DNA from: an uncultured Verrucomicrobiota bacterium
GTDB lineage: Bacteria; Verrucomicrobiota; Verrucomicrobiia; Limisphaerales; UBA8199
Reading direction: 5' to 3'
Assembly: GCA_964507045.1 (NCBI GenBank)
Contig: CAZDOO010000001.1
Span: forward strand, 1-64,000
DNA length: 64,000 bases
Below the pieces are notes generated by a model. The model was not told where the DNA came from and did not search any database. It saw only the letters and a program-made list of their open reading frames with translations. This document shows, one piece after another, positions 1 through 64,000 of this stretch. Positions within the stretch are counted from its first letter, which is position 1. Each line of letters begins with the position of its first letter. The position numbers were made by a program, and so were the translations under genes.

Positions 1-117
1 TTTGCATGCGCTCAGCTTACCTCGCCCACCCCCTGCACGAAAGTGAGATGCCCCCCCGACCTCGCCGTCAGCACCTTGAACTTGTCGCCGAGTGCCTTTC
101 TGTTAGGCTTCAAAGAG

Positions 118-1170
118 ATGCGAAAAGTTTTCCAATGGGCGCTGGCGTTGCTGGCCCTGCCGGTGGCGGCGGCGGAGCACAAGTTTGACTTCAGCGGAGT
201 GGGGGAGGGCCAGGTTCCTCCCGGGTTCCGCAGCACCGTGACCGGGTACGGCAAGCCGGGGAATTGGCAGGTGGTCATGGACGAGGTGCCGCCCCTGCTG
301 CCGACGCTTACACCCGGGGCGCGGACGGTTGCCAAGAAACCGGTGCTGGCCCAACTGGCTCAGGATCCGACGGACGAGCACTTCCCGCTGCTGATCTATG
401 AGGGGGACACGGTTGCGGATTTCAAGCTGACCACGCGGTTCAAGACGGTCCAAGGCAAGGTGGAGCAGATGGCGGGGATCGCCTTTCGCATTCAGAACGA
501 GACAAACTACTACGTCGTGCGCGCCAGTTCGCTGGGCAACAACCTCCGCTTCTACAAGGTCACCCAGGGATTGCGCGGGCAATTGGTCGGACCGGAGGTG
601 CCGGTGCCCAGCGGGGTCTGGCAGGAATTGACGGTGGAGTGCCTGGGCAACTCCATCCGCTGCCTGCTTAACGGCAAGGAGCTGATTAACGTGACGGATA
701 AGGTGAACCCGTTCACCAGCGGGAAGATTGGGTTTTGGACGAAATCCGACGCGGTGAGCTACTTTGCCGACACGCGGCTGGTGTACACGCCGCACGAACC
801 GCCGGCGCAGGCGCTGGTGCAAGCGACTTTGAAGAAGTATCCGCGGCTGCTCGGGCTGCAAGTTTACGTGCTGGGCAGTGAGCCGAAAACCACGCGCCTG
901 CTGGCCAGCAAGCACGCGGCGGAGGTGGGCCGGGCCGGCGGGAGAGTCGAACTGGATGTCATTGGCCAGGGCACGCCCTATTATGGGCGGGACAGGGAGT
1001 CGGTTAATGTGGTTCTGCCGTTGCGGGACCGAAACGGAGAACCGATCGCCGCCGTGCGGGTGATCATGAAGCCGTCCAATGGCGAAACCGAGCAGCATGC
1101 CTTTGCCCGGGCACTGCCAGTCGTCCGGGAGATGCAGAACCGGGTTGCCTCCCTCCAGGACTTGCAGTGA
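118..1170 (+). CDS. secreted DUF1080 (3-keto-disaccharide hydrolase-like, LamG jelly-roll) protein
   Basis: Signal peptide MRKVFQWALALLALPVAAA. Motifs FRIQNETNYYVV, IRCLLNGKELINV and GKIGFW resemble the DUF1080 family. Start chosen at the internal ATG that begins the signal peptide. Confidence 0.55.
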   Translation: MRKVFQWALALLALPVAAAEHKFDFSGVGEGQVPPGFRSTVTGYGKPGNWQVVMDEVPPLLPTLTPGARTVAKKPVLAQLAQDPTDEHFPLLIYEGDTVADFKLTTRFKTVQGKVEQMAGIAFRIQNETNYYVVRASSLGNNLRFYKVTQGLRGQLVGPEVPVPSGVWQELTVECLGNSIRCLLNGKELINVTDKVNPFTSGKIGFWTKSDAVSYFADTRLVYTPHEPPAQALVQATLKKYPRLLGLQVYVLGSEPKTTRLLASKHAAEVGRAGGRVELDVIGQGTPYYGRDRESVNVVLPLRDRNGEPIAAVRVIMKPSNGETEQHAFARALPVVREMQNRVASLQDLQ

Positions 1171-1353
1171 GCACGCCGGCAGTGGCGCAAGCCGGGCCTT
1201 CGGCTCCTCCGGGGGTGCGCCGGTGCCAGCCGGGTGCTGGTGGCCATCCTCAATCGTGAGACCCTGGAGGTCGGATTTACCAGCTTTTCCAAAGAATTCC
1301 GTCAGTTTCCGGGTCGAGCGCAAAGTCGGCGAGCTTTATGCTGTCGCAGAAGC

Positions 1354-1899
1354 ATGAAGCAGGGCGTGTTTATTGAACGGGATGGGGTATTGAACCGGGT
1401 GCGAGTCGAACGGCGGCACCAGGTCAGCCCGCTGACGCTGGAAGAGTTCGCCGTGAACGCGGCGGCGGCCCCCTGGCTCGGCAAGCTCAAAGCCGCCGGG
1501 TTGCTGCTCATCGCCACCACGAACCAACCCGGCCTGTCGCGCGGATACCAATCCCGGCGCGAGCTGGACCGGATGCACGACTTGCTGCGCGGTTCGCTGC
1601 CGCTGGATGATATCCTGATATGTCCGCACGACGAAACGGACCATTGTCCGTGCCGCAAACCCAAGCCCGGCCTGATACTGGAGGCGGGTTTCAAGTGGCA
1701 CCTGGACTTGGACCGGTCATTTGTCATCAGCGACAAATGGCAGGACGCCGAGGCAGCTCGGGCGGCGGGTTGCACCTCGCTGCTGCTGGAATCGCCCTGG
1801 GTGGGGGAAGGGCACCATGATTTTGTGCTGCCCAGCCTGGAAGCAATCGTGGACAAGGTGCTCGGCCTGCGGACGTTGCGCCGGGTGCTGACAGCCTAG
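1354..1899 (+). CDS. gmhB: D-glycero-D-manno-heptose 1,7-bisphosphate phosphatase (HAD family)
   Basis: N-terminus MKQGVFIERDGVLN carries the HAD motif I (DxD). A CPHDETDHCPCRKPKPG zinc-binding loop and the 180 aa size are typical of GmhB. Confidence 0.8.
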   Translation: MKQGVFIERDGVLNRVRVERRHQVSPLTLEEFAVNAAAAPWLGKLKAAGLLLIATTNQPGLSRGYQSRRELDRMHDLLRGSLPLDDILICPHDETDHCPCRKPKPGLILEAGFKWHLDLDRSFVISDKWQDAEAARAAGCTSLLLESPWVGEGHHDFVLPSLEAIVDKVLGLRTLRRVLTA

Positions 1900-1965
1900 C
1901 CGGGCATCTGGCCCGCAAGAATCTGTGCCGGCAATGCCGACGAATTCGGGTGCCCACCCTACCTG

Positions 1966-2874
1966 TCAGGGGTCGGGCAGCATCATTTCTCCCGGCGCGC
2001 GGACCGGTTTGGGCGTGTCTTTCACCGGAACCGCCGGTTGGGACGGGGGCACATCGGTGGGGCTGGGGCGGCGAACTCCGCCTGAGACCAGGATCTTTCC
2101 GTCCATATCCGGCTGGAGCCGTGGCCGCTTGTCCACGTAGTCGTAGGTGCGGCGTGCGATCACCTCGCCCTGCGGGCTCACGACGAGGTAATCGAATGAG
2201 TGTGCCCCGTCCTGATGGAGGAGGTGGAGATTGCTGAACTTGTCCACCTGCGGGTCCGGCCGGCCGAAGGAAACCGTCGGGCCGACGGGAATGACGCGAA
2301 AAGTCTGCATCCCGGCGGAATCGGTCAGGCGCACGTAAAGTCGGAGCTGCTTGCTGAGGTAGTTTGCCTGCTGCAGGATAAATTTGCGGACTTCCGGCAT
2401 GGCGTTGGTGGCGCCTTCGGCATTAGGGACGCCGATTTCCTGCTCCCACAATTTGGCGCCATCAATGATGTTAAACTCTTTGGGCGGGCTGGTAATCTCG
2501 CGGTTCCACTCTTTAATTCGCACGGTGGCGCTGATGGCGTAGCGGCCCGAACGGCCAATGGAGAAGTAAGGCGCCAAGTCCACATGCTTCGTGGCCACTT
2601 TGGAGGACTCCAGGGTAAACGCGCCGACGACCGGCACTTCACCGGTCTTGGGCACCACATCCATACCGCGCCCCTGGACCGAGAACACCAGCCAATCGTT
2701 ATCCTCACCCAAGCGCAGGCTCTGGCCGGAGCGATTGGTGATGCGCACCGCCGTGGTCAGCGCCTCGCCCGGCAGAAATTGGTCCTGGTCTTGCGTAACC
2801 TCCACCGTGACCTGTGCTGATGCCGGCGCCAAGCCGACGGCCAGCAGAATCAGCGATAAGCCCAATGCTTTCAT
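1966..2874 (-). CDS. secreted hypothetical protein
   Basis: N-terminal signal peptide MKALGLSLILLAVGLAPASAQ. No recognisable catalytic motif. Confidence 0.5.
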   Translation of the reverse strand: MKALGLSLILLAVGLAPASAQVTVEVTQDQDQFLPGEALTTAVRITNRSGQSLRLGEDNDWLVFSVQGRGMDVVPKTGEVPVVGAFTLESSKVATKHVDLAPYFSIGRSGRYAISATVRIKEWNREITSPPKEFNIIDGAKLWEQEIGVPNAEGATNAMPEVRKFILQQANYLSKQLRLYVRLTDSAGMQTFRVIPVGPTVSFGRPDPQVDKFSNLHLLHQDGAHSFDYLVVSPQGEVIARRTYDYVDKRPRLQPDMDGKILVSGGVRRPSPTDVPPSQPAVPVKDTPKPVRAPGEMMLPDP

Positions 2875-2957
2875 GAGGCTACTCTAAAGCGGGCTGACGG
2901 CGTGGCAAGCCGCAAAACGCGCACGTGAGAAATGCTACCCTCCAGCAGACCGTGCTT

Positions 2958-3977
2958 TTAGAGCCGTCCCAGGCGCGCCTGGACGGCGTTGAAGACGGCT
3001 GCCGGCGGGAGGGCGCGGAGACACGCCATCGGTTCTGCGTAAGCGCAGCGAGGCTTGAGGCAAGGGACACACGGCAGGTCCAGTTGCAGGACGTGATTAA
3101 GCTGGCGATAAGGCCCGGTGCGGCGCGGTTCGGTGGGGCCGAACAGCGCGACCACCGGCTTGCCCAGCGCGGCGGCGACGTGCATCGGGCCGGTATCATT
3201 GGTCACCATCAGCTCGCCGAGCCGGATCCATTCGACCATTTCCGGCAGCGCCAGCCGCCCGGTGAGATCAAGGCACCGCCCGCGATCCGCCTGGGCGATG
3301 GTGTTGCCCAAGGCGTGATCCTGCGCGCTGCCGAGAATGGCAAAGCGTAACTCGGGGTTTGCCGCTGCCAGCCGCCGGACCAACTCGGCGTAAGACTCGG
3401 CGGGCCAGAGCTTGGTCGCCCAGCGCGCGCCCGGTTGAATAACAATCCAGCGGGCTTGTGCCACTGGCCACTTTCGCCGCACGGATTCCGCCAGGCTGGG
3501 GCGCTCCGGAATCCATTGAAACGCCGCGTCCACCGGCACGCCCAGGGGCGGCAGCACGCCGAGGTACCAATCCACCGCATGCGTGAGGAAGGACGGCCGC
3601 CGCACAATCAGATCGTAGAAACCGCGCGCGCCCTCGCGGGGCTCATCCAGGCCAATGGTCAGCTTGCCGTTGGTGAGCCAGGCAAACACCCCGCTGCGCA
3701 GGAGGCACTGCAAATCAATCACCCAGTCAAAGGACTGCTCCCGCAGCCATCGCAGGCTGCGCCAGACCTCGAGCCAGCGCCAGGGCGCGGCCCAGCGCCG
3801 GCGCTCGAACAACACTACCCCGGCCAGGTCGGGATCGCCGTCCAGCAGCGGCGCGAGGGAGGAGTCAATCCACCAGTAGATGTCGCTGCCGGGCAGATGC
3901 CGCTTGATCAGGCGCAGCACCGGCAGCGCCTGCACCACGTCGCCGAGCGAACTTGGCTTGAGAATAAGAATCTTCAA
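2958..3977 (-). CDS. GT9 family ADP-heptose:LPS heptosyltransferase
   Basis: MKILILKPSSLGDVVQALPVL at the N-terminus and GPMHVAAALGKPVVALFGPT near the C-terminus are hallmarks of WaaC/WaaF-type heptosyltransferases. It lies close to gmhB. Confidence 0.8.
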   Translation of the reverse strand: MKILILKPSSLGDVVQALPVLRLIKRHLPGSDIYWWIDSSLAPLLDGDPDLAGVVLFERRRWAAPWRWLEVWRSLRWLREQSFDWVIDLQCLLRSGVFAWLTNGKLTIGLDEPREGARGFYDLIVRRPSFLTHAVDWYLGVLPPLGVPVDAAFQWIPERPSLAESVRRKWPVAQARWIVIQPGARWATKLWPAESYAELVRRLAAANPELRFAILGSAQDHALGNTIAQADRGRCLDLTGRLALPEMVEWIRLGELMVTNDTGPMHVAAALGKPVVALFGPTEPRRTGPYRQLNHVLQLDLPCVPCLKPRCAYAEPMACLRALPPAAVFNAVQARLGRL

Positions 3978-4091
3978 CGGTTGTAATACCGGGGACGAGG
4001 CAAAGCCGCCATTACCAAAATATGACGGAGACGGTGATTGCCGGTGGCGGCCAGAGGAGTCTAGCCACGCAGGGGCAGCCGTTACGACGCG

Positions 4092-4814
4092 TCACCGGCC
4101 GAAGGCGAGGCGCTCGGCCAGGCGAGGCGGCAGGCCGGCGTCCAGGATCTTCTTCTGCGTGGCGGCAATGTCATACTCCAGCCGGCGCAGTTCGATGGTG
4201 CCCTCGTCCACGTCATAGACCACATAGCCGGCTTTGGGATTGTTGTCGCGCGGCTGGCCGATGGCGCTCACATTCACAAAGTACTTCTTGCCCGGCTCGA
4301 CTTTGAACTTGGAGTAGGTTCCGCCCCGCACCAGGTTATCGCGAATGAACGCCACCGGGACATGCGTGTGGCCGAAGAAGCAAACGGCGGTGTTCTGGTA
4401 AGTGAAACTGGCCGCCGCCGCGAGCTTGTCAAACACATATCCCCAGCGTTGCGGCCCGTCGAGGGTGGCGTGGACAATCGTGAAGTTGGTGACCATCCGC
4501 ACGTATTTCAAATCCCGCAGCCACTGCCGATCCTCCGCCGACAATTGCTTGCGCGTCCAGTTCACCGCCTCCGCGGCCGCGGGGTTGAACCCATCCAGCG
4601 GGCCGTCGGTGGAACAATACTCGTCGTGATTGCCCTTGACCACCGGCATGTTCATCCCGCGGATGATATCCAGACATTCCTTGGGGTTGGCATTATAGCC
4701 AACAACGTCGCCCAGGCAGGCGTAGTGGGTGCATTTCTGTTGCTTGATGTCCTCCAAAACAACCTGCAACGCCTCAAGATTGGCGTGTATGTCAGCTATT
4801 ATTGCGAACTTCAT
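4092..4814 (-). CDS. calcineurin-like metallophosphoesterase (YfcE-like)
   Basis: MKFAIIADIHANLEAL, GDVVGYN, GNHDE and FGHTH give the metallophosphatase motifs GDxHG, GDxxDRG and GNHE. Confidence 0.75.
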   Translation of the reverse strand: MKFAIIADIHANLEALQVVLEDIKQQKCTHYACLGDVVGYNANPKECLDIIRGMNMPVVKGNHDEYCSTDGPLDGFNPAAAEAVNWTRKQLSAEDRQWLRDLKYVRMVTNFTIVHATLDGPQRWGYVFDKLAAAASFTYQNTAVCFFGHTHVPVAFIRDNLVRGGTYSKFKVEPGKKYFVNVSAIGQPRDNNPKAGYVVYDVDEGTIELRRLEYDIAATQKKILDAGLPPRLAERLAFGR

Positions 4815-4821
4815 TTAACTT

Positions 4822-5085
4822 CTACCTTACAATTTCGAACCCGCGATACTCACCGTTGGCTTCCTGCCAGGTGACCTCTTCCTGCCGAATAAAATGGTCC
4901 AAGCCCGACTCGCGTATCGCCTGCCGAAACGCTTCCAATTCGTCTTTGGCCCCTTCCACCACCAATTCCACTCCGCCGTCGGGCAGATTGCGCACCACCC
5001 CCGCCGCCTCGAAGCCTGCCGCCACCGATCTCACGGTGTAGCGGAACCCGACGCCCTGGACCTGGCCGGAGTAAAGCACGCGCAT
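4822..5085 (-). CDS. acyP: acylphosphatase
   Basis: VQGVGFRYTV and GVVRNLPDGGVELVVEG are the acylphosphatase signature motifs. Start taken at MRVLYSG. Confidence 0.75.
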   Translation of the reverse strand: MRVLYSGQVQGVGFRYTVRSVAAGFEAAGVVRNLPDGGVELVVEGAKDELEAFRQAIRESGLDHFIRQEEVTWQEANGEYRGFEIVR

Positions 5086-5326
5086 TCTCTTGCGATTCAT
5101 ACGGTTCACCCGTGCCAACGTGTCGCAACCGGTCTGCCTCCGGGAGCAAAATCACCTCGCTGCCGGTGCTGACAACCAGAATGAAGCCACAGTACCTGCC
5201 CCGAAAGCAATCCTTTTATTGCCCCCTGCCGACGCCCGGCACCCCCGCCGCCGTAACTGAACCTGTGGCAAGACTCGGGCAGGGACAGCAACCTTGTTCC
5301 GGGCGGTGCTCTGTCTGGGCAGAGAT

Positions 5327-5405
5327 TGGTCGGAGCGACAGGATTTGAACCTGCGACGTCTTGGTCCCAAACCAAGTGCTCTACCAGGCTGAGCTACGCT
5401 CCGGC
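5327..5405 (-). tRNA. tRNA-Pro (anticodon TGG)
   Basis: The reverse complement reads GCCGGAGCGTAGCTCAGCCTGGTAGAGCACTTGGTTTGGGACCAAGACGTCGCAGGTTCAAATCCTGTCGCTCCGACCA, a cloverleaf with anticodon loop TTTGGGA and a CCA end. Confidence 0.85.
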
Positions 5406-5574
5406 AACCACCGGCCCAGTATCCCACATCCGCTCAGCGCCGCAATCACAAAACGGACTCCAGCCGATTGTCGGCCGCATGTCACCTTCCGGCAATAAAC
5501 CGGGATGCGCCCGTTGTGCCCGGCGCAACCCGACGCCCCCCCGGCTCAGCCGGGACCTGAACCCACCCCCGCAC

Positions 5575-5660
5575 CAGCCCCCCTCCGTCACCCCTCCCTA
5601 GCACCTCTCATAATCTATGAGAGGTGCTAGGGAGGGGTGACGGTGAGGTGACGGTGAAGT
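5575..5660. repeat. intergenic long hairpin element A (arms of about 26 bp around a 6 bp center) with ggtgacggtgagg repeats
   Basis: cgtcacccctccctagcacctctcat, then the center taatct, then atgagaggtgctagggaggggtgacg. The right arm continues into ggtgaggtgacggtgaag. Confidence 0.7.
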
Positions 5661-5912
5661 AGGCCAGGGGGGAGCGGCATTTGACCCGGATCGGGGGGGT
5701 ACCGGCCTTTGGGGCCAGCCGGACCGGGAGCCGACTCCGGCCCGCAAGGGGTGCGGCGCGCAGGTCGGCCTGTAACAAGTGCCTACAATCCGGTCGGCCG
5801 GGCCAGGAGTTGACCCGGGGGCCGACAAGAATGTCGGCGCCCCGCCGCTTGCAGGAGAGTGAGATGCGCGCCCGATTGCTGGTGCGGCGTCTTTCTGGAA
5901 CCGCCGGTCCGA

Positions 5913-7268
5913 CTACGCCTTGTTCAGCTCCGCGCTGTGCGCCTGCACTTTGCGGATCGCTTCCAGGATGTCGTCCATGGCGCTGCGGTTCGCCAGGAGC
6001 ATGTTCTGGGTGAAGGAAACGGTTGTTTCGCAAACCTGCTTGTTGCCTTTCAACTCCTGGAAGCTGTCGCGGTAGGCCTTGAGCCGCTGGGCGCCCCACA
6101 GCCGCTTAAAGCCGCGCGAGGCGATCGCCTCGTCCAGCAGGCCGTCGTAATACTGCTCCCGATACACGCCTCCGCACGGCACCCCTTCGGCTGCCATCGC
6201 CTTGGCGAATTTCTCCCGCGACAGGCCGTTGAACCGCGCCGCGTCGTAGCGGAAGGAGTAGAGGTGCCACACCGGCCGGCTGTTTTCCGGCAGCCGCACG
6301 GGCGTGATGCCGGGGATTTCCCCGAGGTGGGCGCTCAAGTAGTCGGCGTTTGCCCGCCGGATTTCCGTCTCGCGCACCAGCTTGTCGAGCTGCTGCAAGA
6401 GCACGACCGATTGTGCCTGCGTCATCCGGTAATTATTGCCGCGGGTGAAGCTACCGGTTCCCTTATTCGTTCCGACCGCGCGGCCGCAATTGTGATACGA
6501 GTCGCACTTGTCTATGAGTTCCTCGCTCAGGCTCGTGATCGCCCCGCCTTCGCCGGCGGAAAGATGCTTGGATTCCTGGAAGCTGAAGCACCCCAGGTCC
6601 CCCAGTGTGCCGCACTTGCGGCCCTTGTATTCGGCGAGCCACGCCTGGCAGGCGTCCTCGACCACCGCCAGCTTGTGTTTGCGGGCAATGGCGTTGATCA
6701 GGTCCATCTCGCACGGCATGCCGAAGATGTGCACCGGCATGATGGCGCGCGTCCGCTCCGTGATGCGGCTCTCGATCGAAGCCGGGTCCACGGTCAGCGT
6801 GGCCGGGTCCGTGTCCGCGAACACGGGCAGAGCCATCTGCGTAAGAATGGCGTTGTAACTGGCGATGAAAGTGTAGGGCGAGACGATCACCTCGTCGCCG
6901 GCGTCCACGTCCATGACATGGAGGCTGACGATCAGCGCCGTGGTGCCGCTGGTGGTGGCCAGGCAGCGTTTGGCGTCCAGCAGCCTGGCGTAAGCCTGCT
7001 CGAACTCCGCCACGTGTTCCGCCGTGCCCCGGAACCAATGGCAGCTCCGCCAGACCTTGAGCAGCTCCGGCTCCCACTCTGCGCGCCATTGCGGCCAGGA
7101 CGTCCACCCGCCCTTGTGGACGGGGGTGCCGCCCAGCAAGGCCGGCTTGGCCGCCTCGCCGGCAAATACCCGGGGCGCTTGGCCCGCGCCGAGCCAGGTT
7201 AAGGCCATGGAGCCCGCCGCCGTGGTGCGAATAAAACTGCGTCGTGTTAGTGTGGGATTATTCTTCAT
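5913..7268 (-). CDS. TAT-signal DegT/DnrJ/EryC1/StrS family PLP-dependent aminotransferase
   Basis: Twin-arginine motif RRSFIRTTAAGSMA at the N-terminus. The body matches sugar aminotransferases (SFQESKHLSAGEGGAI has the PLP-lysine context). Confidence 0.8.
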   Translation of the reverse strand: MKNNPTLTRRSFIRTTAAGSMALTWLGAGQAPRVFAGEAAKPALLGGTPVHKGGWTSWPQWRAEWEPELLKVWRSCHWFRGTAEHVAEFEQAYARLLDAKRCLATTSGTTALIVSLHVMDVDAGDEVIVSPYTFIASYNAILTQMALPVFADTDPATLTVDPASIESRITERTRAIMPVHIFGMPCEMDLINAIARKHKLAVVEDACQAWLAEYKGRKCGTLGDLGCFSFQESKHLSAGEGGAITSLSEELIDKCDSYHNCGRAVGTNKGTGSFTRGNNYRMTQAQSVVLLQQLDKLVRETEIRRANADYLSAHLGEIPGITPVRLPENSRPVWHLYSFRYDAARFNGLSREKFAKAMAAEGVPCGGVYREQYYDGLLDEAIASRGFKRLWGAQRLKAYRDSFQELKGNKQVCETTVSFTQNMLLANRSAMDDILEAIRKVQAHSAELNKA

Positions 7269-7561
7269 TGCTTTGCTTCCTGGTCGAGGTTTGTCTGGTT
7301 GTCCAGCATTGCTGCCTGTAATTGTCTCGGCGGTCTTACCGCGCCGCCAATTTGGCCCCGCTCCCGCATCGCGGCAATCCCAAACTGCGCCTCAATCATG
7401 GGGCAGGGAACACAGCGGCGTTGTCGGGTCACGGAGCGATGCCCAAATGCCTGCGCGACCGCAATCCCGCGATCCCTTTGCTGCATTACTGCTCGCCCGG
7501 TTCCCTCCCTTCCCGGCTTTCCACTGGACGGCCTGCGGCCCCGTGTTAGAGTGGCTCAAGC

Positions 7562-8785
7562 ATGGCAACCGAAGCGTCCCCCGCGCCGAATAAGATCAAC
7601 CTTCGCCGCCCCGACATCATGGCGGCGGTGCAGGCGCAGGTCTTGTCGCATTACCGCAGCGACCTGGTCGAGCGCATTCGCAACACCGGGCATCTGCTCT
7701 CGGCGGGCGACCTTACCATCAAGCTGGCCAAGGAATTTGGCTTCTGCTACGGCGTCGAGCGGGCGATTGACCTGGCTTACGCCGCGCGCAAAGTCTTCCC
7801 CGACCAGCCGATCTATATCCTGGGGGAGATCATCCATAACCCCGAGGTCAACGATCAAATCCGGGCCATGGGCATCAAGTTCCTCTCCGGCAAGGAAAAG
7901 GACGCGGACATTGGGGACCTGAAGAAGGATGACATCGTCCTCATTCCCGCCTTTGGCACCGAAGTCTCGATGCGCCAGCAGCTCGAAGCCAAAGGCTGCC
8001 GCTTCGTGGACACGACCTGCGGCGACGTGATGAGCGTCTGGAAACGCGTGCGGCAGTACTCCAAGGACAAAGTCACGAGCATCATTCACGGCAAGGCCTG
8101 GCACGAGGAAACCAAGGCCACCAGCTCGCAGGCGATGGCCAACGGCGGCGGCCACTACCTAGTCGTCTTCACCCTGGCCGAGACCGACTATGTCTGCAAC
8201 TACATCCTGAACGGCGGTGACAAAGCCGCCTTTTTGGAGAAGTTCAAGGGCGCGTATTCCGAAGGCTTCGATCCGGACGTCCACCTTCAGGCCATCGGGG
8301 TTGCCAACCAGACGACCATGCTCCGCGGTGAGACCGAGGAAGTGCAGCGGCGCCTCCGCCGCGCCATGGTGCAGAAATACGGCGAGGCCGGAATTGACCG
8401 GCACTTCCGCTTCTTTGACACCATCTGCGGCGCGACCCAGGACCGGCAGGATGCGCTGGAAAAGCTCTTGCAGGACCCCCTCGACCTGCTGCTGGTTATC
8501 GGCGGCTACAATTCCTCCAATACGTCACACCTTGCCGAAATGGGCGAGGCTAAGCTGCCTACCTACTTCATCAAGAACGCTGCGAAGATGAAATCGGACA
8601 AGCTGATTTTCCATTACAACCAGCATGAGCATCAGGAGGTCGAGACCCGGAACTGGCTGCCGCCGGGCCGGATTACGGTCGGCATCACCGCCGGTGCCTC
8701 CTGCCCGAACAACCTCATCGAGGACGCCATCCGGCGACTATTCGAGCTGCGGGGAATCTCGGTCCAGCAAGTCCTGGGCGCCTGA
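7562..8785 (+). CDS. ispH: 4-hydroxy-3-methylbut-2-enyl diphosphate reductase
   Basis: KEFGFCYGVERAI, the HNPEV region and ITAGASCPN cysteine-containing motifs match IspH/LytB. This is a long-form protein of about 400 aa. Confidence 0.85.
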   Translation: MATEASPAPNKINLRRPDIMAAVQAQVLSHYRSDLVERIRNTGHLLSAGDLTIKLAKEFGFCYGVERAIDLAYAARKVFPDQPIYILGEIIHNPEVNDQIRAMGIKFLSGKEKDADIGDLKKDDIVLIPAFGTEVSMRQQLEAKGCRFVDTTCGDVMSVWKRVRQYSKDKVTSIIHGKAWHEETKATSSQAMANGGGHYLVVFTLAETDYVCNYILNGGDKAAFLEKFKGAYSEGFDPDVHLQAIGVANQTTMLRGETEEVQRRLRRAMVQKYGEAGIDRHFRFFDTICGATQDRQDALEKLLQDPLDLLLVIGGYNSSNTSHLAEMGEAKLPTYFIKNAAKMKSDKLIFHYNQHEHQEVETRNWLPPGRITVGITAGASCPNNLIEDAIRRLFELRGISVQQVLGA

Positions 8786-8968
8786 GCGGGGGAGTCTGAA
8801 ATGCGAAGGCCGACAACCGGTTCACCGGGGTAGGGTGCGTATGGGTTGTGGCGGGGATAAAGGGCAGGTCTCGCCGCTTTTCTGGTCCTGGCGCCGCAAA
8901 ATGTCATCCGGGGATGAACGAATTCCCCGGGTGAGCCCAAGACCCAGGCCCCGAGAGCACGCAGGCAC

Positions 8969-9622
8969 TCACTTCTTTTCCTTGGGCACCAGCACCAGCC
9001 TGCCATCGCTGACGCGGATGTCCTCCAGCCCGTGCAAGACCGCCGCCGCCCGCGGGTCGTTGGTGATAGCCGCCGCAAGGTTCTCCCGCCGGATCTTCTG
9101 CATATACACTTCCGGCAGCGGCTGTTGTTTGACTGAAAGTGTCCGCGCTGAGACCCCCAGCACCCCGTTCTGGAATGACACATTGAACGTCGCGCTGCCG
9201 TTGAAGTACCGGCCCTTGAACATGCTCAAACCAACCTCCTGCAAGGGCACGCTCACCTGGCCTCGCAACTGGTCGCCTTCGAGGCTCACATGAATTTTGC
9301 CCTGGACCGCAGATCCTTGCCGGCCATTGGCAATCAGCACATTGACGTCGTCCGCGCTCAAGCGCAGCGGCTCCACCGGGCGCTGCTCTCGGACCGCCGC
9401 CTGGAACGCCTCGAATCGTTTGTTCAGTCTATCAACCTCGCCCTTCGGCATCTGCACCGTCGGCAGCGCCACAGGCTGGGTGTCGGTGTAGTGATTCACC
9501 ATCCTTTTGACAAAATGCCATCCTACCAGCAGCGCCCCCATCACCAGCAGCAGCAGGACAACGGAGATGATGCACCCGTAGAATAAACAGCCCCGGCGGG
9601 GCCTGACAGGTTGCTCGGTCAT
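8969..9622 (-). CDS. hypothetical membrane-anchored protein
   Basis: Start taken at MTEQPVRPRRG, followed by one N-terminal TM helix. Overlaps the upstream carbonic-anhydrase-like gene by 4 nt, suggesting an operon. Confidence 0.5.
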   Translation of the reverse strand: MTEQPVRPRRGCLFYGCIISVVLLLLVMGALLVGWHFVKRMVNHYTDTQPVALPTVQMPKGEVDRLNKRFEAFQAAVREQRPVEPLRLSADDVNVLIANGRQGSAVQGKIHVSLEGDQLRGQVSVPLQEVGLSMFKGRYFNGSATFNVSFQNGVLGVSARTLSVKQQPLPEVYMQKIRRENLAAAITNDPRAAAVLHGLEDIRVSDGRLVLVPKEKK

Positions 9623-10515
9623 TTGGGCTTCTTCTGAAAGCGGAGTTTGGGCCGAACCGGCGGCGCCAGGGGAATCTTCGGCGGCACGCCGGCCTTTGCT
9701 TGTTCCTTCTCGCGGCGCCACGATTCGTATGAAGCGCGCAGCACCGGCGGGTTCGGGGGCGCGGCGGGCTCCGTGGCCGGCGCCAGCTTGGCCTCCACTT
9801 CGTGGACCTTGCCGGACAGCCAGTCTTCGGCTTTGGCGACCGACTCGCCGATCTTCGTCTCGGGGAACTTGATGCCCCCGATCTCGAAGTCGGTGAGCGA
9901 CTTGAAGGTGTCCAGCGTCTGGTCGGCGGAAGATAGAGCCGCCTTCATGCGGCCGGCCACCGTGTCGAGCGTCTGATAGCCGTTGACCAGCCACTCGACC
10001 TGGCCCGTCTCAATATCCACCAGCAACCCGTGCACTGGAATCTTCGGCCCGATCAGCGGGCTCTGGCGCACAATGTCCGCCGCTTTGATGACGTTGGCCC
10101 GCTCGCTGCCGAACATGCCGAAGAACTCGTTTACGTTGGCGGGCAGCAGGTGCCGCTCCACTCCCAGCGCCCGGAACCGGTCAACCAGCTCCATGGTGGC
10201 CGTCTTGCCTACCTGGCAATCCGTGTGGCCGATGATGGCGATCTCCTTGCCGCCCTTAACCGCGCACGCCAGGGCTAGCGACCGCATAGTGCTGCTGAGG
10301 GGGCCGGTGATGATGTTGCCCGCGTTGCGCAGCCAGATGAACTGGTCCTTGGGCACGCCCAGCACCTCGGGCAGCAGCGCGTTGAGCCGCACGTCAATGC
10401 ACGTCAGCGCCACAACCGGCAGCTCGTTCTCGAACTCCGCCGGATGCACCCCAGCGCTCTGGTCGCCCGCCACCGCGCGGTGGTTGGCGTCTATGATGGC
10501 TTCAAACAGGCGCAT
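9619..10515 (-). CDS. beta-class carbonic anhydrase-like protein with C-terminal extension
   Basis: LTCIDVRLN gives the CxDxR motif. IIGHTDCQVG gives an HxxC motif in which the usual Gly is Gln. A Pro/Lys-rich C-terminal tail of about 100 aa follows. Confidence 0.6.
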   Translation of the reverse strand: MRLFEAIIDANHRAVAGDQSAGVHPAEFENELPVVALTCIDVRLNALLPEVLGVPKDQFIWLRNAGNIITGPLSSTMRSLALACAVKGGKEIAIIGHTDCQVGKTATMELVDRFRALGVERHLLPANVNEFFGMFGSERANVIKAADIVRQSPLIGPKIPVHGLLVDIETGQVEWLVNGYQTLDTVAGRMKAALSSADQTLDTFKSLTDFEIGGIKFPETKIGESVAKAEDWLSGKVHEVEAKLAPATEPAAPPNPPVLRASYESWRREKEQAKAGVPPKIPLAPPVRPKLRFQKKPK

Positions 10516-10553
10516 GCTGTTAAAGTCCTGATTCGTCGCCTCGCACAATTACG

Positions 10554-10790
10554 CTACCCGCCGGCTTTGCGGCGGCCCACAAAGAAGTAGATCAAGGCTC
10601 CGAGGACGTGCAAGAACAAGACGACCAGAACCCAGATAATCTTCTCGGTATCGTTCAACCTCTGGTTCGTAATCGCGTGGATCAGCATCCAGATCCAGAA
10701 TGCGAACAAGGCAAGGCCGACAACAGCCACAGCCAGCAGCAACAGCATTCCGAATACTCCCGCTCCGGCTGAACCATAAACGTTGTTCAT
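10554..10790 (-). CDS. PLDc_N domain small membrane protein
   Basis: Two TM helices. IIWVLVVLFLHVLGALIYFFVGRRK is typical of the phospholipase-D N-terminal-domain family. Confidence 0.6.
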   Translation of the reverse strand: MNNVYGSAGAGVFGMLLLLAVAVVGLALFAFWIWMLIHAITNQRLNDTEKIIWVLVVLFLHVLGALIYFFVGRRKAGG

Positions 10791-10802
10791 CAGACTCCTC
10801 CG

Positions 10803-12338
10803 CTACTTCTGCTTCTCTTCGCTTTGGCCCTTCTCGCTCGCCTTCTTCAGCCCGGGCACCTGTTCGAGCAGCTTCTCGAACTTGATGCCGGTGAGGCTCT
10901 CGATGACAGGCGGGAGTTGCGCCACGATCTGCGTGACGTCGCCGGTCAGCTTGCTGGCGCCGCCGCCCACGCCGCTGCCGGAGTTGATGATGACCATCTT
11001 CTCGGTCTTGGCCAGGGGTTCGCTGATCTTGCCGGCGACCTCGGGCAGCACGCGAATGATCATCTCGACGACCGCCGCTTCGTTGTACTGCTTGAAGGAC
11101 TCGGCCTTCACGCGCATGGCCTCGGCCGTCGCCTTGCCTTGCGCCTCGATGACGGCGGCTTCAGCCAAGCCGCGGGCCTTGTTGGCATCCGCTTCCGCCA
11201 CACCGGTCGCCTTGACCACGTCGGCAGCCGCAAACCCGGTTGCCTTGGTCGCCGATGCCGACCCGGCGGCTTCGGTCTCCAACTGGAACTTGCGGGCGTT
11301 GGCCAGGGTTTCGACCTTGTAGCGCTCGGCGTCGGCCGGCTTCTGCACGTTGGCTTCCAACTCGCGCTGCTTGCGCAGGATTTCCTGCTGCTGCAGCTCG
11401 ATCTGCTTCTGCTTCTCGATGATGCTGACCTGCACCTCTTCGGCCTTGACCAGCTGGCCGGTCTTGTACTTCTGCAAGTCATAGGCCAGGTCCGCTTCGG
11501 CCTTCTTCTGGTTCACCGCCGCCTGGTATTGCGCGACGTTGCTCTGGTAATCCCGCTGCGCCTCGGCAATCTTGGTGTCCGCCGCGAACTTCGCCTCCTG
11601 CCCCGCCTGGATCGCCTGGGAGGACTTGATCATCGCGTCCCGGTCCGCCTCCGCCTGGGCAATCTGCGCGTCGCGTTTGACCTGCGCGATCCGCGGTTTG
11701 CCCAGCGCATCCAAATAGCCCTGGCTGTCCCGAATGTCCTTGATCGTGAAGCTGACTATGCCCAGGCCCATGTTCGCCATGTCGCCCGCCGCCACTTCCT
11801 GGACCTTCTGGGCAAAGGCGTCGCGGTTCTGGTAGATATCCTCGACTGTCATCGTGCCCAGAATGGCCCGCAAATGCCCTTCCAGCGTCTGATTCGCGAT
11901 GTGCTTAATGTCCTCGGTGTTCTTGCTCAGGAATTGCTCGGCCGCGGTGGCGATGGAGACGTCATCACCCTTGACCTTGATCTGCGCCACCCCGTCCACG
12001 CGCACCGGCACACCTTTGCTCGTATAGACGTCTTGCTGCTGCTCTACGTCAATGGTCAGCAGCTCGAGCGACAGCCGGTCCACCTTCTCAATCACCGGGA
12101 TGACAAACGTGCCGCCGCCCTTCCGCACCCGGAAGCCGCGCACCTGTACGGTCCCATCCGGGTCCGTGTAACGGTGCCGGCGGCCCGACACGACGAGCAC
12201 CTCGTTCGGGCCGACCTTGACATAGCGGCTGGCCCAGATGGCCGCGAAGATGACGATGACGACAACCAGCCCGACGACCACCGAGGCGACGGTGCCGCCG
12301 AGGAGAGCCTCCGCGAAGAACAGGGTAGGGTTTGGCAT
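10803..12338 (-). CDS. flotillin / SPFH (band 7) family protein, YqiK-like
   Basis: N-terminal TM helix, an SPFH core, and a long Ala/Glu/Gln-rich coiled-coil region. Confidence 0.85.
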   Translation of the reverse strand: MPNPTLFFAEALLGGTVASVVVGLVVVIVIFAAIWASRYVKVGPNEVLVVSGRRHRYTDPDGTVQVRGFRVRKGGGTFVIPVIEKVDRLSLELLTIDVEQQQDVYTSKGVPVRVDGVAQIKVKGDDVSIATAAEQFLSKNTEDIKHIANQTLEGHLRAILGTMTVEDIYQNRDAFAQKVQEVAAGDMANMGLGIVSFTIKDIRDSQGYLDALGKPRIAQVKRDAQIAQAEADRDAMIKSSQAIQAGQEAKFAADTKIAEAQRDYQSNVAQYQAAVNQKKAEADLAYDLQKYKTGQLVKAEEVQVSIIEKQKQIELQQQEILRKQRELEANVQKPADAERYKVETLANARKFQLETEAAGSASATKATGFAAADVVKATGVAEADANKARGLAEAAVIEAQGKATAEAMRVKAESFKQYNEAAVVEMIIRVLPEVAGKISEPLAKTEKMVIINSGSGVGGGASKLTGDVTQIVAQLPPVIESLTGIKFEKLLEQVPGLKKASEKGQSEEKQK

Positions 12339-12380
12339 AGCTTGGATAGGAGTTAAGGGTTACTGGGTGTTTTTGTGATA

Positions 12381-12941
12381 TTAAATGGGAGCAACATAGA
12401 ACTGAGTGCCGACGATGCGGATGATCTTGACGGTCTGGCCGGCGGCGACAGCTCCCCCGCCTTCGTTTCGCGCGGGCGCGGTATAGCGTGAGCCCGCCTG
12501 CACATAGGCGATTTCCCCCACGCCGCTGGCCGGAATGGGCGTGATGACCGTCGCGCTCATTCCCACCAGCGTCGCGACACGCGACTCGCTGGAAGCGTCC
12601 ACTTTGTGAAAGACCGTCCCGAACAGCCAGACGACGCCTGCGGCGATAATCAATGCCCCCAGCAAGGCCAGGGGGGCGCTGAGCCAGGGGCTCTCGGTGG
12701 CTTTAATCCGCGAGAAAATCATCCCCAGGCCGCCGAACGCCGTGATGAAGGCCGTGATGGTGGTCGGACTGAACGGCGAGAGTCCCGGCATGCCCGTATC
12801 CTGGAACCCAGCCTCGGCGTGTCCCCCCGTACCCACATTCACATCCACATCATGCCCGCCGAAGAGATGCCCCAGGAATGCGCTGACAATGGCGAACAGC
12901 AGTCCGACTCCAAAACAGACCGAATACACAAAAAAGTCCAT
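12381..12941 (-). CDS. NfeD/YqiJ-like membrane protein, flotillin partner
   Basis: Multi-TM N-terminus plus a C-terminal OB-like beta domain. It sits immediately upstream of the flotillin gene in the yqiJ-yqiK arrangement. Confidence 0.7.
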   Translation of the reverse strand: MDFFVYSVCFGVGLLFAIVSAFLGHLFGGHDVDVNVGTGGHAEAGFQDTGMPGLSPFSPTTITAFITAFGGLGMIFSRIKATESPWLSAPLALLGALIIAAGVVWLFGTVFHKVDASSESRVATLVGMSATVITPIPASGVGEIAYVQAGSRYTAPARNEGGGAVAAGQTVKIIRIVGTQFYVAPI

Positions 12942-13356
12942 AGGTCCTCGCTAAGTTGTTGCCGTCATTAAAGGGTCAAGCAACCGGCCGCGCAAGTGCC
13001 AAAGCTCGGCGCGGAGCAGTCTGTTCCACCGTGTCTGCCGCAAACCCCGCCTCCAGGTCTGTCCGCCCGGCTGCAATCGGTGCTTTGGATTGCGTTTCAT
13101 CGGCTCGTCTCCAGCAAACACCAACCCCGCTCCTTTTGCACTTACAATTTCCAGGAGCCTTTATAAGCGTTGGCTTCCCCGGTCTTTTCATTTGACGCGC
13201 GCCCGGTGCCGGACGAGACTGAACTGGCCGAGAGTTGAGGGAGACTTCCTGGGCGGTGAGCCGGCCTGGTGGCGGAATGCACAGCGCGGCGGGGGTCCTC
13301 AAACCGGCACATTCGCTGAGGACTTAGCCTCCGAATGGACGAAAGGATATTGACTT

Positions 13357-13635
13357 GTGAGCCGAAAATCGAAGAAGCCAAAGATGCAGACATTCCGCTA
13401 CGTCGCGCCCAACGCGACCAGCGTAATGCTCGTGGGTGATTTCACCGAATGGCAGCAAAAAGCGCTGGTCATGGAGAAGGGACCAGACGGGGTGTGGGCA
13501 ATCAGCCTCAAGCTGCCGCAAGGCAAGCACAGCTACCTGTTCATTGTGGACGGCCAGTGGTGTGAAGACCCGGCATGCACCGTGCGCATCCCGAATCCGT
13601 TCGGCGGCTTCGACATGGTCCGCGAAGTCGGCTGA
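13357..13635 (+). CDS. CBM48 / glycogen-binding (AMPK-beta-like) domain protein
   Basis: VMLVGDFTEWQ, GVWAISLKLPQGKHSYLFIVDGQW and DP motifs resemble the isoamylase N-terminal CBM48 fold. Confidence 0.55.
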   Translation: MSRKSKKPKMQTFRYVAPNATSVMLVGDFTEWQQKALVMEKGPDGVWAISLKLPQGKHSYLFIVDGQWCEDPACTVRIPNPFGGFDMVREVG

Positions 13636-13856
13636 CGGTCCGCCGGTCCAGCGCCCGTGTCGGCCCGCTCCGCACGAGCGGGCGACGCTTGTGTCAGGAG
13701 AGCGACGCAGTTAAGGCTGGCATACGCTGGCCGTATCTGCGTTACTCCAGCGCCTGTTATGACACATTGCCCAACAGTTCCGGTCCCGCCGGCCCAGTTC
13801 CGCGCCCCGATTGCCAGCCTGGGTGACCGCTGACCGCCACCCTTTGACGCACAAGG

Positions 13857-15629
13857 ATGAAACAGCTCGTTCTCGTTGACTACGCGATTATCGCCGTTTA
13901 CATCGTCGCCTCCTTTGCCATCGGGAACTATTACATGAGGCGGGCGGGCTCTTCTCTGGACGAGTATTTTCTGTCTGGCAGAAGGACCCCCTGGTGGCTG
14001 ATCGGGCTTTCGATGGTGGCCACCAATTATGCGATAGACTACCCCCTGGCTATCACCAAGCTGGTGGCGAAGAACGGCATCATGGGCACCTGGTATGTGT
14101 GGTCGCTCGCCATCGCTGGCATCGCCGCCACGTTCTTCTTCTCGCGGCTGTGGCGCCGGGCGCGGGTGGTGACCGATGCCGAGCTGATCAAGTACCGCTA
14201 CAGCGGCAAGATCGGGGATGCGCTGCGCGTCTTCAAGGGCATCTACTTCGGCGTTGTCATCAACTGCTTCGTCCTGGGCTGGATCTTTCGCGCCCTGGTG
14301 AAGGTCGCGGGGGCGGTAACTCCCTGGAACCCGTGGCTGATTCTGGCGTTCTTTGTCGTGGTTACGATGGCCTATACCATGAGTGGCGGGCTCTCCGCCG
14401 TGATTATGACCGACACCTTGCAGTATGTCATGATCACCGTGAGTGCCATCCTCTTTGCCGGCTATGCTGTTGCCCACGTGGGGGGCCTGGCGCAGATGGT
14501 GTCGAAAGTGGAGACGCTCTATCCCGGCAAGCACTACCTGGACTTCAGCCCCGGCTTCAGCGGTGGACAGGTCATGCCTTGGTCCGCCTTCTTCGTTTAC
14601 CTCTTTGTCCAGTGGTGGGCGCAGAAGTTCTCGGACGGCGGGGGCAAGCTCATTCAACGAATGAGCGCCGCCCGGAGCGAGACGCACTCCGTTATCGGCA
14701 CCTTCCTCTATTCGATCCTCTACGTGCTGTCCACCTGGCCGATCATCATCGTGGCCTTGTGCACCCTCATCGTCTTTGGCAAGCAGCCCGATCCCGAGCT
14801 CGGCTACCCGCGCCTGATGACGGAGATCCTGCCTCATGGCATGCTGGGCTTTTGCCTGGTCGGGCTGCTGAGCGCCTTCATGTCCACCGTGTCAACCCTC
14901 TTCAACCTCAGCCCGTCTTACCTGGTCAATGACATCTACAAGGCGTTCTTCGTGAAGCAGGCCTCGCAGCGGCATTACGTGCTGGTCTCCCGGATCACCA
15001 CCGCCCTCATTGCCGGGACGGGCATGCTCCTGAGCATGAAGATCGAGTCCATTGCTGACATGTGGCAGTTCGTGCTGTCCTTTGCCAGCGGCGCCGGCAT
15101 CATCTGGATTCTGCGCTGGTTCTGGTGGCGCATTAATGCCTGGTCGGAGTTCTCTTCCATGATCTGCAGCGCTGCAGTTGCCACCTATCTCAAATTGGCG
15201 CGCCCGGAAGTGCCGTTCGAGCACACCCTGCTGATCATTGTGGCCGTGACCACGCCCGTCTGCCTGCTGGTGACGTATCTGACGCAGCCGGTGGGCGACG
15301 AGACCCTGCGCGACTTCTACCACAAGGTGCAGCCCGGCCAGTGGGGCTGGCGCCGGATCTCCGAAAAGTATGGCATCGCCCGCACGCCATTCCTGATGAG
15401 GGCGTTCGTGAACTTTCTCCTGGGCGCGGCCTTGCTGTTCCTCATCAACTTCGGCGTCGGCACGCTGCTGTTGCGGTCGCTTTGGCTGGGGGTGTCGGAG
15501 ATTCTGGCCGGAGGTGTGATTGCCCTCATACTGCTCAAGCGGATTCAAAAGGAGGACTTGCCGCCGGCCGGTGAGAAGGCCGTGCCGCCACACAGAGTCG
15601 AGAATTGCGAGTTGGTAGATCAGGTGTGA
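13857..15629 (+). CDS. sodium:solute symporter family transporter
   Basis: Thirteen or more TM helices. The N-terminal YFLSGRRTPWWLIGLSMVAT is the SSF signature region. Confidence 0.85.
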   Translation: MKQLVLVDYAIIAVYIVASFAIGNYYMRRAGSSLDEYFLSGRRTPWWLIGLSMVATNYAIDYPLAITKLVAKNGIMGTWYVWSLAIAGIAATFFFSRLWRRARVVTDAELIKYRYSGKIGDALRVFKGIYFGVVINCFVLGWIFRALVKVAGAVTPWNPWLILAFFVVVTMAYTMSGGLSAVIMTDTLQYVMITVSAILFAGYAVAHVGGLAQMVSKVETLYPGKHYLDFSPGFSGGQVMPWSAFFVYLFVQWWAQKFSDGGGKLIQRMSAARSETHSVIGTFLYSILYVLSTWPIIIVALCTLIVFGKQPDPELGYPRLMTEILPHGMLGFCLVGLLSAFMSTVSTLFNLSPSYLVNDIYKAFFVKQASQRHYVLVSRITTALIAGTGMLLSMKIESIADMWQFVLSFASGAGIIWILRWFWWRINAWSEFSSMICSAAVATYLKLARPEVPFEHTLLIIVAVTTPVCLLVTYLTQPVGDETLRDFYHKVQPGQWGWRRISEKYGIARTPFLMRAFVNFLLGAALLFLINFGVGTLLLRSLWLGVSEILAGGVIALILLKRIQKEDLPPAGEKAVPPHRVENCELVDQV

Positions 15630-15680
15630 CCGGGTGAGGCCGAGTTTCACTGCGTTCCTGCCGGAAGCCCGCCCCTGAGG

Positions 15681-15703
15681 CTTGTAGGGAGAACTCCTAC
15701 AAG
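15681..15703 (+). terminator. putative stem-loop downstream of the symporter gene
   Basis: cttgtagg GAGAACT cctacaag is a perfect 8 bp stem. It is followed by gagtttggtgtt, a weak U-tract. Confidence 0.3.
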
Positions 15704-15972
15704 GAGTTTGGTGTTCCACCTTACAGACACTCGCAGGTGATTGGGATATAAGCGTTAACGGCAAGAGACATTCTGCACTGGACGCGAGGCCGTTTTGCGG
15801 AGTCTGGCGTGGGTGGCTGTTGCAGCGGCAGCCCGGTTGAGCAGGTGGGAATGGGTGCTTATCGTTAGCCCGGTGTAACTCAGACACCACCGGGTCCTGG
15901 GCTGCCGCTCCAGCAGCTTCCCGGTGGAGGCTGGGTGTCACTTCAGCTTGGTGGTGGATTCAGTCGCTCTGC

Positions 15973-16251
15973 TCATGATTGGTGAGCCAGGAACCACGTA
16001 ACCAGCAGGAATATCAATCCCAGCACAGCCGTCACTCCGACCAGCCATTTTAGCGCCCAGCCTTTCTCCAGCCGTTTGCACTTTTCCGCCAGCGCTGGTG
16101 AGAGCACCCCCCGTCTGACCCAGAAAGCATACTCCCAATCCACGAAAGCTCTCCACTGGGACGGCTTCCACAGCATGAAGCCCAGCCAAAGAAATGAGGC
16201 CGCTGTGAGCAGGAAGAGGCAGGCAGTTAAAGCCAGGGTCGTCTGGTCCAT
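15973..16251 (-). CDS. small two-TM membrane protein, hypothetical
   Basis: Two predicted hydrophobic helices. No homology recognised. Confidence 0.4.
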   Translation of the reverse strand: MDQTTLALTACLFLLTAASFLWLGFMLWKPSQWRAFVDWEYAFWVRRGVLSPALAEKCKRLEKGWALKWLVGVTAVLGLIFLLVTWFLAHQS

Positions 16252-16340
16252 GCGCGCAAAGTTGTATTCATGACGCCCGTGCTATGCCGCGCCAGATGGC
16301 GAGTCTAAGATTGACCTGGCGCCTGCAAGCTGGCGGGGGG

Positions 16341-16688
16341 CTAGAAGTCGTTACGGCACGCGGCGCAATACCATCCACCCCCGGGCGTATTCTTCCGGTG
16401 CAGGCGTACCGCCTTCTTTTCCCGGTCGTGACAAACCTGGCAGAACGGGCCCACCAGGTTTGTGCCATCATCAGTTGTCTTCCGGAGCCAATAAACACCC
16501 CGGTCAAAATACATATCGCGGCACGGTTCGGACTCAACCTCCATGCCTTGGAGTTTATTCTTCAGGGCCAGGTTTTCTTCTTGCAGGCGCAGCACCGCCT
16601 CTCGCAGCTCCAGTATCTTCTCTCTGGCCTCAGCGGTGAGTCCGTTCTTGAGCAGCTCAATAATGTCCTGGTAATTCGGAATGCCCAT
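16341..16688 (-). CDS. hypothetical coiled-coil protein with C-terminal CxxC-(N16)-CxxC zinc ribbon
   Basis: Lies in a low-GC (about 50%) islet. An N-terminal heptad-rich segment is followed by CQVCH...CAACR. Confidence 0.45.
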   Translation of the reverse strand: MGIPNYQDIIELLKNGLTAEAREKILELREAVLRLQEENLALKNKLQGMEVESEPCRDMYFDRGVYWLRKTTDDGTNLVGPFCQVCHDREKKAVRLHRKNTPGGGWYCAACRNDF

Positions 16689-16735
16689 GCAGGAAGTCTA
16701 TTGTTCAACGAACCTGCACGGGAAAATGGTGAAAG

Positions 16736-16975
16736 TCAATTCCGGGAATTGCCCCTGACTAATCGTGCCTCGTTAGTCTTCAGATATTTCTCCATCGTCT
16801 CGATGCTGCTGGTCTGAATCCGGCGCGCTTGCCCCAGCTCCCGCATCATCCGGTAGTCAATCAACCGTTTGCCCAGCTCCACAATCTGAATATACGCATT
16901 CTCGGTCTTCCATAACTGCCCATTGGCCAAGGCCGGCTGGGACTTCTTTCGATTTGCTCTTACTTTCACGTTCAT
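16736..16975 (-). CDS. small basic hypothetical protein
   Basis: In the same low-GC islet. Start taken at MNVKVRANRKK. No family recognised. Confidence 0.35.
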   Translation of the reverse strand: MNVKVRANRKKSQPALANGQLWKTENAYIQIVELGKRLIDYRMMRELGQARRIQTSSIETMEKYLKTNEARLVRGNSRN

Positions 16976-17070
16976 TGGACGCCTCAAACCCCGGTTTCGT
17001 TCAGATTTCAGGGACCGAAAGCCCCAAATCCAGATTGAAATTGGCCACGGCGAGTCCATTTTGGTGTGGG

Positions 17071-17934
17071 ATGAACGGGATTAGCCCAACTGCGCGCCCG
17101 GTAACCCGGGCGCCCCAGGGCCGGCTGGGGTTGCTGCTGCTGGCGGTTTGCTGGCCCTTGAACTGGGCGCTGCCGGGATTGCGCACTGCTTACCTGTTCT
17201 TTCCTCTATGGCTCGGCTACATTCTCGTGGTGGATGCTCTGGTCGTGCGCCGCACCGGCACCTCACTCTGGACCCGGTCGCGGCGGGACTTCGCGCTGTT
17301 CTTCCTGGCCTCGGCGCCGGCGTGGTGGCTCTTTGAAGCCATCAACCGGCGCACGGGCAACTGGGAATACCTGGGCAGCTCTGCCTTTAGCGACCTCGAG
17401 TACTGCCTGCTCTGCACGATTTCCTTTTCCACCGTCATGCCAGCAGTGTTCGAGACGGCGGAACTGGTGGGCAGTTTTCTCTGGGTGCAGCGCTTTGCCA
17501 GCGGTCCGCGCCTGCAGCCAATCCCGGCGGTGACCAGCGGCATGTTCTTCAGCGGTATCGCCATGCTTGGCTTGACACTGGCCTGGCCGAAATACTGCTA
17601 TCCCTTTGTCTGGACCTCGCTCGTGCTGATTCTCGAGCCGCTGAACTGCTGGCTGGGCCGCCGGCACTTCCTGCAGCATCTCCAGCACGGCGACTGGCGG
17701 CCGGTCATTTCCCTCGGGCTGGGAGCGGTCATCTGCGGGTTCTTCTGGGAGATGTGGAACTACTACGGCTATCCGAAGTGGATATATCACACCCCGGGGG
17801 CGCAGTTCCTTCACGTCTTCGAAATGCCGCTGCTCGGCTATGGCGGCTATGTGCCCTTCGCACTCGAGTTGTGTGCCCTCAAGAACTTTCTCTGGCCTGG
17901 CTCGCCGCGGCTGCGGCTGGGGACTACGGAGTGA
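17071..17934 (+). CDS. polytopic membrane protein, hypothetical
   Basis: About 8 TM helices. Start chosen at MNGISPT; the upstream part of the ORF lies in the low-GC islet. Confidence 0.5.
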   Translation: MNGISPTARPVTRAPQGRLGLLLLAVCWPLNWALPGLRTAYLFFPLWLGYILVVDALVVRRTGTSLWTRSRRDFALFFLASAPAWWLFEAINRRTGNWEYLGSSAFSDLEYCLLCTISFSTVMPAVFETAELVGSFLWVQRFASGPRLQPIPAVTSGMFFSGIAMLGLTLAWPKYCYPFVWTSLVLILEPLNCWLGRRHFLQHLQHGDWRPVISLGLGAVICGFFWEMWNYYGYPKWIYHTPGAQFLHVFEMPLLGYGGYVPFALELCALKNFLWPGSPRLRLGTTE

Positions 17935-18067
17935 TGGAGTATTGGAGTGATGGAGCACGAGCGGCCTGCCGTCCGGTCTCCATTAATCCATCACTCCATT
18001 AACCCATCACTCCGTTTGCCCCGCATTCCCGTTTCCCTTGGCCCGGCCCCTCTGGTAAGCTCCGGGC

Positions 18068-19597
<1,530 letters not shown>

Positions 19598-19607
19598 CCT
19601 CATCCCC

Positions 19608-20588
19608 ATGCCGGCGAACCTGACACCGGAATATGAGAAGGCCGAGCGACGCTACCGGCAGGCGACGAACGACGAAGAGCGACTGGCCGGCTTGCAGGAG
19701 ATGTTCAGCACCATCCCCAAGCACAAGGGGACGGAGAAGATGCAGGCGGACCTCAAGCACCGCATTGCCCAGCTCCGCCGGGAAGAGCAGAGGACCGCGC
19801 ACAGCAAGGGCCCGGATCCGTTCCACATCCCCCGGGGCGGCGCCGGGCAGGTAGTGCTCGTCGGGCCGCCGAACACCGGCAAGAGCAGCCTGCTGGCGGC
19901 CACCACTCATGCGGCGGCGAAAGTGGCCGACTACCCCTTTACCACCGCCGTGCCGCAGCCCGGGATGTGGCACTAGGACGACGTGCAGATCGAACTGGTG
20001 GACACGCCACCCGTCACGCCGGAACATGTGCCGACCGGGCTGATGGGCACGATTCGTAATGCCGATGTGGTGTGCGTGGTGGTGGAAGCCGGCGAAACGG
20101 CGCTCGACCAGGTGGAAATGGTGCTGGCCGTCCTGAACGCGCGCGGGCTGGCGCTGCGCCCGGTGGCGCGAAATGAACTGCCGGCGGCGGATGCCAGCCA
20201 ACGGCCCGGGCTGATCGTCGCGGCCAAGTTGGACCTGGCCCCGCCCGGGGCGCTGCAGACCTTGCGCGAGCTCTACGCCAGCCGGCTGCCGACTGTGGGC
20301 GTCAGTGCGCGAGCCCGGCAGGGTTTGGACGACTGGTTCGTGCGGCTGTGGGGATTGCTGGCTATGATCCGGGTTTACTCGAAGGAGCCGGGCCAGCCGC
20401 CGGACCTGCGCAAGCCGTTCCTCATGCCATTGGGCGCGACCGTCGCGGAGCTGGCGCAACGGATTCATCGCGACCTGCCGGAGCGGATGAAGTTCGCGCG
20501 GCTCTGGGGCCACAGCCGATTTGACGGCCAACAGGTGCATAAGACCGAGCCGCTCCGGGACAAGGACGTGGTGGAAATCCACGAGTAG
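19608..20588 (+). pseudogene. DRG/Obg-like GTPase with TGS domain, interrupted by an in-frame TAG at 19974-19976
   Basis: The two ORFs 19491..19976 and 19983..20588 are in the same frame. GPPNTGKSSLL is the G1 motif. PGMWH*DDVQIELVDTPP aligns with PGVIEYKGAKIQLLDLPG, with the stop at the conserved Tyr position. A C-terminal TGS domain follows (MIRVYSKEPG...VVEIHE). The G3 (DxxG) and G4 (NKxD) motifs are degenerate. Confidence 0.6.
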
Positions 20589-21055
20589 CATCATTAACAG
20601 CGAAGGCGGCAAGGCGCGTAGGAGAGCAATAGCCAATACCCCTTTCCCGTTTTCGCGTCTTCCCTGTTTCTTCGATGTCCCCTATCGCTTAAACCGATAT
20701 TGCCGCCAGGTTTATCAATTAACACTCCTGCCGATGGCGGGGTTAGGCTGGCGACATGAAAATCAACCAGCACGCGCGGAAGGTTCTGCAACTTCGATCC
20801 TCGGCCAGCCTGTTCGTCTTCCTGCTCTTGGTGCCAGCCACGTTTTGGACGGCATGTCGTATCGGGCAAGGCTGTGTCCCAATCACCGCGTCGCCCAGCG
20901 GTCCGACCCCGGCCATAGGCCACTGGTTCGTATCTCAGTAACGGGGAGCGGGAATCGTGCGCAGCCACTCACACCCAGGTCTCGTACAATTCAACCGCCA
21001 GAAAGAGGCGAATCGCCTTGAACTGCGCCCATCCAGCCATCAGACTTCTCCCGCG

Positions 21056-22063
<1,008 letters not shown>

Positions 22064-22228
22064 CGCCTGCCGCCCCCGCCGTCGTTTCAAGGTCCCGGCT
22101 TGGCGCGGGAGGCCGGCCTTTGGTAGGCTCACATCACAAATGGCCGGTCGCGATCTCCAACACGCAGGGCAGCGTTCCGGGCAGCCACTGCCGCTGGCTC
22201 CGTGGCGCTCCAGCAGCGTTCCGGCTCA

Positions 22229-23269
22229 ATGAGCGAGGCTCCGACAACTTCTGCCAATCCGGCCACCTGCCGCGAGGGCGGTCGGACGTGGCGCGTGCTT
22301 CGCCGGACGGCGCTGGCGTTTCTCTGGACGCTTTTGGGCTTGCTGACGCTCTGGGCGATGGCGGCGCTTTTCTTTGACACTAGAGTCTCCTGGTTGCGTC
22401 TGCCGCTGGCGGTGATCTACGGAGCGGGCATGCTCGCGGTGGTGATCTGGACGCGGCCTCGGCGGCGAGCGGCAGGCATCTGCGTCGGCGGATTTATGCT
22501 CGTGCTGGGATGGTGGCTCACCCTGGAGCCCTCCAACCAGCGTGATTGGCAGTCCGACGTGGCGGTGCTGCCTTACGCCGACATTGCCGGCAACCAGGTG
22601 ACCATTCACAACATTCGCAACTGCGATTACCGCACCGAGACCGACTTTGACGTGCGCCATTATGACCGGACGTTCAACCTGGATGACTTGCGCACGGTGG
22701 ATTTGTTTCTCGTCACCTGGGGTTCGCCGCACATTGCCCATACGATGATAAGCTTCGGCTTCCGCACGGGAGACTACGTGTGCTTCTCCATCGAGACCCG
22801 CAAGGAAAAGGGCGAAGCCTACTCAACGGTGAAAGGCTTCTTTCGCCAGTATGAACTGACCTACGTCATTGCGGACGAGCGCGACCTGGTGCGCCTGCGG
22901 ACTAATTATCGGCAGGGCGAGGAGGTCTATCTCTATCCTCTGCGGGCGACGCCCGCGCAGGGCCGCACCTTCCTGCTGGACTATCTCGCGCGCGCCAATG
23001 CTCTGCGGGAGCGGGCCGAGTGGTATAACGCTGCCACCGCCAATTGCACCACCGCCATCCGCACCCAGCGCGCCGCCGCCGACCGCCAGCCGTGGGACTG
23101 GCGGATGCTGATCAACGGCCACCTCGACGAACTGCTTTACGAGCGCGGGGCGATCGCGACCAATCTGCCCTTCGCAGAGTTGAAAAAGCAGGCTTGGGTC
23201 AATGCCCGGGCCCGCGCGGCAGACCAGGACCCTGCCTTCTCCCAACGTATCCGCCAAAGCTCGCCCTAA
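22229..23269 (+). CDS. DUF4105 (Lnb N-terminal periplasmic domain-like) membrane protein
   Basis: Two N-terminal TM helices. WQSDVAVLPYADIAGNQVTIHNIRNCDY resembles DUF4105. Confidence 0.6.
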   Translation: MSEAPTTSANPATCREGGRTWRVLRRTALAFLWTLLGLLTLWAMAALFFDTRVSWLRLPLAVIYGAGMLAVVIWTRPRRRAAGICVGGFMLVLGWWLTLEPSNQRDWQSDVAVLPYADIAGNQVTIHNIRNCDYRTETDFDVRHYDRTFNLDDLRTVDLFLVTWGSPHIAHTMISFGFRTGDYVCFSIETRKEKGEAYSTVKGFFRQYELTYVIADERDLVRLRTNYRQGEEVYLYPLRATPAQGRTFLLDYLARANALRERAEWYNAATANCTTAIRTQRAAADRQPWDWRMLINGHLDELLYERGAIATNLPFAELKKQAWVNARARAADQDPAFSQRIRQSSP

Positions 23270-23275
23270 CATCCT

Positions 23276-25213
23276 ATGACTACTCCTTCCTGGACCTTTC
23301 CGGCGGCGTTCTCCGGCGCCCGCCATATCGCCGCGGTTGCGGCGCTCCGCCGTTGCACGCACTTGGCGTACTGGCCGCTGCTAGCGCTGCTGCTCGCCGG
23401 CTGCACCAGCCCCATCGGCGCCACCAGGACCAGCTTGCGCGTCGCCTACCGCCAGTCGCAGGCCAGCGCGATAGAGGGCCGAGCAAGCAGGGAGTCGCTT
23501 CGTGTCCTGCACCGCTTTGACTTGGACGAGCAGTTTGCGTCTGACCCGGCTGGCGCCCTGCAGGTCCTGCACCAGAAGGCCTGCGAGGACAACCGCCGGG
23601 ATTTGGTGTTCGCCCTGGGCGAACTGAGCTTTCTGCACGCCGGCCGATTGGAGCACAGTGTAAAAGCCGGGGAACCGAAGCAGGGGCGTGACTACTACCT
23701 CGCCGCCGCCATCTACTCCTACCTCTACCTGTTTGGCGCCGGCGGCGAGCCGCCACCAAACCGCTTCGACGATCGCTTCCGCATCGCCTGCAACATCTAC
23801 AACGCCGGCCTGGCCAAAGGCCTCGGGTCTCCGGAACGCACCAATGCCGTGGTCCTGCTCGAGGACGGCTTGCGCCAGTTGCCGCCTGGGCGCGTCCAGG
23901 TCCGCTTGGACACCAATGCCTTCCCTTTTGCCCTGAATCGCTTCGAGACCTTCCTTTCGGCCGACCAGTTCCTGGTTCGTGGATTGACTTTGCGCGATCG
24001 CCAATCGGGGCTGGGCGCGCCCCTGATTGGCGTGGGCAAGCGTGAGGGGCCAGCCCCCTTTTCCCGGCGCGCCCCCGCCACGGTTTTCGGACGCCCGCAG
24101 GGGGACTTGAAGACCTGGACCGCGGGCCAACTCAGCCTGACCTTGGAGCTTTACTCCGCGTACGACAGCAACACCGTGAAGGTCGGCGATGCTGTCATCC
24201 CCTTGGAAACCGATCTGACCGTGCCCATGGCCCATGCCTTGAACCAGAGTTTCATCTGGAGCCTGGGCATGGGGCAGTTCTTCTCCTCCGTAGAACGCAT
24301 CAAGAGTGATGTCTATTTCACTCAACCCCACCAGGCGGGGCGCGTGCCGGTGGTGTTCGTGCACGGGACCTTCAGCAGTCCGGTCTGGTGGGCGGAGATG
24401 CTCAACACGTTGCGCGCAGACCCGGAGATCCGCCAGCGCTGCGAATTCTGGTTCTTTGTCTATAATAGCGGCAATCCCGCGCCTTACTCCGCCGTCAAAC
24501 TCCGGGAATGCCTCGCCGAGAAGGTCAAAGCGCTCGATCCGGAAGGCACCAACAGCGCGTTGCGGCAAATGGTGGTGATCGGCCATAGCCAGGGCGGACT
24601 GTTGACCAAACTCACCGCTACCGACACCGGGGACCGGCTCTGGCGTGCCGTGGGTGTTAGCAGTCTGGATGACGGCACGCTAACTGCCAAGCAACAGGAG
24701 GTGATCCGGCGCTACTGCGTTTACAAACCCTTGCCCTTCGTGAAGCGGGTCGTTTTCGTCAGCACCCCGCATCGCGGCAGCTACCTGGCTACCAGCTTCG
24801 TGCGCAGATTTGTCTCCCTGCCCGGCGCGCTTATCCAACACACCAGGGAGTTCGCCGGCCTGGCCGAAAAGCTCGACCTCCGGGAGCTGCAAGTCACCCG
24901 CACCAGCCTCGATAGCATGTCGCCTCGTAACAAAGGCCTTCTAGAGCTCGCGGAGATCCCCACCGGCCCCGGCATACCCTGCCACTCCATCATCGCCGTC
25001 CAGGGCAAGGGCGACTATCACCACGGCAAGGACGGCCTGGTCGCCTATTCAAGCGCGCACGTGGATTACGCCGCTTCCGAGTTCATCGTTCGCAGCCCCC
25101 ACTCCTGTCAGAGTCAGCCGCCGACCATCGAAGAAGTCCGGCGCATTCTGCTGGAACACCTCGGTGCTGTGCCTGATCCAACGCGGCCCTCAGCTCCGCC
25201 CCATCGGCGCTAA
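23276..25213 (+). CDS. lipoprotein with C-terminal alpha/beta-hydrolase (lipase/esterase-like) domain
   Basis: Lipobox LLALLLAGC. GHSQGG is the nucleophile elbow GxSxG. VVFVHGTFSS is the oxyanion region. Confidence 0.65.
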   Translation: MTTPSWTFPAAFSGARHIAAVAALRRCTHLAYWPLLALLLAGCTSPIGATRTSLRVAYRQSQASAIEGRASRESLRVLHRFDLDEQFASDPAGALQVLHQKACEDNRRDLVFALGELSFLHAGRLEHSVKAGEPKQGRDYYLAAAIYSYLYLFGAGGEPPPNRFDDRFRIACNIYNAGLAKGLGSPERTNAVVLLEDGLRQLPPGRVQVRLDTNAFPFALNRFETFLSADQFLVRGLTLRDRQSGLGAPLIGVGKREGPAPFSRRAPATVFGRPQGDLKTWTAGQLSLTLELYSAYDSNTVKVGDAVIPLETDLTVPMAHALNQSFIWSLGMGQFFSSVERIKSDVYFTQPHQAGRVPVVFVHGTFSSPVWWAEMLNTLRADPEIRQRCEFWFFVYNSGNPAPYSAVKLRECLAEKVKALDPEGTNSALRQMVVIGHSQGGLLTKLTATDTGDRLWRAVGVSSLDDGTLTAKQQEVIRRYCVYKPLPFVKRVVFVSTPHRGSYLATSFVRRFVSLPGALIQHTREFAGLAEKLDLRELQVTRTSLDSMSPRNKGLLELAEIPTGPGIPCHSIIAVQGKGDYHHGKDGLVAYSSAHVDYAASEFIVRSPHSCQSQPPTIEEVRRILLEHLGAVPDPTRPSAPPHRR

Positions 25214-25389
25214 CTTGGCCGCACGGGCGCACTCCGCTGCTTTACGTCAGCAGCCCGTTGAAAAACCGCCGGAACGCCGCGTGGGGGCACGCGGCCTACC
25301 GGATTTCCTCGGAATTCGATACGCATTGTAGGCCCAGTGTCCGCACCGGGCGGGTCTATTAACGGGCTGCCAGGGAAAACGCACTCAAG

Positions 25390-25515
25390 CCAATCCCTCC
25401 GTCCTACCTCCATCCCACCTCCATTATACCTCCATCCTACCTCCATTGTACCTCCATCCATAGACGGAGGTAGGATGGAGGTATAATGGAGGTAGGATGG
25501 AGGTGCAATGGAGGG
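25390..25515. repeat. intergenic long hairpin element B built from tacctccat 9-mers
   Basis: The left arm cctccgtcctacctccatcccacctccattatacctccatcctacctccattgtacctccatcca is complementary to the right arm acggaggtaggatggaggtataatggaggtaggatggaggtgcaatggaggg. Confidence 0.7.
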
Positions 25516-25611
25516 AGCAGCTTGAGGTGGCGACGGTAGCGGCTGCCGGTGCCGCGCGACCAGCCCATTCCAGCATTAGCTGCCGAGGCAACTACTGGTT
25601 GATGGCAGTGA

Positions 25612-25854
25612 TTAACGATAACGCCGCGTGGGGGCAGGCGGCCTGCAAACTTCGTGTAGGCCGCTTACCTCCACGCGGCAGGCCAGGTATTGCCTATTTG
25701 TGCACTCAAGCACTGGATTTTGCCCAGGGGAGGGGCAATGAAGAGGGAGCCCAGGTGAGCTTTGGCCCAGACTCAGCAGTTCAGTTCTCTCACAACTGAC
25801 ACAGTCGGCAACCCCCAAGTCCCCACGATACTCGAGCCGCAGCTTGCGCGACAT
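25612..25854 (-). pseudogene. possible remnant of an IS200-like transposase gene start
   Basis: The ORF begins MSRKLRLEYRG, matching MPRKLRLEYPG of the intact transposase at 28540, then diverges. Speculative. Confidence 0.3.
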
Positions 25855-26155
25855 GCTCCAGCCTTACCCGCACCTCTCGGAAGTGTAAATAGTGAGAACC
25901 GACACTTGCTCTTTTTTTACTGAAAGCGAACCGGGCGTGCTGGGATGAAATACACCCGTTAAACCACGGCCCTGGTTGACTAGGACAGCGCCACGAGGCG
26001 GGCAAGGCGTTTGGGTGTTTAGCGTGACGTAGGCGATCTTTCCTTCGCTTCGAGAAGGATTCGTAGCCGAGAAGCTGATCCAGCGACCACAAAATCGTTG
26101 GCACAGCTTGTGCCTTGGTTGGCGTGTGAGGTTCATTTTCGCCGCATTAACCGTG

Positions 26156-27562
26156 TCACTTCGGAAACGGGCGTTGCGTGTAGTAAATCGGCCACGGGGG
26201 TTGGTTCAATTTTCTCAAACCGGGAGAGATTTGCTGCAGATTCAACTGGCCTTGAGTGTATAGCAGATGAATGACCCCGTTCTGGAGAACGACCTGTGGT
26301 TCACCAGATGTGAGTCCGTCCTTTGCCGCATCGGTCACTTTGAGGATGCGCGACCACGTTTTACCACCGTCGTTGCTGGTGATGTAATAAATGTCGTTTG
26401 GATCATTTGCACTCTGCGCTTTCTTGCGGGCTTCGATTCCAGCCCACGCGATCACAACGTTCTGTCCTTCGACCGACATGCTGGGGGAATAAGCGTAGGT
26501 CAACCCTTTTGAAAGAACCACATCCTTGCTCCAACTGTTTTCTCCGTCCCTGCGATTGCAATAGGCGATCTCGTAATTTTCGCGGCGAGGTGCCTGCAAA
26601 TTCAAATTCCATTTCTCGCGTCGGCAATCCATCCAACACAAATGAACCGTGTCGTCCGCTGTCTTCGCGACATACCGGCCGCGTGCTCTCGCAAGGTTTC
26701 TTGTCACTGTCACAGGCGGGGTCCACGAGTTGCCGTCCACCGGCTTCTGAGAAGACCACACATCGTGTCCCTTTCCGTCGGCCAAGCTCATCCCGAAATA
26801 ATAATACTGCCCTCTGGTTCTACAGACTGAAGCGTAAGAGGTGTACGTCTGCGAGATGGACTGGACTTGCCAACTCTTTCCTGAATCAGGAGAATAAAAC
26901 ACTCCGTTGCTAAAAGGGCCATCTGTGACTCCATTGATTCCAAAGTACGTTAGTGCCCGAATACAATAGGCGATGTGAATGTCCAAACCGTGAGAATGTT
27001 CCATCAAAGGTGGTCCCAAAACCGGCCAGCGACGGCTTCCAGGTTCGTTTAATGTCACATTCTGCTCTGTTACTCCAAAGAACGTCTTTTTGGCTATACC
27101 CCATTTCCTTTCCGCTTCCATTCGAGCCTTACCGCTTGCGCTGAGACCGACTACGTACAGCTCCATTGAAAGTTGGTCATTCTCCATGGTCCCCTGTTGA
27201 AACAGTATCTTATCGCTGGATGCATCAAATCCGGGTTCATACCAAGTGGTGAGAGGAAACTTAGGAAGTGATACTTCCGACCAGGAACTACCATCTTGAT
27301 TCAGGAGGAAGCATTCTTGACCTTGTAATCTGATGGTCGTCGCGTTCCACTTGCGAAGGAGCACGCCTCCACTTAGTCCACTTTGACTTTCTGCCACTCT
27401 GTTTGCTGATGTCCAACCTTGGGCATTCCCCGCCCGCTTGCTACAACCAATCAACGTGCATATAATGCACGCAGGCAGCACGATTACCAAAGCGAGGCGA
27501 TCTTTAGTTCTCATTGAAGCCATCAATGGGGTCAGACCGTAGAAACGCCTGTTCGTGTTCAT
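26156..27562 (-). CDS. BNR/Asp-box repeat lipoprotein, sialidase-like beta-propeller
   Basis: Lipobox ICTLIGC. The Asp-box motifs SPDSGKSW and SNDGGKTW are present. The gene is about 50% GC against about 62% for its neighbours. Confidence 0.6.
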   Translation of the reverse strand: MNTNRRFYGLTPLMASMRTKDRLALVIVLPACIICTLIGCSKRAGNAQGWTSANRVAESQSGLSGGVLLRKWNATTIRLQGQECFLLNQDGSSWSEVSLPKFPLTTWYEPGFDASSDKILFQQGTMENDQLSMELYVVGLSASGKARMEAERKWGIAKKTFFGVTEQNVTLNEPGSRRWPVLGPPLMEHSHGLDIHIAYCIRALTYFGINGVTDGPFSNGVFYSPDSGKSWQVQSISQTYTSYASVCRTRGQYYYFGMSLADGKGHDVWSSQKPVDGNSWTPPVTVTRNLARARGRYVAKTADDTVHLCWMDCRREKWNLNLQAPRRENYEIAYCNRRDGENSWSKDVVLSKGLTYAYSPSMSVEGQNVVIAWAGIEARKKAQSANDPNDIYYITSNDGGKTWSRILKVTDAAKDGLTSGEPQVVLQNGVIHLLYTQGQLNLQQISPGLRKLNQPPWPIYYTQRPFPK

Positions 27563-27568
27563 GATTCT

Positions 27569-28540
27569 TCATGAGATATCCAGTTGAATCTGTGAAATGT
27601 CGGCTGCGCGGCCATTCATGTATTTGTGCAGGTTGGTTCTTGCGCCTTTGGGCTGCCCCAGATGCAAACGCTCAGCGATCTGCTTGACCGATAGGGTCGT
27701 CTCCTGCCGCAAACGTGCTGCCAGCGCCAGCTTCGCGGGGTGGCTCCTCTGCCGTGCCAACAGGTCTTTTTCGGCCCAGCCGAGCCGTGCCAGTTCTTCC
27801 GCAACAATTCGCTCGGCCTTGGTTTCCGCGGTTTCCAGCCTGATCTGGCCAGGATGGTTCTCGCCCACCTTGCCTTCCATCTGCTCCAAGCACTCCCGCC
27901 GGGAGACCTCGCTGCCGATGGACCAGGCTCGCCGAAACTCCTGCGGGGCTGCCTCGTCCACCTCGTCCAGCCGACCCCGCTCCATTTGGCGCTCAAACTC
28001 CTGCCGCCCCGCCGGCGTGTCCTGCTGGATCCCATGCTCGCCCAGCAGACGATCCACACGCAACCATCGCGGCCGATGCGCGGTGGCGGCCAAGTACGGC
28101 ACAAAGCTGCTCCAGGGCCAGGCCAGGAGCCGGTCTTCCGGCGCGAGCAACTTGGCGCGGATGGGGTTCAGGTGAACGTAATCGCATGCCTCCCGCAAAT
28201 AGCCGTTGCCGCTGCCCTCCACCAGTTGCGCCTTGTAACGACCGCTCAAGACGTGGCCGGTGAGCTGGTGGCGGTTGTTGAGGCGAATGGTATAGGTGCT
28301 CTGCAACCACGCCATGCCGGAAACCAGATTGGCGTTCGGAGTCTCAAGGACCAGATGATAGTGGTTGCGCATCAGGCAATACGCGTGCACTTGCCAGCCG
28401 GTCTTCTGGCACGCTTGGGCCAGCGTCTTGATGAAGTCGTGCCGGTCCACGTCGTCCAGGAAGATGTCCTCACGCTGGTCGCCACGGCTCATAACGTGAT
28501 ACATCGCACCGGGGTATTCAAGGCGCAGCTTCCGAGGCAT
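27569..28540 (-). CDS. IS200-like Y1 (HUH) transposase with C-terminal DnaA-C-like HTH domain
   Basis: MPRKLRLEYPGAMYHVMSRG and HAYCLMRNHYHLVLE are the HUH motif and Y1 region. The C-terminal part resembles a helix-turn-helix. Confidence 0.75.
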   Translation of the reverse strand: MPRKLRLEYPGAMYHVMSRGDQREDIFLDDVDRHDFIKTLAQACQKTGWQVHAYCLMRNHYHLVLETPNANLVSGMAWLQSTYTIRLNNRHQLTGHVLSGRYKAQLVEGSGNGYLREACDYVHLNPIRAKLLAPEDRLLAWPWSSFVPYLAATAHRPRWLRVDRLLGEHGIQQDTPAGRQEFERQMERGRLDEVDEAAPQEFRRAWSIGSEVSRRECLEQMEGKVGENHPGQIRLETAETKAERIVAEELARLGWAEKDLLARQRSHPAKLALAARLRQETTLSVKQIAERLHLGQPKGARTNLHKYMNGRAADISQIQLDIS

Positions 28541-28675
28541 GCTCGCCAGATACTCCGCCGGCGGGAGGCTGTCAACAGCAGAAAACCCCGCCAAACCAAG
28601 CGCCACCTCTTGACGGCTGCGTGCGTTTCTACGGTCTGACTCTATCGAGGTGTTTCAGCGAGAAAGGGCGGCGGG

Positions 28676-29800
28676 TCAGCGCAGGTGCTGGTCGAGGAAA
28701 CTGTAGGCGGCATCGCGCACCGCTGGGGGGAAGTCGTGTTCGCAATCGGGGTAGGCGGCTTGCAGCACCTTCGGCACGTGGTAAAGGCGATAGACAGCGG
28801 ACGCGGCAGTCAGGATGGTGTCCACGCTGGCTTGGCGGTAGTTGGCGTCACGAAGCGGGGCGTTGACAAACAGGGGCCGGGGAGCCAGGGCGGCAATGAG
28901 TTCGTAGAAGTCAAAGGGGATTTCGGCCAGCCGCCCGCGATAGCCGGCCAACCGCGGCATGTAACGTTCCTGACACCAGCCGCGCCCGGGCTGCCAATTC
29001 GTCGGATCACCGCCGTAGTAGTCGCGGAAGGAGTCGAAGCCGCAACTGGAAACGACAACGGCGATGCGGGGATCGAAGACAGCCGTGTAGATGGCGTTGT
29101 GTCCGCCCAGGGAATGGCCGATGGCGCCGTATTTCCCCTGCTGCACAAAAGGCAGCGTCTCCAGCAGGTCGAGCGCGCGCATGTTATCGCGGATGGCCTT
29201 CATGGTGCCGCTTTGATAGCCCAGGGCCTTGAGGTCGGGCTGGTAATCGGCCATGAGGGGATAGGCGGGGGCGATGACCACATAGCCGCGTTCGGCCAGA
29301 TCACGCGCGTAAGCGCGGTACTTGCCGCGCAGTTGCTCGACCAGGACGCGGTGCCCGTATTCCATGTCGGTGGGGTGCAAGGCCAGGATGCCCGGCAGCT
29401 TCTTCCGGCCCCCGAGGGCCTCGTTCGGCACTAACAGGTAAGCCGGCACCCGCGAGCCAGGTTCGGAAGCGTAGGTGACGAGGAGACGCGTGTAGGAGCC
29501 GCAATTGGTCTGCTGCCGGGTGCGAAGGTCGAAAGGGCACCACTTTTCCCGGCCCGGGAGCGGCCCCATTACATCCGTCATGCCGCGAACGATCTCAGCG
29601 CGGCGGCTTTGCCAATCGGCCTTGGACTTGACGGGAACGACCGCACCGGTGCGGTTGTGAAAGGCCAGCACGTTGGTGTGCGAGAGCGGCATGCGGACTG
29701 CAGGCGTCTCCGGCACACTCGATGTGCGGCAGGCCACGAAAAAGCCCAGCAAGAGGACGGTGGCAGCGACAGCCGGAAGGTGGACGGGCGTGGCTCTCAT
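28676..29800 (-). CDS. secreted alpha/beta-hydrolase, putative carbohydrate esterase
   Basis: Signal peptide MRATPVHLPAVAATVLLLGFFVAC. GHSLGG is a serine-hydrolase elbow. It is a paralog of the gene at 41088..42149. Confidence 0.65.
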   Translation of the reverse strand: MRATPVHLPAVAATVLLLGFFVACRTSSVPETPAVRMPLSHTNVLAFHNRTGAVVPVKSKADWQSRRAEIVRGMTDVMGPLPGREKWCPFDLRTRQQTNCGSYTRLLVTYASEPGSRVPAYLLVPNEALGGRKKLPGILALHPTDMEYGHRVLVEQLRGKYRAYARDLAERGYVVIAPAYPLMADYQPDLKALGYQSGTMKAIRDNMRALDLLETLPFVQQGKYGAIGHSLGGHNAIYTAVFDPRIAVVVSSCGFDSFRDYYGGDPTNWQPGRGWCQERYMPRLAGYRGRLAEIPFDFYELIAALAPRPLFVNAPLRDANYRQASVDTILTAASAVYRLYHVPKVLQAAYPDCEHDFPPAVRDAAYSFLDQHLR

Positions 29801-29814
29801 GAAGCTGGCATGAC

Positions 29815-32310
29815 CTATGGCGCTTCGTCCGGCCCTTCTACCTGCCACTCGTGGACGCCGGCGGCGAAGCCGGGAGGCAGTTGGACGACCAACCGCAGAG
29901 CCGTCGTCCTGACGGGCGAGAAACCCACCCCGCACCACTTGTCCCTGGCGACCGGGTAATTCTCCGCGCCGGAGACGGCCTTCCAGGCACCCCGATCCAG
30001 ATACTCGAGGCGCCACGAAGCCGGCAGCCGGCACGCGCCATGGCCGGTGTCGTCAAACCAATACACCCTGGCGCTGTTGACCTGCACGGGCGTCTTCCAG
30101 GTGTACTGGGCCCACTCCGAGGTGCCCGCATGCGGCCACCAGTGACAACAGGCTGCCGGCTGCTCCGCGCTGTTCTTCGGCTCCAGGCCGTCGTTGATGC
30201 CCTCCGGCTGGCAGTTGTTGTTGGCAAAGCTCACGCTGACCTGTGCCTGGGCCTCCAGGCCGCGGGCGGCGAGCGCCGGCGGCGAGGCGGGCAGCCACAC
30301 TTTCATCGGGCCAGCCTGCCGGTTATCCCATGCGTAGTAGGGGAGCGCCTTGAACGCGACGCGGCGGGAGGGTGCCGTCGGCTGATACAGTGTGCCGTCC
30401 CATTTCTGCGGGGAGACCGCGCAAGCTTGGCCGATGATGGTGACCATCCCGCCGAGCAGGCGCGGCTCCTGAGCGGCCTTCAGCTCGGCTTCCGGCGGCA
30501 GCCAGAGCGCGGCCAGCGGCTCACTCTGGTCGCATTGTTCCAGGCAATAGACGATCGGCCCGCGCTGAATGGCCAGCAGCCCGCGGTCGGCCTTCACGTT
30601 CGGATTGGCGGCGATGCGCTGGATCGGCATGGGGAGATCCAGTTCCACCCGGTCGCCGCGCTTCCATTCCCGGTCGAGCACCAGGTAGCCCCGCTGGAGG
30701 ATCATGGGCTGCACGGCGCGGCGGTTCACCCTGACCGTTGGGTTCGCGCACCAGCCGGGCACGCGCAGCCGCAGCGCGAACCGGGCCTGCGCGGCTGGCG
30801 CCACCTCCAACGCCATCTTGCCGCCCCACGGGTAGTCGGTCGTCACCTGCAAGCCCACCGCCGTTTCCCCCACCTTCGCCCGGGCGCCGCCCTGGATGTA
30901 GAGGTTGACGTAAAGCGAATCGGCGCTGGCAGCGTAAGCGTAGCCGCCCAGGGCGGCCAGGGTGCGCGTGACGTTCGGCGGGCAGCAGGCGCAGCCGAAC
31001 CACGGCGAGCGATGGTGCGTGCCGGCGCTTTCCAGCGGGTTGACGTAGAAGAACTTTGTGCCGTCCCGGGACACACCCGAGAGCACGCCGTTGTAAAGCG
31101 CCCGCTCCAGCGCGTCGGCGTAGCGCGACTCCCCGTAAAGCAGCGCCAGGCGATGCGCCCACTGCGCCAGCGCGATCGTGGCGCACGTCTCCTGGTAGGC
31201 GGTGAGGTTGGGCAAGTCATAGTCCACGGTAAAGCCCTCGTTATGGGCGCTGGGGCCGATGCCGCCGGTGAGGTATTGATTGCGCTCCGTGGTGTTCCGC
31301 CAGACGCGATCGAGCATGCCGAGCAGGCGCGCGTCGCCCGTCTGCGCGGCGACTTCGGTCGTGCCGGACATCAGGTAAGCCGCCCGCACGGCATGACCCT
31401 TGATGATCTGGTGGTCCCAGATCGGCACATCGTCCTGCCAATAGGAACCGTCATACTTGTCCAGCGGCGTATGGCGCTCGGTGGCAAAGAACTTCCGCCC
31501 GCGGTTCTCGACGAAGAACCGGGCGAGGTCGAAGTAGCGCGCGTTGCCCGTCGCCCGCCACAGCTTAACCAGCGCGAGCTCGATCTCCGGGTGCCCCGGG
31601 TAACCCAGCCGCTTGGGCGGCGGGCCGAACACCGAGTCAATGCAGTCCGCAAACCGGGTGGCGATGTCCAGGAAGCTGGTCTTGCCCGTGGCCTGGTAAT
31701 GCGCCACCGCCGCCTCGAACATGTGGCCCGCGCAGTAGAGCTCGTGCCAGTCGCGCAGGTTCGTCCACCGCTTGTCCGGCGCCTTGACTGTAAAGTGGCT
31801 GTTGAGATAGCCGTCCGGTTGCTGCGCGGCGGCGAGCAGGCGGATGATGTCGTCCAGTTGCCTCTCCAGGGCCGGGTCCGGATGCGTCGCCAGCGAGTAG
31901 GACGCCGCCTCCATCGCCTTGTAAAGGTCCGAGTCCATGAACACCGGCCCGCGATAGCCGTTGGTCGCGCCGCGGCCCGCCAGCCGCAGGTCTTCGAGGT
32001 TGCCCGCTTCCTCCAGCTGCTGGAGGCTGAAGGGGATGCTCGCCACCCGGTTCGTCTCCCGCCGCGGCGCCCAGAAGGCATCCTCGATCGTCACGTCCCG
32101 GAACGGCACGGGCTGAAGCTTCAGCAGCGTTTGCCCGGCAGCGGACGCAAGCGGCGCGCACCAGAGCATTCCAACGAGCAGTGCGGGCGCCCAGGCTCGG
32201 GTGCGCCTCGCCGAACTGCCCGCCCGGACAGCGTTGGCCGCGGCCCAGCCTCCGTCAGCGCGATTCCGCCGCAGTCGAACTATCCGGTATTCCGTCCACT
32301 CTGAGCGCAT
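29815..32310 (-). CDS. glycoside hydrolase family 127 (beta-L-arabinofuranosidase, DUF1680) with C-terminal discoidin-like domain
   Basis: FFYVNPLES...WFGCACCPPNVTRT is the GH127 Cys-rich signature. A C-terminal F5/8-type-C-like segment follows. Start chosen at MRSEW; the alternative is MLWCAPLASA at 32169. Confidence 0.8.
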   Translation of the reverse strand: MRSEWTEYRIVRLRRNRADGGWAAANAVRAGSSARRTRAWAPALLVGMLWCAPLASAAGQTLLKLQPVPFRDVTIEDAFWAPRRETNRVASIPFSLQQLEEAGNLEDLRLAGRGATNGYRGPVFMDSDLYKAMEAASYSLATHPDPALERQLDDIIRLLAAAQQPDGYLNSHFTVKAPDKRWTNLRDWHELYCAGHMFEAAVAHYQATGKTSFLDIATRFADCIDSVFGPPPKRLGYPGHPEIELALVKLWRATGNARYFDLARFFVENRGRKFFATERHTPLDKYDGSYWQDDVPIWDHQIIKGHAVRAAYLMSGTTEVAAQTGDARLLGMLDRVWRNTTERNQYLTGGIGPSAHNEGFTVDYDLPNLTAYQETCATIALAQWAHRLALLYGESRYADALERALYNGVLSGVSRDGTKFFYVNPLESAGTHHRSPWFGCACCPPNVTRTLAALGGYAYAASADSLYVNLYIQGGARAKVGETAVGLQVTTDYPWGGKMALEVAPAAQARFALRLRVPGWCANPTVRVNRRAVQPMILQRGYLVLDREWKRGDRVELDLPMPIQRIAANPNVKADRGLLAIQRGPIVYCLEQCDQSEPLAALWLPPEAELKAAQEPRLLGGMVTIIGQACAVSPQKWDGTLYQPTAPSRRVAFKALPYYAWDNRQAGPMKVWLPASPPALAARGLEAQAQVSVSFANNNCQPEGINDGLEPKNSAEQPAACCHWWPHAGTSEWAQYTWKTPVQVNSARVYWFDDTGHGACRLPASWRLEYLDRGAWKAVSGAENYPVARDKWCGVGFSPVRTTALRLVVQLPPGFAAGVHEWQVEGPDEAP

Positions 32311-32621
32311 AAGATTATTCACGTGTCGGCCACATGGTCGGCGCGGCGGGGCATCTGTCAATCCTCTTCCCGCGGCAGCTCGGAGCCGGTGACATGGAAC
32401 GAAGATCCTGGCCGAACCTTGCCGTCCGGCCGGGCCTGAGTTACGGCGCTGACAATCTCCACCCCAAGTGTACGGAATGCCCTGTAACAAGGCTCTTAAA
32501 TGGGCCCGAGTCCCCAATCCGTTAACCATCCGCAGCCAGTTTGTGAAGCAGGAGACGCGGCATTGGGGCGCATTTCGGCACTGCCACCCCATCCCACACG
32601 GGAAATCCCTGTATTCCTCTC

Positions 32622-32758
32622 GGATTGGCCGGTCCGGGCGGCCAGGAATGCGGGCCATGCTCAAGCCGGGGTAGTACCGCTCTGTACCGGCTCACCTCAC
32701 CGCATACTCACCTTAGATAACATTGTTATCTAAGGTGAGGATACGGTGAGGGTGGGTT
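32622..32758. repeat. repeat element C: 80 bp flank plus a cctcacc-repeat hairpin; a copy of the element at 49251-49400 (inverted)
   Basis: ggattggccggtccgggcggccaggaatgcgggccatgctcaagcc...ggctcacctcaccgcatactcaccttagataaca ttg ttatctaaggtgaggatacggtgagggtgg. Confidence 0.75.
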
Positions 32759-33029
32759 GGAGATACGCGGTTCGGAAGGCGCGGGACCGATTTCATCCGT
32801 CCCTGTGGTTTATTGGCCTTTTCGGCCTGGAAGTATATGAGACGCCATATACTGCGCGAGCCAGGTCTCATTAACACCCTGCTTTAGCGGGGTGTTAATG
32901 ACACGTATCAGCGGTGCCGAAAGAATCTGTCCTGCGCCCTGCACGCGGGCAGGGGGCCACGCGGGAACCTTGCCTCTCTGAATTCTGGCCGAGGTTTGGA
33001 TGTGCGCGGACGCCGGCTCTGCCCGGGCC

Positions 33030-35312
33030 TCAGGCCCATCCGAACAGCCGGCCCGCGAAATGGGTGAGGAAGGCCAGCCCCCAGGCTAGCACGCCCATAT
33101 AAAGCCACTGAAAGAAGGGCCATTTCCAGCAATTGGTCTCACGTCGCACAATGGCGACCGTGCTGACGCATTGCAGCGCGAACACGTAGAAAACCATCAG
33201 TGTGATCGCTGTCAGCGGCGTATAAACGGGGGTGCCGTCGGGATTCTTCTGGGACTGCAGGGTCTGGGCCAGACTGGTCATGCCGGAGGGAGTGGCATCC
33301 GCGCGGCCCACGTTATAGACGGTGGACATGGTGCTGACAAATACTTCGCGGGCGGCAAAGGAGGTGATAATGCCGATGCCCATTTTCCAATCGAAACCCA
33401 GCGGCGCGATGACCGGTTCAATCAGCCGTCCCAGGCGGCCGGCAAAGCTCTGCCGGAGCTTCTCTCCCGCCAACTGGTTGTCGAGCGCATCGCGTTGAGC
33501 CTGCAAGGACGCCGCCGGTTCGGGGTAGGTGGCCTGGGCGTGCGGGCTGCCGGGGACGGCAGGGGCTGGCGCAGTGCGGGGATAGCTGGCGAGGAACCAA
33601 AGCAGAATGTTGATGCCAAGAATGACCGTGCCGGCCCGGCGCAGAAACAGCTTTGAACGGTCCCACATGTGGCGGGCGACAACGCGCAGGAGCGGCCGCT
33701 TGTAGGGGGGCAACTCCATGATGAGCATGGGCGGCTCGCTCTTGAGCAGCGTCTGCTTGAAAATCCAGGCCATGATCAGCGCGGAGATAATGCCCAGCAA
33801 ATACATGGCCAGCATGGTCAAGCCGGGCAGCTTCAGGACGCCAAGCACGGGGAGATTGGGTATGCAGGCAGCGATGAGCAGCGTGTAAACGGGCAAACGG
33901 GCCGAGCAACTCATCAGCGGGGCGACCAGGATGGTTACCAGCCGGTCCTTGGGGCTTTCGATGGTGCGCGTGGCCATGATGCCGGGGATGGCACAGGCAA
34001 AGGAACTGAGCATCGGGATGAAGCTCTTGCCGTGCAGACCGACTTTGCTCATCAGCCGGTCCATGAGGAACGCCGCGCGCGCCATGTAACCGGTATCTTC
34101 CAGGAAGCCGATGAACAAGAAGAGCAGCAGAATCTGCGGCAGGAACACGACCACCGCGCCCACCCCGGCAACGACCCCGTCCACCAGCAGGCTGTTCAAG
34201 TCACCGGCCGGAATCAGGCGGCCGATGGCATGGCCGAGCCCATCAACGCCGGTTTGCAGCACATCCATCGGGAGCCGGGCGAAGGTGAAAATGCTCTGGA
34301 ACATCAGCATCATGACCGCCAGGAAGATGATCGTGCCCCAGGCCTTATGGGTCAGCACGCGGTCGAGCCGATCGCTGAACGTCTCGCCGGCCGGCGCCAG
34401 CTCGGTGGTGACGGCGTGCTGGATGGCGGCAACGCGCAGGTAGCGGCGCTCGATGGTGACGCCGCGCCAGTCCACCCCGGCGGCTTCGAGGCGGCGGCGC
34501 GCGGCGGCCACGGCTTCCTGGATCGGGGCGGGGTAATGCTGCAGGCTGGAAGCCAAAGCCTTTTCATTGCTGAGAATGAGCATGGCCTCCGCCGCTGCCT
34601 GCGAGCGGTGCTCACGAAAAGCCGCCGCCAGCAAGCCCCCAATTGCGTCTGCCTCCGTCTCCAGCGCGGGCGGCAGCTCGCAGAACCGGCGGGGCTGGGG
34701 CCGGGGCGTGCCCGCGAGTGACGCCAGGATGGCCTGGCGCAGTTCGGCCATCCCCTGGCCGATGCTGGCGACCAGCGGCAGGACGGGCACGCCCAGTTCG
34801 CCGGCAAGTTTCGCGGCATCAACCTGGTGCCCGTTCTCCGCCGCCACATCAACCATGTTCAGCGCCAGGAGCGTGGGATAGCCCAGTTCGATCACCTGGG
34901 TGGCGTAGTAAAGGTTGCGCTGCAGGTTGGAGGCATCCACTACCACGATGACCACTGCGGGGGCGGGCAGCTCCGGCAGGCGGTGGAGCAGGACGTCGCG
35001 CGAGATTTGCTCGTCGAGCGACTGCGGGCTGAGGCTGTAAGTGCCGGGCAGGTCCAGCACCCGCGGGTGCGAGCCGGCCGGCGCGCCCAGCAGACGGCCT
35101 TCCTTGCGCTCCACCGTTACGCCGGCGTAGTTGCCCACTTTGGCGCGCAGCCCGGTCAGGGCGTTAAACACTGTCGTCTTGCCCGAGTTCGGATTGCCGG
35201 TCAGGACGATATAAGGAGCCGAATTGCCGCCGGACAATCCAGCGGGTCCGGGCGCGGCACCGGAGCCGGCCCGGTCCGGGGCGTGGCCGGCGGTTCCGTC
35301 AGGCTTGCTCAT
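33030..35312 (-). CDS. feoB: ferrous iron transporter FeoB
   Basis: GNPNSGKTTVFNALTG (G1) and DLPGTYSL (G3), followed by a large polytopic membrane domain. Confidence 0.9.
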   Translation of the reverse strand: MSKPDGTAGHAPDRAGSGAAPGPAGLSGGNSAPYIVLTGNPNSGKTTVFNALTGLRAKVGNYAGVTVERKEGRLLGAPAGSHPRVLDLPGTYSLSPQSLDEQISRDVLLHRLPELPAPAVVIVVVDASNLQRNLYYATQVIELGYPTLLALNMVDVAAENGHQVDAAKLAGELGVPVLPLVASIGQGMAELRQAILASLAGTPRPQPRRFCELPPALETEADAIGGLLAAAFREHRSQAAAEAMLILSNEKALASSLQHYPAPIQEAVAAARRRLEAAGVDWRGVTIERRYLRVAAIQHAVTTELAPAGETFSDRLDRVLTHKAWGTIIFLAVMMLMFQSIFTFARLPMDVLQTGVDGLGHAIGRLIPAGDLNSLLVDGVVAGVGAVVVFLPQILLLFLFIGFLEDTGYMARAAFLMDRLMSKVGLHGKSFIPMLSSFACAIPGIMATRTIESPKDRLVTILVAPLMSCSARLPVYTLLIAACIPNLPVLGVLKLPGLTMLAMYLLGIISALIMAWIFKQTLLKSEPPMLIMELPPYKRPLLRVVARHMWDRSKLFLRRAGTVILGINILLWFLASYPRTAPAPAVPGSPHAQATYPEPAASLQAQRDALDNQLAGEKLRQSFAGRLGRLIEPVIAPLGFDWKMGIGIITSFAAREVFVSTMSTVYNVGRADATPSGMTSLAQTLQSQKNPDGTPVYTPLTAITLMVFYVFALQCVSTVAIVRRETNCWKWPFFQWLYMGVLAWGLAFLTHFAGRLFGWA

Positions 35313-35571
35313 CCGGCCGGACAAGAATCTGCGCCGCCTCGTGCTTGCGCAGCGTGAGATGGTAGCCGCGCACCTTGATCTCGACCGGGTCGCCGAGCGG
35401 CGCAAAGCGCACTAGTTCGACCGGTGTGCCCACCAGCAAGCCCATTTCCATCAGCCGCGCACGGCTTTCCGGGGACACCTGGATCTCGACCACCGTGACC
35501 TTGCTGCCCAGGGCGACTGAAGTTAGCGGTATCACTGCGGGCAAGCTAAGGTAATTGAGACTCAGTTGCAA
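35299..35571 (-). CDS. feoA: FeoA family protein
   Basis: Small SH3-like FeoA domain (LTSVALGSKVTVVEI...LGDPVEIKVRG) immediately upstream of, and overlapping, feoB. Confidence 0.75.
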   Translation of the reverse strand: MQLSLNYLSLPAVIPLTSVALGSKVTVVEIQVSPESRARLMEMGLLVGTPVELVRFAPLGDPVEIKVRGYHLTLRKHEAAQILVRPDEQA

Positions 35572-35846
35572 GAGGCAATCGCTCGCTGCCGGCCATTGGG
35601 GCTGGGCCTGCGCCTCGCCGGGTATCTAAGGCCGCGGGGACCTCTCGCTTCTTGCACCCCCGCTGCGCTTGCGCCAAAATCGCGCCGTCTCCCGGAAAAC
35701 CAGGCCGGCCGGTCGCCTCCGCAAGCAAGAAAAGAAGCCGTTCAAGGGAATCCGCACCGATCTGCGGCCGCCGGACATGCCGGGGATCCCGGCTTTTGTG
35801 CTTCTCAAAGAGGCGCCGGCTCAGGCATTTTCCCCGGCGAACAATT

Positions 35847-36608
35847 ATGTATCGGGACAAAAAGGTCGTGGTGGTGATGCCGGCTTACAACGCGGCGAAG
35901 ACGCTGCGTCAGACGTATGCCGAAGTGCGTGAGCAAGGATTGGTGGACACGATCATTCTGGTGGATGACGGCAGCCGCGACGACACGGTAGCGGTCGCGC
36001 GCGCGCTGGACGGCGTGCAAGTCCACGTTCACGAGGTGAATAAAGGCTACGGCGGGAACCAAAAGACCTGCTACCGCCTGGCCCTGGATGCCGGGGCTGA
36101 TATTGTCATCATGCTCCACCCGGATTACCAATACACGCCCAAGCTGATTCCGGCGATGGTCTCGATCATCGGCAACGGCCTGCATCCCTGTGTGCTGGGA
36201 AGCCGCATCCTGGGCGGCTACGCCTTGCGCGGGGGCATGCCGGTTTGGAAGTACGTCTCGAACCGTTTGCTGACGCTGGCAGAGAATATCCTGCTGCGGG
36301 CCAAGCTGTCGGAATACCACACTGGCTACCGCGCGTTCTCGCGCGCGATCCTGGAGCGGCTGGACCTGGCGCACAACTCAGACGACTTCGTCTTCGACAA
36401 CCAGATGCTGGCGCAAATCCTGTGGCACGGCTTCACCATTGCCGAGGTGAGCTGCCCGACCAAGTACTTTCCCGAAGCGTCCTCGATCAACCTCCGGCGC
36501 AGCATCAAGTATGGCTGTGGCTGCCTGGGGACGGGGCTGAGATATCGGCTGGCGAAGATGGGATGGTTGCGGTGCAAGTTGTTTCCCGCAGCGCCCGGCC
36601 AAGCCTAG
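35847..36608 (+). CDS. GT2 family glycosyltransferase (dolichyl-phosphate mannosyltransferase-like)
   Basis: VVVMPAYNAAKTL and VDDGSRD are the DxD-type GT-A motifs. Confidence 0.75.
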   Translation: MYRDKKVVVVMPAYNAAKTLRQTYAEVREQGLVDTIILVDDGSRDDTVAVARALDGVQVHVHEVNKGYGGNQKTCYRLALDAGADIVIMLHPDYQYTPKLIPAMVSIIGNGLHPCVLGSRILGGYALRGGMPVWKYVSNRLLTLAENILLRAKLSEYHTGYRAFSRAILERLDLAHNSDDFVFDNQMLAQILWHGFTIAEVSCPTKYFPEASSINLRRSIKYGCGCLGTGLRYRLAKMGWLRCKLFPAAPGQA

Positions 36609-36665
36609 CCGCCAGCCACGAGAGACTGGATTCCGCGCCCCGCAAAAGGTGGTTCCGCCGCGGGG

Positions 36666-36929
36666 TTACTTCGCCTTGGCCAGGCGCAGGGCCAGGCGTG
36701 ACTTCTTGCGGTTAGCCGTGGCGCGGTGGACCACCCCGCCCTTGGCGGCTTTGTCAAAAGCGGAGCTGAGGGCTTTCAATCCCTTGGCGGCCTCGTCCTT
36801 CTTGCCGGCGGCGAGGAGTTCGAGGTAAGCGGCTTCGAGGGTGTGGAGGCGCGACTTGACGCTGCGGTTGCGCAGGTTCTTGCGAGCGCTATTGCGCGCG
36901 CGGCGTTCGGCTGACTTCGTATTCGGCAT
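36666..36929 (-). CDS. rpsT: 30S ribosomal protein S20
   Basis: MPNTKSAERRARNSARKNLRNRSVKSRL is a canonical S20 N-terminus. Confidence 0.9.
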   Translation of the reverse strand: MPNTKSAERRARNSARKNLRNRSVKSRLHTLEAAYLELLAAGKKDEAAKGLKALSSAFDKAAKGGVVHRATANRKKSRLALRLAKAK

Positions 36930-37087
36930 AAATCAAGGTCCAATCAGTTGTTCAGAGCCAGCTACAGTAACTAAACCGCGCCCTTTGTCAACGGCGCGCT
37001 TGCACTGGCTAAAAGCTTCCCGCCTGCGCAAATTGCTACAGGCCGGCCCGGCCTCGTGAATCTTCCTGCGCGCAGAATCCCCAATGA

Positions 37088-37600
<513 letters not shown>

Positions 37601-37635
37601 CCCGGAATAGCCCCAACAACAACTATTCAAGTAAA

Positions 37636-39180
37636 ATGAAGGCAATACTCCCAGTTACCCTCACCCTGATGTTCCTGCTCGCGGTCCGGCCGCTGGCGGC
37701 AGCCGCCGCCGACGCCGTGGCGCCGGGCGCGCCCGCGGCGCCGCAGCTCAAGGCCCCGGGCGTGGAAGAGCGTCTCGCGGACCTGGAGGCCTATGTGAAC
37801 AACGGTGCTCGCGGCAACGCGGCCAACGCCTCTCTCGACACCAAGGTGGGCGGCCCCGGCCCCGGCCATAACGGCTTCCAGATGATTTGTGCGGCGCTCG
37901 TGCTGTTTATGACGCTGCCAGGACTGGCGCTCTTCTACGGCGGCCTGGTGCGGCGGAAGAATGTCCTGTCCGTCCTGGCTCAATGCCTGGGCATTGCCGG
38001 CCTGGTGACAATTCTCTGGTGGCTGTGCGGCTACAGCCTGGCGTTCTCCAAAGGCGGCCTTATCCCGGGCGTGGTCGGCAGTCTCGATTGGAAGTTCCTC
38101 TCCGGGGTGGGCTCAGCCCCCAATTCGGACTACGCGGCCTGGGTGTCTCACAATATCTATTCGATGTATCAGCTCATGTTCGCGATTATCACTCCCGCCC
38201 TGATCGTGGGTGCGATTGCCGAGCGCATGAAGTATTCCGCGATCCTGTTATTCGTGGGGCTGTGGATGCTCATCGTCTATTTCCCGCTCGCCCACATGGT
38301 CTGGGGCGCGGACGGCCTGATGAACGGCGTCTGGAACTCCGCGGCCAAGGTCCGCGCCATTGACTTCGCCGGTGGCACGGTGGTGCACATGTCCTCAGGC
38401 TGGTCGGCCCTGATTCTCTGCCTCATCCTCGGCAAGCGGCTCGGGTTTGGCCGGGAACCGATGCCGCCGCATAACATGGTGCTCTGCATGGTCGGCACCG
38501 GCATGCTGTGGGTCGGCTGGTACGGGTTTAACGCCGGCAGCGCCGTGGCCGCTGACGGCATCGCCGCCAACGCGTTCACGACCACCACGCTGGCCACCGC
38601 GGTGGCCTCCTTCACTTGGGCCATGGCCGAGTACGTCTTCCGGGGCAAGCCGAGCATCCTGGGCTTCTGCTCCGGCGCGGTCGCGGGGTTGGTCGTGATC
38701 ACACCGGCCTGCGGCTTTGTGACGAGCACCGGCGCGGTGATTATCGGCCTAGTGGCGGGCCTGGTGCCGTACCTGGCGTGCTGGAAGCTCAAGTCGGCCG
38801 CGGGCTATGACGATGCGCTGGACACCTTCGGCGTGCATGCCGTGGGCGGGACCATCGGCGCGTTCCTGACCGGCATCCTCGCCACCGCCAAAGCGAATCC
38901 GAACCTGGCCAGCAACCTGGCGGATGTCGGCAACAAGCTCGAGGCCGCCAATCCGGCCACCCAGAACGGTCTGGCCAAGCTGGTCGCCGACGGCGGTCTG
39001 TGGGTCGAGCAGCTTAAGGCCATCAGCATTACCCTCTGCCTGGCTATTGTCGGCACGGTGGTAATCGCCTACATTGTCAAGGCGATCCTCGGGCTGCGGG
39101 TCGCGCCGGAGACTGAAGTGTCGGGTCTGGACCTGGCTGAACACGGGGAAGAGGGCTATCATGCGGCCGGACAGCTATGA
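37636..39180 (+). CDS. amt: ammonium transporter (Amt family)
   Basis: Signal peptide followed by 11 TM helices. DFAGGTVVHMSSG is the Amt signature. Confidence 0.9.
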   Translation: MKAILPVTLTLMFLLAVRPLAAAAADAVAPGAPAAPQLKAPGVEERLADLEAYVNNGARGNAANASLDTKVGGPGPGHNGFQMICAALVLFMTLPGLALFYGGLVRRKNVLSVLAQCLGIAGLVTILWWLCGYSLAFSKGGLIPGVVGSLDWKFLSGVGSAPNSDYAAWVSHNIYSMYQLMFAIITPALIVGAIAERMKYSAILLFVGLWMLIVYFPLAHMVWGADGLMNGVWNSAAKVRAIDFAGGTVVHMSSGWSALILCLILGKRLGFGREPMPPHNMVLCMVGTGMLWVGWYGFNAGSAVAADGIAANAFTTTTLATAVASFTWAMAEYVFRGKPSILGFCSGAVAGLVVITPACGFVTSTGAVIIGLVAGLVPYLACWKLKSAAGYDDALDTFGVHAVGGTIGAFLTGILATAKANPNLASNLADVGNKLEAANPATQNGLAKLVADGGLWVEQLKAISITLCLAIVGTVVIAYIVKAILGLRVAPETEVSGLDLAEHGEEGYHAAGQL

Positions 39181-39269
39181 TTTCGCAGGCGCCCGGCCGG
39201 CTCATCGCGATGAGCGAGGCCCGGTCGGGCGGCTCGATGGCAAACAAGATAACAACCAAACATTGATAA

Positions 39270-40682
39270 ATGAGCACACCCAAGAGCGTAATTGAATTAG
39301 CAAACAAGAGCGGGGCCAAGATGGTGGACATCAAGTTCGTGGACACCTTCGGCACCTGGCAACATTTCAGCTGTCCCATTCGGGAGCTGACGGAAGAGGT
39401 CTTCACCGAGGGGTTGGGCTTTGACGGCTCCAGCATCCGCGGCTGGAAGAGCATCGAAGCCTCGGACATGCTGGCGATGCCGGATCCGGCGACGGCCTTC
39501 ATGGACCCGTTCTGCGCCGAGCCGACCCTGAGCCTCACCTGCACCGTCGCGGAGACGGGCACCAAGGAGGGCTATACGCGCGATCCGCGGGGCATAGCCC
39601 AGCGCGCGGAGAAGTACCTGGTCAGCACCGGCGTGGCGGACTCGGCCTTCATGGGGCCGGAAGCCGAGTTCTTCATCTTCGACAACGTGCAGTTCGACAG
39701 CAAGAGCAACGGCACGTTTTACAGCGTGGATTCCGAAGAGGCGATCTGGAACTGCGCCAAGGATGAAATGCCCAATACCGGCTACAAAATCCGCCACAAG
39801 GAAGGCTACTTCCCGGTAGCGCCGGCGGATGCGCAGCAGGATATCCGGACCGAAATGTGCCTGACGATGGAGGAGCTGGGCCTGAGCATTGAACGGCAGC
39901 ACCACGAAGTGGCCACGGCGGGGCAAGCCGAGATAGACTACCGCTTCGACACGCTGGTGCGGGCGGCCGATGCCATGATGGTGTTCAAGTATGTCGTCAA
40001 GAACGTGGCGCGGAAGCACGGCAAGACGGCGTGTTTCATGCCCAAACCGCTCTTTGGGGACAACGGCAGCGGCATGCACACCCACCAGTCGCTGTGGAAG
40101 AAGGGCAAGCCGCTGTTCGCCGGCAACGAGTATGCGGGCCTGTCGAAGATGGCTCTCTACTACGCGGGCGGCCTGCTCAAGCACGCCCGGGCCCTGTGCG
40201 CGATCTGCAACCCGACCACCAACAGCTATAAGCGGCTGGTGCCAGGCTACGAAGCGCCGGTCAACCTGGCCTACAGCTCGCGGAACCGCTCGGCGGCAAT
40301 CCGCATTCCCACCTATAGCGAGAATCCCAAGGCCAAACGCCTGGAGTATCGGCCCCCGGATCCGGCGGCCAATCCCTACCTGGCCTTCTCAGCGCTGCTA
40401 CTGGCGGGGCTGGATGGCATCCTCAACAAGATTGACCCCGGCGAACCGCTGGACAAGAACATCTACGAGCTGCCGCCGGAGGAGCTGAAGAAGGTTCCGA
40501 ACGTGGCCGGCAGCCTGGGCGAGGCGCTCGATTGCCTCGAGAAGGACTACGAGTTCCTCCTCAAGGGCGACGTCTTCACCATGGACTTTCTCGACATGTG
40601 GGTTGCGACCAAGCGCAAGGAGCACGACGCGTTGCGCTTGCGGCCGCATCCCTATGAGTTCTTCCTCTACTACGACGTGTAG
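39270..40682 (+). CDS. glnA: glutamine synthetase type I
   Basis: [15 protein letters not shown] at the N-terminus, the GSGMHTHQS region, and [13 protein letters not shown] near the adenylylation site. Confidence 0.9.
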
Positions 40683-40784
40683 CCAGAGGACGCTTGGGGT
40701 GCAGTAACGAGCGGCGCGGACGCAGGTCCGCGCCGCTTCCCCTGTACGGGGCGAGCGGGCCCGAAAAGCGCTTGCCGCGCGCCG

Positions 40785-41012
40785 TTGGCTGTGCAAAATG
40801 CATCACGTATGAACGCACCGCAGAAGCAAGCTTCGCAAAACCGTGCGGCGCCCGAGAGCCAAACCAAACCGCCACCCGAGCAGCAGCTTCCGGCCACGCT
40901 TGGCCAGAAGATATTCATCGCCGGACTCTGCCTCTACGTGCTCTCGCTGGTCTGGCTCACGCTGAGCCATCACTGGTACGGCGTGCTGCCGAAATGGCTC
41001 GATCCTCATTGA
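40785..41012 (+). CDS. possible small membrane protein
   Basis: 75 aa ORF with one hydrophobic helix (IFIAGLCLYVLSLVWLTL), in otherwise empty intergenic space. Weak. Confidence 0.25.
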   Translation: MAVQNASRMNAPQKQASQNRAAPESQTKPPPEQQLPATLGQKIFIAGLCLYVLSLVWLTLSHHWYGVLPKWLDPH

Positions 41013-41087
41013 GGCGGAAATCGTCCTTTCGGTTCTGCCCGGGGCCGCTGGGTTCTCCCGCGGATTCCATGGATACATAACCGGCCG

Positions 41088-42149
41088 ATGAGCTCACTTG
41101 CGTTGGCAACCTTCCTTGCCGCCCTGGCGTTTACCACCACCGCCGCGGAAAGCCTCAATCTGCAGTCTCCGCCTGCCGGCTGGCCCGCGGGCGGGCCGTC
41201 GCTCTCACCGTTGCTGGTGGACGCCCGGGGGCAGGCCATCACCTCCGGCTCCCAGTGGCGCCAACAACGTTCGCGGCTCCGGGCGCAGTGGCAGGCGGTG
41301 CTGGGCGAGTTCCCCAGAGACAAGGCGCCGCTCAACCGCCACGTCGTCACCACAGAAGAGCTGCCGGAGTTCACCCGCCAGCTTGTCTCGTATCAGGTTG
41401 AGGAAGGGCTTCGCACCGACGGCTACCTGCTGACGCCCAGGGCAGCCAAGGGCAAACTCCCCGCGGTAGTTGTTTTCCATCCCACAACCCCTTTGCAGGC
41501 CAGGGGGGTGGCGGGCCTGGCCCCGGAATATGATCCCGAAAAGTGGCAAGGCGTGCAACTTGTCCGGCGCGGCTACGTCGTCTGGTGCCCGCGCAACTAC
41601 ATCGAGACGGAGGGGACGAATTGGACCGGCAATGCCGCCCGCGTGCGGGCCCGGCACCCGCATTGGACCGGCATGACGCGGATGGTCTGGGACGCCATCC
41701 GGGCGGCGGACTTCGTGGCGTCACGGCCGAATGTGGACCGCAAGCGCATCGGCTGCCTGGGCCATTCGCTCGGTGGCAAAGAAGTGCTTTACGCGATGGC
41801 CTTCGACGAGCGCTACCGGGCGGGCGTTTCGAGCGAAGGCGGCATCGGACTCGAATTCAGCAACTGGTCGGCCCCCTGGTATCTCGGCGCGAAGATCAAG
41901 CAGCCGGGCTTCAAACACGAGAACCATGAAGTGCTCGCGCTGGTCGCGCCGCGGGCCTTTCTCCTGCTGGCCGGGGATTCGGCGGACAACGACCGGAGCT
42001 GGGCCTTCATCCAGGCCGTGAGGCCCGTCTATGACTTGCTGGGCGCATCGGAAAACATCGGCTGGCTCAACCATCACCAGGGCCACCGCTACCCGCCCGA
42101 AGCCCGTGCCGTGGCGGAGGAGTTCCTGGATCGGCACCTGAAGCGGTAA
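41088..42149 (+). CDS. secreted alpha/beta-hydrolase, putative carbohydrate esterase
   Basis: Signal peptide, a GHSLGG elbow, and similar architecture to the gene at 28676..29800. Confidence 0.65.
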   Translation: MSSLALATFLAALAFTTTAAESLNLQSPPAGWPAGGPSLSPLLVDARGQAITSGSQWRQQRSRLRAQWQAVLGEFPRDKAPLNRHVVTTEELPEFTRQLVSYQVEEGLRTDGYLLTPRAAKGKLPAVVVFHPTTPLQARGVAGLAPEYDPEKWQGVQLVRRGYVVWCPRNYIETEGTNWTGNAARVRARHPHWTGMTRMVWDAIRAADFVASRPNVDRKRIGCLGHSLGGKEVLYAMAFDERYRAGVSSEGGIGLEFSNWSAPWYLGAKIKQPGFKHENHEVLALVAPRAFLLLAGDSADNDRSWAFIQAVRPVYDLLGASENIGWLNHHQGHRYPPEARAVAEEFLDRHLKR

Positions 42150-42514
42150 CGAAACACCCCCGCGCCGTCGGTTCGCAGCGCCAGTGCTGTCGTTTAAGGG
42201 CTCATCCGAGAAGTTTGTTCTTGGGATGGCCTTTTCGCGCTACTTCAACCACTTGGGAGGGGGAATTCCCTGGCAGCCCATTCAAATAGCAGCAGCCGAC
42301 GCAAGGGCGTGTTGCCCAAACCCCTTGATGGGCGAGCGTTCTCGCGAGCCCTAATTTCCGCAGAAATCCAAAGGTGTTTGGGCTCGCGGGGACGCGCGCC
42401 CTCCCAGTAAACCGTGCAGGCGGGTTGGGTCTCACACGCCCTTACGCCTGCTGCGTCTTTGACGGGTTCCTGGCGCAACGGTGTCCATAGGCGGAACTTG
42501 CCCAGCCCATTGCC

Positions 42515-42635
42515 GTATCCCCCAGTAATCCCCCAGTAATCCCCCTCTATACCCCCTGTATTCCCCCTCTATTCTAATAGAAGGGGTATACAGGGGGAAT
42601 ACAGGGGGTATAGAGGGGGAGTAGAGGGGGATTCG
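42515..42635. repeat. intergenic long hairpin element D built from ccccct-containing 8-9-mers
   Basis: cccccagtaatcccccagtaatccccctctataccccctgtattccccctctattc taat agaaggggtatacagggggaatacagggggtatagagggggagtagaggggg. Confidence 0.7.
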
Positions 42636-43099
42636 GTGGGGATATGGCGCGGCCAAGGCCAGCATGAGCATTCCATCGAAAACAACGAAGAACCGCCGCG
42701 CCCAGGTAATTACTTTGATTCCAGGTAGTTACGCAAACCACGCCGTCACCACACCGTCGCGCTAGACACAGATGTGACACCCCGGGGCTTTTTCCGGCCC
42801 AGTTGCCATGCCGGAAAGGCGCTTTGGGGGGAGCAACTCACTTCCGTGGCATGCCTGTTCGGCGAGGAGCAGTTCCGGCGGAGCGCCGCTCGTTTCCGTG
42901 GCCGCTGCCCACGCCTCAAGGTGTCAATTTGCGACTCTGAACGCCGGATGTCCTTTGCCTTAGCAGCTTGCGCGAAGCGCATAGCCGCGTGGGGATGGTC
43001 CGAGTCAGGGGAATTGGTGGCAGGGGAATGGAACGTTCTCCCCATCCCCGTGGGGATGGTCCGCTGTAGTGCGTGTCATCCGGCGGCGGCGTTCGTCGG

Positions 43100-43404
<305 letters not shown>

Positions 43405-43422
43405 TCGAAGGATGAACCCGGC

Positions 43423-43968
43423 ATGAAGACCGACGCTCTTGCACTCCAGGCTGAACGGCGAATCCTCTCGGTCCGCAAGCAGAGAGTCATGCTGAGCGAT
43501 GATCTCGCCGCGCTCTACGGTGTCGAGACCAAGGCTCTGAACCGTGCAGTTAAGAGGAATGTCGAGCGTTTCCCAGACGATTTCATGTTCCAACTGACCG
43601 GCGAAGAGTGGGGTGACTTGAGGTGCCAGATTGGCACCTCAAGTTGGGGTGGCAGCCGGGTCCCGCCTTACGCCTTCACCGAGCAGGGGGTGGCTATGCT
43701 ATCCAGTGTGCTGCGCGGTTCCCGTGCTGTGCAGGTCAACATCGCCATCATGCGCGCCTTTGTGCGCCTGCGTGAAATGCTCCTCACCAACGCCGACCTG
43801 GCTCGCAAACTGGCCGAGTTGGAGCGCAAGTACGACACCCAGTTCAAGGCGGTTTTCGACGCTATCCGCCAGCTCATGGCGCCGCCGCCCGCGCCGCCTA
43901 AACCCGAAATCGGCTTCCACGTCAAGGAAGAGGCCGTTCCCTACCGGATCGGCAGGCGGCGGCGTTAG
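43423..43968 (+). CDS. ORF6N domain protein with ORF6C-like C-terminal domain
   Basis: [39 protein letters not shown] and [15 protein letters not shown] are ORF6N signatures. A C-terminal coiled region resembles ORF6C. Confidence 0.75.
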
Positions 43969-44105
43969 TCATCGCTGAGGCTTGCTTACTGCTCCCGAGG
44001 CCAACCGGCAAAGTCTAAAGCCCAAGGCGGAACGTGGACCCGCTCACGGTCCTTGAGCGTTGAAGCAGTTGCCAAGGGCGCTTCTCTCCGTCACAGTAGG
44101 GGCGG

Positions 44106-45662
44106 ATGAGCAAGCGCTTTTACATCACGACCGCCATTGACTACGTCAACGGCCACCCGCATCTCGGCCATGCCTATGAGAAGGTGGTCGCCGACGTCAT
44201 CGCCCGCGCACGCCGCAGCCTGGGACAGGAGACGTTCTTTCTGACGGGCCTGGACGAGCACGGGCAGAAAGTCCAGCAGGCGGCACTGGCGGCAGGCAAG
44301 ACCCCGCAGGCCTACTGCGATGAACTGGCGGCGGTGTGGCGGGCGTTCGCCGGCAAGTTGGACTTGACCAACGACGACTTCGTCCGCACCACCCAGGCGC
44401 GGCATAAACAGGTCGTGCAGGCGATCCTCACCAAGCTTCATGCCGAGGGGCACTTTTACAAGGAAGCCTATTCCGGTTTCTATTCGACTCGCCAGGAAAC
44501 CTTCCTGACCCATAAAGACCGTTTGCCGGATGGCACCTTTGACCCGTCCTGGGGGGAGGTCGTGGAACTCAAAGAGGAGAATTACTATTTCAGGCTCAAG
44601 GACCACCAGCAGTGGCTGATTGATCACATCGAGCAGAATCCGTCCTTCATCAGCCCCGCGCCGCGCCGGAACGAAGTGCTCGGCTTCCTTAAGAACAACG
44701 TGCTGGAAGACCTGTGCATCAGCCGGCCCGCCTCGCGCCTCAATTGGGGCATCCCGCTGCCGTTCGATCCCGACTACGTCACCTACGTCTGGTTCGACGC
44801 GCTCTCCAACTACATCACCGTACCCGCCGCCCAGGGCGATCCCGGTGTCCCGGAACCTTTCCGCCCTCAACCCTCAACCCTCAACGCTCAACTCCCCCTG
44901 TGGCCTGCCGACATCCACGTCATCGGCAAGGACATCGTGAAGTTCCACAGCGTCTATTGGCCGATCATGCTTAAGGCGATGGGCGCGCCGTTGCCCAAAC
45001 AGGTGCTCGTCCACGGCTGGTGGCAGAAGGACGGCCAGCGGATGAGCAAGAGCACCGGCAATGTCGTGGACCCGGTCGCGGTCATAGACGAGTGGGGCGT
45101 GGACGCGTTCCGCTTCTACGTGCTGCGGGAATTGGACATCGGCCCCGACGGCAACTGGACGGAGGCTGGGTTCAGGGCGCGCTACTCGGCAGAACTGGCT
45201 AACGGCCTGGGCAACCTGGTGAACCGCTCGCTCTCGATGCTCAAACGCTACCGCAACGGCGTCGTGCCCAAGGCCTCAAACGAACTGGCGCCAGACGCGG
45301 AGAAGGCAATCGCCGAAACCCGCAGCCTGCTGGAGCAGAACCAACTCCAGGGCGCGCTCCAGGCCATTTGGTCGCTGGTTACGCGGGCCAATCAGTATGT
45401 GGACCACACCGCGCCGTTCAAACTGGCCAAGGACCCTTCCCAGGCCGCGCGCCTGGATGAGGTCCTGTATAACCTGACAGAGGTCTGCCGGATTCTCGCG
45501 GTGCTGCTCTGGCCGTTCCTGCCAGGCACGGCGGGGAAGATTTACGCGCAACTCGGCCTGCCCGGCGAGCCGGACAAAGCCTCGGCGGCGCGCTGGGGCG
45601 GACTGCCGGCAGGGCATGCCATCGGGGCTCCCGCCCCGCTGTTCCCGCGAAAGGAGACCTGA
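44106..45662 (+). CDS. metG: methionyl-tRNA synthetase
   Basis: HLGH is the HIGH motif and RMSKSTGN is the KMSKS motif. It contains the in-frame heptamer tract PFRPQPSTLNAQLP. Confidence 0.9.
   Translation: MSKRFYITTAIDYVNGHPHLGHAYEKVVADVIARARRSLGQETFFLTGLDEHGQKVQQAALAAGKTPQAYCDELAAVWRAFAGKLDLTNDDFVRTTQARHKQVVQAILTKLHAEGHFYKEAYSGFYSTRQETFLTHKDRLPDGTFDPSWGEVVELKEENYYFRLKDHQQWLIDHIEQNPSFISPAPRRNEVLGFLKNNVLEDLCISRPASRLNWGIPLPFDPDYVTYVWFDALSNYITVPAAQGDPGVPEPFRPQPSTLNAQLPLWPADIHVIGKDIVKFHSVYWPIMLKAMGAPLPKQVLVHGWWQKDGQRMSKSTGNVVDPVAVIDEWGVDAFRFYVLRELDIGPDGNWTEAGFRARYSAELANGLGNLVNRSLSMLKRYRNGVVPKASNELAPDAEKAIAETRSLLEQNQLQGALQAIWSLVTRANQYVDHTAPFKLAKDPSQAARLDEVLYNLTEVCRILAVLLWPFLPGTAGKIYAQLGLPGEPDKASAARWGGLPAGHAIGAPAPLFPRKET
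44864..44898 (+). repeat. (CCCTCAA)3 plus degenerate units inside metG
   Basis: ccctcaaccctcaaccctcaacgctcaactccccc, encoding PQPSTLNAQLP. Confidence 0.9.
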
Positions 45663-45699
45663 GCTGCCATGAAACGCATTTGCTGCAGCCGATGGTGGA

Positions 45700-45792
45700 G
45701 AACATTCAACAACCAACATCCAACATTCAACATCCAATGGGGGCCATGGGGACTGTTCTTGGATGTTGGGCGTTTGATGTTGGATGTTGGAA
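45700..45792. repeat. intergenic long hairpin element E built from caacatc/gatgttg units
   Basis: aacattcaacaaccaacatccaacattcaacatccaa, then a 21 nt loop, then ttggatgttgggcgtttgatgttggatgttgg. Confidence 0.7.
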
Positions 45793-45818
45793 GTTGCCTA
45801 ACTTCATGGGGAAGGAGG

Positions 45819-47630
45819 ATGTTCGACCGTCTGCGGCTGCCGCTATTGCGAACCACGCTCGGCTGCACGTTTGGGGCTGTGGTGCTTTCCACGTCCCTCT
45901 ATTCCCAGACCCTTGACCTGCCTCCCCGTGCCACCAACGCCCTGAGCGGGACGGAGTTTGCCCGGCGCATCGCGCCGCTGGGCTTGGCCGAGCGCGAGAA
46001 GGAGATCTTTACCCAAATCACTTCCGGCAACGTCCCCAACTTCCTGCGCAGACTGTCTCCCGTGCCGGCCAGGAGTGTCGTTGAGGGCAAGATTGACAGC
46101 GGCACATACTTTGTGACGCCGGATTACCTGGCCATCGGCTCCGACGACGACTATTTCCTGACGCCGATTTCGCCCAATACCGCCCAGCGGATCGCCGACG
46201 CGCTGCACTGCACGCTGCCCACGCCCAAAATGGTGAACCAAATCTTCTTTGCCTCCGAGGTTAAGCTGGTTCCCGCGCCCATACCGCCCAGCGCGGCTAT
46301 GACTACCGTCCCGGTCTTCAGTAACCACAACGACCTTGTCCGCACCCAGCGGGCGGAGCAGTTGAAAGCGCATCCCTTGGGCGCGCTGGTCGCCGGGCAC
46401 CAGAAAGACGTTGTAATCACGGCGAAGCTGGCCTCGAACCCCGGCAAGGTGGCCATCTATGGCTGGCACCAGACCAACGGCCAGCCCATCCAGCCCCTTT
46501 ACCTGAAACACTCGGCATCCTGGGTTGACTACAGCCAATGCACCCGCCTCGTGCAGCAGAAGATGACGGTGAACGGCGCGACCAAAACGGTCGCCGAAGT
46601 CCTGGCCGACCCGGCTCTGGCGGGCTTGCTGAGCGACGAAGGACCCGTGCCTGACCCGCGCTATCCCACCAACGCCTTGCTGTCACTCCAAACCCTGACC
46701 AATACCGCCAGCTTGAACCAGCTCGTCGCAAACCCCACCTTCAACGAGCGCCTCACCGCCTTCACCTTCAACCCGGACGTCAAAGTCCGCGTGAACCTGC
46801 CCGGGGAGTCGTCCTTCGCCGCCGGCAAGAAGGTGTTGCTGATCTTCTACGCGCTGCCCAACGGCAACACCACCGACCAGACTGCCGGCAAAATCATGAA
46901 GCCCGGCGACGACTGGCACTTCAACATCCAGCACATTGCCGCGCAAACGCGCTTCCTGCGCGACCTGCTCAAAGACCGCGCGGTGGTGGTAGTTTACCTC
47001 GAAGCCGCCGGGAAGAGCTGGCCGGCCTGGCGCAAAGCGCACGGGGACAAGCTGATCCCCGAGATCGTGGCCACCGTGAAGAAGCTCTTTCCCGCGCGCG
47101 AAGTGGACACCGTTCTAAGCGGACACAGCGGCGGCGGCAGCTTCATCTTCGGCTACCTCAATGCCGTGGACAAGATTCCCGACGACGTGACGCGCATCGC
47201 CTTCCTGGACAGCAATTATGCTTACGACCGCGCCCTGGGCCATAAGGATAAGCTCGTGAAATGGCTGGAGGCTCCGGGTCAACACAGCCTTTGCGTGCTC
47301 GCCTACAACGATGCCGTGGCGCTGCTCAATGGCACGAACTTCGTCAGCGCCGCGGGCGGCACCTGGGGCAAGAGCCACGCCATGCAGCGCGACCTGGCCG
47401 CAGACCTCAAGTTCACCACGCAGACCAACGCTGACTTCGAGAGATTCACCGCGCTCGATGGGCGCGTGCAATTCATCCTGAAGGAGAATCCGGAGAAGAA
47501 GATCTTTCACACCGTGCAAGTGGAGCGGAACGGCTTCATCCACAGCATGGTTTCGGGCACGACCAACGAGGGGAAGGGCTACGAGTACTTCGGCCCGCGC
47601 GCCTACTCGAACCTGATCCAGGCCGAGTAG
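45819..47630 (+). CDS. large secreted hypothetical protein
   Basis: Signal peptide MFDRLRLPLLRTTLGCTFGAVVLSTSLYS. About 600 aa with no recognised catalytic motif. Confidence 0.55.
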   Translation: MFDRLRLPLLRTTLGCTFGAVVLSTSLYSQTLDLPPRATNALSGTEFARRIAPLGLAEREKEIFTQITSGNVPNFLRRLSPVPARSVVEGKIDSGTYFVTPDYLAIGSDDDYFLTPISPNTAQRIADALHCTLPTPKMVNQIFFASEVKLVPAPIPPSAAMTTVPVFSNHNDLVRTQRAEQLKAHPLGALVAGHQKDVVITAKLASNPGKVAIYGWHQTNGQPIQPLYLKHSASWVDYSQCTRLVQQKMTVNGATKTVAEVLADPALAGLLSDEGPVPDPRYPTNALLSLQTLTNTASLNQLVANPTFNERLTAFTFNPDVKVRVNLPGESSFAAGKKVLLIFYALPNGNTTDQTAGKIMKPGDDWHFNIQHIAAQTRFLRDLLKDRAVVVVYLEAAGKSWPAWRKAHGDKLIPEIVATVKKLFPAREVDTVLSGHSGGGSFIFGYLNAVDKIPDDVTRIAFLDSNYAYDRALGHKDKLVKWLEAPGQHSLCVLAYNDAVALLNGTNFVSAAGGTWGKSHAMQRDLAADLKFTTQTNADFERFTALDGRVQFILKENPEKKIFHTVQVERNGFIHSMVSGTTNEGKGYEYFGPRAYSNLIQAE

Positions 47631-47691
47631 CCGCCGCCTCTCAGGAGGGCGAGCGTCCCCGCAAGCCCTGATCCCTATCCCGGCCAGCCGC

Positions 47692-49104
47692 TCAACGCAA
47701 CCAGCCTTTGGCTACAAAGAAGTAGAGGCAGGTCACCATCCCCATGCCAACGGCGAAGGTCACCTGCGGCAAGGTGAAAGGCCAGGGATTATCCGACAGG
47801 TTCATGCCGAAAAGCCCCCCCACCACCGCCGGGATCAACCCCAGCACACTGACAACGGCCAGCACGCGCATCACGCGGTTCATTTCGAACGAAACGACGT
47901 TCAGATGCAGTTCGATGAGCGAGAGAACGCCTTCCCGCACATTGGTGACCGTCTCGTAGAGGTAATCGGCGGTGTCCGAGAGCTCGCCCAGGAAGGGGAG
48001 CTCGCCCCCGTCGCTGCCGGGAAGTTTGACGCGCGACTCGGCCAGCGCCTTGAGGACCCCGCGCAGCCGCCACAAATCCGACTGGGCGGCGGAAAGCTCC
48101 TTCTTCAAGCGGAACGTGCGCTCGAAGAACTGCTGCCGGCTCTCGCGCACCGGCAGCTCCTCCAGTTTGCCGAGTTCTGCTTCAAACAGGCCGACCAGGG
48201 CCTCGTCGGCTTCCAGCACTGTCTTCAAGAACTGACACGCCGTGCGGACGGGAAAGGGCAGGGCCGCAAACCGGCCTGTCGCCCGGCTGGCAATCTTCTC
48301 CATCAGGTGAACCGGCTGGCGGGCGAAGGTGACGACACTTTTGTCGCTTGCCATCAGCAGCAAGCCGTTCCGTTGAATCTGCTTATCAAACGATCCTTCC
48401 GCCAGCCAAACAAAGAGGGAAAGATAGCGATCCGTGGCTTCAATGTGCGGATAGCTGGTGCCAAGCAAATGGGCGGCGATAAACTCCCGGGGGATGCCCG
48501 ACGCGCTCGCGACCTCGGGCAGGTTGTGCTGGCCTACATTGGCGATGCTGTACCATTCCGTTCCCGGGTGCTTGGCCCACTGGACAAACTCCTCCCACGT
48601 GGCCGCGCGTGGTTTGGCCTCGCCGCTGGCGGGAAGCATGCGGACCAGCATCGGGTCCGGGGCGCGCTGCGCCACCGCCGCGCTTTCCTCCCGGGTTATG
48701 ACCCCGCTGGCGCGCGCCCCGAGCGCCAGCACGCGAGCCAGGCGCACCAGTCGCAACACCGGCGAAGAACGCAGGACCTCCGATGCCCCAGGCAACAGGG
48801 TCGCCAACGGAATCAAAACGGTGGCGGCATCTACCACGCGCCACGGGTTGAGCACGAAGCTCTGCTTTGAACTCGCCCGCGCCAGGCCGACCCCGTACTC
48901 GATAGCGAACAGCGCAATGATGGACCATTGACCCGTCTCCAGCAGCGCCTCGACGTGGGGGGAGGTCTGGAACAGCATCGGGACGAGTGTCAGCGCCGCT
49001 GACACGATGGCCAGAAAGCCGAGAAAGACTTCGCCGAGAACAAAGCGCACGACGGGGTTGAGGCCCCGGAGCGCAGCCGTATTAAGCAGGTTGCTGTTAT
49101 CCAT
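47692..49104 (-). CDS. CorA-like divalent-cation transporter fused to an N-terminal ion-transport (voltage-sensor-like) membrane domain
   Basis: The C-terminus LFGMNLSDNPW plus two TM helices is CorA-like (a GMN motif). The N-terminus has several TM helices including an Arg-rich segment, LRLVRLARVLALGAR. Confidence 0.6.
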   Translation of the reverse strand: MDNSNLLNTAALRGLNPVVRFVLGEVFLGFLAIVSAALTLVPMLFQTSPHVEALLETGQWSIIALFAIEYGVGLARASSKQSFVLNPWRVVDAATVLIPLATLLPGASEVLRSSPVLRLVRLARVLALGARASGVITREESAAVAQRAPDPMLVRMLPASGEAKPRAATWEEFVQWAKHPGTEWYSIANVGQHNLPEVASASGIPREFIAAHLLGTSYPHIEATDRYLSLFVWLAEGSFDKQIQRNGLLLMASDKSVVTFARQPVHLMEKIASRATGRFAALPFPVRTACQFLKTVLEADEALVGLFEAELGKLEELPVRESRQQFFERTFRLKKELSAAQSDLWRLRGVLKALAESRVKLPGSDGGELPFLGELSDTADYLYETVTNVREGVLSLIELHLNVVSFEMNRVMRVLAVVSVLGLIPAVVGGLFGMNLSDNPWPFTLPQVTFAVGMGMVTCLYFFVAKGWLR

Positions 49105-49250
49105 CACATCAGCCGTGGACGATACAGGCTGACAAACCAGCGGTGCAAAGCATAATTGTCTCGCGTGTCGGCTCCGCCCATCTCGACACCATCCCCCCAG
49201 GAGCTCGGCCGGACTCCCCCTCCCCCTGACCCTGGCACCGGCGCATCTCC

Positions 49251-49400
49251 GTAGCCTCACCGTCACCTCACCGTAGTACCTCTGATAGCCTATCAGAGGT
49301 ACTACGGTGAGGATACGGTGAGGTGAGCCAGAAGAGAGGGATATTACCCAGGCCTGAGCATGACCCGCATTCCGGGCCGCCCGGGCCGGCCAATCCAAAG
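49251..49400. repeat. repeat element F: cctcacc-repeat hairpin plus an 80 bp flank; an inverted copy of element C
   Basis: cgtagcctcaccgtcacctcaccgtagtacctctgatag cc tatcagaggtactacggtgaggatacggtgaggtgagcc, followed by sequence about 85% identical to the reverse complement of 32622-32700. Confidence 0.75.
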
Positions 49401-49635
49401 GGAATTCACGGATTCCACGTCTGGGATGGGGGGGAGCGCCCCAAGGCGCGCCCGGGTCGGCTAAACCCCGAATTCGGCTCTTGCGCTGGTCAAAGACTTC
49501 GGAGTATTCTGAACCAGCATTTTGGCGTTGGCGCTGGTGTCGGCAGTGTGCGGTGAGGCACCAGAGTTCACGGCGGAAGCACAGCGTGAAATGGCTGACA
49601 GTATCTGCGGCGTAAAGGCCTGCAGATGGAGGACT

Positions 49636-49710
<75 letters not shown>

Positions 49711-50022
49711 ACTTAAATTCCACCTCGGTAAATCAAGGGTTTTATTACTTTCAGCCCCTGAAACAACGAACCAGCCGGCTAAGGGTCGACAGACAAAGCC
49801 CTGCTCGACATTCTCGAGTGGCCAGCCCGGCTCGAAGTCTGGGACCCCGAGCCCCCGGCCGCAGCGCGCTGAGCTACGCGCACTGCAATCGTGGCTGCGT
49901 CTCGATTGCCCTGCCGCAGCGTTTCGAGCTTCGTATGCGTTTAGACCGCTTGGCGCAGGATTGGCCTTTGACACAGTTCAGTTCCTCCACTGACTTCTGA
50001 CAACCGTTTTGGGCACAAAAAA

Positions 50023-50046
50023 ATGAGAAGACTGGAGTCTTCTCAT
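50023..50046 (-). terminator. intrinsic terminator for minus-strand transcription
   Basis: The perfect palindrome atgagaagactggagtcttctcat is preceded on the plus strand by a 7 nt A-run, which is a U-tract on the minus strand. Confidence 0.5.
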
Positions 50047-50228
50047 TGTCTGCGCCTGCCTGGATTTCGTCTTGTTGGTCAACTCATGACCAACTCAATT
50101 CGTGAACGGGAAGTTTTTGCACCAAGCCCGCGATTGGCGAGGATTCGGCTACTGGCTTAAGCTGGGGACATCCCACAAGATTCGGGGGCCTCAACGATTC
50201 AGAGGCAGGAATGGTCGGTACAAGGCGC

Positions 50229-50348
50229 TCAATGCGCTGAGGGTCTGCGCGACAGGTTGAACAGTAGGGCGCAGAGGACCAGGAAGAGGAAGACGATCGA
50301 GTGTAAGCTGCCAGGCCCGGTGCCGCAGACCGGGTAATCGGCAGCCAT
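50229..50348 (-). pseudogene. collapsed 3' fragment of the O-antigen-ligase-like gene at 51414..53060
   Basis: Encodes MAADYPVCGTGPGSLHSIVFLFLVLCALLFNLSRRPSAH*. This matches the MAADYPVFGTGPG region and the C-terminal 25 aa of the full gene, with an internal deletion. The flanking DNA is also duplicated. Confidence 0.5.
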
Positions 50349-50623
50349 GGGGCGCGAAATGATAGGGCATCCACTGGGCAGGGCTGAGGACGGCGCCTGG
50401 CAGGTCAGGCAAATCCGCGCGCTGGCCAGTTACGGCTGCGGTCAGTTGCAGAGGAGTCCGCCGGATGGAATACAATGAAATAGCCGCGAAAAGGCGCAAG
50501 AAGCTCAAAAGCTGCGCTTTTATGCGCTTCTTGCGTCTCTTCGCGGCCATTTTGCTTCCCCATTCTGTAGCCTATGCCGCGGCTTCCTCAGGAAAGCTCC
50601 GGATTAAACTTTGCCGGCTCCAC

Positions 50624-50944
50624 TCAGCCAAACAGTCGCAAGTCCTCCTGCCAACTTGTAGCGCCGTGCAGCACGCGGTAGATATGCACGCCGCCCGGCT
50701 TGATCTGGTAGAATACGAGGTAGTTTTGAAAAGGGCGAGGCAGAGGGCGAAAACGGATGCCGCGATGACGCCGGGCGGACAGTCGGGCGATGGGTGAGGC
50801 TTCAGGCCAGTCGGCAATTAACTCAAACGCTTCGAACGCACGATCCAGAAACAGCTCCGCCGCATCCGGATTATTGCGCCGGATGTAATGCGCACCGCAC
50901 ACGAGGTCGTCGTCGGCTGCGCGATGCAGGAGATAACCCGTCAT
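50624..50944 (-). CDS. parE: ParE/RelE family type II toxin
   Basis: 106 aa. An N-terminal alpha-helical region carries the RelE/ParE-like HRAADDDL and YIRRNNPDAA motifs. A C-terminal beta region carries the conserved Arg/His. It overlaps the upstream antitoxin gene by 4 nt. Confidence 0.65.
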   Translation of the reverse strand: MTGYLLHRAADDDLVCGAHYIRRNNPDAAELFLDRAFEAFELIADWPEASPIARLSARRHRGIRFRPLPRPFQNYLVFYQIKPGGVHIYRVLHGATSWQEDLRLFG

Positions 50945-51195
50945 GCTCGTGCTCGCTGGTAAATGGCACGCTTCCGGCTGGTGGTAACCGTCCCAGCCGG
51001 GCTCCGCATGCCGTCATCCAGCAGGCGCTCCAGTTCCTGCCGCGTGGCGAAGCTGGCACCGCGCGGACCCGAACGCGCCTCAACCAGTTCCGCAACTCGA
51101 ATGCAATGGCGAATGTATTCGGAGGCGTTGGCAAACTCGCCGCTTTGAACGCGCGAACGGATGGTGGGCTCGTAGTTCAACAAAGATACATTCAT
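50941..51195 (-). CDS. parD: ParD-like antitoxin (CC2985-type)
   Basis: 84 aa. SGEFANASEYIRHCIRVAELVE resembles the SGRYxSASEVIRxALRLLE core of CC2985-family antitoxins. It is the upstream partner of parE. Confidence 0.55.
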   Translation of the reverse strand: MNVSLLNYEPTIRSRVQSGEFANASEYIRHCIRVAELVEARSGPRGASFATRQELERLLDDGMRSPAGTVTTSRKRAIYQRARA

Positions 51196-51413
51196 AAGGG
51201 CAAGATCACGGCAGAGTCATACTTTGTCAAAGCTTGTTATCAGCGAAGATGCGGCTTACGCTCAAAACGGCCAACGGCGGTAGCAAAGCCAGCAGACGGC
51301 GAACTTCGCATCCTCCACGCAGATGCAGCCACAAACCCCGCGCCCGAGCACTGGATTCAACAGGAATTGGGGGCCTCAACGATCCAGAGACAAGAAGGGT
51401 TGGTGCGAGGCGC

Positions 51414-53060
51414 TCAATGCGCTGAGGGTCTGCGCGACAGGTTGAACAGAATGGCGCACAGGACCAGGAAGAGGAAGACGATCGAGTGTATCTGGAACGG
51501 GAAATCAAAACGCGCATGGACCAGGCAGCCTGCGAGAGCTAGCCACATCAGCGCAATAAAGCGCCGGCCGCTGTGGATGCCGCCAGCCACAAACCAACGC
51601 AGCACGACAGTCGCAAGGGCCAGGGCAATCAACACGCTGCCGACCCAGCCGAAAGTGATGCGAGTTTCCAGCCAGTCGTTGTGCAGTTGCACATACCAGT
51701 TGGCCCGAGTGGAGACCCGGTAGAGTTGGGAGACGGTCTCGAAGGTGCCGGGTCCGGTGCCGAAGACCGGGTAATCGGCAGCCATGGGGCGGGCGCGGTC
51801 ATAATCCCGCTCCCGGCCCTGAAAGCCTGAGTAGATAGTGGCCATTCGCGGTTTGAGTGCCTTCCATCCCAACGCGGCGCCCAGACCCAGCGCGCCGACG
51901 AAGAAGATCGCCAACAGGGCCAATGTGATCAGCCGGCTGCTTCTTTCTTCCCGGGAAGTGTCCAGGAGAAAGTGAGTGGTGGCGAGAAACAGAGTAGCCA
52001 GTGCAAGAATCGCGACGGTGATAATCGCGCCGCCGCGGCTGGTGGAAATGATGGGGCAAGCGGCCATGATGGCGCAGCACACGAGCACCCAGTGGTGGCG
52101 GTGTCGCTTCAACCCGCTCGACCGATGGAGCAGCCACCAGAAGCCGAGGCACGCCGGCCAGAGCAGATTAAAGTATTGGGACGCATTGGCGTAGTAGGCG
52201 TAAGGGCCAAACTGCGTGGCGGCCGTATGGTGGATGGCCGGTCTGACCAGGAACAACAACTTGCCCGATCCCTCGATCCGTTGAATGATGCCCTCCAAGC
52301 CCAGCAAGCCACCGTTGATCGCCAGCACCCAGAGCAGGCGGCGCAGCCGAGCAGGGAAGAATTCCGCGTCGGGCTTGCCACCGGGGCCGTTTGCCCGGCG
52401 CTCCGGCCGTTCTTCGGCAGCGGACTTCCCCAGCAGCCAATCGCGGATGGCCCAGAACGAACACGCCAGTCCGAGACAGGTCCACAGGGCGAACCAAGTG
52501 CGGTTGCTGTCGAAGCTGTGGGGCAGCCAACGGATATACCGGTCGCGGTATGCGAAACTGAGCGTATTCGGATCGTAGGTGGCACGGGCATTCAAAGCGC
52601 TGACCAGGCAGTAGGCCAGAATCGCAACCGTCAGCACCGCGAGCGTTGCCGTGAGCCGGGAAGGGGTGAGCCGTGAACGGCCACGGACCACAGACCCCGA
52701 ACTGCTGACAGCGGCCGGGGGCACTGCGGATGGCTCTCGGATGTCCCATTCGTCCCAGCGAGGCGGGCGATAATGCTTCAGCCGGCGGATAGCCAACTTG
52801 AGGGCCAGCATCGCCCCTAAGAGGTAACCGGCACTGTTCATAACCCAGACGGACCACGGCTGGGTTGTGCCAAAGGCCCAGGGGCTGAAGAGCACCATCA
52901 GGTAGATCAACAGTTCCGTCAGAACCTCACAGACCAGATAGATCTGGACGTCACGGGCGCGCAGAGAGGCGCTTTTGCGCATCGGGGCTGGGCCGTTCGC
53001 CGCTTTGCTCAGACCCTGTGTGCCCGGAACCGGCACCGGAGATTGTTCACGGAGTTCCAT
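51414..53060 (-). CDS. O-antigen ligase (Wzy_C) family membrane protein, exosortase-system associated
   Basis: More than 10 TM helices. RDYDRARPMAADYPVFGTGPGTFE is the Wzy_C periplasmic loop signature. It is adjacent to the exosortase gene. Start uncertain (MELREQ at 53060 or MRKSAS at 52982). Confidence 0.7.
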   Translation of the reverse strand: MELREQSPVPVPGTQGLSKAANGPAPMRKSASLRARDVQIYLVCEVLTELLIYLMVLFSPWAFGTTQPWSVWVMNSAGYLLGAMLALKLAIRRLKHYRPPRWDEWDIREPSAVPPAAVSSSGSVVRGRSRLTPSRLTATLAVLTVAILAYCLVSALNARATYDPNTLSFAYRDRYIRWLPHSFDSNRTWFALWTCLGLACSFWAIRDWLLGKSAAEERPERRANGPGGKPDAEFFPARLRRLLWVLAINGGLLGLEGIIQRIEGSGKLLFLVRPAIHHTAATQFGPYAYYANASQYFNLLWPACLGFWWLLHRSSGLKRHRHHWVLVCCAIMAACPIISTSRGGAIITVAILALATLFLATTHFLLDTSREERSSRLITLALLAIFFVGALGLGAALGWKALKPRMATIYSGFQGRERDYDRARPMAADYPVFGTGPGTFETVSQLYRVSTRANWYVQLHNDWLETRITFGWVGSVLIALALATVVLRWFVAGGIHSGRRFIALMWLALAGCLVHARFDFPFQIHSIVFLFLVLCAILFNLSRRPSAH

Positions 53061-54825
53061 GCCGTGACGGGTTGACCACCAGAAGATTTTGGAGTTGCCC
53101 GAGCAACTGTTTCCGCGCGCTTTGTGCGTCGTCACCGGACCAAAGAGCCAGACTGATCACGCGCTGGCCCTGGTTGCCCCGTCCCTTCCAAACGCTTCGC
53201 AGCCGGTTGAGTCGCGTAACGCCTTCGCTGCCAAACGGTTGCTCGACCGCCCGGTCCTCCCAGCGGCTGTAGAGCACGTGAATGGAATTGTGCTCGTCGG
53301 TGAATTGATACCTGCGCACTGGCATCCGCAAACCGCCGATGTTCACAACTTCGACGGGCGAAACGGAAGCTACTTGAAAGCCCGCCGCCGGCATGCAAAT
53401 CAGCGGGTTGTGCGTTTTGGCCAGGTACGCCGCCGCCTGGCCGGGTTTCCAGTAGAACCAGGAGAGCTGCCAGCGTGTGTTATTCGCCTCCACCCACTGG
53501 AGCTGGCGGGCTTCGTCGTAGCGCAGCATTTTCGTGGCTTCGTGCCCAATCGGCACGTCGCGACAGACGGCGTTGGTGGGCGGCCAGGCAATGTGCCAGA
53601 CGGCCGATGCCGGCAAGTTTGCCTCAATATGACGGTACCACCCAGCAACCCCCAGATCAACGAGTAGGAGCCAGGCAGTGAGTAAAATGCTGAAAGACTG
53701 AAAGGCTGAAACGCTGAAAGGGGCAGGGGCCGGAGGCCGGAGGCTGGAAACTGGGGTGGCGGCGACGCAGCAAGCATTGACGGGCGAGGAGGCTTGGGCC
53801 ACGGGCTCGGTGGGCGGGGGCCGCCTGGTCTCACAGCTCAGCGGTCCAACCGATGCCATTTTCGCCTTTCGCCTATTGGCCTCTGTTTTTTGCAGGGACC
53901 AAGCCAGGCCCCAAATGCCGAGGAAGCAAGCGACCAGAATTGTCACGCCGGCCGGATCGTGCCAACCGGCGATGGCGTCCACCCCTCGATATGCAGCCAC
54001 CCAGCAGAGCAAGAGCGTCCGCGCCAGGTTGCAGACCATTGCAAGGGCAAACCCGCCAAGAACGCAGACCAGACGGCGGGAAACCGAGAGACGGCAAAGT
54101 TCGCCGAGGAAGAGCGAAATCATCACGGTCGCCTGCAGCGACCGAATGCCACTGCAGGCTTCGTCAATACCCACGCTTCCCGTGGCGAGCTCGATCACGT
54201 TGCCCCGGGGCATGGCTGGAATGCCCAGCAAGCTGAGGATTTCCACCGTGAGCGCTGTATTGAGCCGGGTCAGGCCCTGGATGATCGGGCTCTCGATGAG
54301 GTGCGGCCACGGGACGGCAACCAGGAAAAAGCAGATGGGGAAGACGAAATCTGAAACGCTGAAACGCTGAAATGCTGAAACGCTGGCAGGCTGAGAAGCT
54401 GAAAGTTGAAATGGAGGGCGGGAAGGTGTGAGGCGCGTGGTGCGTGGTGCGTGGTGTGTGGTGGGTAGCAGGAGCAGCGTCAGGCCGATGGTGATGAAAG
54501 CCAGCGGCCAAGTGGCGAGCGACCAACCAGGGTTCGCTTCCAGCACCAAGCGCGTTGGGAAGTAGAGGAAAGCCAAAAGGAACAGGCTGAAAAGCTGAAA
54601 AGCTGAGAAGCTGAAATCTGGACCACTGACTACGAAACCGGTCCCGTTGTCCTGTCGTTCCGGCGTTTTGTGGTCTCGTAGCTCCCCTTTTGCTTGCCTC
54701 CAGATGAGGTAGAGACAAAGGAATGGCACGGCCCAGCCGTAGGCGTATTGGGGGTTCAGCGACCATCCGATCCGCAACTGCCCGATTAGCCGGAACCACA
54801 GCCAGGCAAGAGGCAAAAAATACAA
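53047..54825 (-). CDS. exosortase (XrtA-like) fused to a C-terminal EpsI-family domain
   Basis: GNVIELATGSVGIDEACSGIRSLQ is the exosortase active-site region (Cys and Arg). The C-terminal THNPLICMPAAGFQV resembles the EpsI HSPExCLPG motif. The gene contains three octamer-repeat tracts. Confidence 0.8.
   Translation of the reverse strand: MYFLPLAWLWFRLIGQLRIGWSLNPQYAYGWAVPFLCLYLIWRQAKGELRDHKTPERQDNGTGFVVSGPDFSFSAFQLFSLFLLAFLYFPTRLVLEANPGWSLATWPLAFITIGLTLLLLPTTHHAPRTTRLTPSRPPFQLSASQPASVSAFQRFSVSDFVFPICFFLVAVPWPHLIESPIIQGLTRLNTALTVEILSLLGIPAMPRGNVIELATGSVGIDEACSGIRSLQATVMISLFLGELCRLSVSRRLVCVLGGFALAMVCNLARTLLLCWVAAYRGVDAIAGWHDPAGVTILVACFLGIWGLAWSLQKTEANRRKAKMASVGPLSCETRRPPPTEPVAQASSPVNACCVAATPVSSLRPPAPAPFSVSAFQSFSILLTAWLLLVDLGVAGWYRHIEANLPASAVWHIAWPPTNAVCRDVPIGHEATKMLRYDEARQLQWVEANNTRWQLSWFYWKPGQAAAYLAKTHNPLICMPAAGFQVASVSPVEVVNIGGLRMPVRRYQFTDEHNSIHVLYSRWEDRAVEQPFGSEGVTRLNRLRSVWKGRGNQGQRVISLALWSGDDAQSARKQLLGQLQNLLVVNPSRHGTP
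53686..53722. repeat. (GCTGAAAN)n octamer tract 1 inside the exosortase gene
   Basis: gctgaaagactgaaaggctgaaacgctgaaagg, encoding PFSVSAFQSFS on the minus strand. Confidence 0.85.
54346..54412. repeat. (GCTGAAAN)n octamer tract 2 inside the exosortase gene, about 8 units
   Basis: tctgaaacgctgaaacgctgaaatgctgaaacgctggcaggctgagaagctgaaagttgaaatg, encoding SASQPASVSAFQRFSVSDF. Confidence 0.85.
54584..54620. repeat. (GCTGAAAA)n octamer tract 3 inside the exosortase gene
   Basis: gctgaaaagctgaaaagctgagaagctgaaatctgg, encoding FSFSAFQLFS. Confidence 0.85.
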
Positions 54826-54923
54826 GACGGAAAATGGCAGACGGGAAATCGTAGGTAGAGCTAGTTAAGCGTCCTCATAGCCGACGGCCAGTGGGCGGGA
54901 GCCAGTAAAATGCTGAAACTCAG

Positions 54924-56030
54924 CTATTCTTTCCTGAGGACCTTGGCATAGAAGGTTTCCCACTGGTCGAGAATGGGTTCCCAGGAGTAATGTTTGGTGA
55001 CCCGGTTACGCGCCTGCACACCGAGAGCGCGGCCGGAGTCGTGCAGCTGCAATGCGGTTTGGAGCTTGTCTGCAAGGTCGGCTGTGTCACCCGACCGGAA
55101 CAGTAATCCGGTGTCGCCGAGGGCCTCACACAGCGCGGGAATATCGCTGGCGAGGCACAGATTGCCATAGCTCATGGCCTGGAGCAGGGCAAAGCACAAC
55201 CCTTCCATTTCCGACGGCTGCACAAAGAGGCGGGCATGGCTGAACAGCTCGTCCAACAACCGTCCGCCGACTGTTCCCGGCCAGTGAATGCGCGGATCGT
55301 TTCCGGCGAGCGCCTGCAGCTCCCGGCGATACGCCTCCCCGCCGCGGACCTCACCGGCGATGACCAGTTGGCAGTCAGGATTCAACTGCCGGAAGGCGCG
55401 AACCAGGTGATGAACTCCCTTCTCCCGGACCAGCCGGCCCACAAACAGCATGTAGCGGCGCGGTTGCAGCCCGAGACGCAGGATTTCCTGCGGCATGACT
55501 GGCGCCCCCGGCTCAATGCCACCGGTGATGCAGGTCAGGTGTACGCCGCGTTGCCGGGAGTAGAAATCGCACAGAGCCTGTGAGACCCCGGTCAAGGCAT
55601 CCGCCTGCGAGATAGCCTGCCGCTCAAGGGACTTAAGCACCGAGCGGCTGAAGCGACTCCAGCGGCCGCGTTGCCACTCAACCCCATGCATCTGGAGCAC
55701 GCAGGGAATGCCGCGCAGGTGAGGCAACCAGGCAAAAGCGCCGGCGGCGACACTGTGGAAGTGGACCAGATCGGGTTTATGCCGTCGCAGGGCGCAAGCC
55801 GCCGCGGCGCTGAAGGACGCGCTCAGTTTCTCGGTGGCCACTCCCGGCAAACAGGGCACTTGGGTTATGCGTACCCCGTCGCGCTCGCGGACAGGCGGGC
55901 CGTAATGCGACATGGAGAACACCTCAATCTGATGGCCGCGCCGCGCCAGCCGCATCGCCAACTCGCGGGTGTAATGCTCGATGCCGCCGCCGAAATCGAA
56001 GTGCTTAATGACGGAAAAGGCGAGGTGCAA
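54924..56030 (-). CDS. GT4 family glycosyltransferase
   Basis: 368 aa. The C-terminal half reads FVGRLVREKGVHHLV...EGLCFALLQAMSYGNLCLASD, the EX7E-type GT-B motif. Confidence 0.8.
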   Translation of the reverse strand: MHLAFSVIKHFDFGGGIEHYTRELAMRLARRGHQIEVFSMSHYGPPVRERDGVRITQVPCLPGVATEKLSASFSAAAACALRRHKPDLVHFHSVAAGAFAWLPHLRGIPCVLQMHGVEWQRGRWSRFSRSVLKSLERQAISQADALTGVSQALCDFYSRQRGVHLTCITGGIEPGAPVMPQEILRLGLQPRRYMLFVGRLVREKGVHHLVRAFRQLNPDCQLVIAGEVRGGEAYRRELQALAGNDPRIHWPGTVGGRLLDELFSHARLFVQPSEMEGLCFALLQAMSYGNLCLASDIPALCEALGDTGLLFRSGDTADLADKLQTALQLHDSGRALGVQARNRVTKHYSWEPILDQWETFYAKVLRKE

Positions 56031-56213
56031 TAGAAGGAGACCAGTTAACCAAGTTAAATGGTTACAAAAGTCAAAAGGGGCGGAAACCGCAGAGGCTTGA
56101 AGGTGCGGGAAGTGGGTTTAACAGAAGGAAACAAAGAGAACTGAGACTTCATTACCACAGATGGACGCGGATGGACACGGATCAAATCCTGAAATGCTGC
56201 AACGCTGACCGAG

Positions 56214-56519
56214 TCAGATCCAGCCACGAAGCCGGTACCAGGCAAGGCCGAGATACTCATGCATGGTCTCGGAAAACTGCATGTAGCTGCCGGGTGTGGG
56301 CAGCAGGTTGAGAAGTTCCCGATAGGCCGTTTCCCGGACGATGGCTCTTTGCGGGACACCCAGATCCTCAAGCAGCTCGCTCATGAAGCTCGCTTCAGGC
56401 CGATCCACAGCCCCGGGCGCCACGGTTCCCGAGGTGCAAACGACGCGGGGAGCCTTGCCACTGCGGAAAAGATGAGCGGCGTACAACACACGGTCCCCCG
56501 CCTCGGCAACCTCGACCAT
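56214..56519 (-). pseudogene. possible truncated DUF218 (YdcF/ElyC-like) domain fragment
   Basis: LFRSGKAPRVVCTSG and LEDLGVPQRAIVRE resemble the central DUF218 motifs. The N-terminal half is missing and the conserved S-x-N-T-x-E-N is degenerate. Weak. Confidence 0.3.
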
Positions 56520-56672
56520 GGGTTACCGCGCCGCACGCCACCCTTCGTGTTCCGTCCCCCGTCTTCCTGATTCTGTGCCAGGCAGGCTTCTGTCCTCTGC
56601 TCTCGGAGATTCTGCTTTAGTGTGGCTGCTTTGTTCTTCCGCGGCACTTCAAAGGCGCGTATTGATAGTGAC

Positions 56673-57959
56673 ATGCGCTGCATTGCGTATGGATTATGCG
56701 TCGTGCCATTGATTAGCCTTGTCGGCTGTCAGCTTTCCCAGCCGAAGACAGGCAGTTCCTTTTATCCCATCGGCATCTATTCCGTTCCCTCCACGAACGA
56801 CTTTGCGAGCCTCGAGCAGGCCGGGTTCAACCTTGTCGTCGGCCTCGCGGAGCGGCCCCGCCTGGATGCCGCCCGGGATGCCCGCTTGAAGGTGCTGGCC
56901 GCACCGGACACATCGGCTGGGCCCGGTTTCGATCCGGTCAAGGCCCGCGACGCCGTCGAGCAACTCGATCGGCATCCTGCCCTGTGGGCCTGGTATCTGT
57001 CGGACGAACCCGACCTCAACGGCATCCCTCCGGCCCAAGTCGCCGAAGCCTGTCGCGGTCTGAAGGCTCTCGGTGCGCGCAAGCCCACGGCGCTGGTGCT
57101 GTCTCGCGGATACGAAGCGCTTCACTACGGGGGCCTCGCGGACATCACCATGATTGACCGCTACCCGATTCCCTGGCTCCCGTTGGCCAACTTCGGCCAG
57201 CATGTCACCTTAACACGCCTGTCCTTGGGCCCCCACAAACCGCTGATCGCAGTCATTCAAGCCTTCGACTGGACCGCCTGCCCGCATCTCCTTCCGGGCG
57301 AAAAGAACCTGCGTCCCCCAAACTACGCGGAAATCCGCTGCATGACCTACGAAGCCCTGGCCCGCGGCGCAAACGGTCTCTTCTATTACGCCTACGACGC
57401 TGGACGCTGGAAAATCCGCGACCACCCGGAAACCTGGGCCGCACTGCAATCCGTTGTTCTAGAGGTGCGCAGACGGCTCCCGCTATTCCAGGCGGAACCG
57501 CGGTGGTGGGACAAGAAACACGACTTCGGCGATGCCGCTCGCCGGTTCAATGCCGCGCTCGAAAGCAGCGTGACCTCCGTTCTCCTCCATGTTGCCAGTG
57601 GAAACCAACTTGTGCCTGCCGGTGACTACATCCTCGCGGTGAACAATACCGACCAGTCGCAAGAATACAGTTTTACGCTGCCGTTTGGAGAGACGAGCAA
57701 AGAGCCAAAAGCACAGAACAGAAATCTATCTCACGTCTCCACTTTCAACATTTCTGCCTTTTCCGAAGTCCCGGTGCTTGAGGAGAACCGCTCGCTGACA
57801 CCCCGGAATGGCCGTGCCACGGACACTTTCCTGGCCTATGCCGTGCATGTGTATGGGCCGCTAAACTACCGGAGGGACAAACAGGGCAAGCCAGGAAACA
57901 AGAGATACTCGGGCATGCCATATTTCAAGGGTGAAACGCCTAATGACAAAGGGGGGTGA
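56673..57959 (+). CDS. lipoprotein, putative TIM-barrel polysaccharide hydrolase
   Basis: Lipobox LISLVGC. ALWAWYLSDEPDLNGIP resembles a GH-like catalytic loop. Family not identified. Confidence 0.45.
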   Translation: MRCIAYGLCVVPLISLVGCQLSQPKTGSSFYPIGIYSVPSTNDFASLEQAGFNLVVGLAERPRLDAARDARLKVLAAPDTSAGPGFDPVKARDAVEQLDRHPALWAWYLSDEPDLNGIPPAQVAEACRGLKALGARKPTALVLSRGYEALHYGGLADITMIDRYPIPWLPLANFGQHVTLTRLSLGPHKPLIAVIQAFDWTACPHLLPGEKNLRPPNYAEIRCMTYEALARGANGLFYYAYDAGRWKIRDHPETWAALQSVVLEVRRRLPLFQAEPRWWDKKHDFGDAARRFNAALESSVTSVLLHVASGNQLVPAGDYILAVNNTDQSQEYSFTLPFGETSKEPKAQNRNLSHVSTFNISAFSEVPVLEENRSLTPRNGRATDTFLAYAVHVYGPLNYRRDKQGKPGNKRYSGMPYFKGETPNDKGG

Positions 57960-57971
57960 CGTGATGACCGG

Positions 57972-58760
57972 CTACCGGAGAGTAGGGCTGCGTGGGGGCG
58001 CCGGGCTGCGAAAAAGGAGTTCTCGCAGCAGTGCTGCAAACACATGGGACACCGCGGGAATGCTTCGCCAGACCAACCGCCGGGGTTCTGAGGCGATGCG
58101 GAAGAACCATTCCAGCCCTGCTCGCTGCATCCATCGGGGAGCGCGAGGTTTATTGCCGGAGATAAAATCGAAGGCCGCACCCACGGCTAACATCGGAAGA
58201 TGCAACCGCTGACGATGCTCGTAAATCCAGTGCTCCTGCAGCGGGCAGCCGAGGCCGATGAATAGGATCGCAGCGCCGCTATCCTGAATCAACCGGATGT
58301 CGTCTTCGTCTTCCTGCGGAGTGGCGGGCCGAAACCGCGAAGGCTGCCGACCAACAATGCGCAATCCCGGGAAGCGGTTCAGGAGCGCAGCGGCCATGTC
58401 TTCGACAACCTGAGGTTGGCTGCCATAGAGATAAACGGAAAGTCCCTCGGAGGCTGCGACACGACAGAGCTCGACCGTTAGATCGGGCCCGGCAACCCGA
58501 TCCGGCAAATGCAGGTCATGTAGAAGGTTAATTCCCACCCGCAGGGAATGGCCATCAGGGGCGATAACATCGTAGGTGTCGAGCACACCGGCAAAGGAGG
58601 GATCTTTGGTTGCCCGGCTTAAGCCGTGAGCATCCAGCGCCGTGACACATAATGTGCGGCGCTGACGGGCGGCATCAAGCACCGCGGTAACAACCGCCTC
58701 ATAAGTGGCGACCGAGACCGTCACGCCCAGCAAACGGACTTTGGGAATGGAGGCTGACAT
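57972..58760 (-). CDS. WecB/TagA/CpsF family glycosyltransferase
   Basis: KVRLLGVTVSVATYEAVV at the N-terminus. The C-terminal GLEWFFRIASEPRRLVWR is the family signature. Confidence 0.8.
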   Translation of the reverse strand: MSASIPKVRLLGVTVSVATYEAVVTAVLDAARQRRTLCVTALDAHGLSRATKDPSFAGVLDTYDVIAPDGHSLRVGINLLHDLHLPDRVAGPDLTVELCRVAASEGLSVYLYGSQPQVVEDMAAALLNRFPGLRIVGRQPSRFRPATPQEDEDDIRLIQDSGAAILFIGLGCPLQEHWIYEHRQRLHLPMLAVGAAFDFISGNKPRAPRWMQRAGLEWFFRIASEPRRLVWRSIPAVSHVFAALLRELLFRSPAPPRSPTLR

Positions 58761-58966
58761 TGACGCAGGTCCTGCCTAATGTCGATTACTGAAGGCGCTG
58801 CATTGTGCGCGACATTTCCTTTTTCTCCTGCGGCTTCCGCTCACCACTTTTTGCTCAGCGCCTTTTCGCAGGTTTCCATAAGCCCCTTTGCCGCGCGATA
58901 GGCGTGCAGCGCAGCATGCATAGGGGGTCTATGGCCGCCATGCGGAGCAAACCAAGGTCAACGAAA

Positions 58967-60019
58967 TTAACGCCCATTCGGCGCGGCAAATGCTAATGCC
59001 CGGCGAGACGTGGCGGAGGCCCGATCAGCATGCGCGGTCCTCGCGGACCTGAACCAGGAGGAGAGATCTCGCCCCAGGCGCTGCGTCACCGCCGCTTGAC
59101 CCTGGGGATTGAGGTGGATGGGGTCGAAGAACAACTCGTGTTGGCTCTCGAACTCGTGGTTGTAATCCAGGAAGACCACGTTTGCATTTGTGGCCGAGAA
59201 ATCCCGGAATATGAACATGGAGGACGCGAATTTCTCGGGCTCGGCGCGGTTGACGACATCAATGGTTGGAACATAGAGCAGGAAGAGCGTGCCGCCTTGG
59301 GCGCTAACAAAGCCGGCGGTCTTCTGGAACAGGGCGAGATTGTCAGCGTCGAAGGCGATCTTGCGGAAACGGCCCTGACGGACTGCCTCTTGGAGCCGGG
59401 GGACGTCCACCTGGCCGAACTTAAGGTTGTCCCATTTCCGCAGATAACCTCTCAACGAGAGCCAGATAGTTAGCTCGTTGTACCGTGTCAGGCAAACCAG
59501 CCGACGCACCCAGTACTCGGAAGCGGAAGAGCAGTGCCGCCTGACATAGGCACGAATTTCGGGGTCGCCGATGAACGGGTAGAGCAGTTGGTAGGAGGCC
59601 GAGCTAAGTCCTGCGCTGGTGAAAGTGTGAGCGTCCACATCATACACCACCGCCTTAACGGCAGCCGGTTGGCGGCGGAAGTAGTAGCGGATCATCTCCA
59701 GCCGGTCCGCCGTGTTCGCGCCTTCGACGGCAAACTTCGCCACCGGCACTCCGAGTGCCCGTTCCAGTGACACTCTGTCAATGCCAAGGACGGTGTGCGA
59801 GTGCCCTACGCAAAGAACGGCCGCCGGTGTGTTCAGGCCATAATAGCGGTCCAGGCCGCCGATCAGTATCAGGCCGAGCAGCCGGTCGGCCAGGATGAGG
59901 AGGAACAGCAGCGCTACGGCCTTGATGAGCCAGCGGCGGACTGGCGCAGCCTGCGCGCGAAGGTCGGCCACCAGGGGGCATTGTCGAGCCAACTCAGAAC
60001 TGGAAGTAGATGAAGTCAT
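58967..60019 (-). CDS. membrane-anchored protein, possible DltD/AlgJ-like partner of the MBOAT acyltransferase
   Basis: A single N-terminal TM helix (LIKAVALLFLLILADRLLGLILIG) then a periplasmic domain. It sits immediately downstream of the MBOAT gene and overlaps it. The assignment comes from context only. Confidence 0.45.
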   Translation of the reverse strand: MTSSTSSSELARQCPLVADLRAQAAPVRRWLIKAVALLFLLILADRLLGLILIGGLDRYYGLNTPAAVLCVGHSHTVLGIDRVSLERALGVPVAKFAVEGANTADRLEMIRYYFRRQPAAVKAVVYDVDAHTFTSAGLSSASYQLLYPFIGDPEIRAYVRRHCSSASEYWVRRLVCLTRYNELTIWLSLRGYLRKWDNLKFGQVDVPRLQEAVRQGRFRKIAFDADNLALFQKTAGFVSAQGGTLFLLYVPTIDVVNRAEPEKFASSMFIFRDFSATNANVVFLDYNHEFESQHELFFDPIHLNPQGQAAVTQRLGRDLSSWFRSARTAHADRASATSRRALAFAAPNGR

Positions 60020-61427
60020 TGCCGCTCTTGCCGAGCAGGGCGATGCCGATGAGCATCGCGAGGTAGCCCCCCCATCGCGCCAGAGCCGGGACCGGAACCC
60101 GGGAGAAATAGAGCGGGAGTCGGTTTCGATACTGAAGAGCCTGAACGACAACCAGCACCAGCACGAGGACCAACCCAACGAAGGTGGCGACCGACGAGGC
60201 GCCCAGATAGGGGCGAGAGGGTAGATCGGTGCAAATGCGCTTCACGATGAGCAGGGCATCATTCAGGGTGGCGGCGCGGAAGAATATCCACGCCAACAGC
60301 ACGAGGTGGAAAGTCACAAATATTTGCAGCAGGCGCTTGAGCCGATCCGGCACCCGCAAAAGCCGGCAGGCCGCACTGGCATACGGAGACAGGAATCGCT
60401 CCAGGAGATAATAGAACCCATGCAGCCCGCCCCAGATCACGAAGGTCCAGTTCGCTCCATGCCAGAGTCCGCTGATCATGAAGACGGCCATGATATTGAA
60501 GGTCCACCGCGCGGTGCTCACACGGCTGCCGCCCAGCGGGATATACACGTAATCCCGGAACCACGTCGAGAGGGAAATATGCCAGCGTTGCCAGAAGTCG
60601 GAAATAGACCGAGCCAAATAGGGCAGGTTAAAGTTCTGCATCAGATCGCAGCCCAGCACTCGGGCCGAACCCGTTGCGATGTCGGTGTAGCCGGAGAAGT
60701 CGCAGTAGATTTGAAAGGCGAAACAATAGGAGGCCAGGGCCAGCGAGGCGCCGGAATAGTCTCCGGGCTGAGCATACACTTTGGTCACGTATTCGGCCAG
60801 CCGGTCGGCGATCACGACCTTCTTGAAGAAGCCCCATAGCATGAGCTTCAGGCCGGAGCTGAGCCGGGCGACGTCGAAATGGTTCTGGCGGTCAAACTGC
60901 GGCAGGAGGCGGCCGGCTCGCTCAATCGGCCCGGCGACCAGCAGGGCGAAGAACGAGACATAAAGGGCGAACTTCGTGAAGCTCCGCTCGACCGGGATCC
61001 GGCCGCGATACAGATCGATCGTGTAACTTAGCGTTTGGAAGGTATGAAACGAAACGCCAATGGGCAGCAGAATATCCAGGCGCGGGACGTGGTAGGGGGC
61101 GTGCAGCCACTCAAAGAGGCTCCGGAGCGAATCGTTTGCGAAATTGTAATACTTGAAGAAGAACAGAATGGCCAATGTGAGCACGATTGCCGAGACGAGA
61201 AAGGTTCTGCGCGCGCGCGGCGTCCTGGCCTTCGCTATCCACAGACCGCAGAGAAAGTTAATCTCGGTCTGAACGATAATCAGGAGCACGTATTCCCAGC
61301 GCCAGCACATGTAGAAGAAGTAGCTGGCGATAAGCAGAAAAGCGGTTCGCCATCGGAACGGGCTGGCAAAGTACAGCAGGCAGACAACCGGGAAGAACAG
61401 GAGGTACTGGAAGGAGTTAAAAAGCAT
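59994..61427 (-). CDS. MBOAT family membrane-bound O-acyltransferase (AlgI/DltB-like)
   Basis: MLFNSFQYLLFFPVV at the N-terminus. About 10 TM helices. The conserved His is in ISGLWHGANWTFVIWGGLHG. Confidence 0.85.
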   Translation of the reverse strand: MLFNSFQYLLFFPVVCLLYFASPFRWRTAFLLIASYFFYMCWRWEYVLLIIVQTEINFLCGLWIAKARTPRARRTFLVSAIVLTLAILFFFKYYNFANDSLRSLFEWLHAPYHVPRLDILLPIGVSFHTFQTLSYTIDLYRGRIPVERSFTKFALYVSFFALLVAGPIERAGRLLPQFDRQNHFDVARLSSGLKLMLWGFFKKVVIADRLAEYVTKVYAQPGDYSGASLALASYCFAFQIYCDFSGYTDIATGSARVLGCDLMQNFNLPYLARSISDFWQRWHISLSTWFRDYVYIPLGGSRVSTARWTFNIMAVFMISGLWHGANWTFVIWGGLHGFYYLLERFLSPYASAACRLLRVPDRLKRLLQIFVTFHLVLLAWIFFRAATLNDALLIVKRICTDLPSRPYLGASSVATFVGLVLVLVLVVVQALQYRNRLPLYFSRVPVPALARWGGYLAMLIGIALLGKSGNDFIYFQF

Positions 61428-61432
61428 TCGGG

Positions 61433-62710
61433 CTAAGCGCCTTGGCAGTCTCCCCTACACCTGCCGCCGGGGCGGGCGTGCACCAGGGCAGCGGCTCGGT
61501 GGCAGACTTGTTCGAAGCGCTTCGCCACGACATCCTCGCCATAGACGCGTAGCGCCTTTTCCCGACCGGCTTCTCCGAGTTGTGCGCAGAGGGAGGAATT
61601 CGAAGCGAGCGATTGAATCTTCTGAACCAAATCCGCCACGTTCCTTGTCTCGAACAGCAGCCCTGTGCGGCCATCGTCCACAATCTCCGGCAACACGCCG
61701 ATACGAGAAGCCACCACTGGCTTGCGGAGCGCCATGGCGTGCGTAACCACGTTGGGGAAGCCTTCAAAGCAGCGGGTGGAAAGCACAACCATAAGCGATT
61801 GCGCAACAAATCGGTCCAGACTATCCGCCTTGAGGAATCCCAGCCAGCGGACATTGGGCGGGCTCTGGTTGACCAGCCAGGGCATGCGCTCGGTTGCGCC
61901 GGCCACGGCGAACCCCAGCTCCGGCAGCCGGCGCGCTGCCTCCACAAAATCTTCAATCCCTTTCTCCGCACTGGCCCGCCCCACAAACGCGACATAGCCG
62001 CGGTGTTGACGAGCCTCCGTGCCGCAATGGCCCGGCTCAGAGTTAGGAGTTGATCCGCCGTCGCTTCGCTCTGGCGCGGCAGGAGGTTGAGAGGTGGCGG
62101 CATTCGGAGTGATGTTGTGGAGGATTTCCAGTCTCTCCGGCGGGATGCCTTGGGCGATAAAGCGCTGCCGCTGAAACTCGGAAAGAACGATGAAGACATC
62201 CACGTTGCGCAGGATCCGGCGTGTCACCCGCGCCGCCCAACCGCGCAGCGCGTAGCCGGCGCTCTTGAGCCAATTGCGCTCGCAGTTTTGCAGGAGGCAC
62301 CAGTACTCCTTGCCTCCCAAGCACCGTTCGCAGATCTCCCCGTGGCTCAGGTGAAGGGAGTTGGGGCAAAACAGCCGGTAGTTGGGGCAGCGCATAACTA
62401 CCGGGATGCGGCGCCGTGAGCAGGGAGCGAGAATGCTGGGCGAGAGGAGTGGATAGAGATTCTGAACCAATACCAGATCAGGCTTTTCCCCATCCAATAG
62501 TCCCGCCATGCGCGACGCCATCCACGGGTTGGCGATCCCCGTGAGAAACGCCTTGGCTTTGCCGGGCAAGGAATGGTCAATTTCCACCGAACTGCGGCGC
62601 AGCCAGACAACACTGTGCCCTCGGCGCTTCGCCAGACTGGCCAGTGTCTCCAGCGCGTGTTCCTCGCCGCTAGGGCGGCCGTAGTCGTTGTGGGCGATGA
62701 GTAGTTTCAA
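61433..62710 (-). CDS. GT4 family glycosyltransferase
   Basis: MKLLIAHNDYGRPSGEEHAL is a GT-B N-terminus. The C-terminal EGFPNVVTHAMALRKPVVASRIG has the EX7E motif. Confidence 0.8.
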   Translation of the reverse strand: MKLLIAHNDYGRPSGEEHALETLASLAKRRGHSVVWLRRSSVEIDHSLPGKAKAFLTGIANPWMASRMAGLLDGEKPDLVLVQNLYPLLSPSILAPCSRRRIPVVMRCPNYRLFCPNSLHLSHGEICERCLGGKEYWCLLQNCERNWLKSAGYALRGWAARVTRRILRNVDVFIVLSEFQRQRFIAQGIPPERLEILHNITPNAATSQPPAAPERSDGGSTPNSEPGHCGTEARQHRGYVAFVGRASAEKGIEDFVEAARRLPELGFAVAGATERMPWLVNQSPPNVRWLGFLKADSLDRFVAQSLMVVLSTRCFEGFPNVVTHAMALRKPVVASRIGVLPEIVDDGRTGLLFETRNVADLVQKIQSLASNSSLCAQLGEAGREKALRVYGEDVVAKRFEQVCHRAAALVHARPGGRCRGDCQGA

Positions 62711-62776
62711 ACGAGGAAACTGGGCCTGCTGACGAGAAATGCAGGAGACGGAGGCCGGGGGGGAGTCAGGAAGCAG

Positions 62777-64000
62777 TCAGGAGGCCGGCGGTGCTGGCAG
62801 AGGCTCCGCTGCACGTGATGCGGCGGGCCGTTTGCCTCTGCGGGATCTGGTTTTCCAATAGCGGCGGCGTGACGGTGCCGGTTTGGCTCCCGGTTCGACC
62901 CTGTCCGCCCATTGGGGCCGGACTACTGCAGAGAGGTGGAAGGCGACGAAGAGCATTAAAACGAATGCGGCGACACCCCAGGTCTCGCCAAATGATGATA
63001 TGGACATGCCGTTAGCCGCGCCAGCTACCAGGGCAGCGGTTGTTCCCACAGCGCCGGCGCGACCTGCGTTGCACGCGGACAATGCTTCTCCCAAACCCCA
63101 AAGTGCCGCAAGGAATACGATCATGAGCCCAATAAGCCCAGTGCCCAGAGCAACCGCCCAAGCTGCATTGTGCGTGTTGGTGGCGTACATCGGACCGGCC
63201 ACGCGCGCCGCCACCGCGTATCCCACACCCAGCCATGGCTTCTCCTTGAAAACCTCCGCGTATGCCTCCCACAATATCTTCCGCCCGGTGAAAGTGTCCA
63301 CCTTCTCGATCTCGCCATGAGGATCCACCACCGGCTCAAGGAATTGCGTCCCGGCCAAGGCAGCCCCCAATCCAAGCGTGATGACCAGGATTGCCAGAAA
63401 CCCGCGACCAGATTTGGAAAGCAGAAAAGCGACCGCACTTCCCATCAGAAGCGACCACCAGCTCGCAAGGCTCCAGGAGAGGAACGCTAACGTGATCCCC
63501 ACGACGGTCGCCACCCACAGTCGCCAACGGCCTTCACGTCGCCCGCCGCGCAACATCTCGCCCGCCCCGTAGCAGGCAAGCATGGCCGCCCCCGCGCCGG
63601 TTGCATTACTGCGGAAGCTCTCCGACGAGCCACCCCCTCCCATCACAAGAATTTTGACCACCGGAAACGCCAACGCACAGACACACTGGAACAGAAGCAG
63701 CTTTTCCGCCTGTCGAAAACTACCAGCTGCCCCCAGAATGACCAGCAAGCCAATAGACAGTGCCGCGAACTCCCCGGCGCGAAACGCCGAGTAGCGCGGG
63801 AGGGACGACCACGCGGCCGAGGCAATCGCCAGAACAAAGAACCCAAGCAAAAAGCTCCCCGAGGTCCGGGACAACCGCTGCCACAGCCGCCAAAGCCGGC
63901 CCGGTTGCAGAATTAACAGCAGAACAACTACTGCGGCGATCGCGATCTCAGCGAACGCATACGTGTCTACGGTAACAAAGTCCTCGCGCCTCCGTTGAAA
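62777..64000 (-). CDS. Wzy/O-antigen-ligase-like polysaccharide polymerase; 5' end runs off the window
   Basis: Multi-TM protein. FTGRKILWEAYAEVFKEKPWLGVGYAV is the Wzy_C loop. The reading frame stays open upstream of the listed TTG start through to position 64000. Confidence 0.6.
   Translation of the reverse strand, partial: FQRRREDFVTVDTYAFAEIAIAAVVVLLLILQPGRLWRLWQRLSRTSGSFLLGFFVLAIASAAWSSLPRYSAFRAGEFAALSIGLLVILGAAGSFRQAEKLLLFQCVCALAFPVVKILVMGGGGSSESFRSNATGAGAAMLACYGAGEMLRGGRREGRWRLWVATVVGITLAFLSWSLASWWSLLMGSAVAFLLSKSGRGFLAILVITLGLGAALAGTQFLEPVVDPHGEIEKVDTFTGRKILWEAYAEVFKEKPWLGVGYAVAARVAGPMYATNTHNAAWAVALGTGLIGLMIVFLAALWGLGEALSACNAGRAGAVGTTAALVAGAANGMSISSFGETWGVAAFVLMLFVAFHLSAVVRPQWADRVEPGAKPAPSRRRYWKTRSRRGKRPAASRAAEPLPAPPAS

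What the first reader, a model, noticed from the sequence alone, without database searches (positions are those of the whole stretch)
5575..49400. Six intergenic long hairpin elements, each built from its own short tandem oligomers
Elements A to F lie at 5575-5660, 25390-25515, 32689-32758, 42515-42635, 45700-45792 and 49251-49329. Each is 80 to 125 bp, and the two arms are imperfect reverse complements. Within each arm a 6 to 9 bp unit is tandemly repeated, and the unit differs between elements: ggtgagg/ggtgacg in A, C and F; tacctccat in B; ccccctnta in D; caacatc in E. This is unlike classical short REP sequences or CRISPR repeats. They look like long hairpins produced by replication slippage, or a MITE-like family. 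The window also encodes an HUH/Y1 transposase (27569..28540). That enzyme class mobilises hairpin substrates, so a RAYT-like relationship is conceivable.
Basis: seen in the sequence. Interest (0 to 1): 0.7.

Follow-up and report, generated by a model that had tools for sequence, protein, structure and literature searches.

The report
Dispersed palindromic repeats with tandem-module arms
The six hairpins are real (there is a seventh), and at least four belong to multi-copy families of about 100-bp palindromic DNA repeats scattered between genes in soil and peat Verrucomicrobiota: an unusual variant of REP/MITE-type repeats, probably not functional RNAs.

Summary
All six elements are near-perfect 80-140 nt palindromes (fold z -5 to -14), and a seventh lies at 17919-18022.

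They are not one-off slippage products:
- A and F share a conserved core (ccGTAGtACCTCTnATAGsCTATnAGAGGTaCTACgg).
- In this family the core is flanked by 3-5 modules of exactly 11 nt (CCnCnCCGTnn).
- Modules differ between copies, but the two arms stay Watson-Crick complementary: 534 compensatory cells against 212±14 in shuffles.
- C has the same arms and flanks as F but a different core.
- B and D share only the 11-nt architecture.
- E belongs to a second recurrent family, (AACATCC)5-loop-(GGATGTT)5.

The evidence points to DNA-level elements rather than RNA. There is no G:U excess, no strand or 3'-end bias, no U-tract and no Rfam match.

Copies at unrelated loci share only the hairpin. Orthologous copies persist and change by 11-nt module indels and paired substitutions. 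E is missing at the orthologous site in relatives.

Tests did not support a link to the nearby Y1 (RAYT-like) gene.

Verdict: a new variant of REP/REPIN/foldback-MITE-like repeats. The mechanism of spread is unknown.

The parts
5562..5663 (.). Element A: class-I hairpin. Core 5598-5630 (CTAGCACCTCTCATAATCTATGAGAGGTGCTAG), arms of 11-nt modules.
   Evidence: Covariance model R1 gives 82.9 bits, E 1e-17. The same core variant occurs in L245 and L185.
17919..18022 (.). It starts 15 nt before the stop codon of ORF 16954-17934.
   Evidence: DNA fold z = -7.3. No relatives among the fetched loci.
25384..25526 (.). Element B: hairpin whose arms are five 11-nt units (nACCTCCATnn), with a 22-nt super-period and no canonical core.
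   Evidence: R1 gives 70 bits, but unrelated hairpins reach 48-57 bits, so family membership is inconclusive.
32677..32770 (.). Element C: hairpin with the same CCTCACCGT arms and flanks as F, but a different palindromic core (TTAGATAACAtTGTTATCTAA).
   Evidence: R1 gives 36.7 bits. Alignment with F.
42512..42648 (.). Element D: hairpin of 11-nt units (TCCCCCTnTAt). It lies in a 1.9-kb stretch that relatives lack.
   Evidence: R1 gives 57.7 bits, inconclusive. The gap between the DLH esterase gene and the methionyl-tRNA synthetase (MetRS) gene is 1956 nt here and 135 nt in L121.
45701..45796 (.). Element E: class-II hairpin, (AACATYC)5-loop-(GGATGTT)5.
   Evidence: The family recurs in L141, L146, L147, L148, L184, L202 and L235. 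It is absent at the orthologous junction between MetRS and the next gene in L121, L124 and L125.
49237..49341 (.). Element F: canonical class-I hairpin, core GTAGTACCTCTGATAGCCTATCAGAGGTACTAC.
   Evidence: R1 gives 81.4 bits. The core is found in L114 and in 120 metagenome loci.
49342..49470 (+). About 130-nt tail that follows F. A second copy follows C. It contains GAGCATGnCCCGCATTCCnGGCCGCCCGGnCCGGCCAATCC.
   Evidence: Not found in any fetched locus.
32548..32676 (-). Second copy of the same tail, following C on the minus strand.
27569..28606 (-). Y1/HUH (IS200-like, RAYT-like) gene. It is a neighbour only; a functional link to the hairpins was tested and not supported.
   Evidence: Pfam Y1_Tnp E 1.6e-11. 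NCBIfam REP_Tyr_transpos 52.6 bits, below the cut-off of 80..
25623..25679 (.). Short GC-rich inverted-repeat doublet of the classical REPIN kind, a different repeat family.
   Evidence: I20. R1 gives only 18 bits. A similar element is in L124.
42330..42401 (.). Second REPIN-like doublet (GGGCGAGCG..CTCGCGAGCCC).
   Evidence: I19. Relatives are in L216 and L226.

Best explanation
The elements are DNA-level dispersed palindromic repeats of a soil/peat Verrucomicrobiota lineage, in the REP/REPIN or foldback-MITE class.

Two classes:
- Class I (A and F; C with a swapped core; B and D share only the architecture). These have an AT-rich perfect palindromic core flanked on each side by 3-5 modules of 11 nt, CCnCnCCGTnn. 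The 5' arm is C-rich and the 3' arm G-rich on both strands.
- Class II (E, perhaps G). These have arms of 7-8-nt units.

Shown:
- The whole hairpin of about 100 nt is the unit shared between unrelated intergenic sites.
- Once at a site, a copy persists over species-level divergence.
- It changes by gain or loss of whole 11-nt modules on one arm, and by paired changes that keep the arms complementary.

Inferred:
- Module gain and loss comes from replication slippage.
- Arm complementarity is maintained by intramolecular template switching (quasipalindrome correction) or by gene conversion between arms or between copies, seeded at the identical 33-bp core. This would explain why pairing and conservation decay outward from the centre.
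- New sites are seeded by an enzyme acting in trans on a single-stranded hairpin. Its identity is unknown. A Y1/HUH enzyme is one candidate, with no positive evidence.
For: Family and copy number.

Position profile of 103 copies:
- The 11-nt period is clear.
- Pairing falls from 100% in the core to about 90, 75, 65 and 45% in modules 1 to 4.

Covariation:
- 86.2% of cells are paired, against 75.7% when shuffled and 36-46% when slid.
- 35 of 51 pairs show double changes.
- There are 534 compensatory cells against 212±14 in shuffles (0 of 500 reach the observed value).

DNA level rather than RNA level:
- Mismatches are not enriched for G:T.
- In 40 co-directional gene contexts the sense strand has 13 G:U against 17 A:C mismatches, and the centre orientation is 20 C against 19 G.
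- Contexts are 38 tandem, 12 convergent and 11 divergent, against a background of 358, 100 and 90.
- No Rfam hit reaches the gathering score.

Dispersal. Unrelated loci share 85-116 nt at 92-96% identity, confined to the hairpin.

Persistence and change in place. Orthologue sets differ by exact 11-nt indels on one arm and by paired A-T to G-C switches. Adjacent modules are at least 10/11 identical in 13.8% of cases, against 4.0% for controls.

Gain or loss. E, and the region holding D, are absent in syntenic relatives.

Specificity. The covariance model finds nothing in 728 kb of unrelated genomes.
Against: - No filled-versus-empty site pair was obtained for a class-I element. Its ends, target site and any duplication are therefore unknown, and no target-site duplication was visible.
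- Sharing of inner hairpin segments between loci could come from ectopic gene conversion rather than transposition.
- The core is more conserved than the flanking intergenic DNA across orthologues. This could mean host function rather than selfish spread.
- No mobilising enzyme was identified.
- Recurrence of B, D and G was not shown.
- The taxonomic assignment rests on names that sources give to homologous proteins.
Confidence: 0.6

Rival explanations
1. REPIN/RAYT system. The hairpins are mobilised as single-stranded DNA by the Y1/HUH tyrosine transposase encoded at 27569-28606 (or a paralogue), as REPINs are by RAYTs.
For: - A Y1_Tnp gene is in the window. Its best NCBIfam model is REP_Tyr_transpos over the full profile.
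- JGI names homologues 'REP element-mobilizing transposase RayT'.
- Each exact variant sits in a single genomic context, as for single-copy RAYTs.
- The core stem is bracketed by GTAG...CTAC, and most modules carry CCGTAG/CCGTAT.
- GTAG-tagged REPs are known in Verrucomicrobia (PMC3733652).
Against: - The score of 52.6 bits is below the curated 80-bit cut-off.
- No hairpin lies next to the gene in the window.
- There is no hairpin or model hit in about 40 kb around homologues in three contexts.
- In 767 kb of element-bearing loci, only one degraded homologue was found.
- The same genomes hold classical GTAG REP doublets, which are the more natural partners of such a gene.
- GTAG here is base-paired, unlike the unpaired tag of REPs.
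Confidence: 0.15
2. Host-recruited DNA structural or protein-binding sites. A palindromic nucleation site would be flanked by CCG motifs phased once per helical turn (11 bp), extruding as cruciforms or binding a nucleoid protein, in the way BIMEs bind IHF and gyrase.
For: - CCG/CGG is conserved every 11 nt, with variable positions in between.
- The core is more conserved than the flanks in orthologues whose flanks are 82-95% identical.
- The elements are strictly intergenic and symmetric, with no strand bias.
- An 11-bp period is the reported helical signal of supercoiled bacterial DNA (PMC4132750).
Against: - Binding to duplex DNA does not require the variable positions of the two arms to be complementary, yet they covary strongly.
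- No candidate protein is known.
- Close relatives lack the elements in about 33 kb of syntenic DNA.
- E-type and other families use 7-8-nt periods.
Confidence: 0.15
3. Functional RNA hairpins: factor-dependent terminators, mRNA 3'-end stabilisers or small-RNA precursors.
For: - Predicted RNA hairpins are very stable.
- Most copies lie between co-directional or convergent genes.
- REPs are known to stabilise mRNA (PMC3733652, background section).
Against: - There is no U-tract after any element.
- 18% of copies lie in divergent promoter regions, as expected by chance.
- There is no G:U excess on the sense strand and no orientation preference.
- Rfam gives only sub-threshold miRNA-like hits.
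Confidence: 0.1
4. Independent local origin. Each hairpin would arise at its own locus by slippage of a short unit followed by snap-back (template-switch) palindromisation, with no dispersal.
For: - B, D and G have private units and no relatives in the 1.9 Mb of fetched DNA.
- B and D show young 22-nt tandem duplications.
- Analogous hairpins with tandem-repeat arms occur in unrelated MAGs: L092 (Bacteroidaceae) and L111 (Tepidisphaeraceae).
Against: - This is refuted for A, F and E, which share cores or loops with many unlinked loci.
- C and F share 260 nt.
- For B, D and G the fetched DNA comes from other genomes, so absence there says little.
Confidence: 0.1

Closest known systems
REP / REPIN elements with RAYT transposases (Proteobacteria; GTAG REPs of Opitutus terrae, PMC3733652; REPINs, PMC3116915)
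   Same: - High-copy, extragenic palindromic repeats forming hairpins of about 100 nt.
- A GTAG motif at the foot of the central stem.
- Long vertical persistence at loci.
- A Y1-family gene in the genome.
   Different: - REPs are 20-40-nt units with an unpaired GTAG tag. REPINs are two such units around a variable spacer.
- Here the centre is the conserved part. The arms are arrays of 11-nt modules that differ between copies but covary.
- No RAYT flanked by the elements was found.
Bacterial MITEs (Correia/NEMIS, RUP, ERIC, Nezha and others)
   Same: Small, non-coding, multi-copy, intergenic, able to fold, and polymorphic for presence between relatives.
   Different: - MITEs have terminal inverted repeats matching a parent insertion sequence, and target-site duplications. 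Neither was seen here.
- MITE arms are not tandem arrays.
Eukaryotic foldback (FB) transposons (Drosophila FB, plant SoFT). Cited from my own knowledge, not checked in a paper.
   Same: The architecture: long inverted repeats that are themselves built of short tandem subrepeats, with variable repeat number between copies.
   Different: FB elements are kilobase-sized, eukaryotic, and sometimes carry coding sequence. No homology is implied.
Quasipalindrome template-switch mutagenesis (Ripley model; E. coli lacZ reporters). A mechanism, not a family; cited from my own knowledge.
   Same: One event copies a change from one arm to the other. This gives paired 'compensatory' changes without selection on RNA, as seen between orthologues.
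   Different: It is known as a mutational hotspot mechanism. It has not been described as the maintenance process of a repeat family.
Cyanobacterial STRR heptanucleotide tandem repeats. Cited from my own knowledge.
   Same: Heptamer arrays such as (AACATCC)n and (CCCTCAA)n, both intergenic and in-frame within genes.
   Different: A different phylum and different units. STRRs are not described as paired inverted arrays forming a dispersed family with a conserved loop.

Membership tests
REP/REPIN-RAYT system | High-copy, extragenic palindromic repeat | tested here: met
61 of 65 classifiable copies are intergenic.
REP/REPIN-RAYT system | Unit is a 20-40-nt imperfect palindrome with an unpaired terminal GTAG (or CGTC) tag; a REPIN is two inverted REPs | tested here: not met
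   GTAG is present in about 80% of copies but is paired with CTAC. The arms are 11-nt tandem modules, not palindromic REP units.
REP/REPIN-RAYT system | Cognate single-copy RAYT gene flanked by its REPs or REPINs | tested here: not met
   The Y1 gene scores below NCBIfam's cut-off. No hairpin lies in its flanks in the window. None lies in about 40 kb around homologues.
REP/REPIN-RAYT system | The RAYT cleaves or binds the repeat as single-stranded DNA | not testable with these tools
   This needs biochemistry.
MITE (derived from a DDE insertion sequence) | Terminal inverted repeats shared with an autonomous insertion sequence, and target-site duplication | tested here: inconclusive
   No duplication is visible at the homology boundaries of seven non-orthologous pairs. 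However, exact ends are undefined and no empty site is available for class I. No parent insertion sequence was found.
Intrinsic (Rho-independent) terminator | GC-rich stem followed by a U-tract at gene 3' ends, strand-specific | tested here: not met
   There is no T-run. 18% of copies are in divergent regions. There is no orientation bias.
Any Rfam RNA family | Covariance-model score at or above the gathering threshold | tested here: not met
   Only two tRNAs reach the gathering score in the window. The F region gives sub-threshold miRNA-like hits of 12-28 bits against thresholds of 49-90.
Class-I modular hairpin family defined here (model R1) | Core ACCTCTnATAnnCTATnAGAGGT plus 11-nt CCnCnCCGTnn modules | tested here: met
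   This holds for A (82.9 bits) and F (81.4 bits). C (36.7 bits) has the arms but another core. B (70) and D (57.7) are inconclusive, because unrelated hairpins score 48-57 bits.
Class-II heptamer hairpin family, (AACATCC)5-loop-(GGATGTT)5 | Five heptamers per arm, AAT...ATT junctions, a related 17-21-nt loop | tested here: met
   E matches copies in L141, L146, L147, L148, L184, L202 and L235. G does not.
Integron attC sites | Array next to intI, one site per cassette, R''/R' core sites | not tested
   The Pfam and NCBIfam scans covered only the genes flanking the elements. No integrase or recombinase turned up among them, and those neighbours are housekeeping genes. The rest of the window was not scanned, and R''/R' core sites were not searched for. 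I dropped this idea on that weak basis.

The most novel reading that the evidence does not exclude
Class-I elements may be a previously undescribed kind of bacterial foldback element that grows from the inside. On this reading, a palindromic core (with or without inner modules) repeatedly homes into, or replaces, the centre of an existing hairpin. Arms are extended one 11-nt helical turn at a time by a dedicated hairpin-processing enzyme. The result is onion-like layers whose age increases outward.

This would explain several observations:
- The outward decay of pairing and conservation.
- The same arms carrying different cores: C against F, and other cores in L138, L152, L213, L238 and L241.
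- Homology between copies ending at module boundaries, with module-like but unrelated sequence outside.
Probability: 0.12. Interest if true: 0.75.

Novelty: new variant of a known kind. Interest (0 to 1): 0.45.

Why it matters
- It adds a well-populated, easily modelled repeat family to a phylum whose small repeats are little studied. I found only short GTAG REPs of Opitutus terrae described.
- The family has an unusual design: a conserved palindromic core with 11-nt modular arms that vary yet covary. That makes it a natural system for measuring slippage and arm-to-arm template switching in wild genomes.
- It is a practical warning. Strong 'compensatory covariation' can arise in DNA palindromes without any RNA function.
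- Logan short-read contigs of the source genome end 70-100 nt before two of these hairpins, B and C. 55 of the 120 metagenome copies lie too close to an end of the fetched stretch to be classified.
- If a dedicated mobilising or module-adding enzyme exists, it would be a new hairpin-DNA processing activity.

Tried and rejected
- My single genome-contig scan used GGTGAGGNNNCGGTGAGG, which was too degenerate. 119 loci came back, almost all chance hits in high-GC genomes. It was useful only for L114, L092 and L111, and as a negative-control background.
- RNA function was rejected on four grounds: no G:U excess, no orientation bias, no context bias and no Rfam match.
- Clustering of class-I elements with other hairpin families was rejected. 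8 of 109 have another hairpin within 500 nt, against about 8% expected.
- Synteny around FeoB was fetched to look for an empty site for C or B. In relatives at about 82% identity the synteny is not conserved downstream of FeoB, so no comparison was possible.
- A phmmer search of the Y1 protein against PDB sequences gave nothing significant.
- The core is absent from PLSDB plasmids and from viral contigs.
- Literature text searches for the exact sequences, and for bacterial foldback-type repeats, found nothing relevant.
- Searching the protein database with spurious ORFs across B and D, to find more copies, was considered and dropped as low-yield.


Full report
**Check of the observation.** Each folds into one long hairpin. 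As RNA the energies are -48 to -97 kcal/mol, with z = -5.3 to -14.1 against dinucleotide shuffles. As DNA, z = -5.3 to -12.4. The repeat finder recovers them as the longest inverted repeats in the window. It adds a seventh at 17919-18022, with GGAGTGAT-type arms and the G-rich arm first. Tandem Repeats Finder shows that the arm period is 11 nt (22-nt super-period) in A, B, D and F, 7 nt in E and 8/16 nt in G. A simple hairpin scan finds 5 hairpins of score >=22 in the 64-kb window. It finds 6 in 875 kb of unrelated, mostly high-GC genome loci.

**Host and setting.**
- The window is about 62% GC.
- The genes flanking the elements are housekeeping genes: methionyl-tRNA synthetase (MetRS), FeoB, UbiD, a GH127 hydrolase, DegT, and the PII-Amt-GlnA cluster, plus two tRNAs.
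- The nearest homologues of MetRS (80-98% identity) and FeoB carry source names of Verrucomicrobiota MAGs.
- Two Logan contigs from run SRR10083296 are identical to the window. They end 70-100 nt before hairpins B and C.

**A and F belong to a large family.** One locus from my otherwise wasted genome scan is L114, a soil MAG. It carries a 103-nt hairpin with the core of F and a paired G-C to A-T change. Many hits come from one sample, and others from peat- or bog-type samples. Every copy has the same plan:
- a perfect palindromic core, ccGTAGtACCTCTnATAGsCTATnAGAGGTaCTACgg;
- 3-5 modules of exactly 11 nt on each side, with left-arm consensus CCnCnCCG(T/g)nn.

**Profile and covariation.** A profile of 103 unique copies shows Watson-Crick pairing of 100% in the core. 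Pairing falls to about 90, 75, 65 and 45% in modules 1 to 4, and reaches background beyond about 62 nt. On an 89-sequence alignment:
- 86.2% of cells pair, against 75.7±0.4% in shuffles and 36-46% in slid registers;
- 35 of 51 pairs show changes on both sides;
- there are 534 compensatory cells against 212±14 in shuffles (0 of 500 reach the observed value).

**Covariance model.** Model R1 scores A at 82.9 bits and F at 81.4 bits. It finds nothing at E<0.01 in 728 kb of unrelated genomes. B (70 bits) and D (57.7 bits) also score. However, unrelated GC-rich hairpin families in the metagenome loci reach 48-57 bits. I therefore count B and D as sharing the 11-nt architecture and polarity, not as proven members.

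**C is a special case.** C and F are homologous over about 260 nt: left flank, arm modules and a tail of about 130 nt on the right. Their palindromic cores differ.

**E belongs to a second family.** It has the form GG(AACATCC)5AAT, a 17-21-nt loop, then ATT(GGATGTT)5CC, with matched variant heptamers in the two arms. It occurs in at least seven other loci.

**DNA or RNA?** The evidence favours DNA.
- At variable positions the non-paired cells are mostly transversion-type. G:T is no commoner than A:C.
- In 40 copies lying between co-directional genes, read on the sense strand, there are 13 G:U, 17 A:C and 92 other mismatches. The asymmetric centre base is C in 20 copies and G in 19.
- Copies lie in tandem, convergent and divergent intergenic regions 38:12:11, against a background of 358:100:90. 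Gene 3' ends are not preferred and promoter regions are not avoided.
- None of the elements is followed by a T-run.
- Rfam gives nothing at the gathering score, and only sub-threshold miRNA-like hits at a relaxed threshold.

**Dispersal and evolution in place.**
- Pairs of copies with unrelated flanks share 85-116 nt at 92-96% identity, confined to the hairpin. The boundaries fall at module boundaries, and no target duplication is visible. The hairpin, arms included, is therefore what is copied between sites. This could be by transposition, or by conversion seeded on the identical 33-bp core.
- Two sets of orthologous copies, with flanks 82-95% identical, show that a copy stays at its locus for a long time. 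They differ by exact 11-nt indels on one arm, by paired A-T to G-C switches, and by inversion of the centre.
- Adjacent modules in one arm are at least 10/11 identical in 13.8% of cases, against 4.0% for modules from different copies. That is the footprint of local tandem duplication.
- In syntenic relatives (MetRS 89-92% identical), the spacer between MetRS and the next gene is 2-23 nt. In the window it is 156 nt and holds E. The DLH-MetRS gap is 135 nt in relatives. In the window it is 1956 nt and holds D. These relatives have no such hairpins in about 33 kb.

**The Y1 gene.**
- ORF 27569-28606 has a Y1_Tnp domain. Its best NCBIfam model is the RAYT equivalog, but at 52.6 bits against a cut-off of 80.
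- Homologues are very common, and JGI often names them RayT. Each exact variant occupies one genomic context.
- The flanks of the gene in the window hold no hairpin.
- About 40 kb around homologues holds no hairpin of score >=14 and no R1 hit.
- The element-rich metagenome loci hold only one degraded homologue.
- The same genomes also carry classical GTAG REP doublets, one of them polymorphic for presence. These are the kind already described in Opitutus terrae (PMC3733652) and are more plausible partners of such a gene.
- The RAYT link is therefore not supported, although action in trans cannot be excluded.

**Interpretation.** The best-supported reading is that these are lineage-specific families of DNA-level palindromic dispersed repeats.
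- Shown: family membership, modular anatomy, Watson-Crick covariation, lack of RNA signatures, sharing between unlinked loci, persistence, and module-wise change at orthologous loci.
- Inferred: slippage as the source of module gain and loss; intramolecular template switching or gene conversion as the source of arm complementarity and of the centre-outward gradient; and a trans-acting enzyme working on hairpin DNA for seeding new sites.
- Rivals: RAYT-mobilised REPINs, host structural sites phased at 11 bp, RNA hairpins, and purely local origin (still open for B, D and G).
- Most novel reading not excluded: inside-out growth by core homing, suggested by identical arms carrying different cores.

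**Comparison and novelty.** In behaviour the elements resemble REP/REPINs and MITEs. In architecture they resemble eukaryotic foldback transposons. They fail the defining REP and RAYT features that could be tested, and show no terminal repeats or target duplications of MITEs. Text searches for the sequences and for comparable bacterial elements found nothing. The library is incomplete, so novelty is provisional. I rate this a new variant of a known kind, of moderate interest.

Noticed in passing
window 18533-18565, 21087-21117, 44864-44892: Perfect heptamer arrays (CCCTCAA)4-5 lie in frame inside three protein-coding genes: UbiD, an amidohydrolase-like gene and MetRS. They encode ..PSTLNPQPSTL... 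The complement is (TTGAGGG)n, with at least four G3 runs. In MetRS the array occupies a hypervariable loop of fixed length. Relatives read RPQPSTVN.., RPQPAVPNPQL.., as if derived from the same array.
   Followed up: partly
window 49342-49470 (+) and 32548-32676 (-): A conserved sequence of about 130 nt follows both F and C. It includes GAGCATGnCCCGCATTCCnGGCCGCCCGGnCCGGCCAATCC and has predicted internal stems. It is absent from all fetched loci and its nature is unknown.
   Followed up: partly
L220 about 2255 and L238 about 14070: Two different class-I hairpins are interrupted at the same point of the right arm (ACTACGGTGAG|ACCTCTGAGGTAATCCGGCAATCATG...) by the same sequence. Both contigs end soon after. 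This may be an insertion sequence that targets the hairpin.
   Followed up: no
window 25623-25679 and 42330-42401; L136 2255-2330 against L172: A separate family of classical REPIN-like GC-rich doublets occurs in the same genomes (GGTAGGG..., with a GTAG tag). One copy is present in L136 and L208 but absent from the orthologous site in L172.
   Followed up: partly
window 50478-50552: A different 33-nt-arm palindrome (AAATAGCCGCGAAAAGGCGCAAGAAGCTC...) with 85% complementarity. R1 gives 27 bits. It was not characterised.
   Followed up: no
window 26001-28000: GC drops to 0.53. ORF 26156-27562 (468 aa, weak BNR_2 match) has GC3 of only 0.55 and sits 6 nt downstream of the Y1 gene. The pair Y1 plus the 468-aa gene is conserved in other samples. 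This may be a foreign or mobile gene pair.
   Followed up: no
window 42150-44105: A 1.9-kb stretch between the DLH esterase and MetRS genes is absent from relatives. It holds D, a REPIN-like doublet and an ORF with a weak match to a phage Rha-family regulator (43423-43968).
   Followed up: no
L092 3449-3539; L111 about 6511-6607: Hairpins whose arms are tandem GGTGAGG-type repeats also occur in a Bacteroidaceae MAG (G-rich arm first) and in a Tepidisphaeraceae MAG. Hairpins with tandem-repeat arms may therefore arise in several phyla.
   Followed up: no
L159 about 12713 and about 7485: An (AACATCC)5 array runs directly into an (ACGCTCC)n heptamer array. The stretch looks like the 5' part of two paralogous membrane-protein genes.
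   Followed up: no
L001, L246 (Logan contigs of the source genome): Short-read contigs identical to the window end 70-100 nt before hairpins B and C. 55 of the 120 metagenome copies lie too near an end of the fetched stretch for both flanking genes to be seen. This fits assemblies breaking at these repeats, but it was not tested against contig ends.
   Followed up: partly

What the first reader, a model, noticed from the sequence alone, without database searches (positions are those of the whole stretch)
32622..49400. Elements C and F are two inverted copies of one mobile-like unit (80 bp flank plus hairpin)
32622-32700 and the reverse complement of 49321-49400 are about 85% identical (ggattggccgg.ccgggcggcc.ggaatgcggg.catgctca.gcc.gggta). 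In both copies the shared flank is followed by a cctcaccg-type hairpin, so the unit is about 150 bp. Both copies sit 150 to 300 bp upstream of the start of a minus-strand gene: GH127 at 32310 and the CorA-like gene at 49104. A duplicated non-coding unit in opposite orientations implies transposition or recombination rather than local slippage. It might carry a promoter or regulatory site.
Basis: seen in the sequence. Interest (0 to 1): 0.6.

Follow-up and report, generated by a model that had tools for sequence, protein, structure and literature searches.

The report
Two-copy intergenic repeat ending in palindrome
Two stretches of about 210 bases of non-coding DNA, 16.6 kb apart and facing each other in a Verrucomicrobiota genome fragment, are old copies of one unit: a 130-base head joined to a long palindrome. 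It looks like an ordinary lineage-specific dispersed repeat, not a promoter, riboswitch or structured RNA gene.

Summary
Window 32560-32772 (+) and 49238-49456 (-) share about 210 nt. BLASTN aligns 152 nt at 81% identity (E 1.6e-35), and a two-sequence profile matches both copies at E about 1e-68. Each unit is a head of about 130 nt followed by a long near-perfect palindrome and a tail of about 12 nt.

The palindrome has a third member in the window, at 5572-5656, which lacks the head. It belongs to a wider set of seven long hairpins in the window whose arms are tandem 7-, 8- or 11-nt units.

- **Copies elsewhere:** none found in the window, in 64 fetched loci, in species-representative genomes, in JGI metagenomes, in viral, plasmid or phage collections, or among predicted proteins. 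The source genome itself could not be searched.
- **Orthologous sites:** the unit is absent upstream of the CorA-like gene and downstream of feoB in relatives.
- **The head:** it has no Rfam match, no excess folding stability, no conserved promoter and no coding signature.
- **Element ends:** there are no terminal inverted repeats and no significant target-site duplication.

My best reading (confidence 0.45) is a REP/BIME-like mosaic repeat copied by recombination or hairpin-directed transposition. The palindrome probably acts as a terminator or insulator hairpin. A pair of sRNA genes is the main rival. Interest is low to moderate.

The parts
32560..32687 (+). Copy C, head: about 130 nt of non-coding sequence. 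Its core, 32622-32666, is 93% identical to F.
   Evidence: The head alone folds no better than shuffles (z -0.55).
32688..32757 (+). Copy C, long hairpin or palindrome. Arms 32695-32722 / 32724-32751 with a 1-nt spacer; the 5' arm reads CCTCACCGCAT ACTCACCTTAG ATAACA.
   Evidence: I15, 93% complementary; -43.8 / -44.2 kcal/mol on the two strands.
32758..32772 (+). Copy C, short shared tail after the hairpin (GGAGATACGCGG).
49329..49456 (-). Copy F, head (reverse complement of the + strand).
   Evidence: Head alone z -0.45.
49250..49328 (-). Copy F, long hairpin or palindrome. Arms 49255-49288 / 49290-49323 with a 1-nt spacer; two 11-nt units CCTCACCGTNN followed by a unique apex.
   Evidence: I9, 94%; -60.9 kcal/mol on both strands; period 11.
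49238..49249 (-). Copy F, short shared tail after the hairpin (GGAGATGCGCC).
5572..5656 (.). Third member of the same palindrome family, without the head. It is 76-78% identical to the F hairpin. It lies between the 3' end of a DegT-family gene and tRNA-Pro.
   Evidence: D8, I2, I7; profile matches the hairpin only; seven compensated pairs across the three hairpins.

Best explanation
C and F are two diverged copies (about 81% identical) of a lineage-specific, non-coding dispersed repeat built as a mosaic. One module is a long palindrome of the CCTCACCG family, which has three members in this window. The other is about 130 nt of adjoining head sequence plus a 12-nt tail.

The unit was copied to a second intergenic site in inverted orientation by a DNA-level event. 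This could be ectopic recombination or gene conversion anchored in the palindrome, which pairs equally well in either orientation. It could also be hairpin-directed single-strand transposition of the kind done by Y1/HUH enzymes, which leaves no terminal inverted repeats and no target duplication.

The active module is the palindrome. Its arms evolve in concert and, when transcribed, it forms a very stable hairpin that ends or insulates transcripts. At C it sits 279 nt after the feoB stop codon. At F it sits between the diverging CorA-like and tRNA-Phe promoters. The head is most likely passenger DNA with no function of its own.

Shown: the duplication, its extent, the palindrome family, its absence at orthologous sites, and the lack of RNA, promoter or coding signals in the head. 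Inferred: the copying mechanism and the terminator or insulator role.
For: Duplication and extent.

Modularity:
- The hairpin at 5572-5656 shares the palindrome but not the head.
- The apex of F resembles that of the 5572 hairpin more than that of C, although F shares the head with C.
- Among the three hairpins, 32 predicted pairs are kept and 7 show changes on both sides, so the arms co-evolve.

Class context:
- The window holds seven long hairpins whose arms are tandem 7-, 8- or 11-nt units.
- Six of them face the 3' end of a gene, from a 15-nt overlap with it to 363 nt beyond the stop.
- In 4 of the 5 hairpins whose two strands fold differently, the strand of the upstream gene folds better.
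- A similar hairpin occurs in a relative, L064 3115-3209.

Lineage-specific placement:
- The unit is absent upstream of CorA-like orthologues in L054-L056, L063 and L064.
- It is absent downstream of the feoB orthologue in L058-L061, although synteny from feoB through amt is kept.

The head shows no sign of its own function:
- No Rfam match.
- Folding z-scores of -0.55, -0.45, +0.27 and +0.03.
- Alignment-fold z of -1.1 and -1.9.
- No promoter-like site inside the unit.
- Substitutions in every open frame are mostly non-synonymous (and direct reading).
- The spread of substitutions along the unit is compatible with uniform neutral decay (my estimate).

A Y1/HUH transposase-like gene lies 4 kb from C. 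REP-type palindromes, BIME mosaics and Y1 transposases are described in PVC bacteria (PMC3733652, PMC6006769).
Against: - Only two copies of the head are known, which is thin for a repeat family.
- The rest of the source genome could not be searched, so copy number is unknown.
- No mobilising enzyme is linked to these palindromes. The nearby Y1 gene is flanked by its own 26-nt inverted repeats, not by these hairpins. Its subclass is reported not to be associated with REP hairpins (PMC6006769).
- The hairpins are longer than REPs and have no clear one-sided GTAG tag.
- No U-tract follows the hairpins, so the terminator role is an inference.
- The placement of both copies also fits an sRNA gene: diverging from a neighbouring gene and ending in the hairpin.
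Confidence: 0.45

Rival explanations
1. Two paralogous small RNA genes. The head is the body of a trans-acting sRNA of about 200 nt, and the hairpin is its terminator. Each gene is transcribed away from its neighbour: C away from GH127, F away from tRNA-Phe.
For: - Both copies have the same architecture. The 5' end of the head lies 255 nt from the GH127 start and 184 nt from the tRNA-Phe start, which leaves room for diverging promoters.
- In both copies the hairpin lies at the 3' end.
- F lies upstream of the inferred CorA-like proximal promoter, so it is not part of that gene's 5' UTR.
- A 45-nt core is 93% identical.
- Base-pairing sRNAs need not be highly structured.
Against: - There is no conserved promoter. 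Similarity stops at the 5' end of the head, and an 11-nt indel lies in the only place a shared -35/-10 pair could sit.
- No U-tract follows the hairpin.
- No homologue was found in any relative or collection.
- The core conservation is not significantly above the rest once multiple windows are allowed for (my estimate, P about 0.1).
Confidence: 0.25
2. A shared DNA control region, such as an operator array or upstream activating site, bound by one regulator. The repeated GGAAT/ATTCC pentamers in the head, spaced at about 10, 20 and 43 nt, would be the binding sites.
For: The inverted pentamer pairs AATCC/GGATT and ATTCC/GGAAT sit at identical positions in both copies. Both copies lie in regions upstream of gene starts.
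Against: - The copies face opposite ways relative to GH127 and the CorA-like gene.
- The neighbouring genes (a glycoside hydrolase, a cation channel, a tRNA, feoB) share no obvious regulon.
- CorA-like orthologues keep their proximal 60 nt without the unit.
- Pentamer pairs of this kind are expected by chance in GC-rich DNA (my estimate).
Confidence: 0.1
3. The two inverted copies are the substrates or scars of an inversion of the 16.6-kb segment between them (feoAB, amt, glnA, metG and the CorA-like gene).
For: The copies are inverted and bracket the segment exactly. Both lie at points where gene order differs from relatives. About 200 nt of 81% identity could support rare homologous recombination.
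Against: - GC skew shows no flip at 32.7 or 49.3 kb.
- The segment holds only housekeeping genes and no recombinase.
- Gene order at this divergence (83-85% protein identity) changes often anyway.
- An inversion would not explain where the two copies came from.
Confidence: 0.08
4. A cis-acting leader (riboswitch or leader peptide) that senses a divalent cation and controls read-through of the hairpin. At F read-through would run into the CorA-like gene. At C it would run antisense into feoB.
For: - Both copies adjoin metal-ion transporter genes.
- F has the sense orientation upstream of the CorA-like gene.
- A short ORF is kept in both copies (MRAMLKPG* and MRVMLRPG*), with different stop codons (direct reading).
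Against: - No match to any riboswitch family, including M-box, yybP-ykoY and NiCo.
- No folding signal in the head.
- The unit is absent upstream of every CorA-like orthologue examined.
- The CorA-like gene has its own conserved proximal block downstream of the hairpin.
- The short ORF has no usable ribosome-binding site, and its substitutions are as expected for neutral DNA.
Confidence: 0.05

Closest known systems
REP / BIME elements (repetitive extragenic palindromes and their mosaics, Enterobacteria and Pseudomonas; GTAG-tagged REPs also reported in the verrucomicrobium Opitutus terrae, PMC3733652)
   Same: - An extragenic palindrome forms a sequence family.
- Most members lie at gene 3' ends.
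- The palindrome is combined with conserved non-palindromic flanking motifs, as in BIMEs.
- Both orientations occur.
- There are no terminal inverted repeats and no target duplications.
- G-U pairing hints at a role in RNA.
   Different: - The stems are 28-41 bp (up to 61 in other hairpins of the window), against 6-13 bp for REPs.
- The arms are built of tandem 11-nt units.
- There is no one-sided GTAG or CGTC tag.
- Only three palindromes and two heads were seen.
- No REP-flanked RAYT gene is present.
REPINs (REP doublets forming hairpins, mobilised by RAYT; Bertels and Rainey 2011, cited in PMC3733652)
   Same: A long hairpin of about 60-90 nt is the unit that is copied. It is found in intergenic DNA, and a Y1/HUH enzyme is the proposed mobiliser.
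   Different: A REPIN arm is itself a small palindrome (a REP). Here each arm is a direct tandem repeat. REPIN families have tens to hundreds of near-identical copies, and copy number here is unknown.
Bacterial MITEs such as Correia, ERIC/IRU, RUP, Nezha
   Same: The size (about 200 nt), the non-coding and intergenic nature, the dispersed copies in both orientations, and the lineage-specific distribution.
   Different: MITEs have terminal inverted repeats and target-site duplications. Neither is present here. Only the 3' third of this unit is palindromic.
TIRtron / TIRYT (Y1 transposase gene flanked by inverted repeats with the GGGGWSAS motif; PMC3733652, subclass 2.1 in PMC6006769)
   Same: One such gene with the motif is in the window, at 27523-28648 and 4 kb from C. 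In some genomes its flanking repeats seed repeat families. The flanking repeat and the F stem share ACCGTAG.
   Different: The C/F head and hairpins do not contain the 26-nt flanking repeat. That transposase subclass is reported to lack associated REP hairpins.
Paralogous Hfq-type sRNA genes (for example OmrA/OmrB, PrrF1/PrrF2)
   Same: Two copies of about 200 nt, about 80% identical, intergenic, with a conserved core and ending in a stem-loop.
   Different: No conserved promoter, no U-tail, no conservation in related genomes, and a terminator stem far longer than usual.

Membership tests
REP / BIME | Short imperfect palindrome of 20-40 bp (stems mostly 6-13 bp) | tested here: not met
   Hairpins span 57-85 nt with arms of 28-41 nt (I7, I9, I15).
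REP / BIME | GTAG or CGTC tetranucleotide tag at one end of the palindrome | tested here: inconclusive
   GTAG/CTAC (F), CTAG (5572 hairpin) and TTAG (C) lie inside the stem on both arms, not at one end (direct reading).
REP / BIME | Extragenic position, typically near gene 3' ends | tested here: met
   All three family members are intergenic. C and the 5572 hairpin lie 279 and 257 nt after stop codons. F lies between two gene starts.
REP / BIME | High copy number across the genome | not testable with these tools
   Only 64 kb of the source genome is available. The source species was not hit in genome contigs or metagenome contigs.
REP / BIME | A RAYT gene flanked by members of the same palindrome family | tested here: not met
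   The Y1 gene at 27569-28606 is flanked by its own 26-nt inverted repeats, not by these hairpins (I23, 69, 70, 72). It scores below the NCBIfam cut-off for REP_Tyr_transpos (52.6 against 80 bits).
MITE | Terminal inverted repeats at the element ends | tested here: not met
   The 5' end (TTGGGGCGC) and the 3' end (GGAGATRCGC) are not inverted repeats of each other.
MITE | Target-site duplication flanking each copy | tested here: not met
   The best flanking direct repeats are ACCGCGG-type short matches: ACGCGG (C) and GCGCC (F). They occur by chance with P about 0.11 and 0.38.
MITE | Multiple dispersed copies | tested here: inconclusive
   Two copies in 64 kb and none elsewhere in what could be searched.
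Structured RNA / riboswitch | Match to a described family, or a conserved fold more stable than chance | tested here: not met
   Rfam gives only below-threshold microRNA-like hits to the bare hairpin. Head z-scores range from -0.55 to +0.27. Alignment-fold z is -1.1 and -1.9.
Structured RNA / riboswitch | Conserved upstream of orthologous genes | tested here: not met
   Absent upstream of CorA-like orthologues at 85%, 83% and 75% identity.
sRNA gene | Own promoter conserved between paralogues | tested here: not met
   No promoter-like site in or at the head in either copy. An indel lies in the only candidate spacer.
sRNA gene | Intrinsic terminator (GC-rich stem followed by a U-tract) | tested here: inconclusive
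   A very stable stem is present, but no T-run follows it. The scan found no terminator at either hairpin.
sRNA gene | A discrete transcript | not testable with these tools
   No expression data are available.
IS200/IS605-derived element (PATE) | Similar subterminal hairpins at both the left and right ends | tested here: not met
   There is only one large hairpin per unit. The small 5' TGGGG...CCCCA pair is unrelated to it.

The most novel reading that the evidence does not exclude
The long palindromes with arms made of tandem 11-nt units (about one helical turn) may form a distinct, undescribed class of bacterial foldback-like elements in this verrucomicrobial lineage. Their arms would evolve in concert. 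They could move or convert flanking DNA to new loci in either orientation, perhaps with the help of the Y1/HUH (TIRYT-type) enzyme encoded 4 kb away. C and F would then be a caught example of a palindrome carrying 130 nt of passenger sequence.
Probability: 0.12. Interest if true: 0.6.

Novelty: new variant of a known kind. Interest (0 to 1): 0.3.

Why it matters
Taken alone, the C/F pair matters little. It is a two-copy non-coding repeat with no sign of its own regulatory or RNA function. Its main practical effects are on assembly and on possible rearrangement. Logan contigs break at these palindromes, and two inverted 200-nt copies could flip a 16.6-kb housekeeping segment.

The wider pattern is more interesting. 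Extragenic palindromes built from tandem 7-11-nt units sit near a TIRYT-type Y1 transposase gene, in a phylum where transcription signals and repeat biology are poorly known. If these hairpins prove to be the lineage's usual transcript-end signals, or a new hairpin-mobilised repeat class, that would help annotate Verrucomicrobiota genomes. It would also give TIRYT enzymes, whose substrates are unknown, a candidate substrate.

Tried and rejected
- **Known RNA family:** Rfam at gathering threshold on the whole window, and at E up to 10 on both loci, returned only tRNAs and sub-threshold microRNA-like hits to the bare hairpin.
- **Further copies by exact-pattern scans:**
  - GGAATGCGGGNCATGCTCA in JGI metagenomes gave 43 loci. 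All were chance hits without the adjoining sequence.
  - GGATTGGCCGGNCCGGGCGGCC in 185,579 species-representative genomes gave 8 chance hits in unrelated phyla.
  - CCGGGCGGCCNGGAATGCGGG in viral contigs gave 1 chance hit.
  - These scans need exact matches, so diverged copies would be missed. They also show that the source genome is not in those collections.
- **blastn against plasmids and phages:** no match.
- **Six-frame peptides of the head against 5.8 billion predicted proteins,** hoping for spurious ORF calls over other copies: nothing at E up to 10.
- **Exact look-ups of my own FeoB and GH127 ORF calls** failed because the start codons were wrong. The correct FeoB (P0121) lies only on a short Logan contig, and its NCBI record was not retrievable.
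- **Coding potential:** every frame is open, as expected for GC-rich DNA. The best candidates are the reverse-strand M[AT]RIPGRP... ORF and the 8-codon MRAMLKPG ORF. Both show substitution patterns expected of neutral DNA and lack ribosome-binding sites (direct reading).
- **A head next to the 5572 hairpin:** the profile added only about 4 bits beyond the hairpin, so I rejected it.
- **Composite transposon or genomic island between C and F:** rejected. The segment carries feoAB, S20, glnB, amt, glnA and metG, and part of that gene order is kept in a relative.
- **GC-skew test for an inversion:** uninformative.
- **Strand asymmetry of G-U pairs in the C and F hairpins:** neutral, so the transcribed strand could not be assigned.

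Full report
**The observation.** I read both loci and aligned them.
- The 33-mer GGATTGGCCGGNCCGGGCGGCCNGGAATGCGGG occurs exactly twice in the window, at 32622 (+) and 49364 (-), with none expected from shuffles.
- BLASTN aligns 32565-32716 with 49452-49302: 152 nt, 80.9% identity, E 1.6e-35.
- The repeat finder reports the same pair as a 133-nt inverted repeat of 83%.
- A profile built from both copies matches each end to end, at 32561-32775 (+) and 49455-49241 (-), with E about 1e-68. Nothing else in the window matches full length.

The finding is therefore real, and the unit is about 210 nt long rather than 150. It has a head of about 130 nt, a long hairpin and a tail of about 12 nt (GGAGATRCGC). 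The hairpins are near-perfect palindromes with a 1-nt spacer. C has arms 32695-32722 / 32724-32751, and F has arms 49255-49288 / 49290-49323. Their feet are shared (CCTCACCG...CGGTGAGG). Their apices are unrelated in sequence, yet palindromic in both.

**Organism and neighbourhood.** The window is 62% G+C. Homologues of its CorA-like and FeoB proteins carry source names such as Verrucomicrobiae, Verrucomicrobiota and Opitutaceae bacterium. The nearest FeoB relative other than the source itself is only 83% identical.

C lies between the 3' end of feoB (33030, minus strand) and the start of a GH127 gene (32310, minus strand). F lies between the start of a gene encoding an ion-channel/CorA fusion protein (49104, minus strand) and tRNA-Phe (49636, plus strand). 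The 16.6 kb between them carries feoA/feoB, a GT2 gene, S20, P-II, amt, glnA, an esterase, an ORF6N gene, metG and a 603-aa gene. This is housekeeping DNA, not an island.

**The hairpin belongs to a family and a class.** A third hairpin at 5572-5656 is 76-78% identical to the F hairpin but lacks the head. When the three are aligned, 32 base pairs are predicted and 7 of them show changes on both sides that keep the pair.

The F apex is closer to that of the 5572 hairpin than to that of C, although F shares the head with C. The unit is therefore a mosaic whose modules have separate histories. The C apex can be derived from an F-like apex by removing the same 8 nt from both arms (direct reading). 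That points to concerted evolution of the arms, by selection for pairing or by template switching within quasi-palindromes. I could not tell these two apart.

More widely, the window has seven long hairpins whose arms are tandem 7-, 8- or 11-nt units:
- 5572-5656
- 17919-18022
- 25384-25526
- 32695-32751
- 42512-42648
- 45707-45796
- 49255-49323

Tandem Repeats Finder reports periods of 11 or 22 for four of these hairpins. Six of the seven face a gene's 3' end, from a 15-nt overlap with it to 363 nt beyond the stop; F is the exception. In 4 of the 5 cases where the two strands fold differently, the strand of the upstream gene folds better. This is suggestive but not significant. A hairpin of the same build (TAGGCAACCAC twice, then a unique apex, with 47-nt arms) occurs in a relative at L064 3115-3209. 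Short-read Logan contigs of this organism end at or beside these hairpins, as expected for palindromes longer than the assembly k-mer.

**Is the head functional RNA, coding, or a promoter?**
- Rfam gives nothing.
- The whole units fold far better than shuffles (z -4.8 and -7.2), but this comes from the hairpin. The heads alone give z of -0.55 and -0.45 on the unit strand and +0.27 and +0.03 on the other strand, and their minimum-energy folds differ between the copies.
- A consensus fold of the two heads is no better than column-shuffled controls (z -1.1 forward, -1.9 reverse). The few compensated pairs come from a method that selects for them.
- All six frames are largely open, as expected at this G+C content. 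The two best ORF candidates have substitution patterns expected of neutral DNA and lack ribosome-binding sites.
- The promoter and terminator scan finds no sigma-70-like site within the head or hairpin of either copy and no U-tract after either hairpin.
- Similarity fades at the 5' end of the head, where an 11-nt indel separates the only candidate -35 and -10 hexamers. The duplicated segment therefore carries no conserved promoter in either direction.
- The 45-nt core is 93% identical. After allowing for the number of windows scanned, this is not significantly above the 81% average (my estimate, P about 0.1). The pattern is compatible with neutral decay.

**Distribution.** No further copy was found by any of these searches:
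- BLASTN or nhmmer on the window and on all fetched loci.
- Exact-pattern scans of JGI metagenomes, of one genome per 185,579 species and of viral contigs.
- blastn against plasmids and phages.
- A search of 5.8 billion predicted proteins with six-frame peptides of the head.

The pattern scans need exact matches of 18-21 specified bases. They also show that the source genome is not in those collections, so copy number within the source genome remains unknown.

At orthologous sites the unit is absent:
- Upstream of the 85%-identical CorA-like gene (L054-L056), only the proximal 60 nt match the window, and the neighbouring genes differ.
- The 83% orthologue has a 122-nt upstream spacer that keeps the same proximal block.
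- The 75% orthologue has no match.
- Downstream of the 83%-identical feoB (L058-L061) there is no match, although the gene order from feoB through amt is kept.

The conserved proximal block (TTGCRC, 18 nt, TATSGT) is probably the CorA-like promoter. That would put F upstream of the promoter and outside the gene's 5' UTR; this is an inference.

**Mobility signatures.** There are no terminal inverted repeats. The best flanking direct repeats (ACGCGG at C, GCGCC at F) arise by chance with P about 0.11 and 0.38. GC skew shows no flip at the two copies.

A 345-aa Y1/HUH transposase-like gene lies 4 kb from C, at 27569-28606. It has Pfam Y1_Tnp, and its best NCBIfam hit is REP-associated tyrosine transposase, below the cut-off. 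It is flanked by 26-nt inverted repeats (27523-27548 / 28623-28648) that contain GGGGTCAG. That sequence matches the GGGGWSAS motif described for TIRYT/TIRtron units (PMC3733652; subclass 2.1 in PMC6006769).

Elements moved by Y1 enzymes have neither terminal inverted repeats nor target duplications and are recognised through hairpins. Their absence here therefore does not exclude that route. However, the hairpins do not carry the 26-nt repeat, and that enzyme subclass is reported to lack associated REP hairpins (PMC6006769). The link is only a lead.

**Conclusion.** The best-supported reading is a lineage-specific mosaic repeat of the REP/BIME kind: a palindrome family member plus passenger flank. 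It was copied once to a second intergenic site in inverted orientation, by palindrome-anchored ectopic recombination or by hairpin-directed transposition. The palindrome, not the head, is the module likely to act, as a transcript-ending or insulating hairpin.

A pair of sRNA genes remains a serious rival, because both copies have the layout of a small independent gene. It lacks a conserved promoter, a U-tail and any conservation in relatives. A promoter or operator role, a cation-sensing leader and an inversion scar are less likely, for the reasons given under the rivals.

The finding fails the defining tests for REP (size, tag), MITE (terminal repeats, target duplication), riboswitch and IS200-derived elements. 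I therefore file it as a new variant of extragenic palindromic repeats, of low to moderate interest. The unusual tandem-unit palindromes are the part most worth a genome-wide follow-up.

Noticed in passing
window 27523-28648: A TIRtron-like unit. It holds a 345-aa Y1/HUH transposase-like gene (27569-28606, minus strand) flanked by 26-nt inverted repeats containing GGGGTCAG. This matches the GGGGWSAS motif published for TIRYT genes. The repeat occurs only at these two places in the window. A 344-aa Y1_Tnp gene also lies near the CorA-like orthologue in L054/L056.
   Followed up: partly
window 5572-5656, 17919-18022, 25384-25526, 42512-42648, 45707-45796 (plus C and F); L064 3115-3209: Long, near-perfect palindromes whose arms are tandem repeats of 7, 8 or 11 nt (11/22-nt periods in four of them), each with a different unit sequence. 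One arm is often pyrimidine-rich and CCUCC-like, the other GGAGG-like. Six of the seven lie just after gene 3' ends. Short-read contigs of this organism break at them.
   Followed up: partly
window 43100-43364 and 43984-44248: A 265-nt direct repeat, 99% identical, brackets an ORF6N-domain (phage antirepressor-like) gene at 43423-43968. The second copy includes the start of metG (44106). This looks like a recent insertion or duplication at the metG 5' end.
   Followed up: no
window 18533-18565, 21087-21117, 44864-44892; 53685-53721, 54351-54404, 54586-54616; 54435-54463: Identical short tandem arrays recur at several loci: the heptamer CTCAACC 4-5 times at three sites (two of them identical 32-mers 2.5 kb apart), the octamer GCTGAAAN 4-7 times at three or four sites near exosortase and glycosyltransferase genes, and GCGTGGT 4 times. 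They might be binding arrays or slippage-prone tracts.
   Followed up: no
window 50170-50354 versus 51355-51791: Two direct repeats of 136 nt (89% identical) and 78 nt (78%) lie to the right of tRNA-Phe, in a region with poorly defined ORFs next to a Wzy_C gene. They are probably paralogous gene fragments.
   Followed up: no
window 49105-49165; L054 5940-6000; L063 about 935-994: About 60 nt directly upstream of the CorA-like ATG is conserved in orthologues of 83-85% protein identity (TTGCRC, 18 nt, TATSGT). This is probably the gene's promoter and short 5' UTR.
   Followed up: partly
window 25527-27562: A lower-GC stretch (about 57-59% against 62%) between hairpin 25384-25526 and the Y1 gene holds a 468-aa ORF (26156-27562, minus strand) that I did not annotate. 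It may be foreign DNA next to the TIRtron.
   Followed up: no
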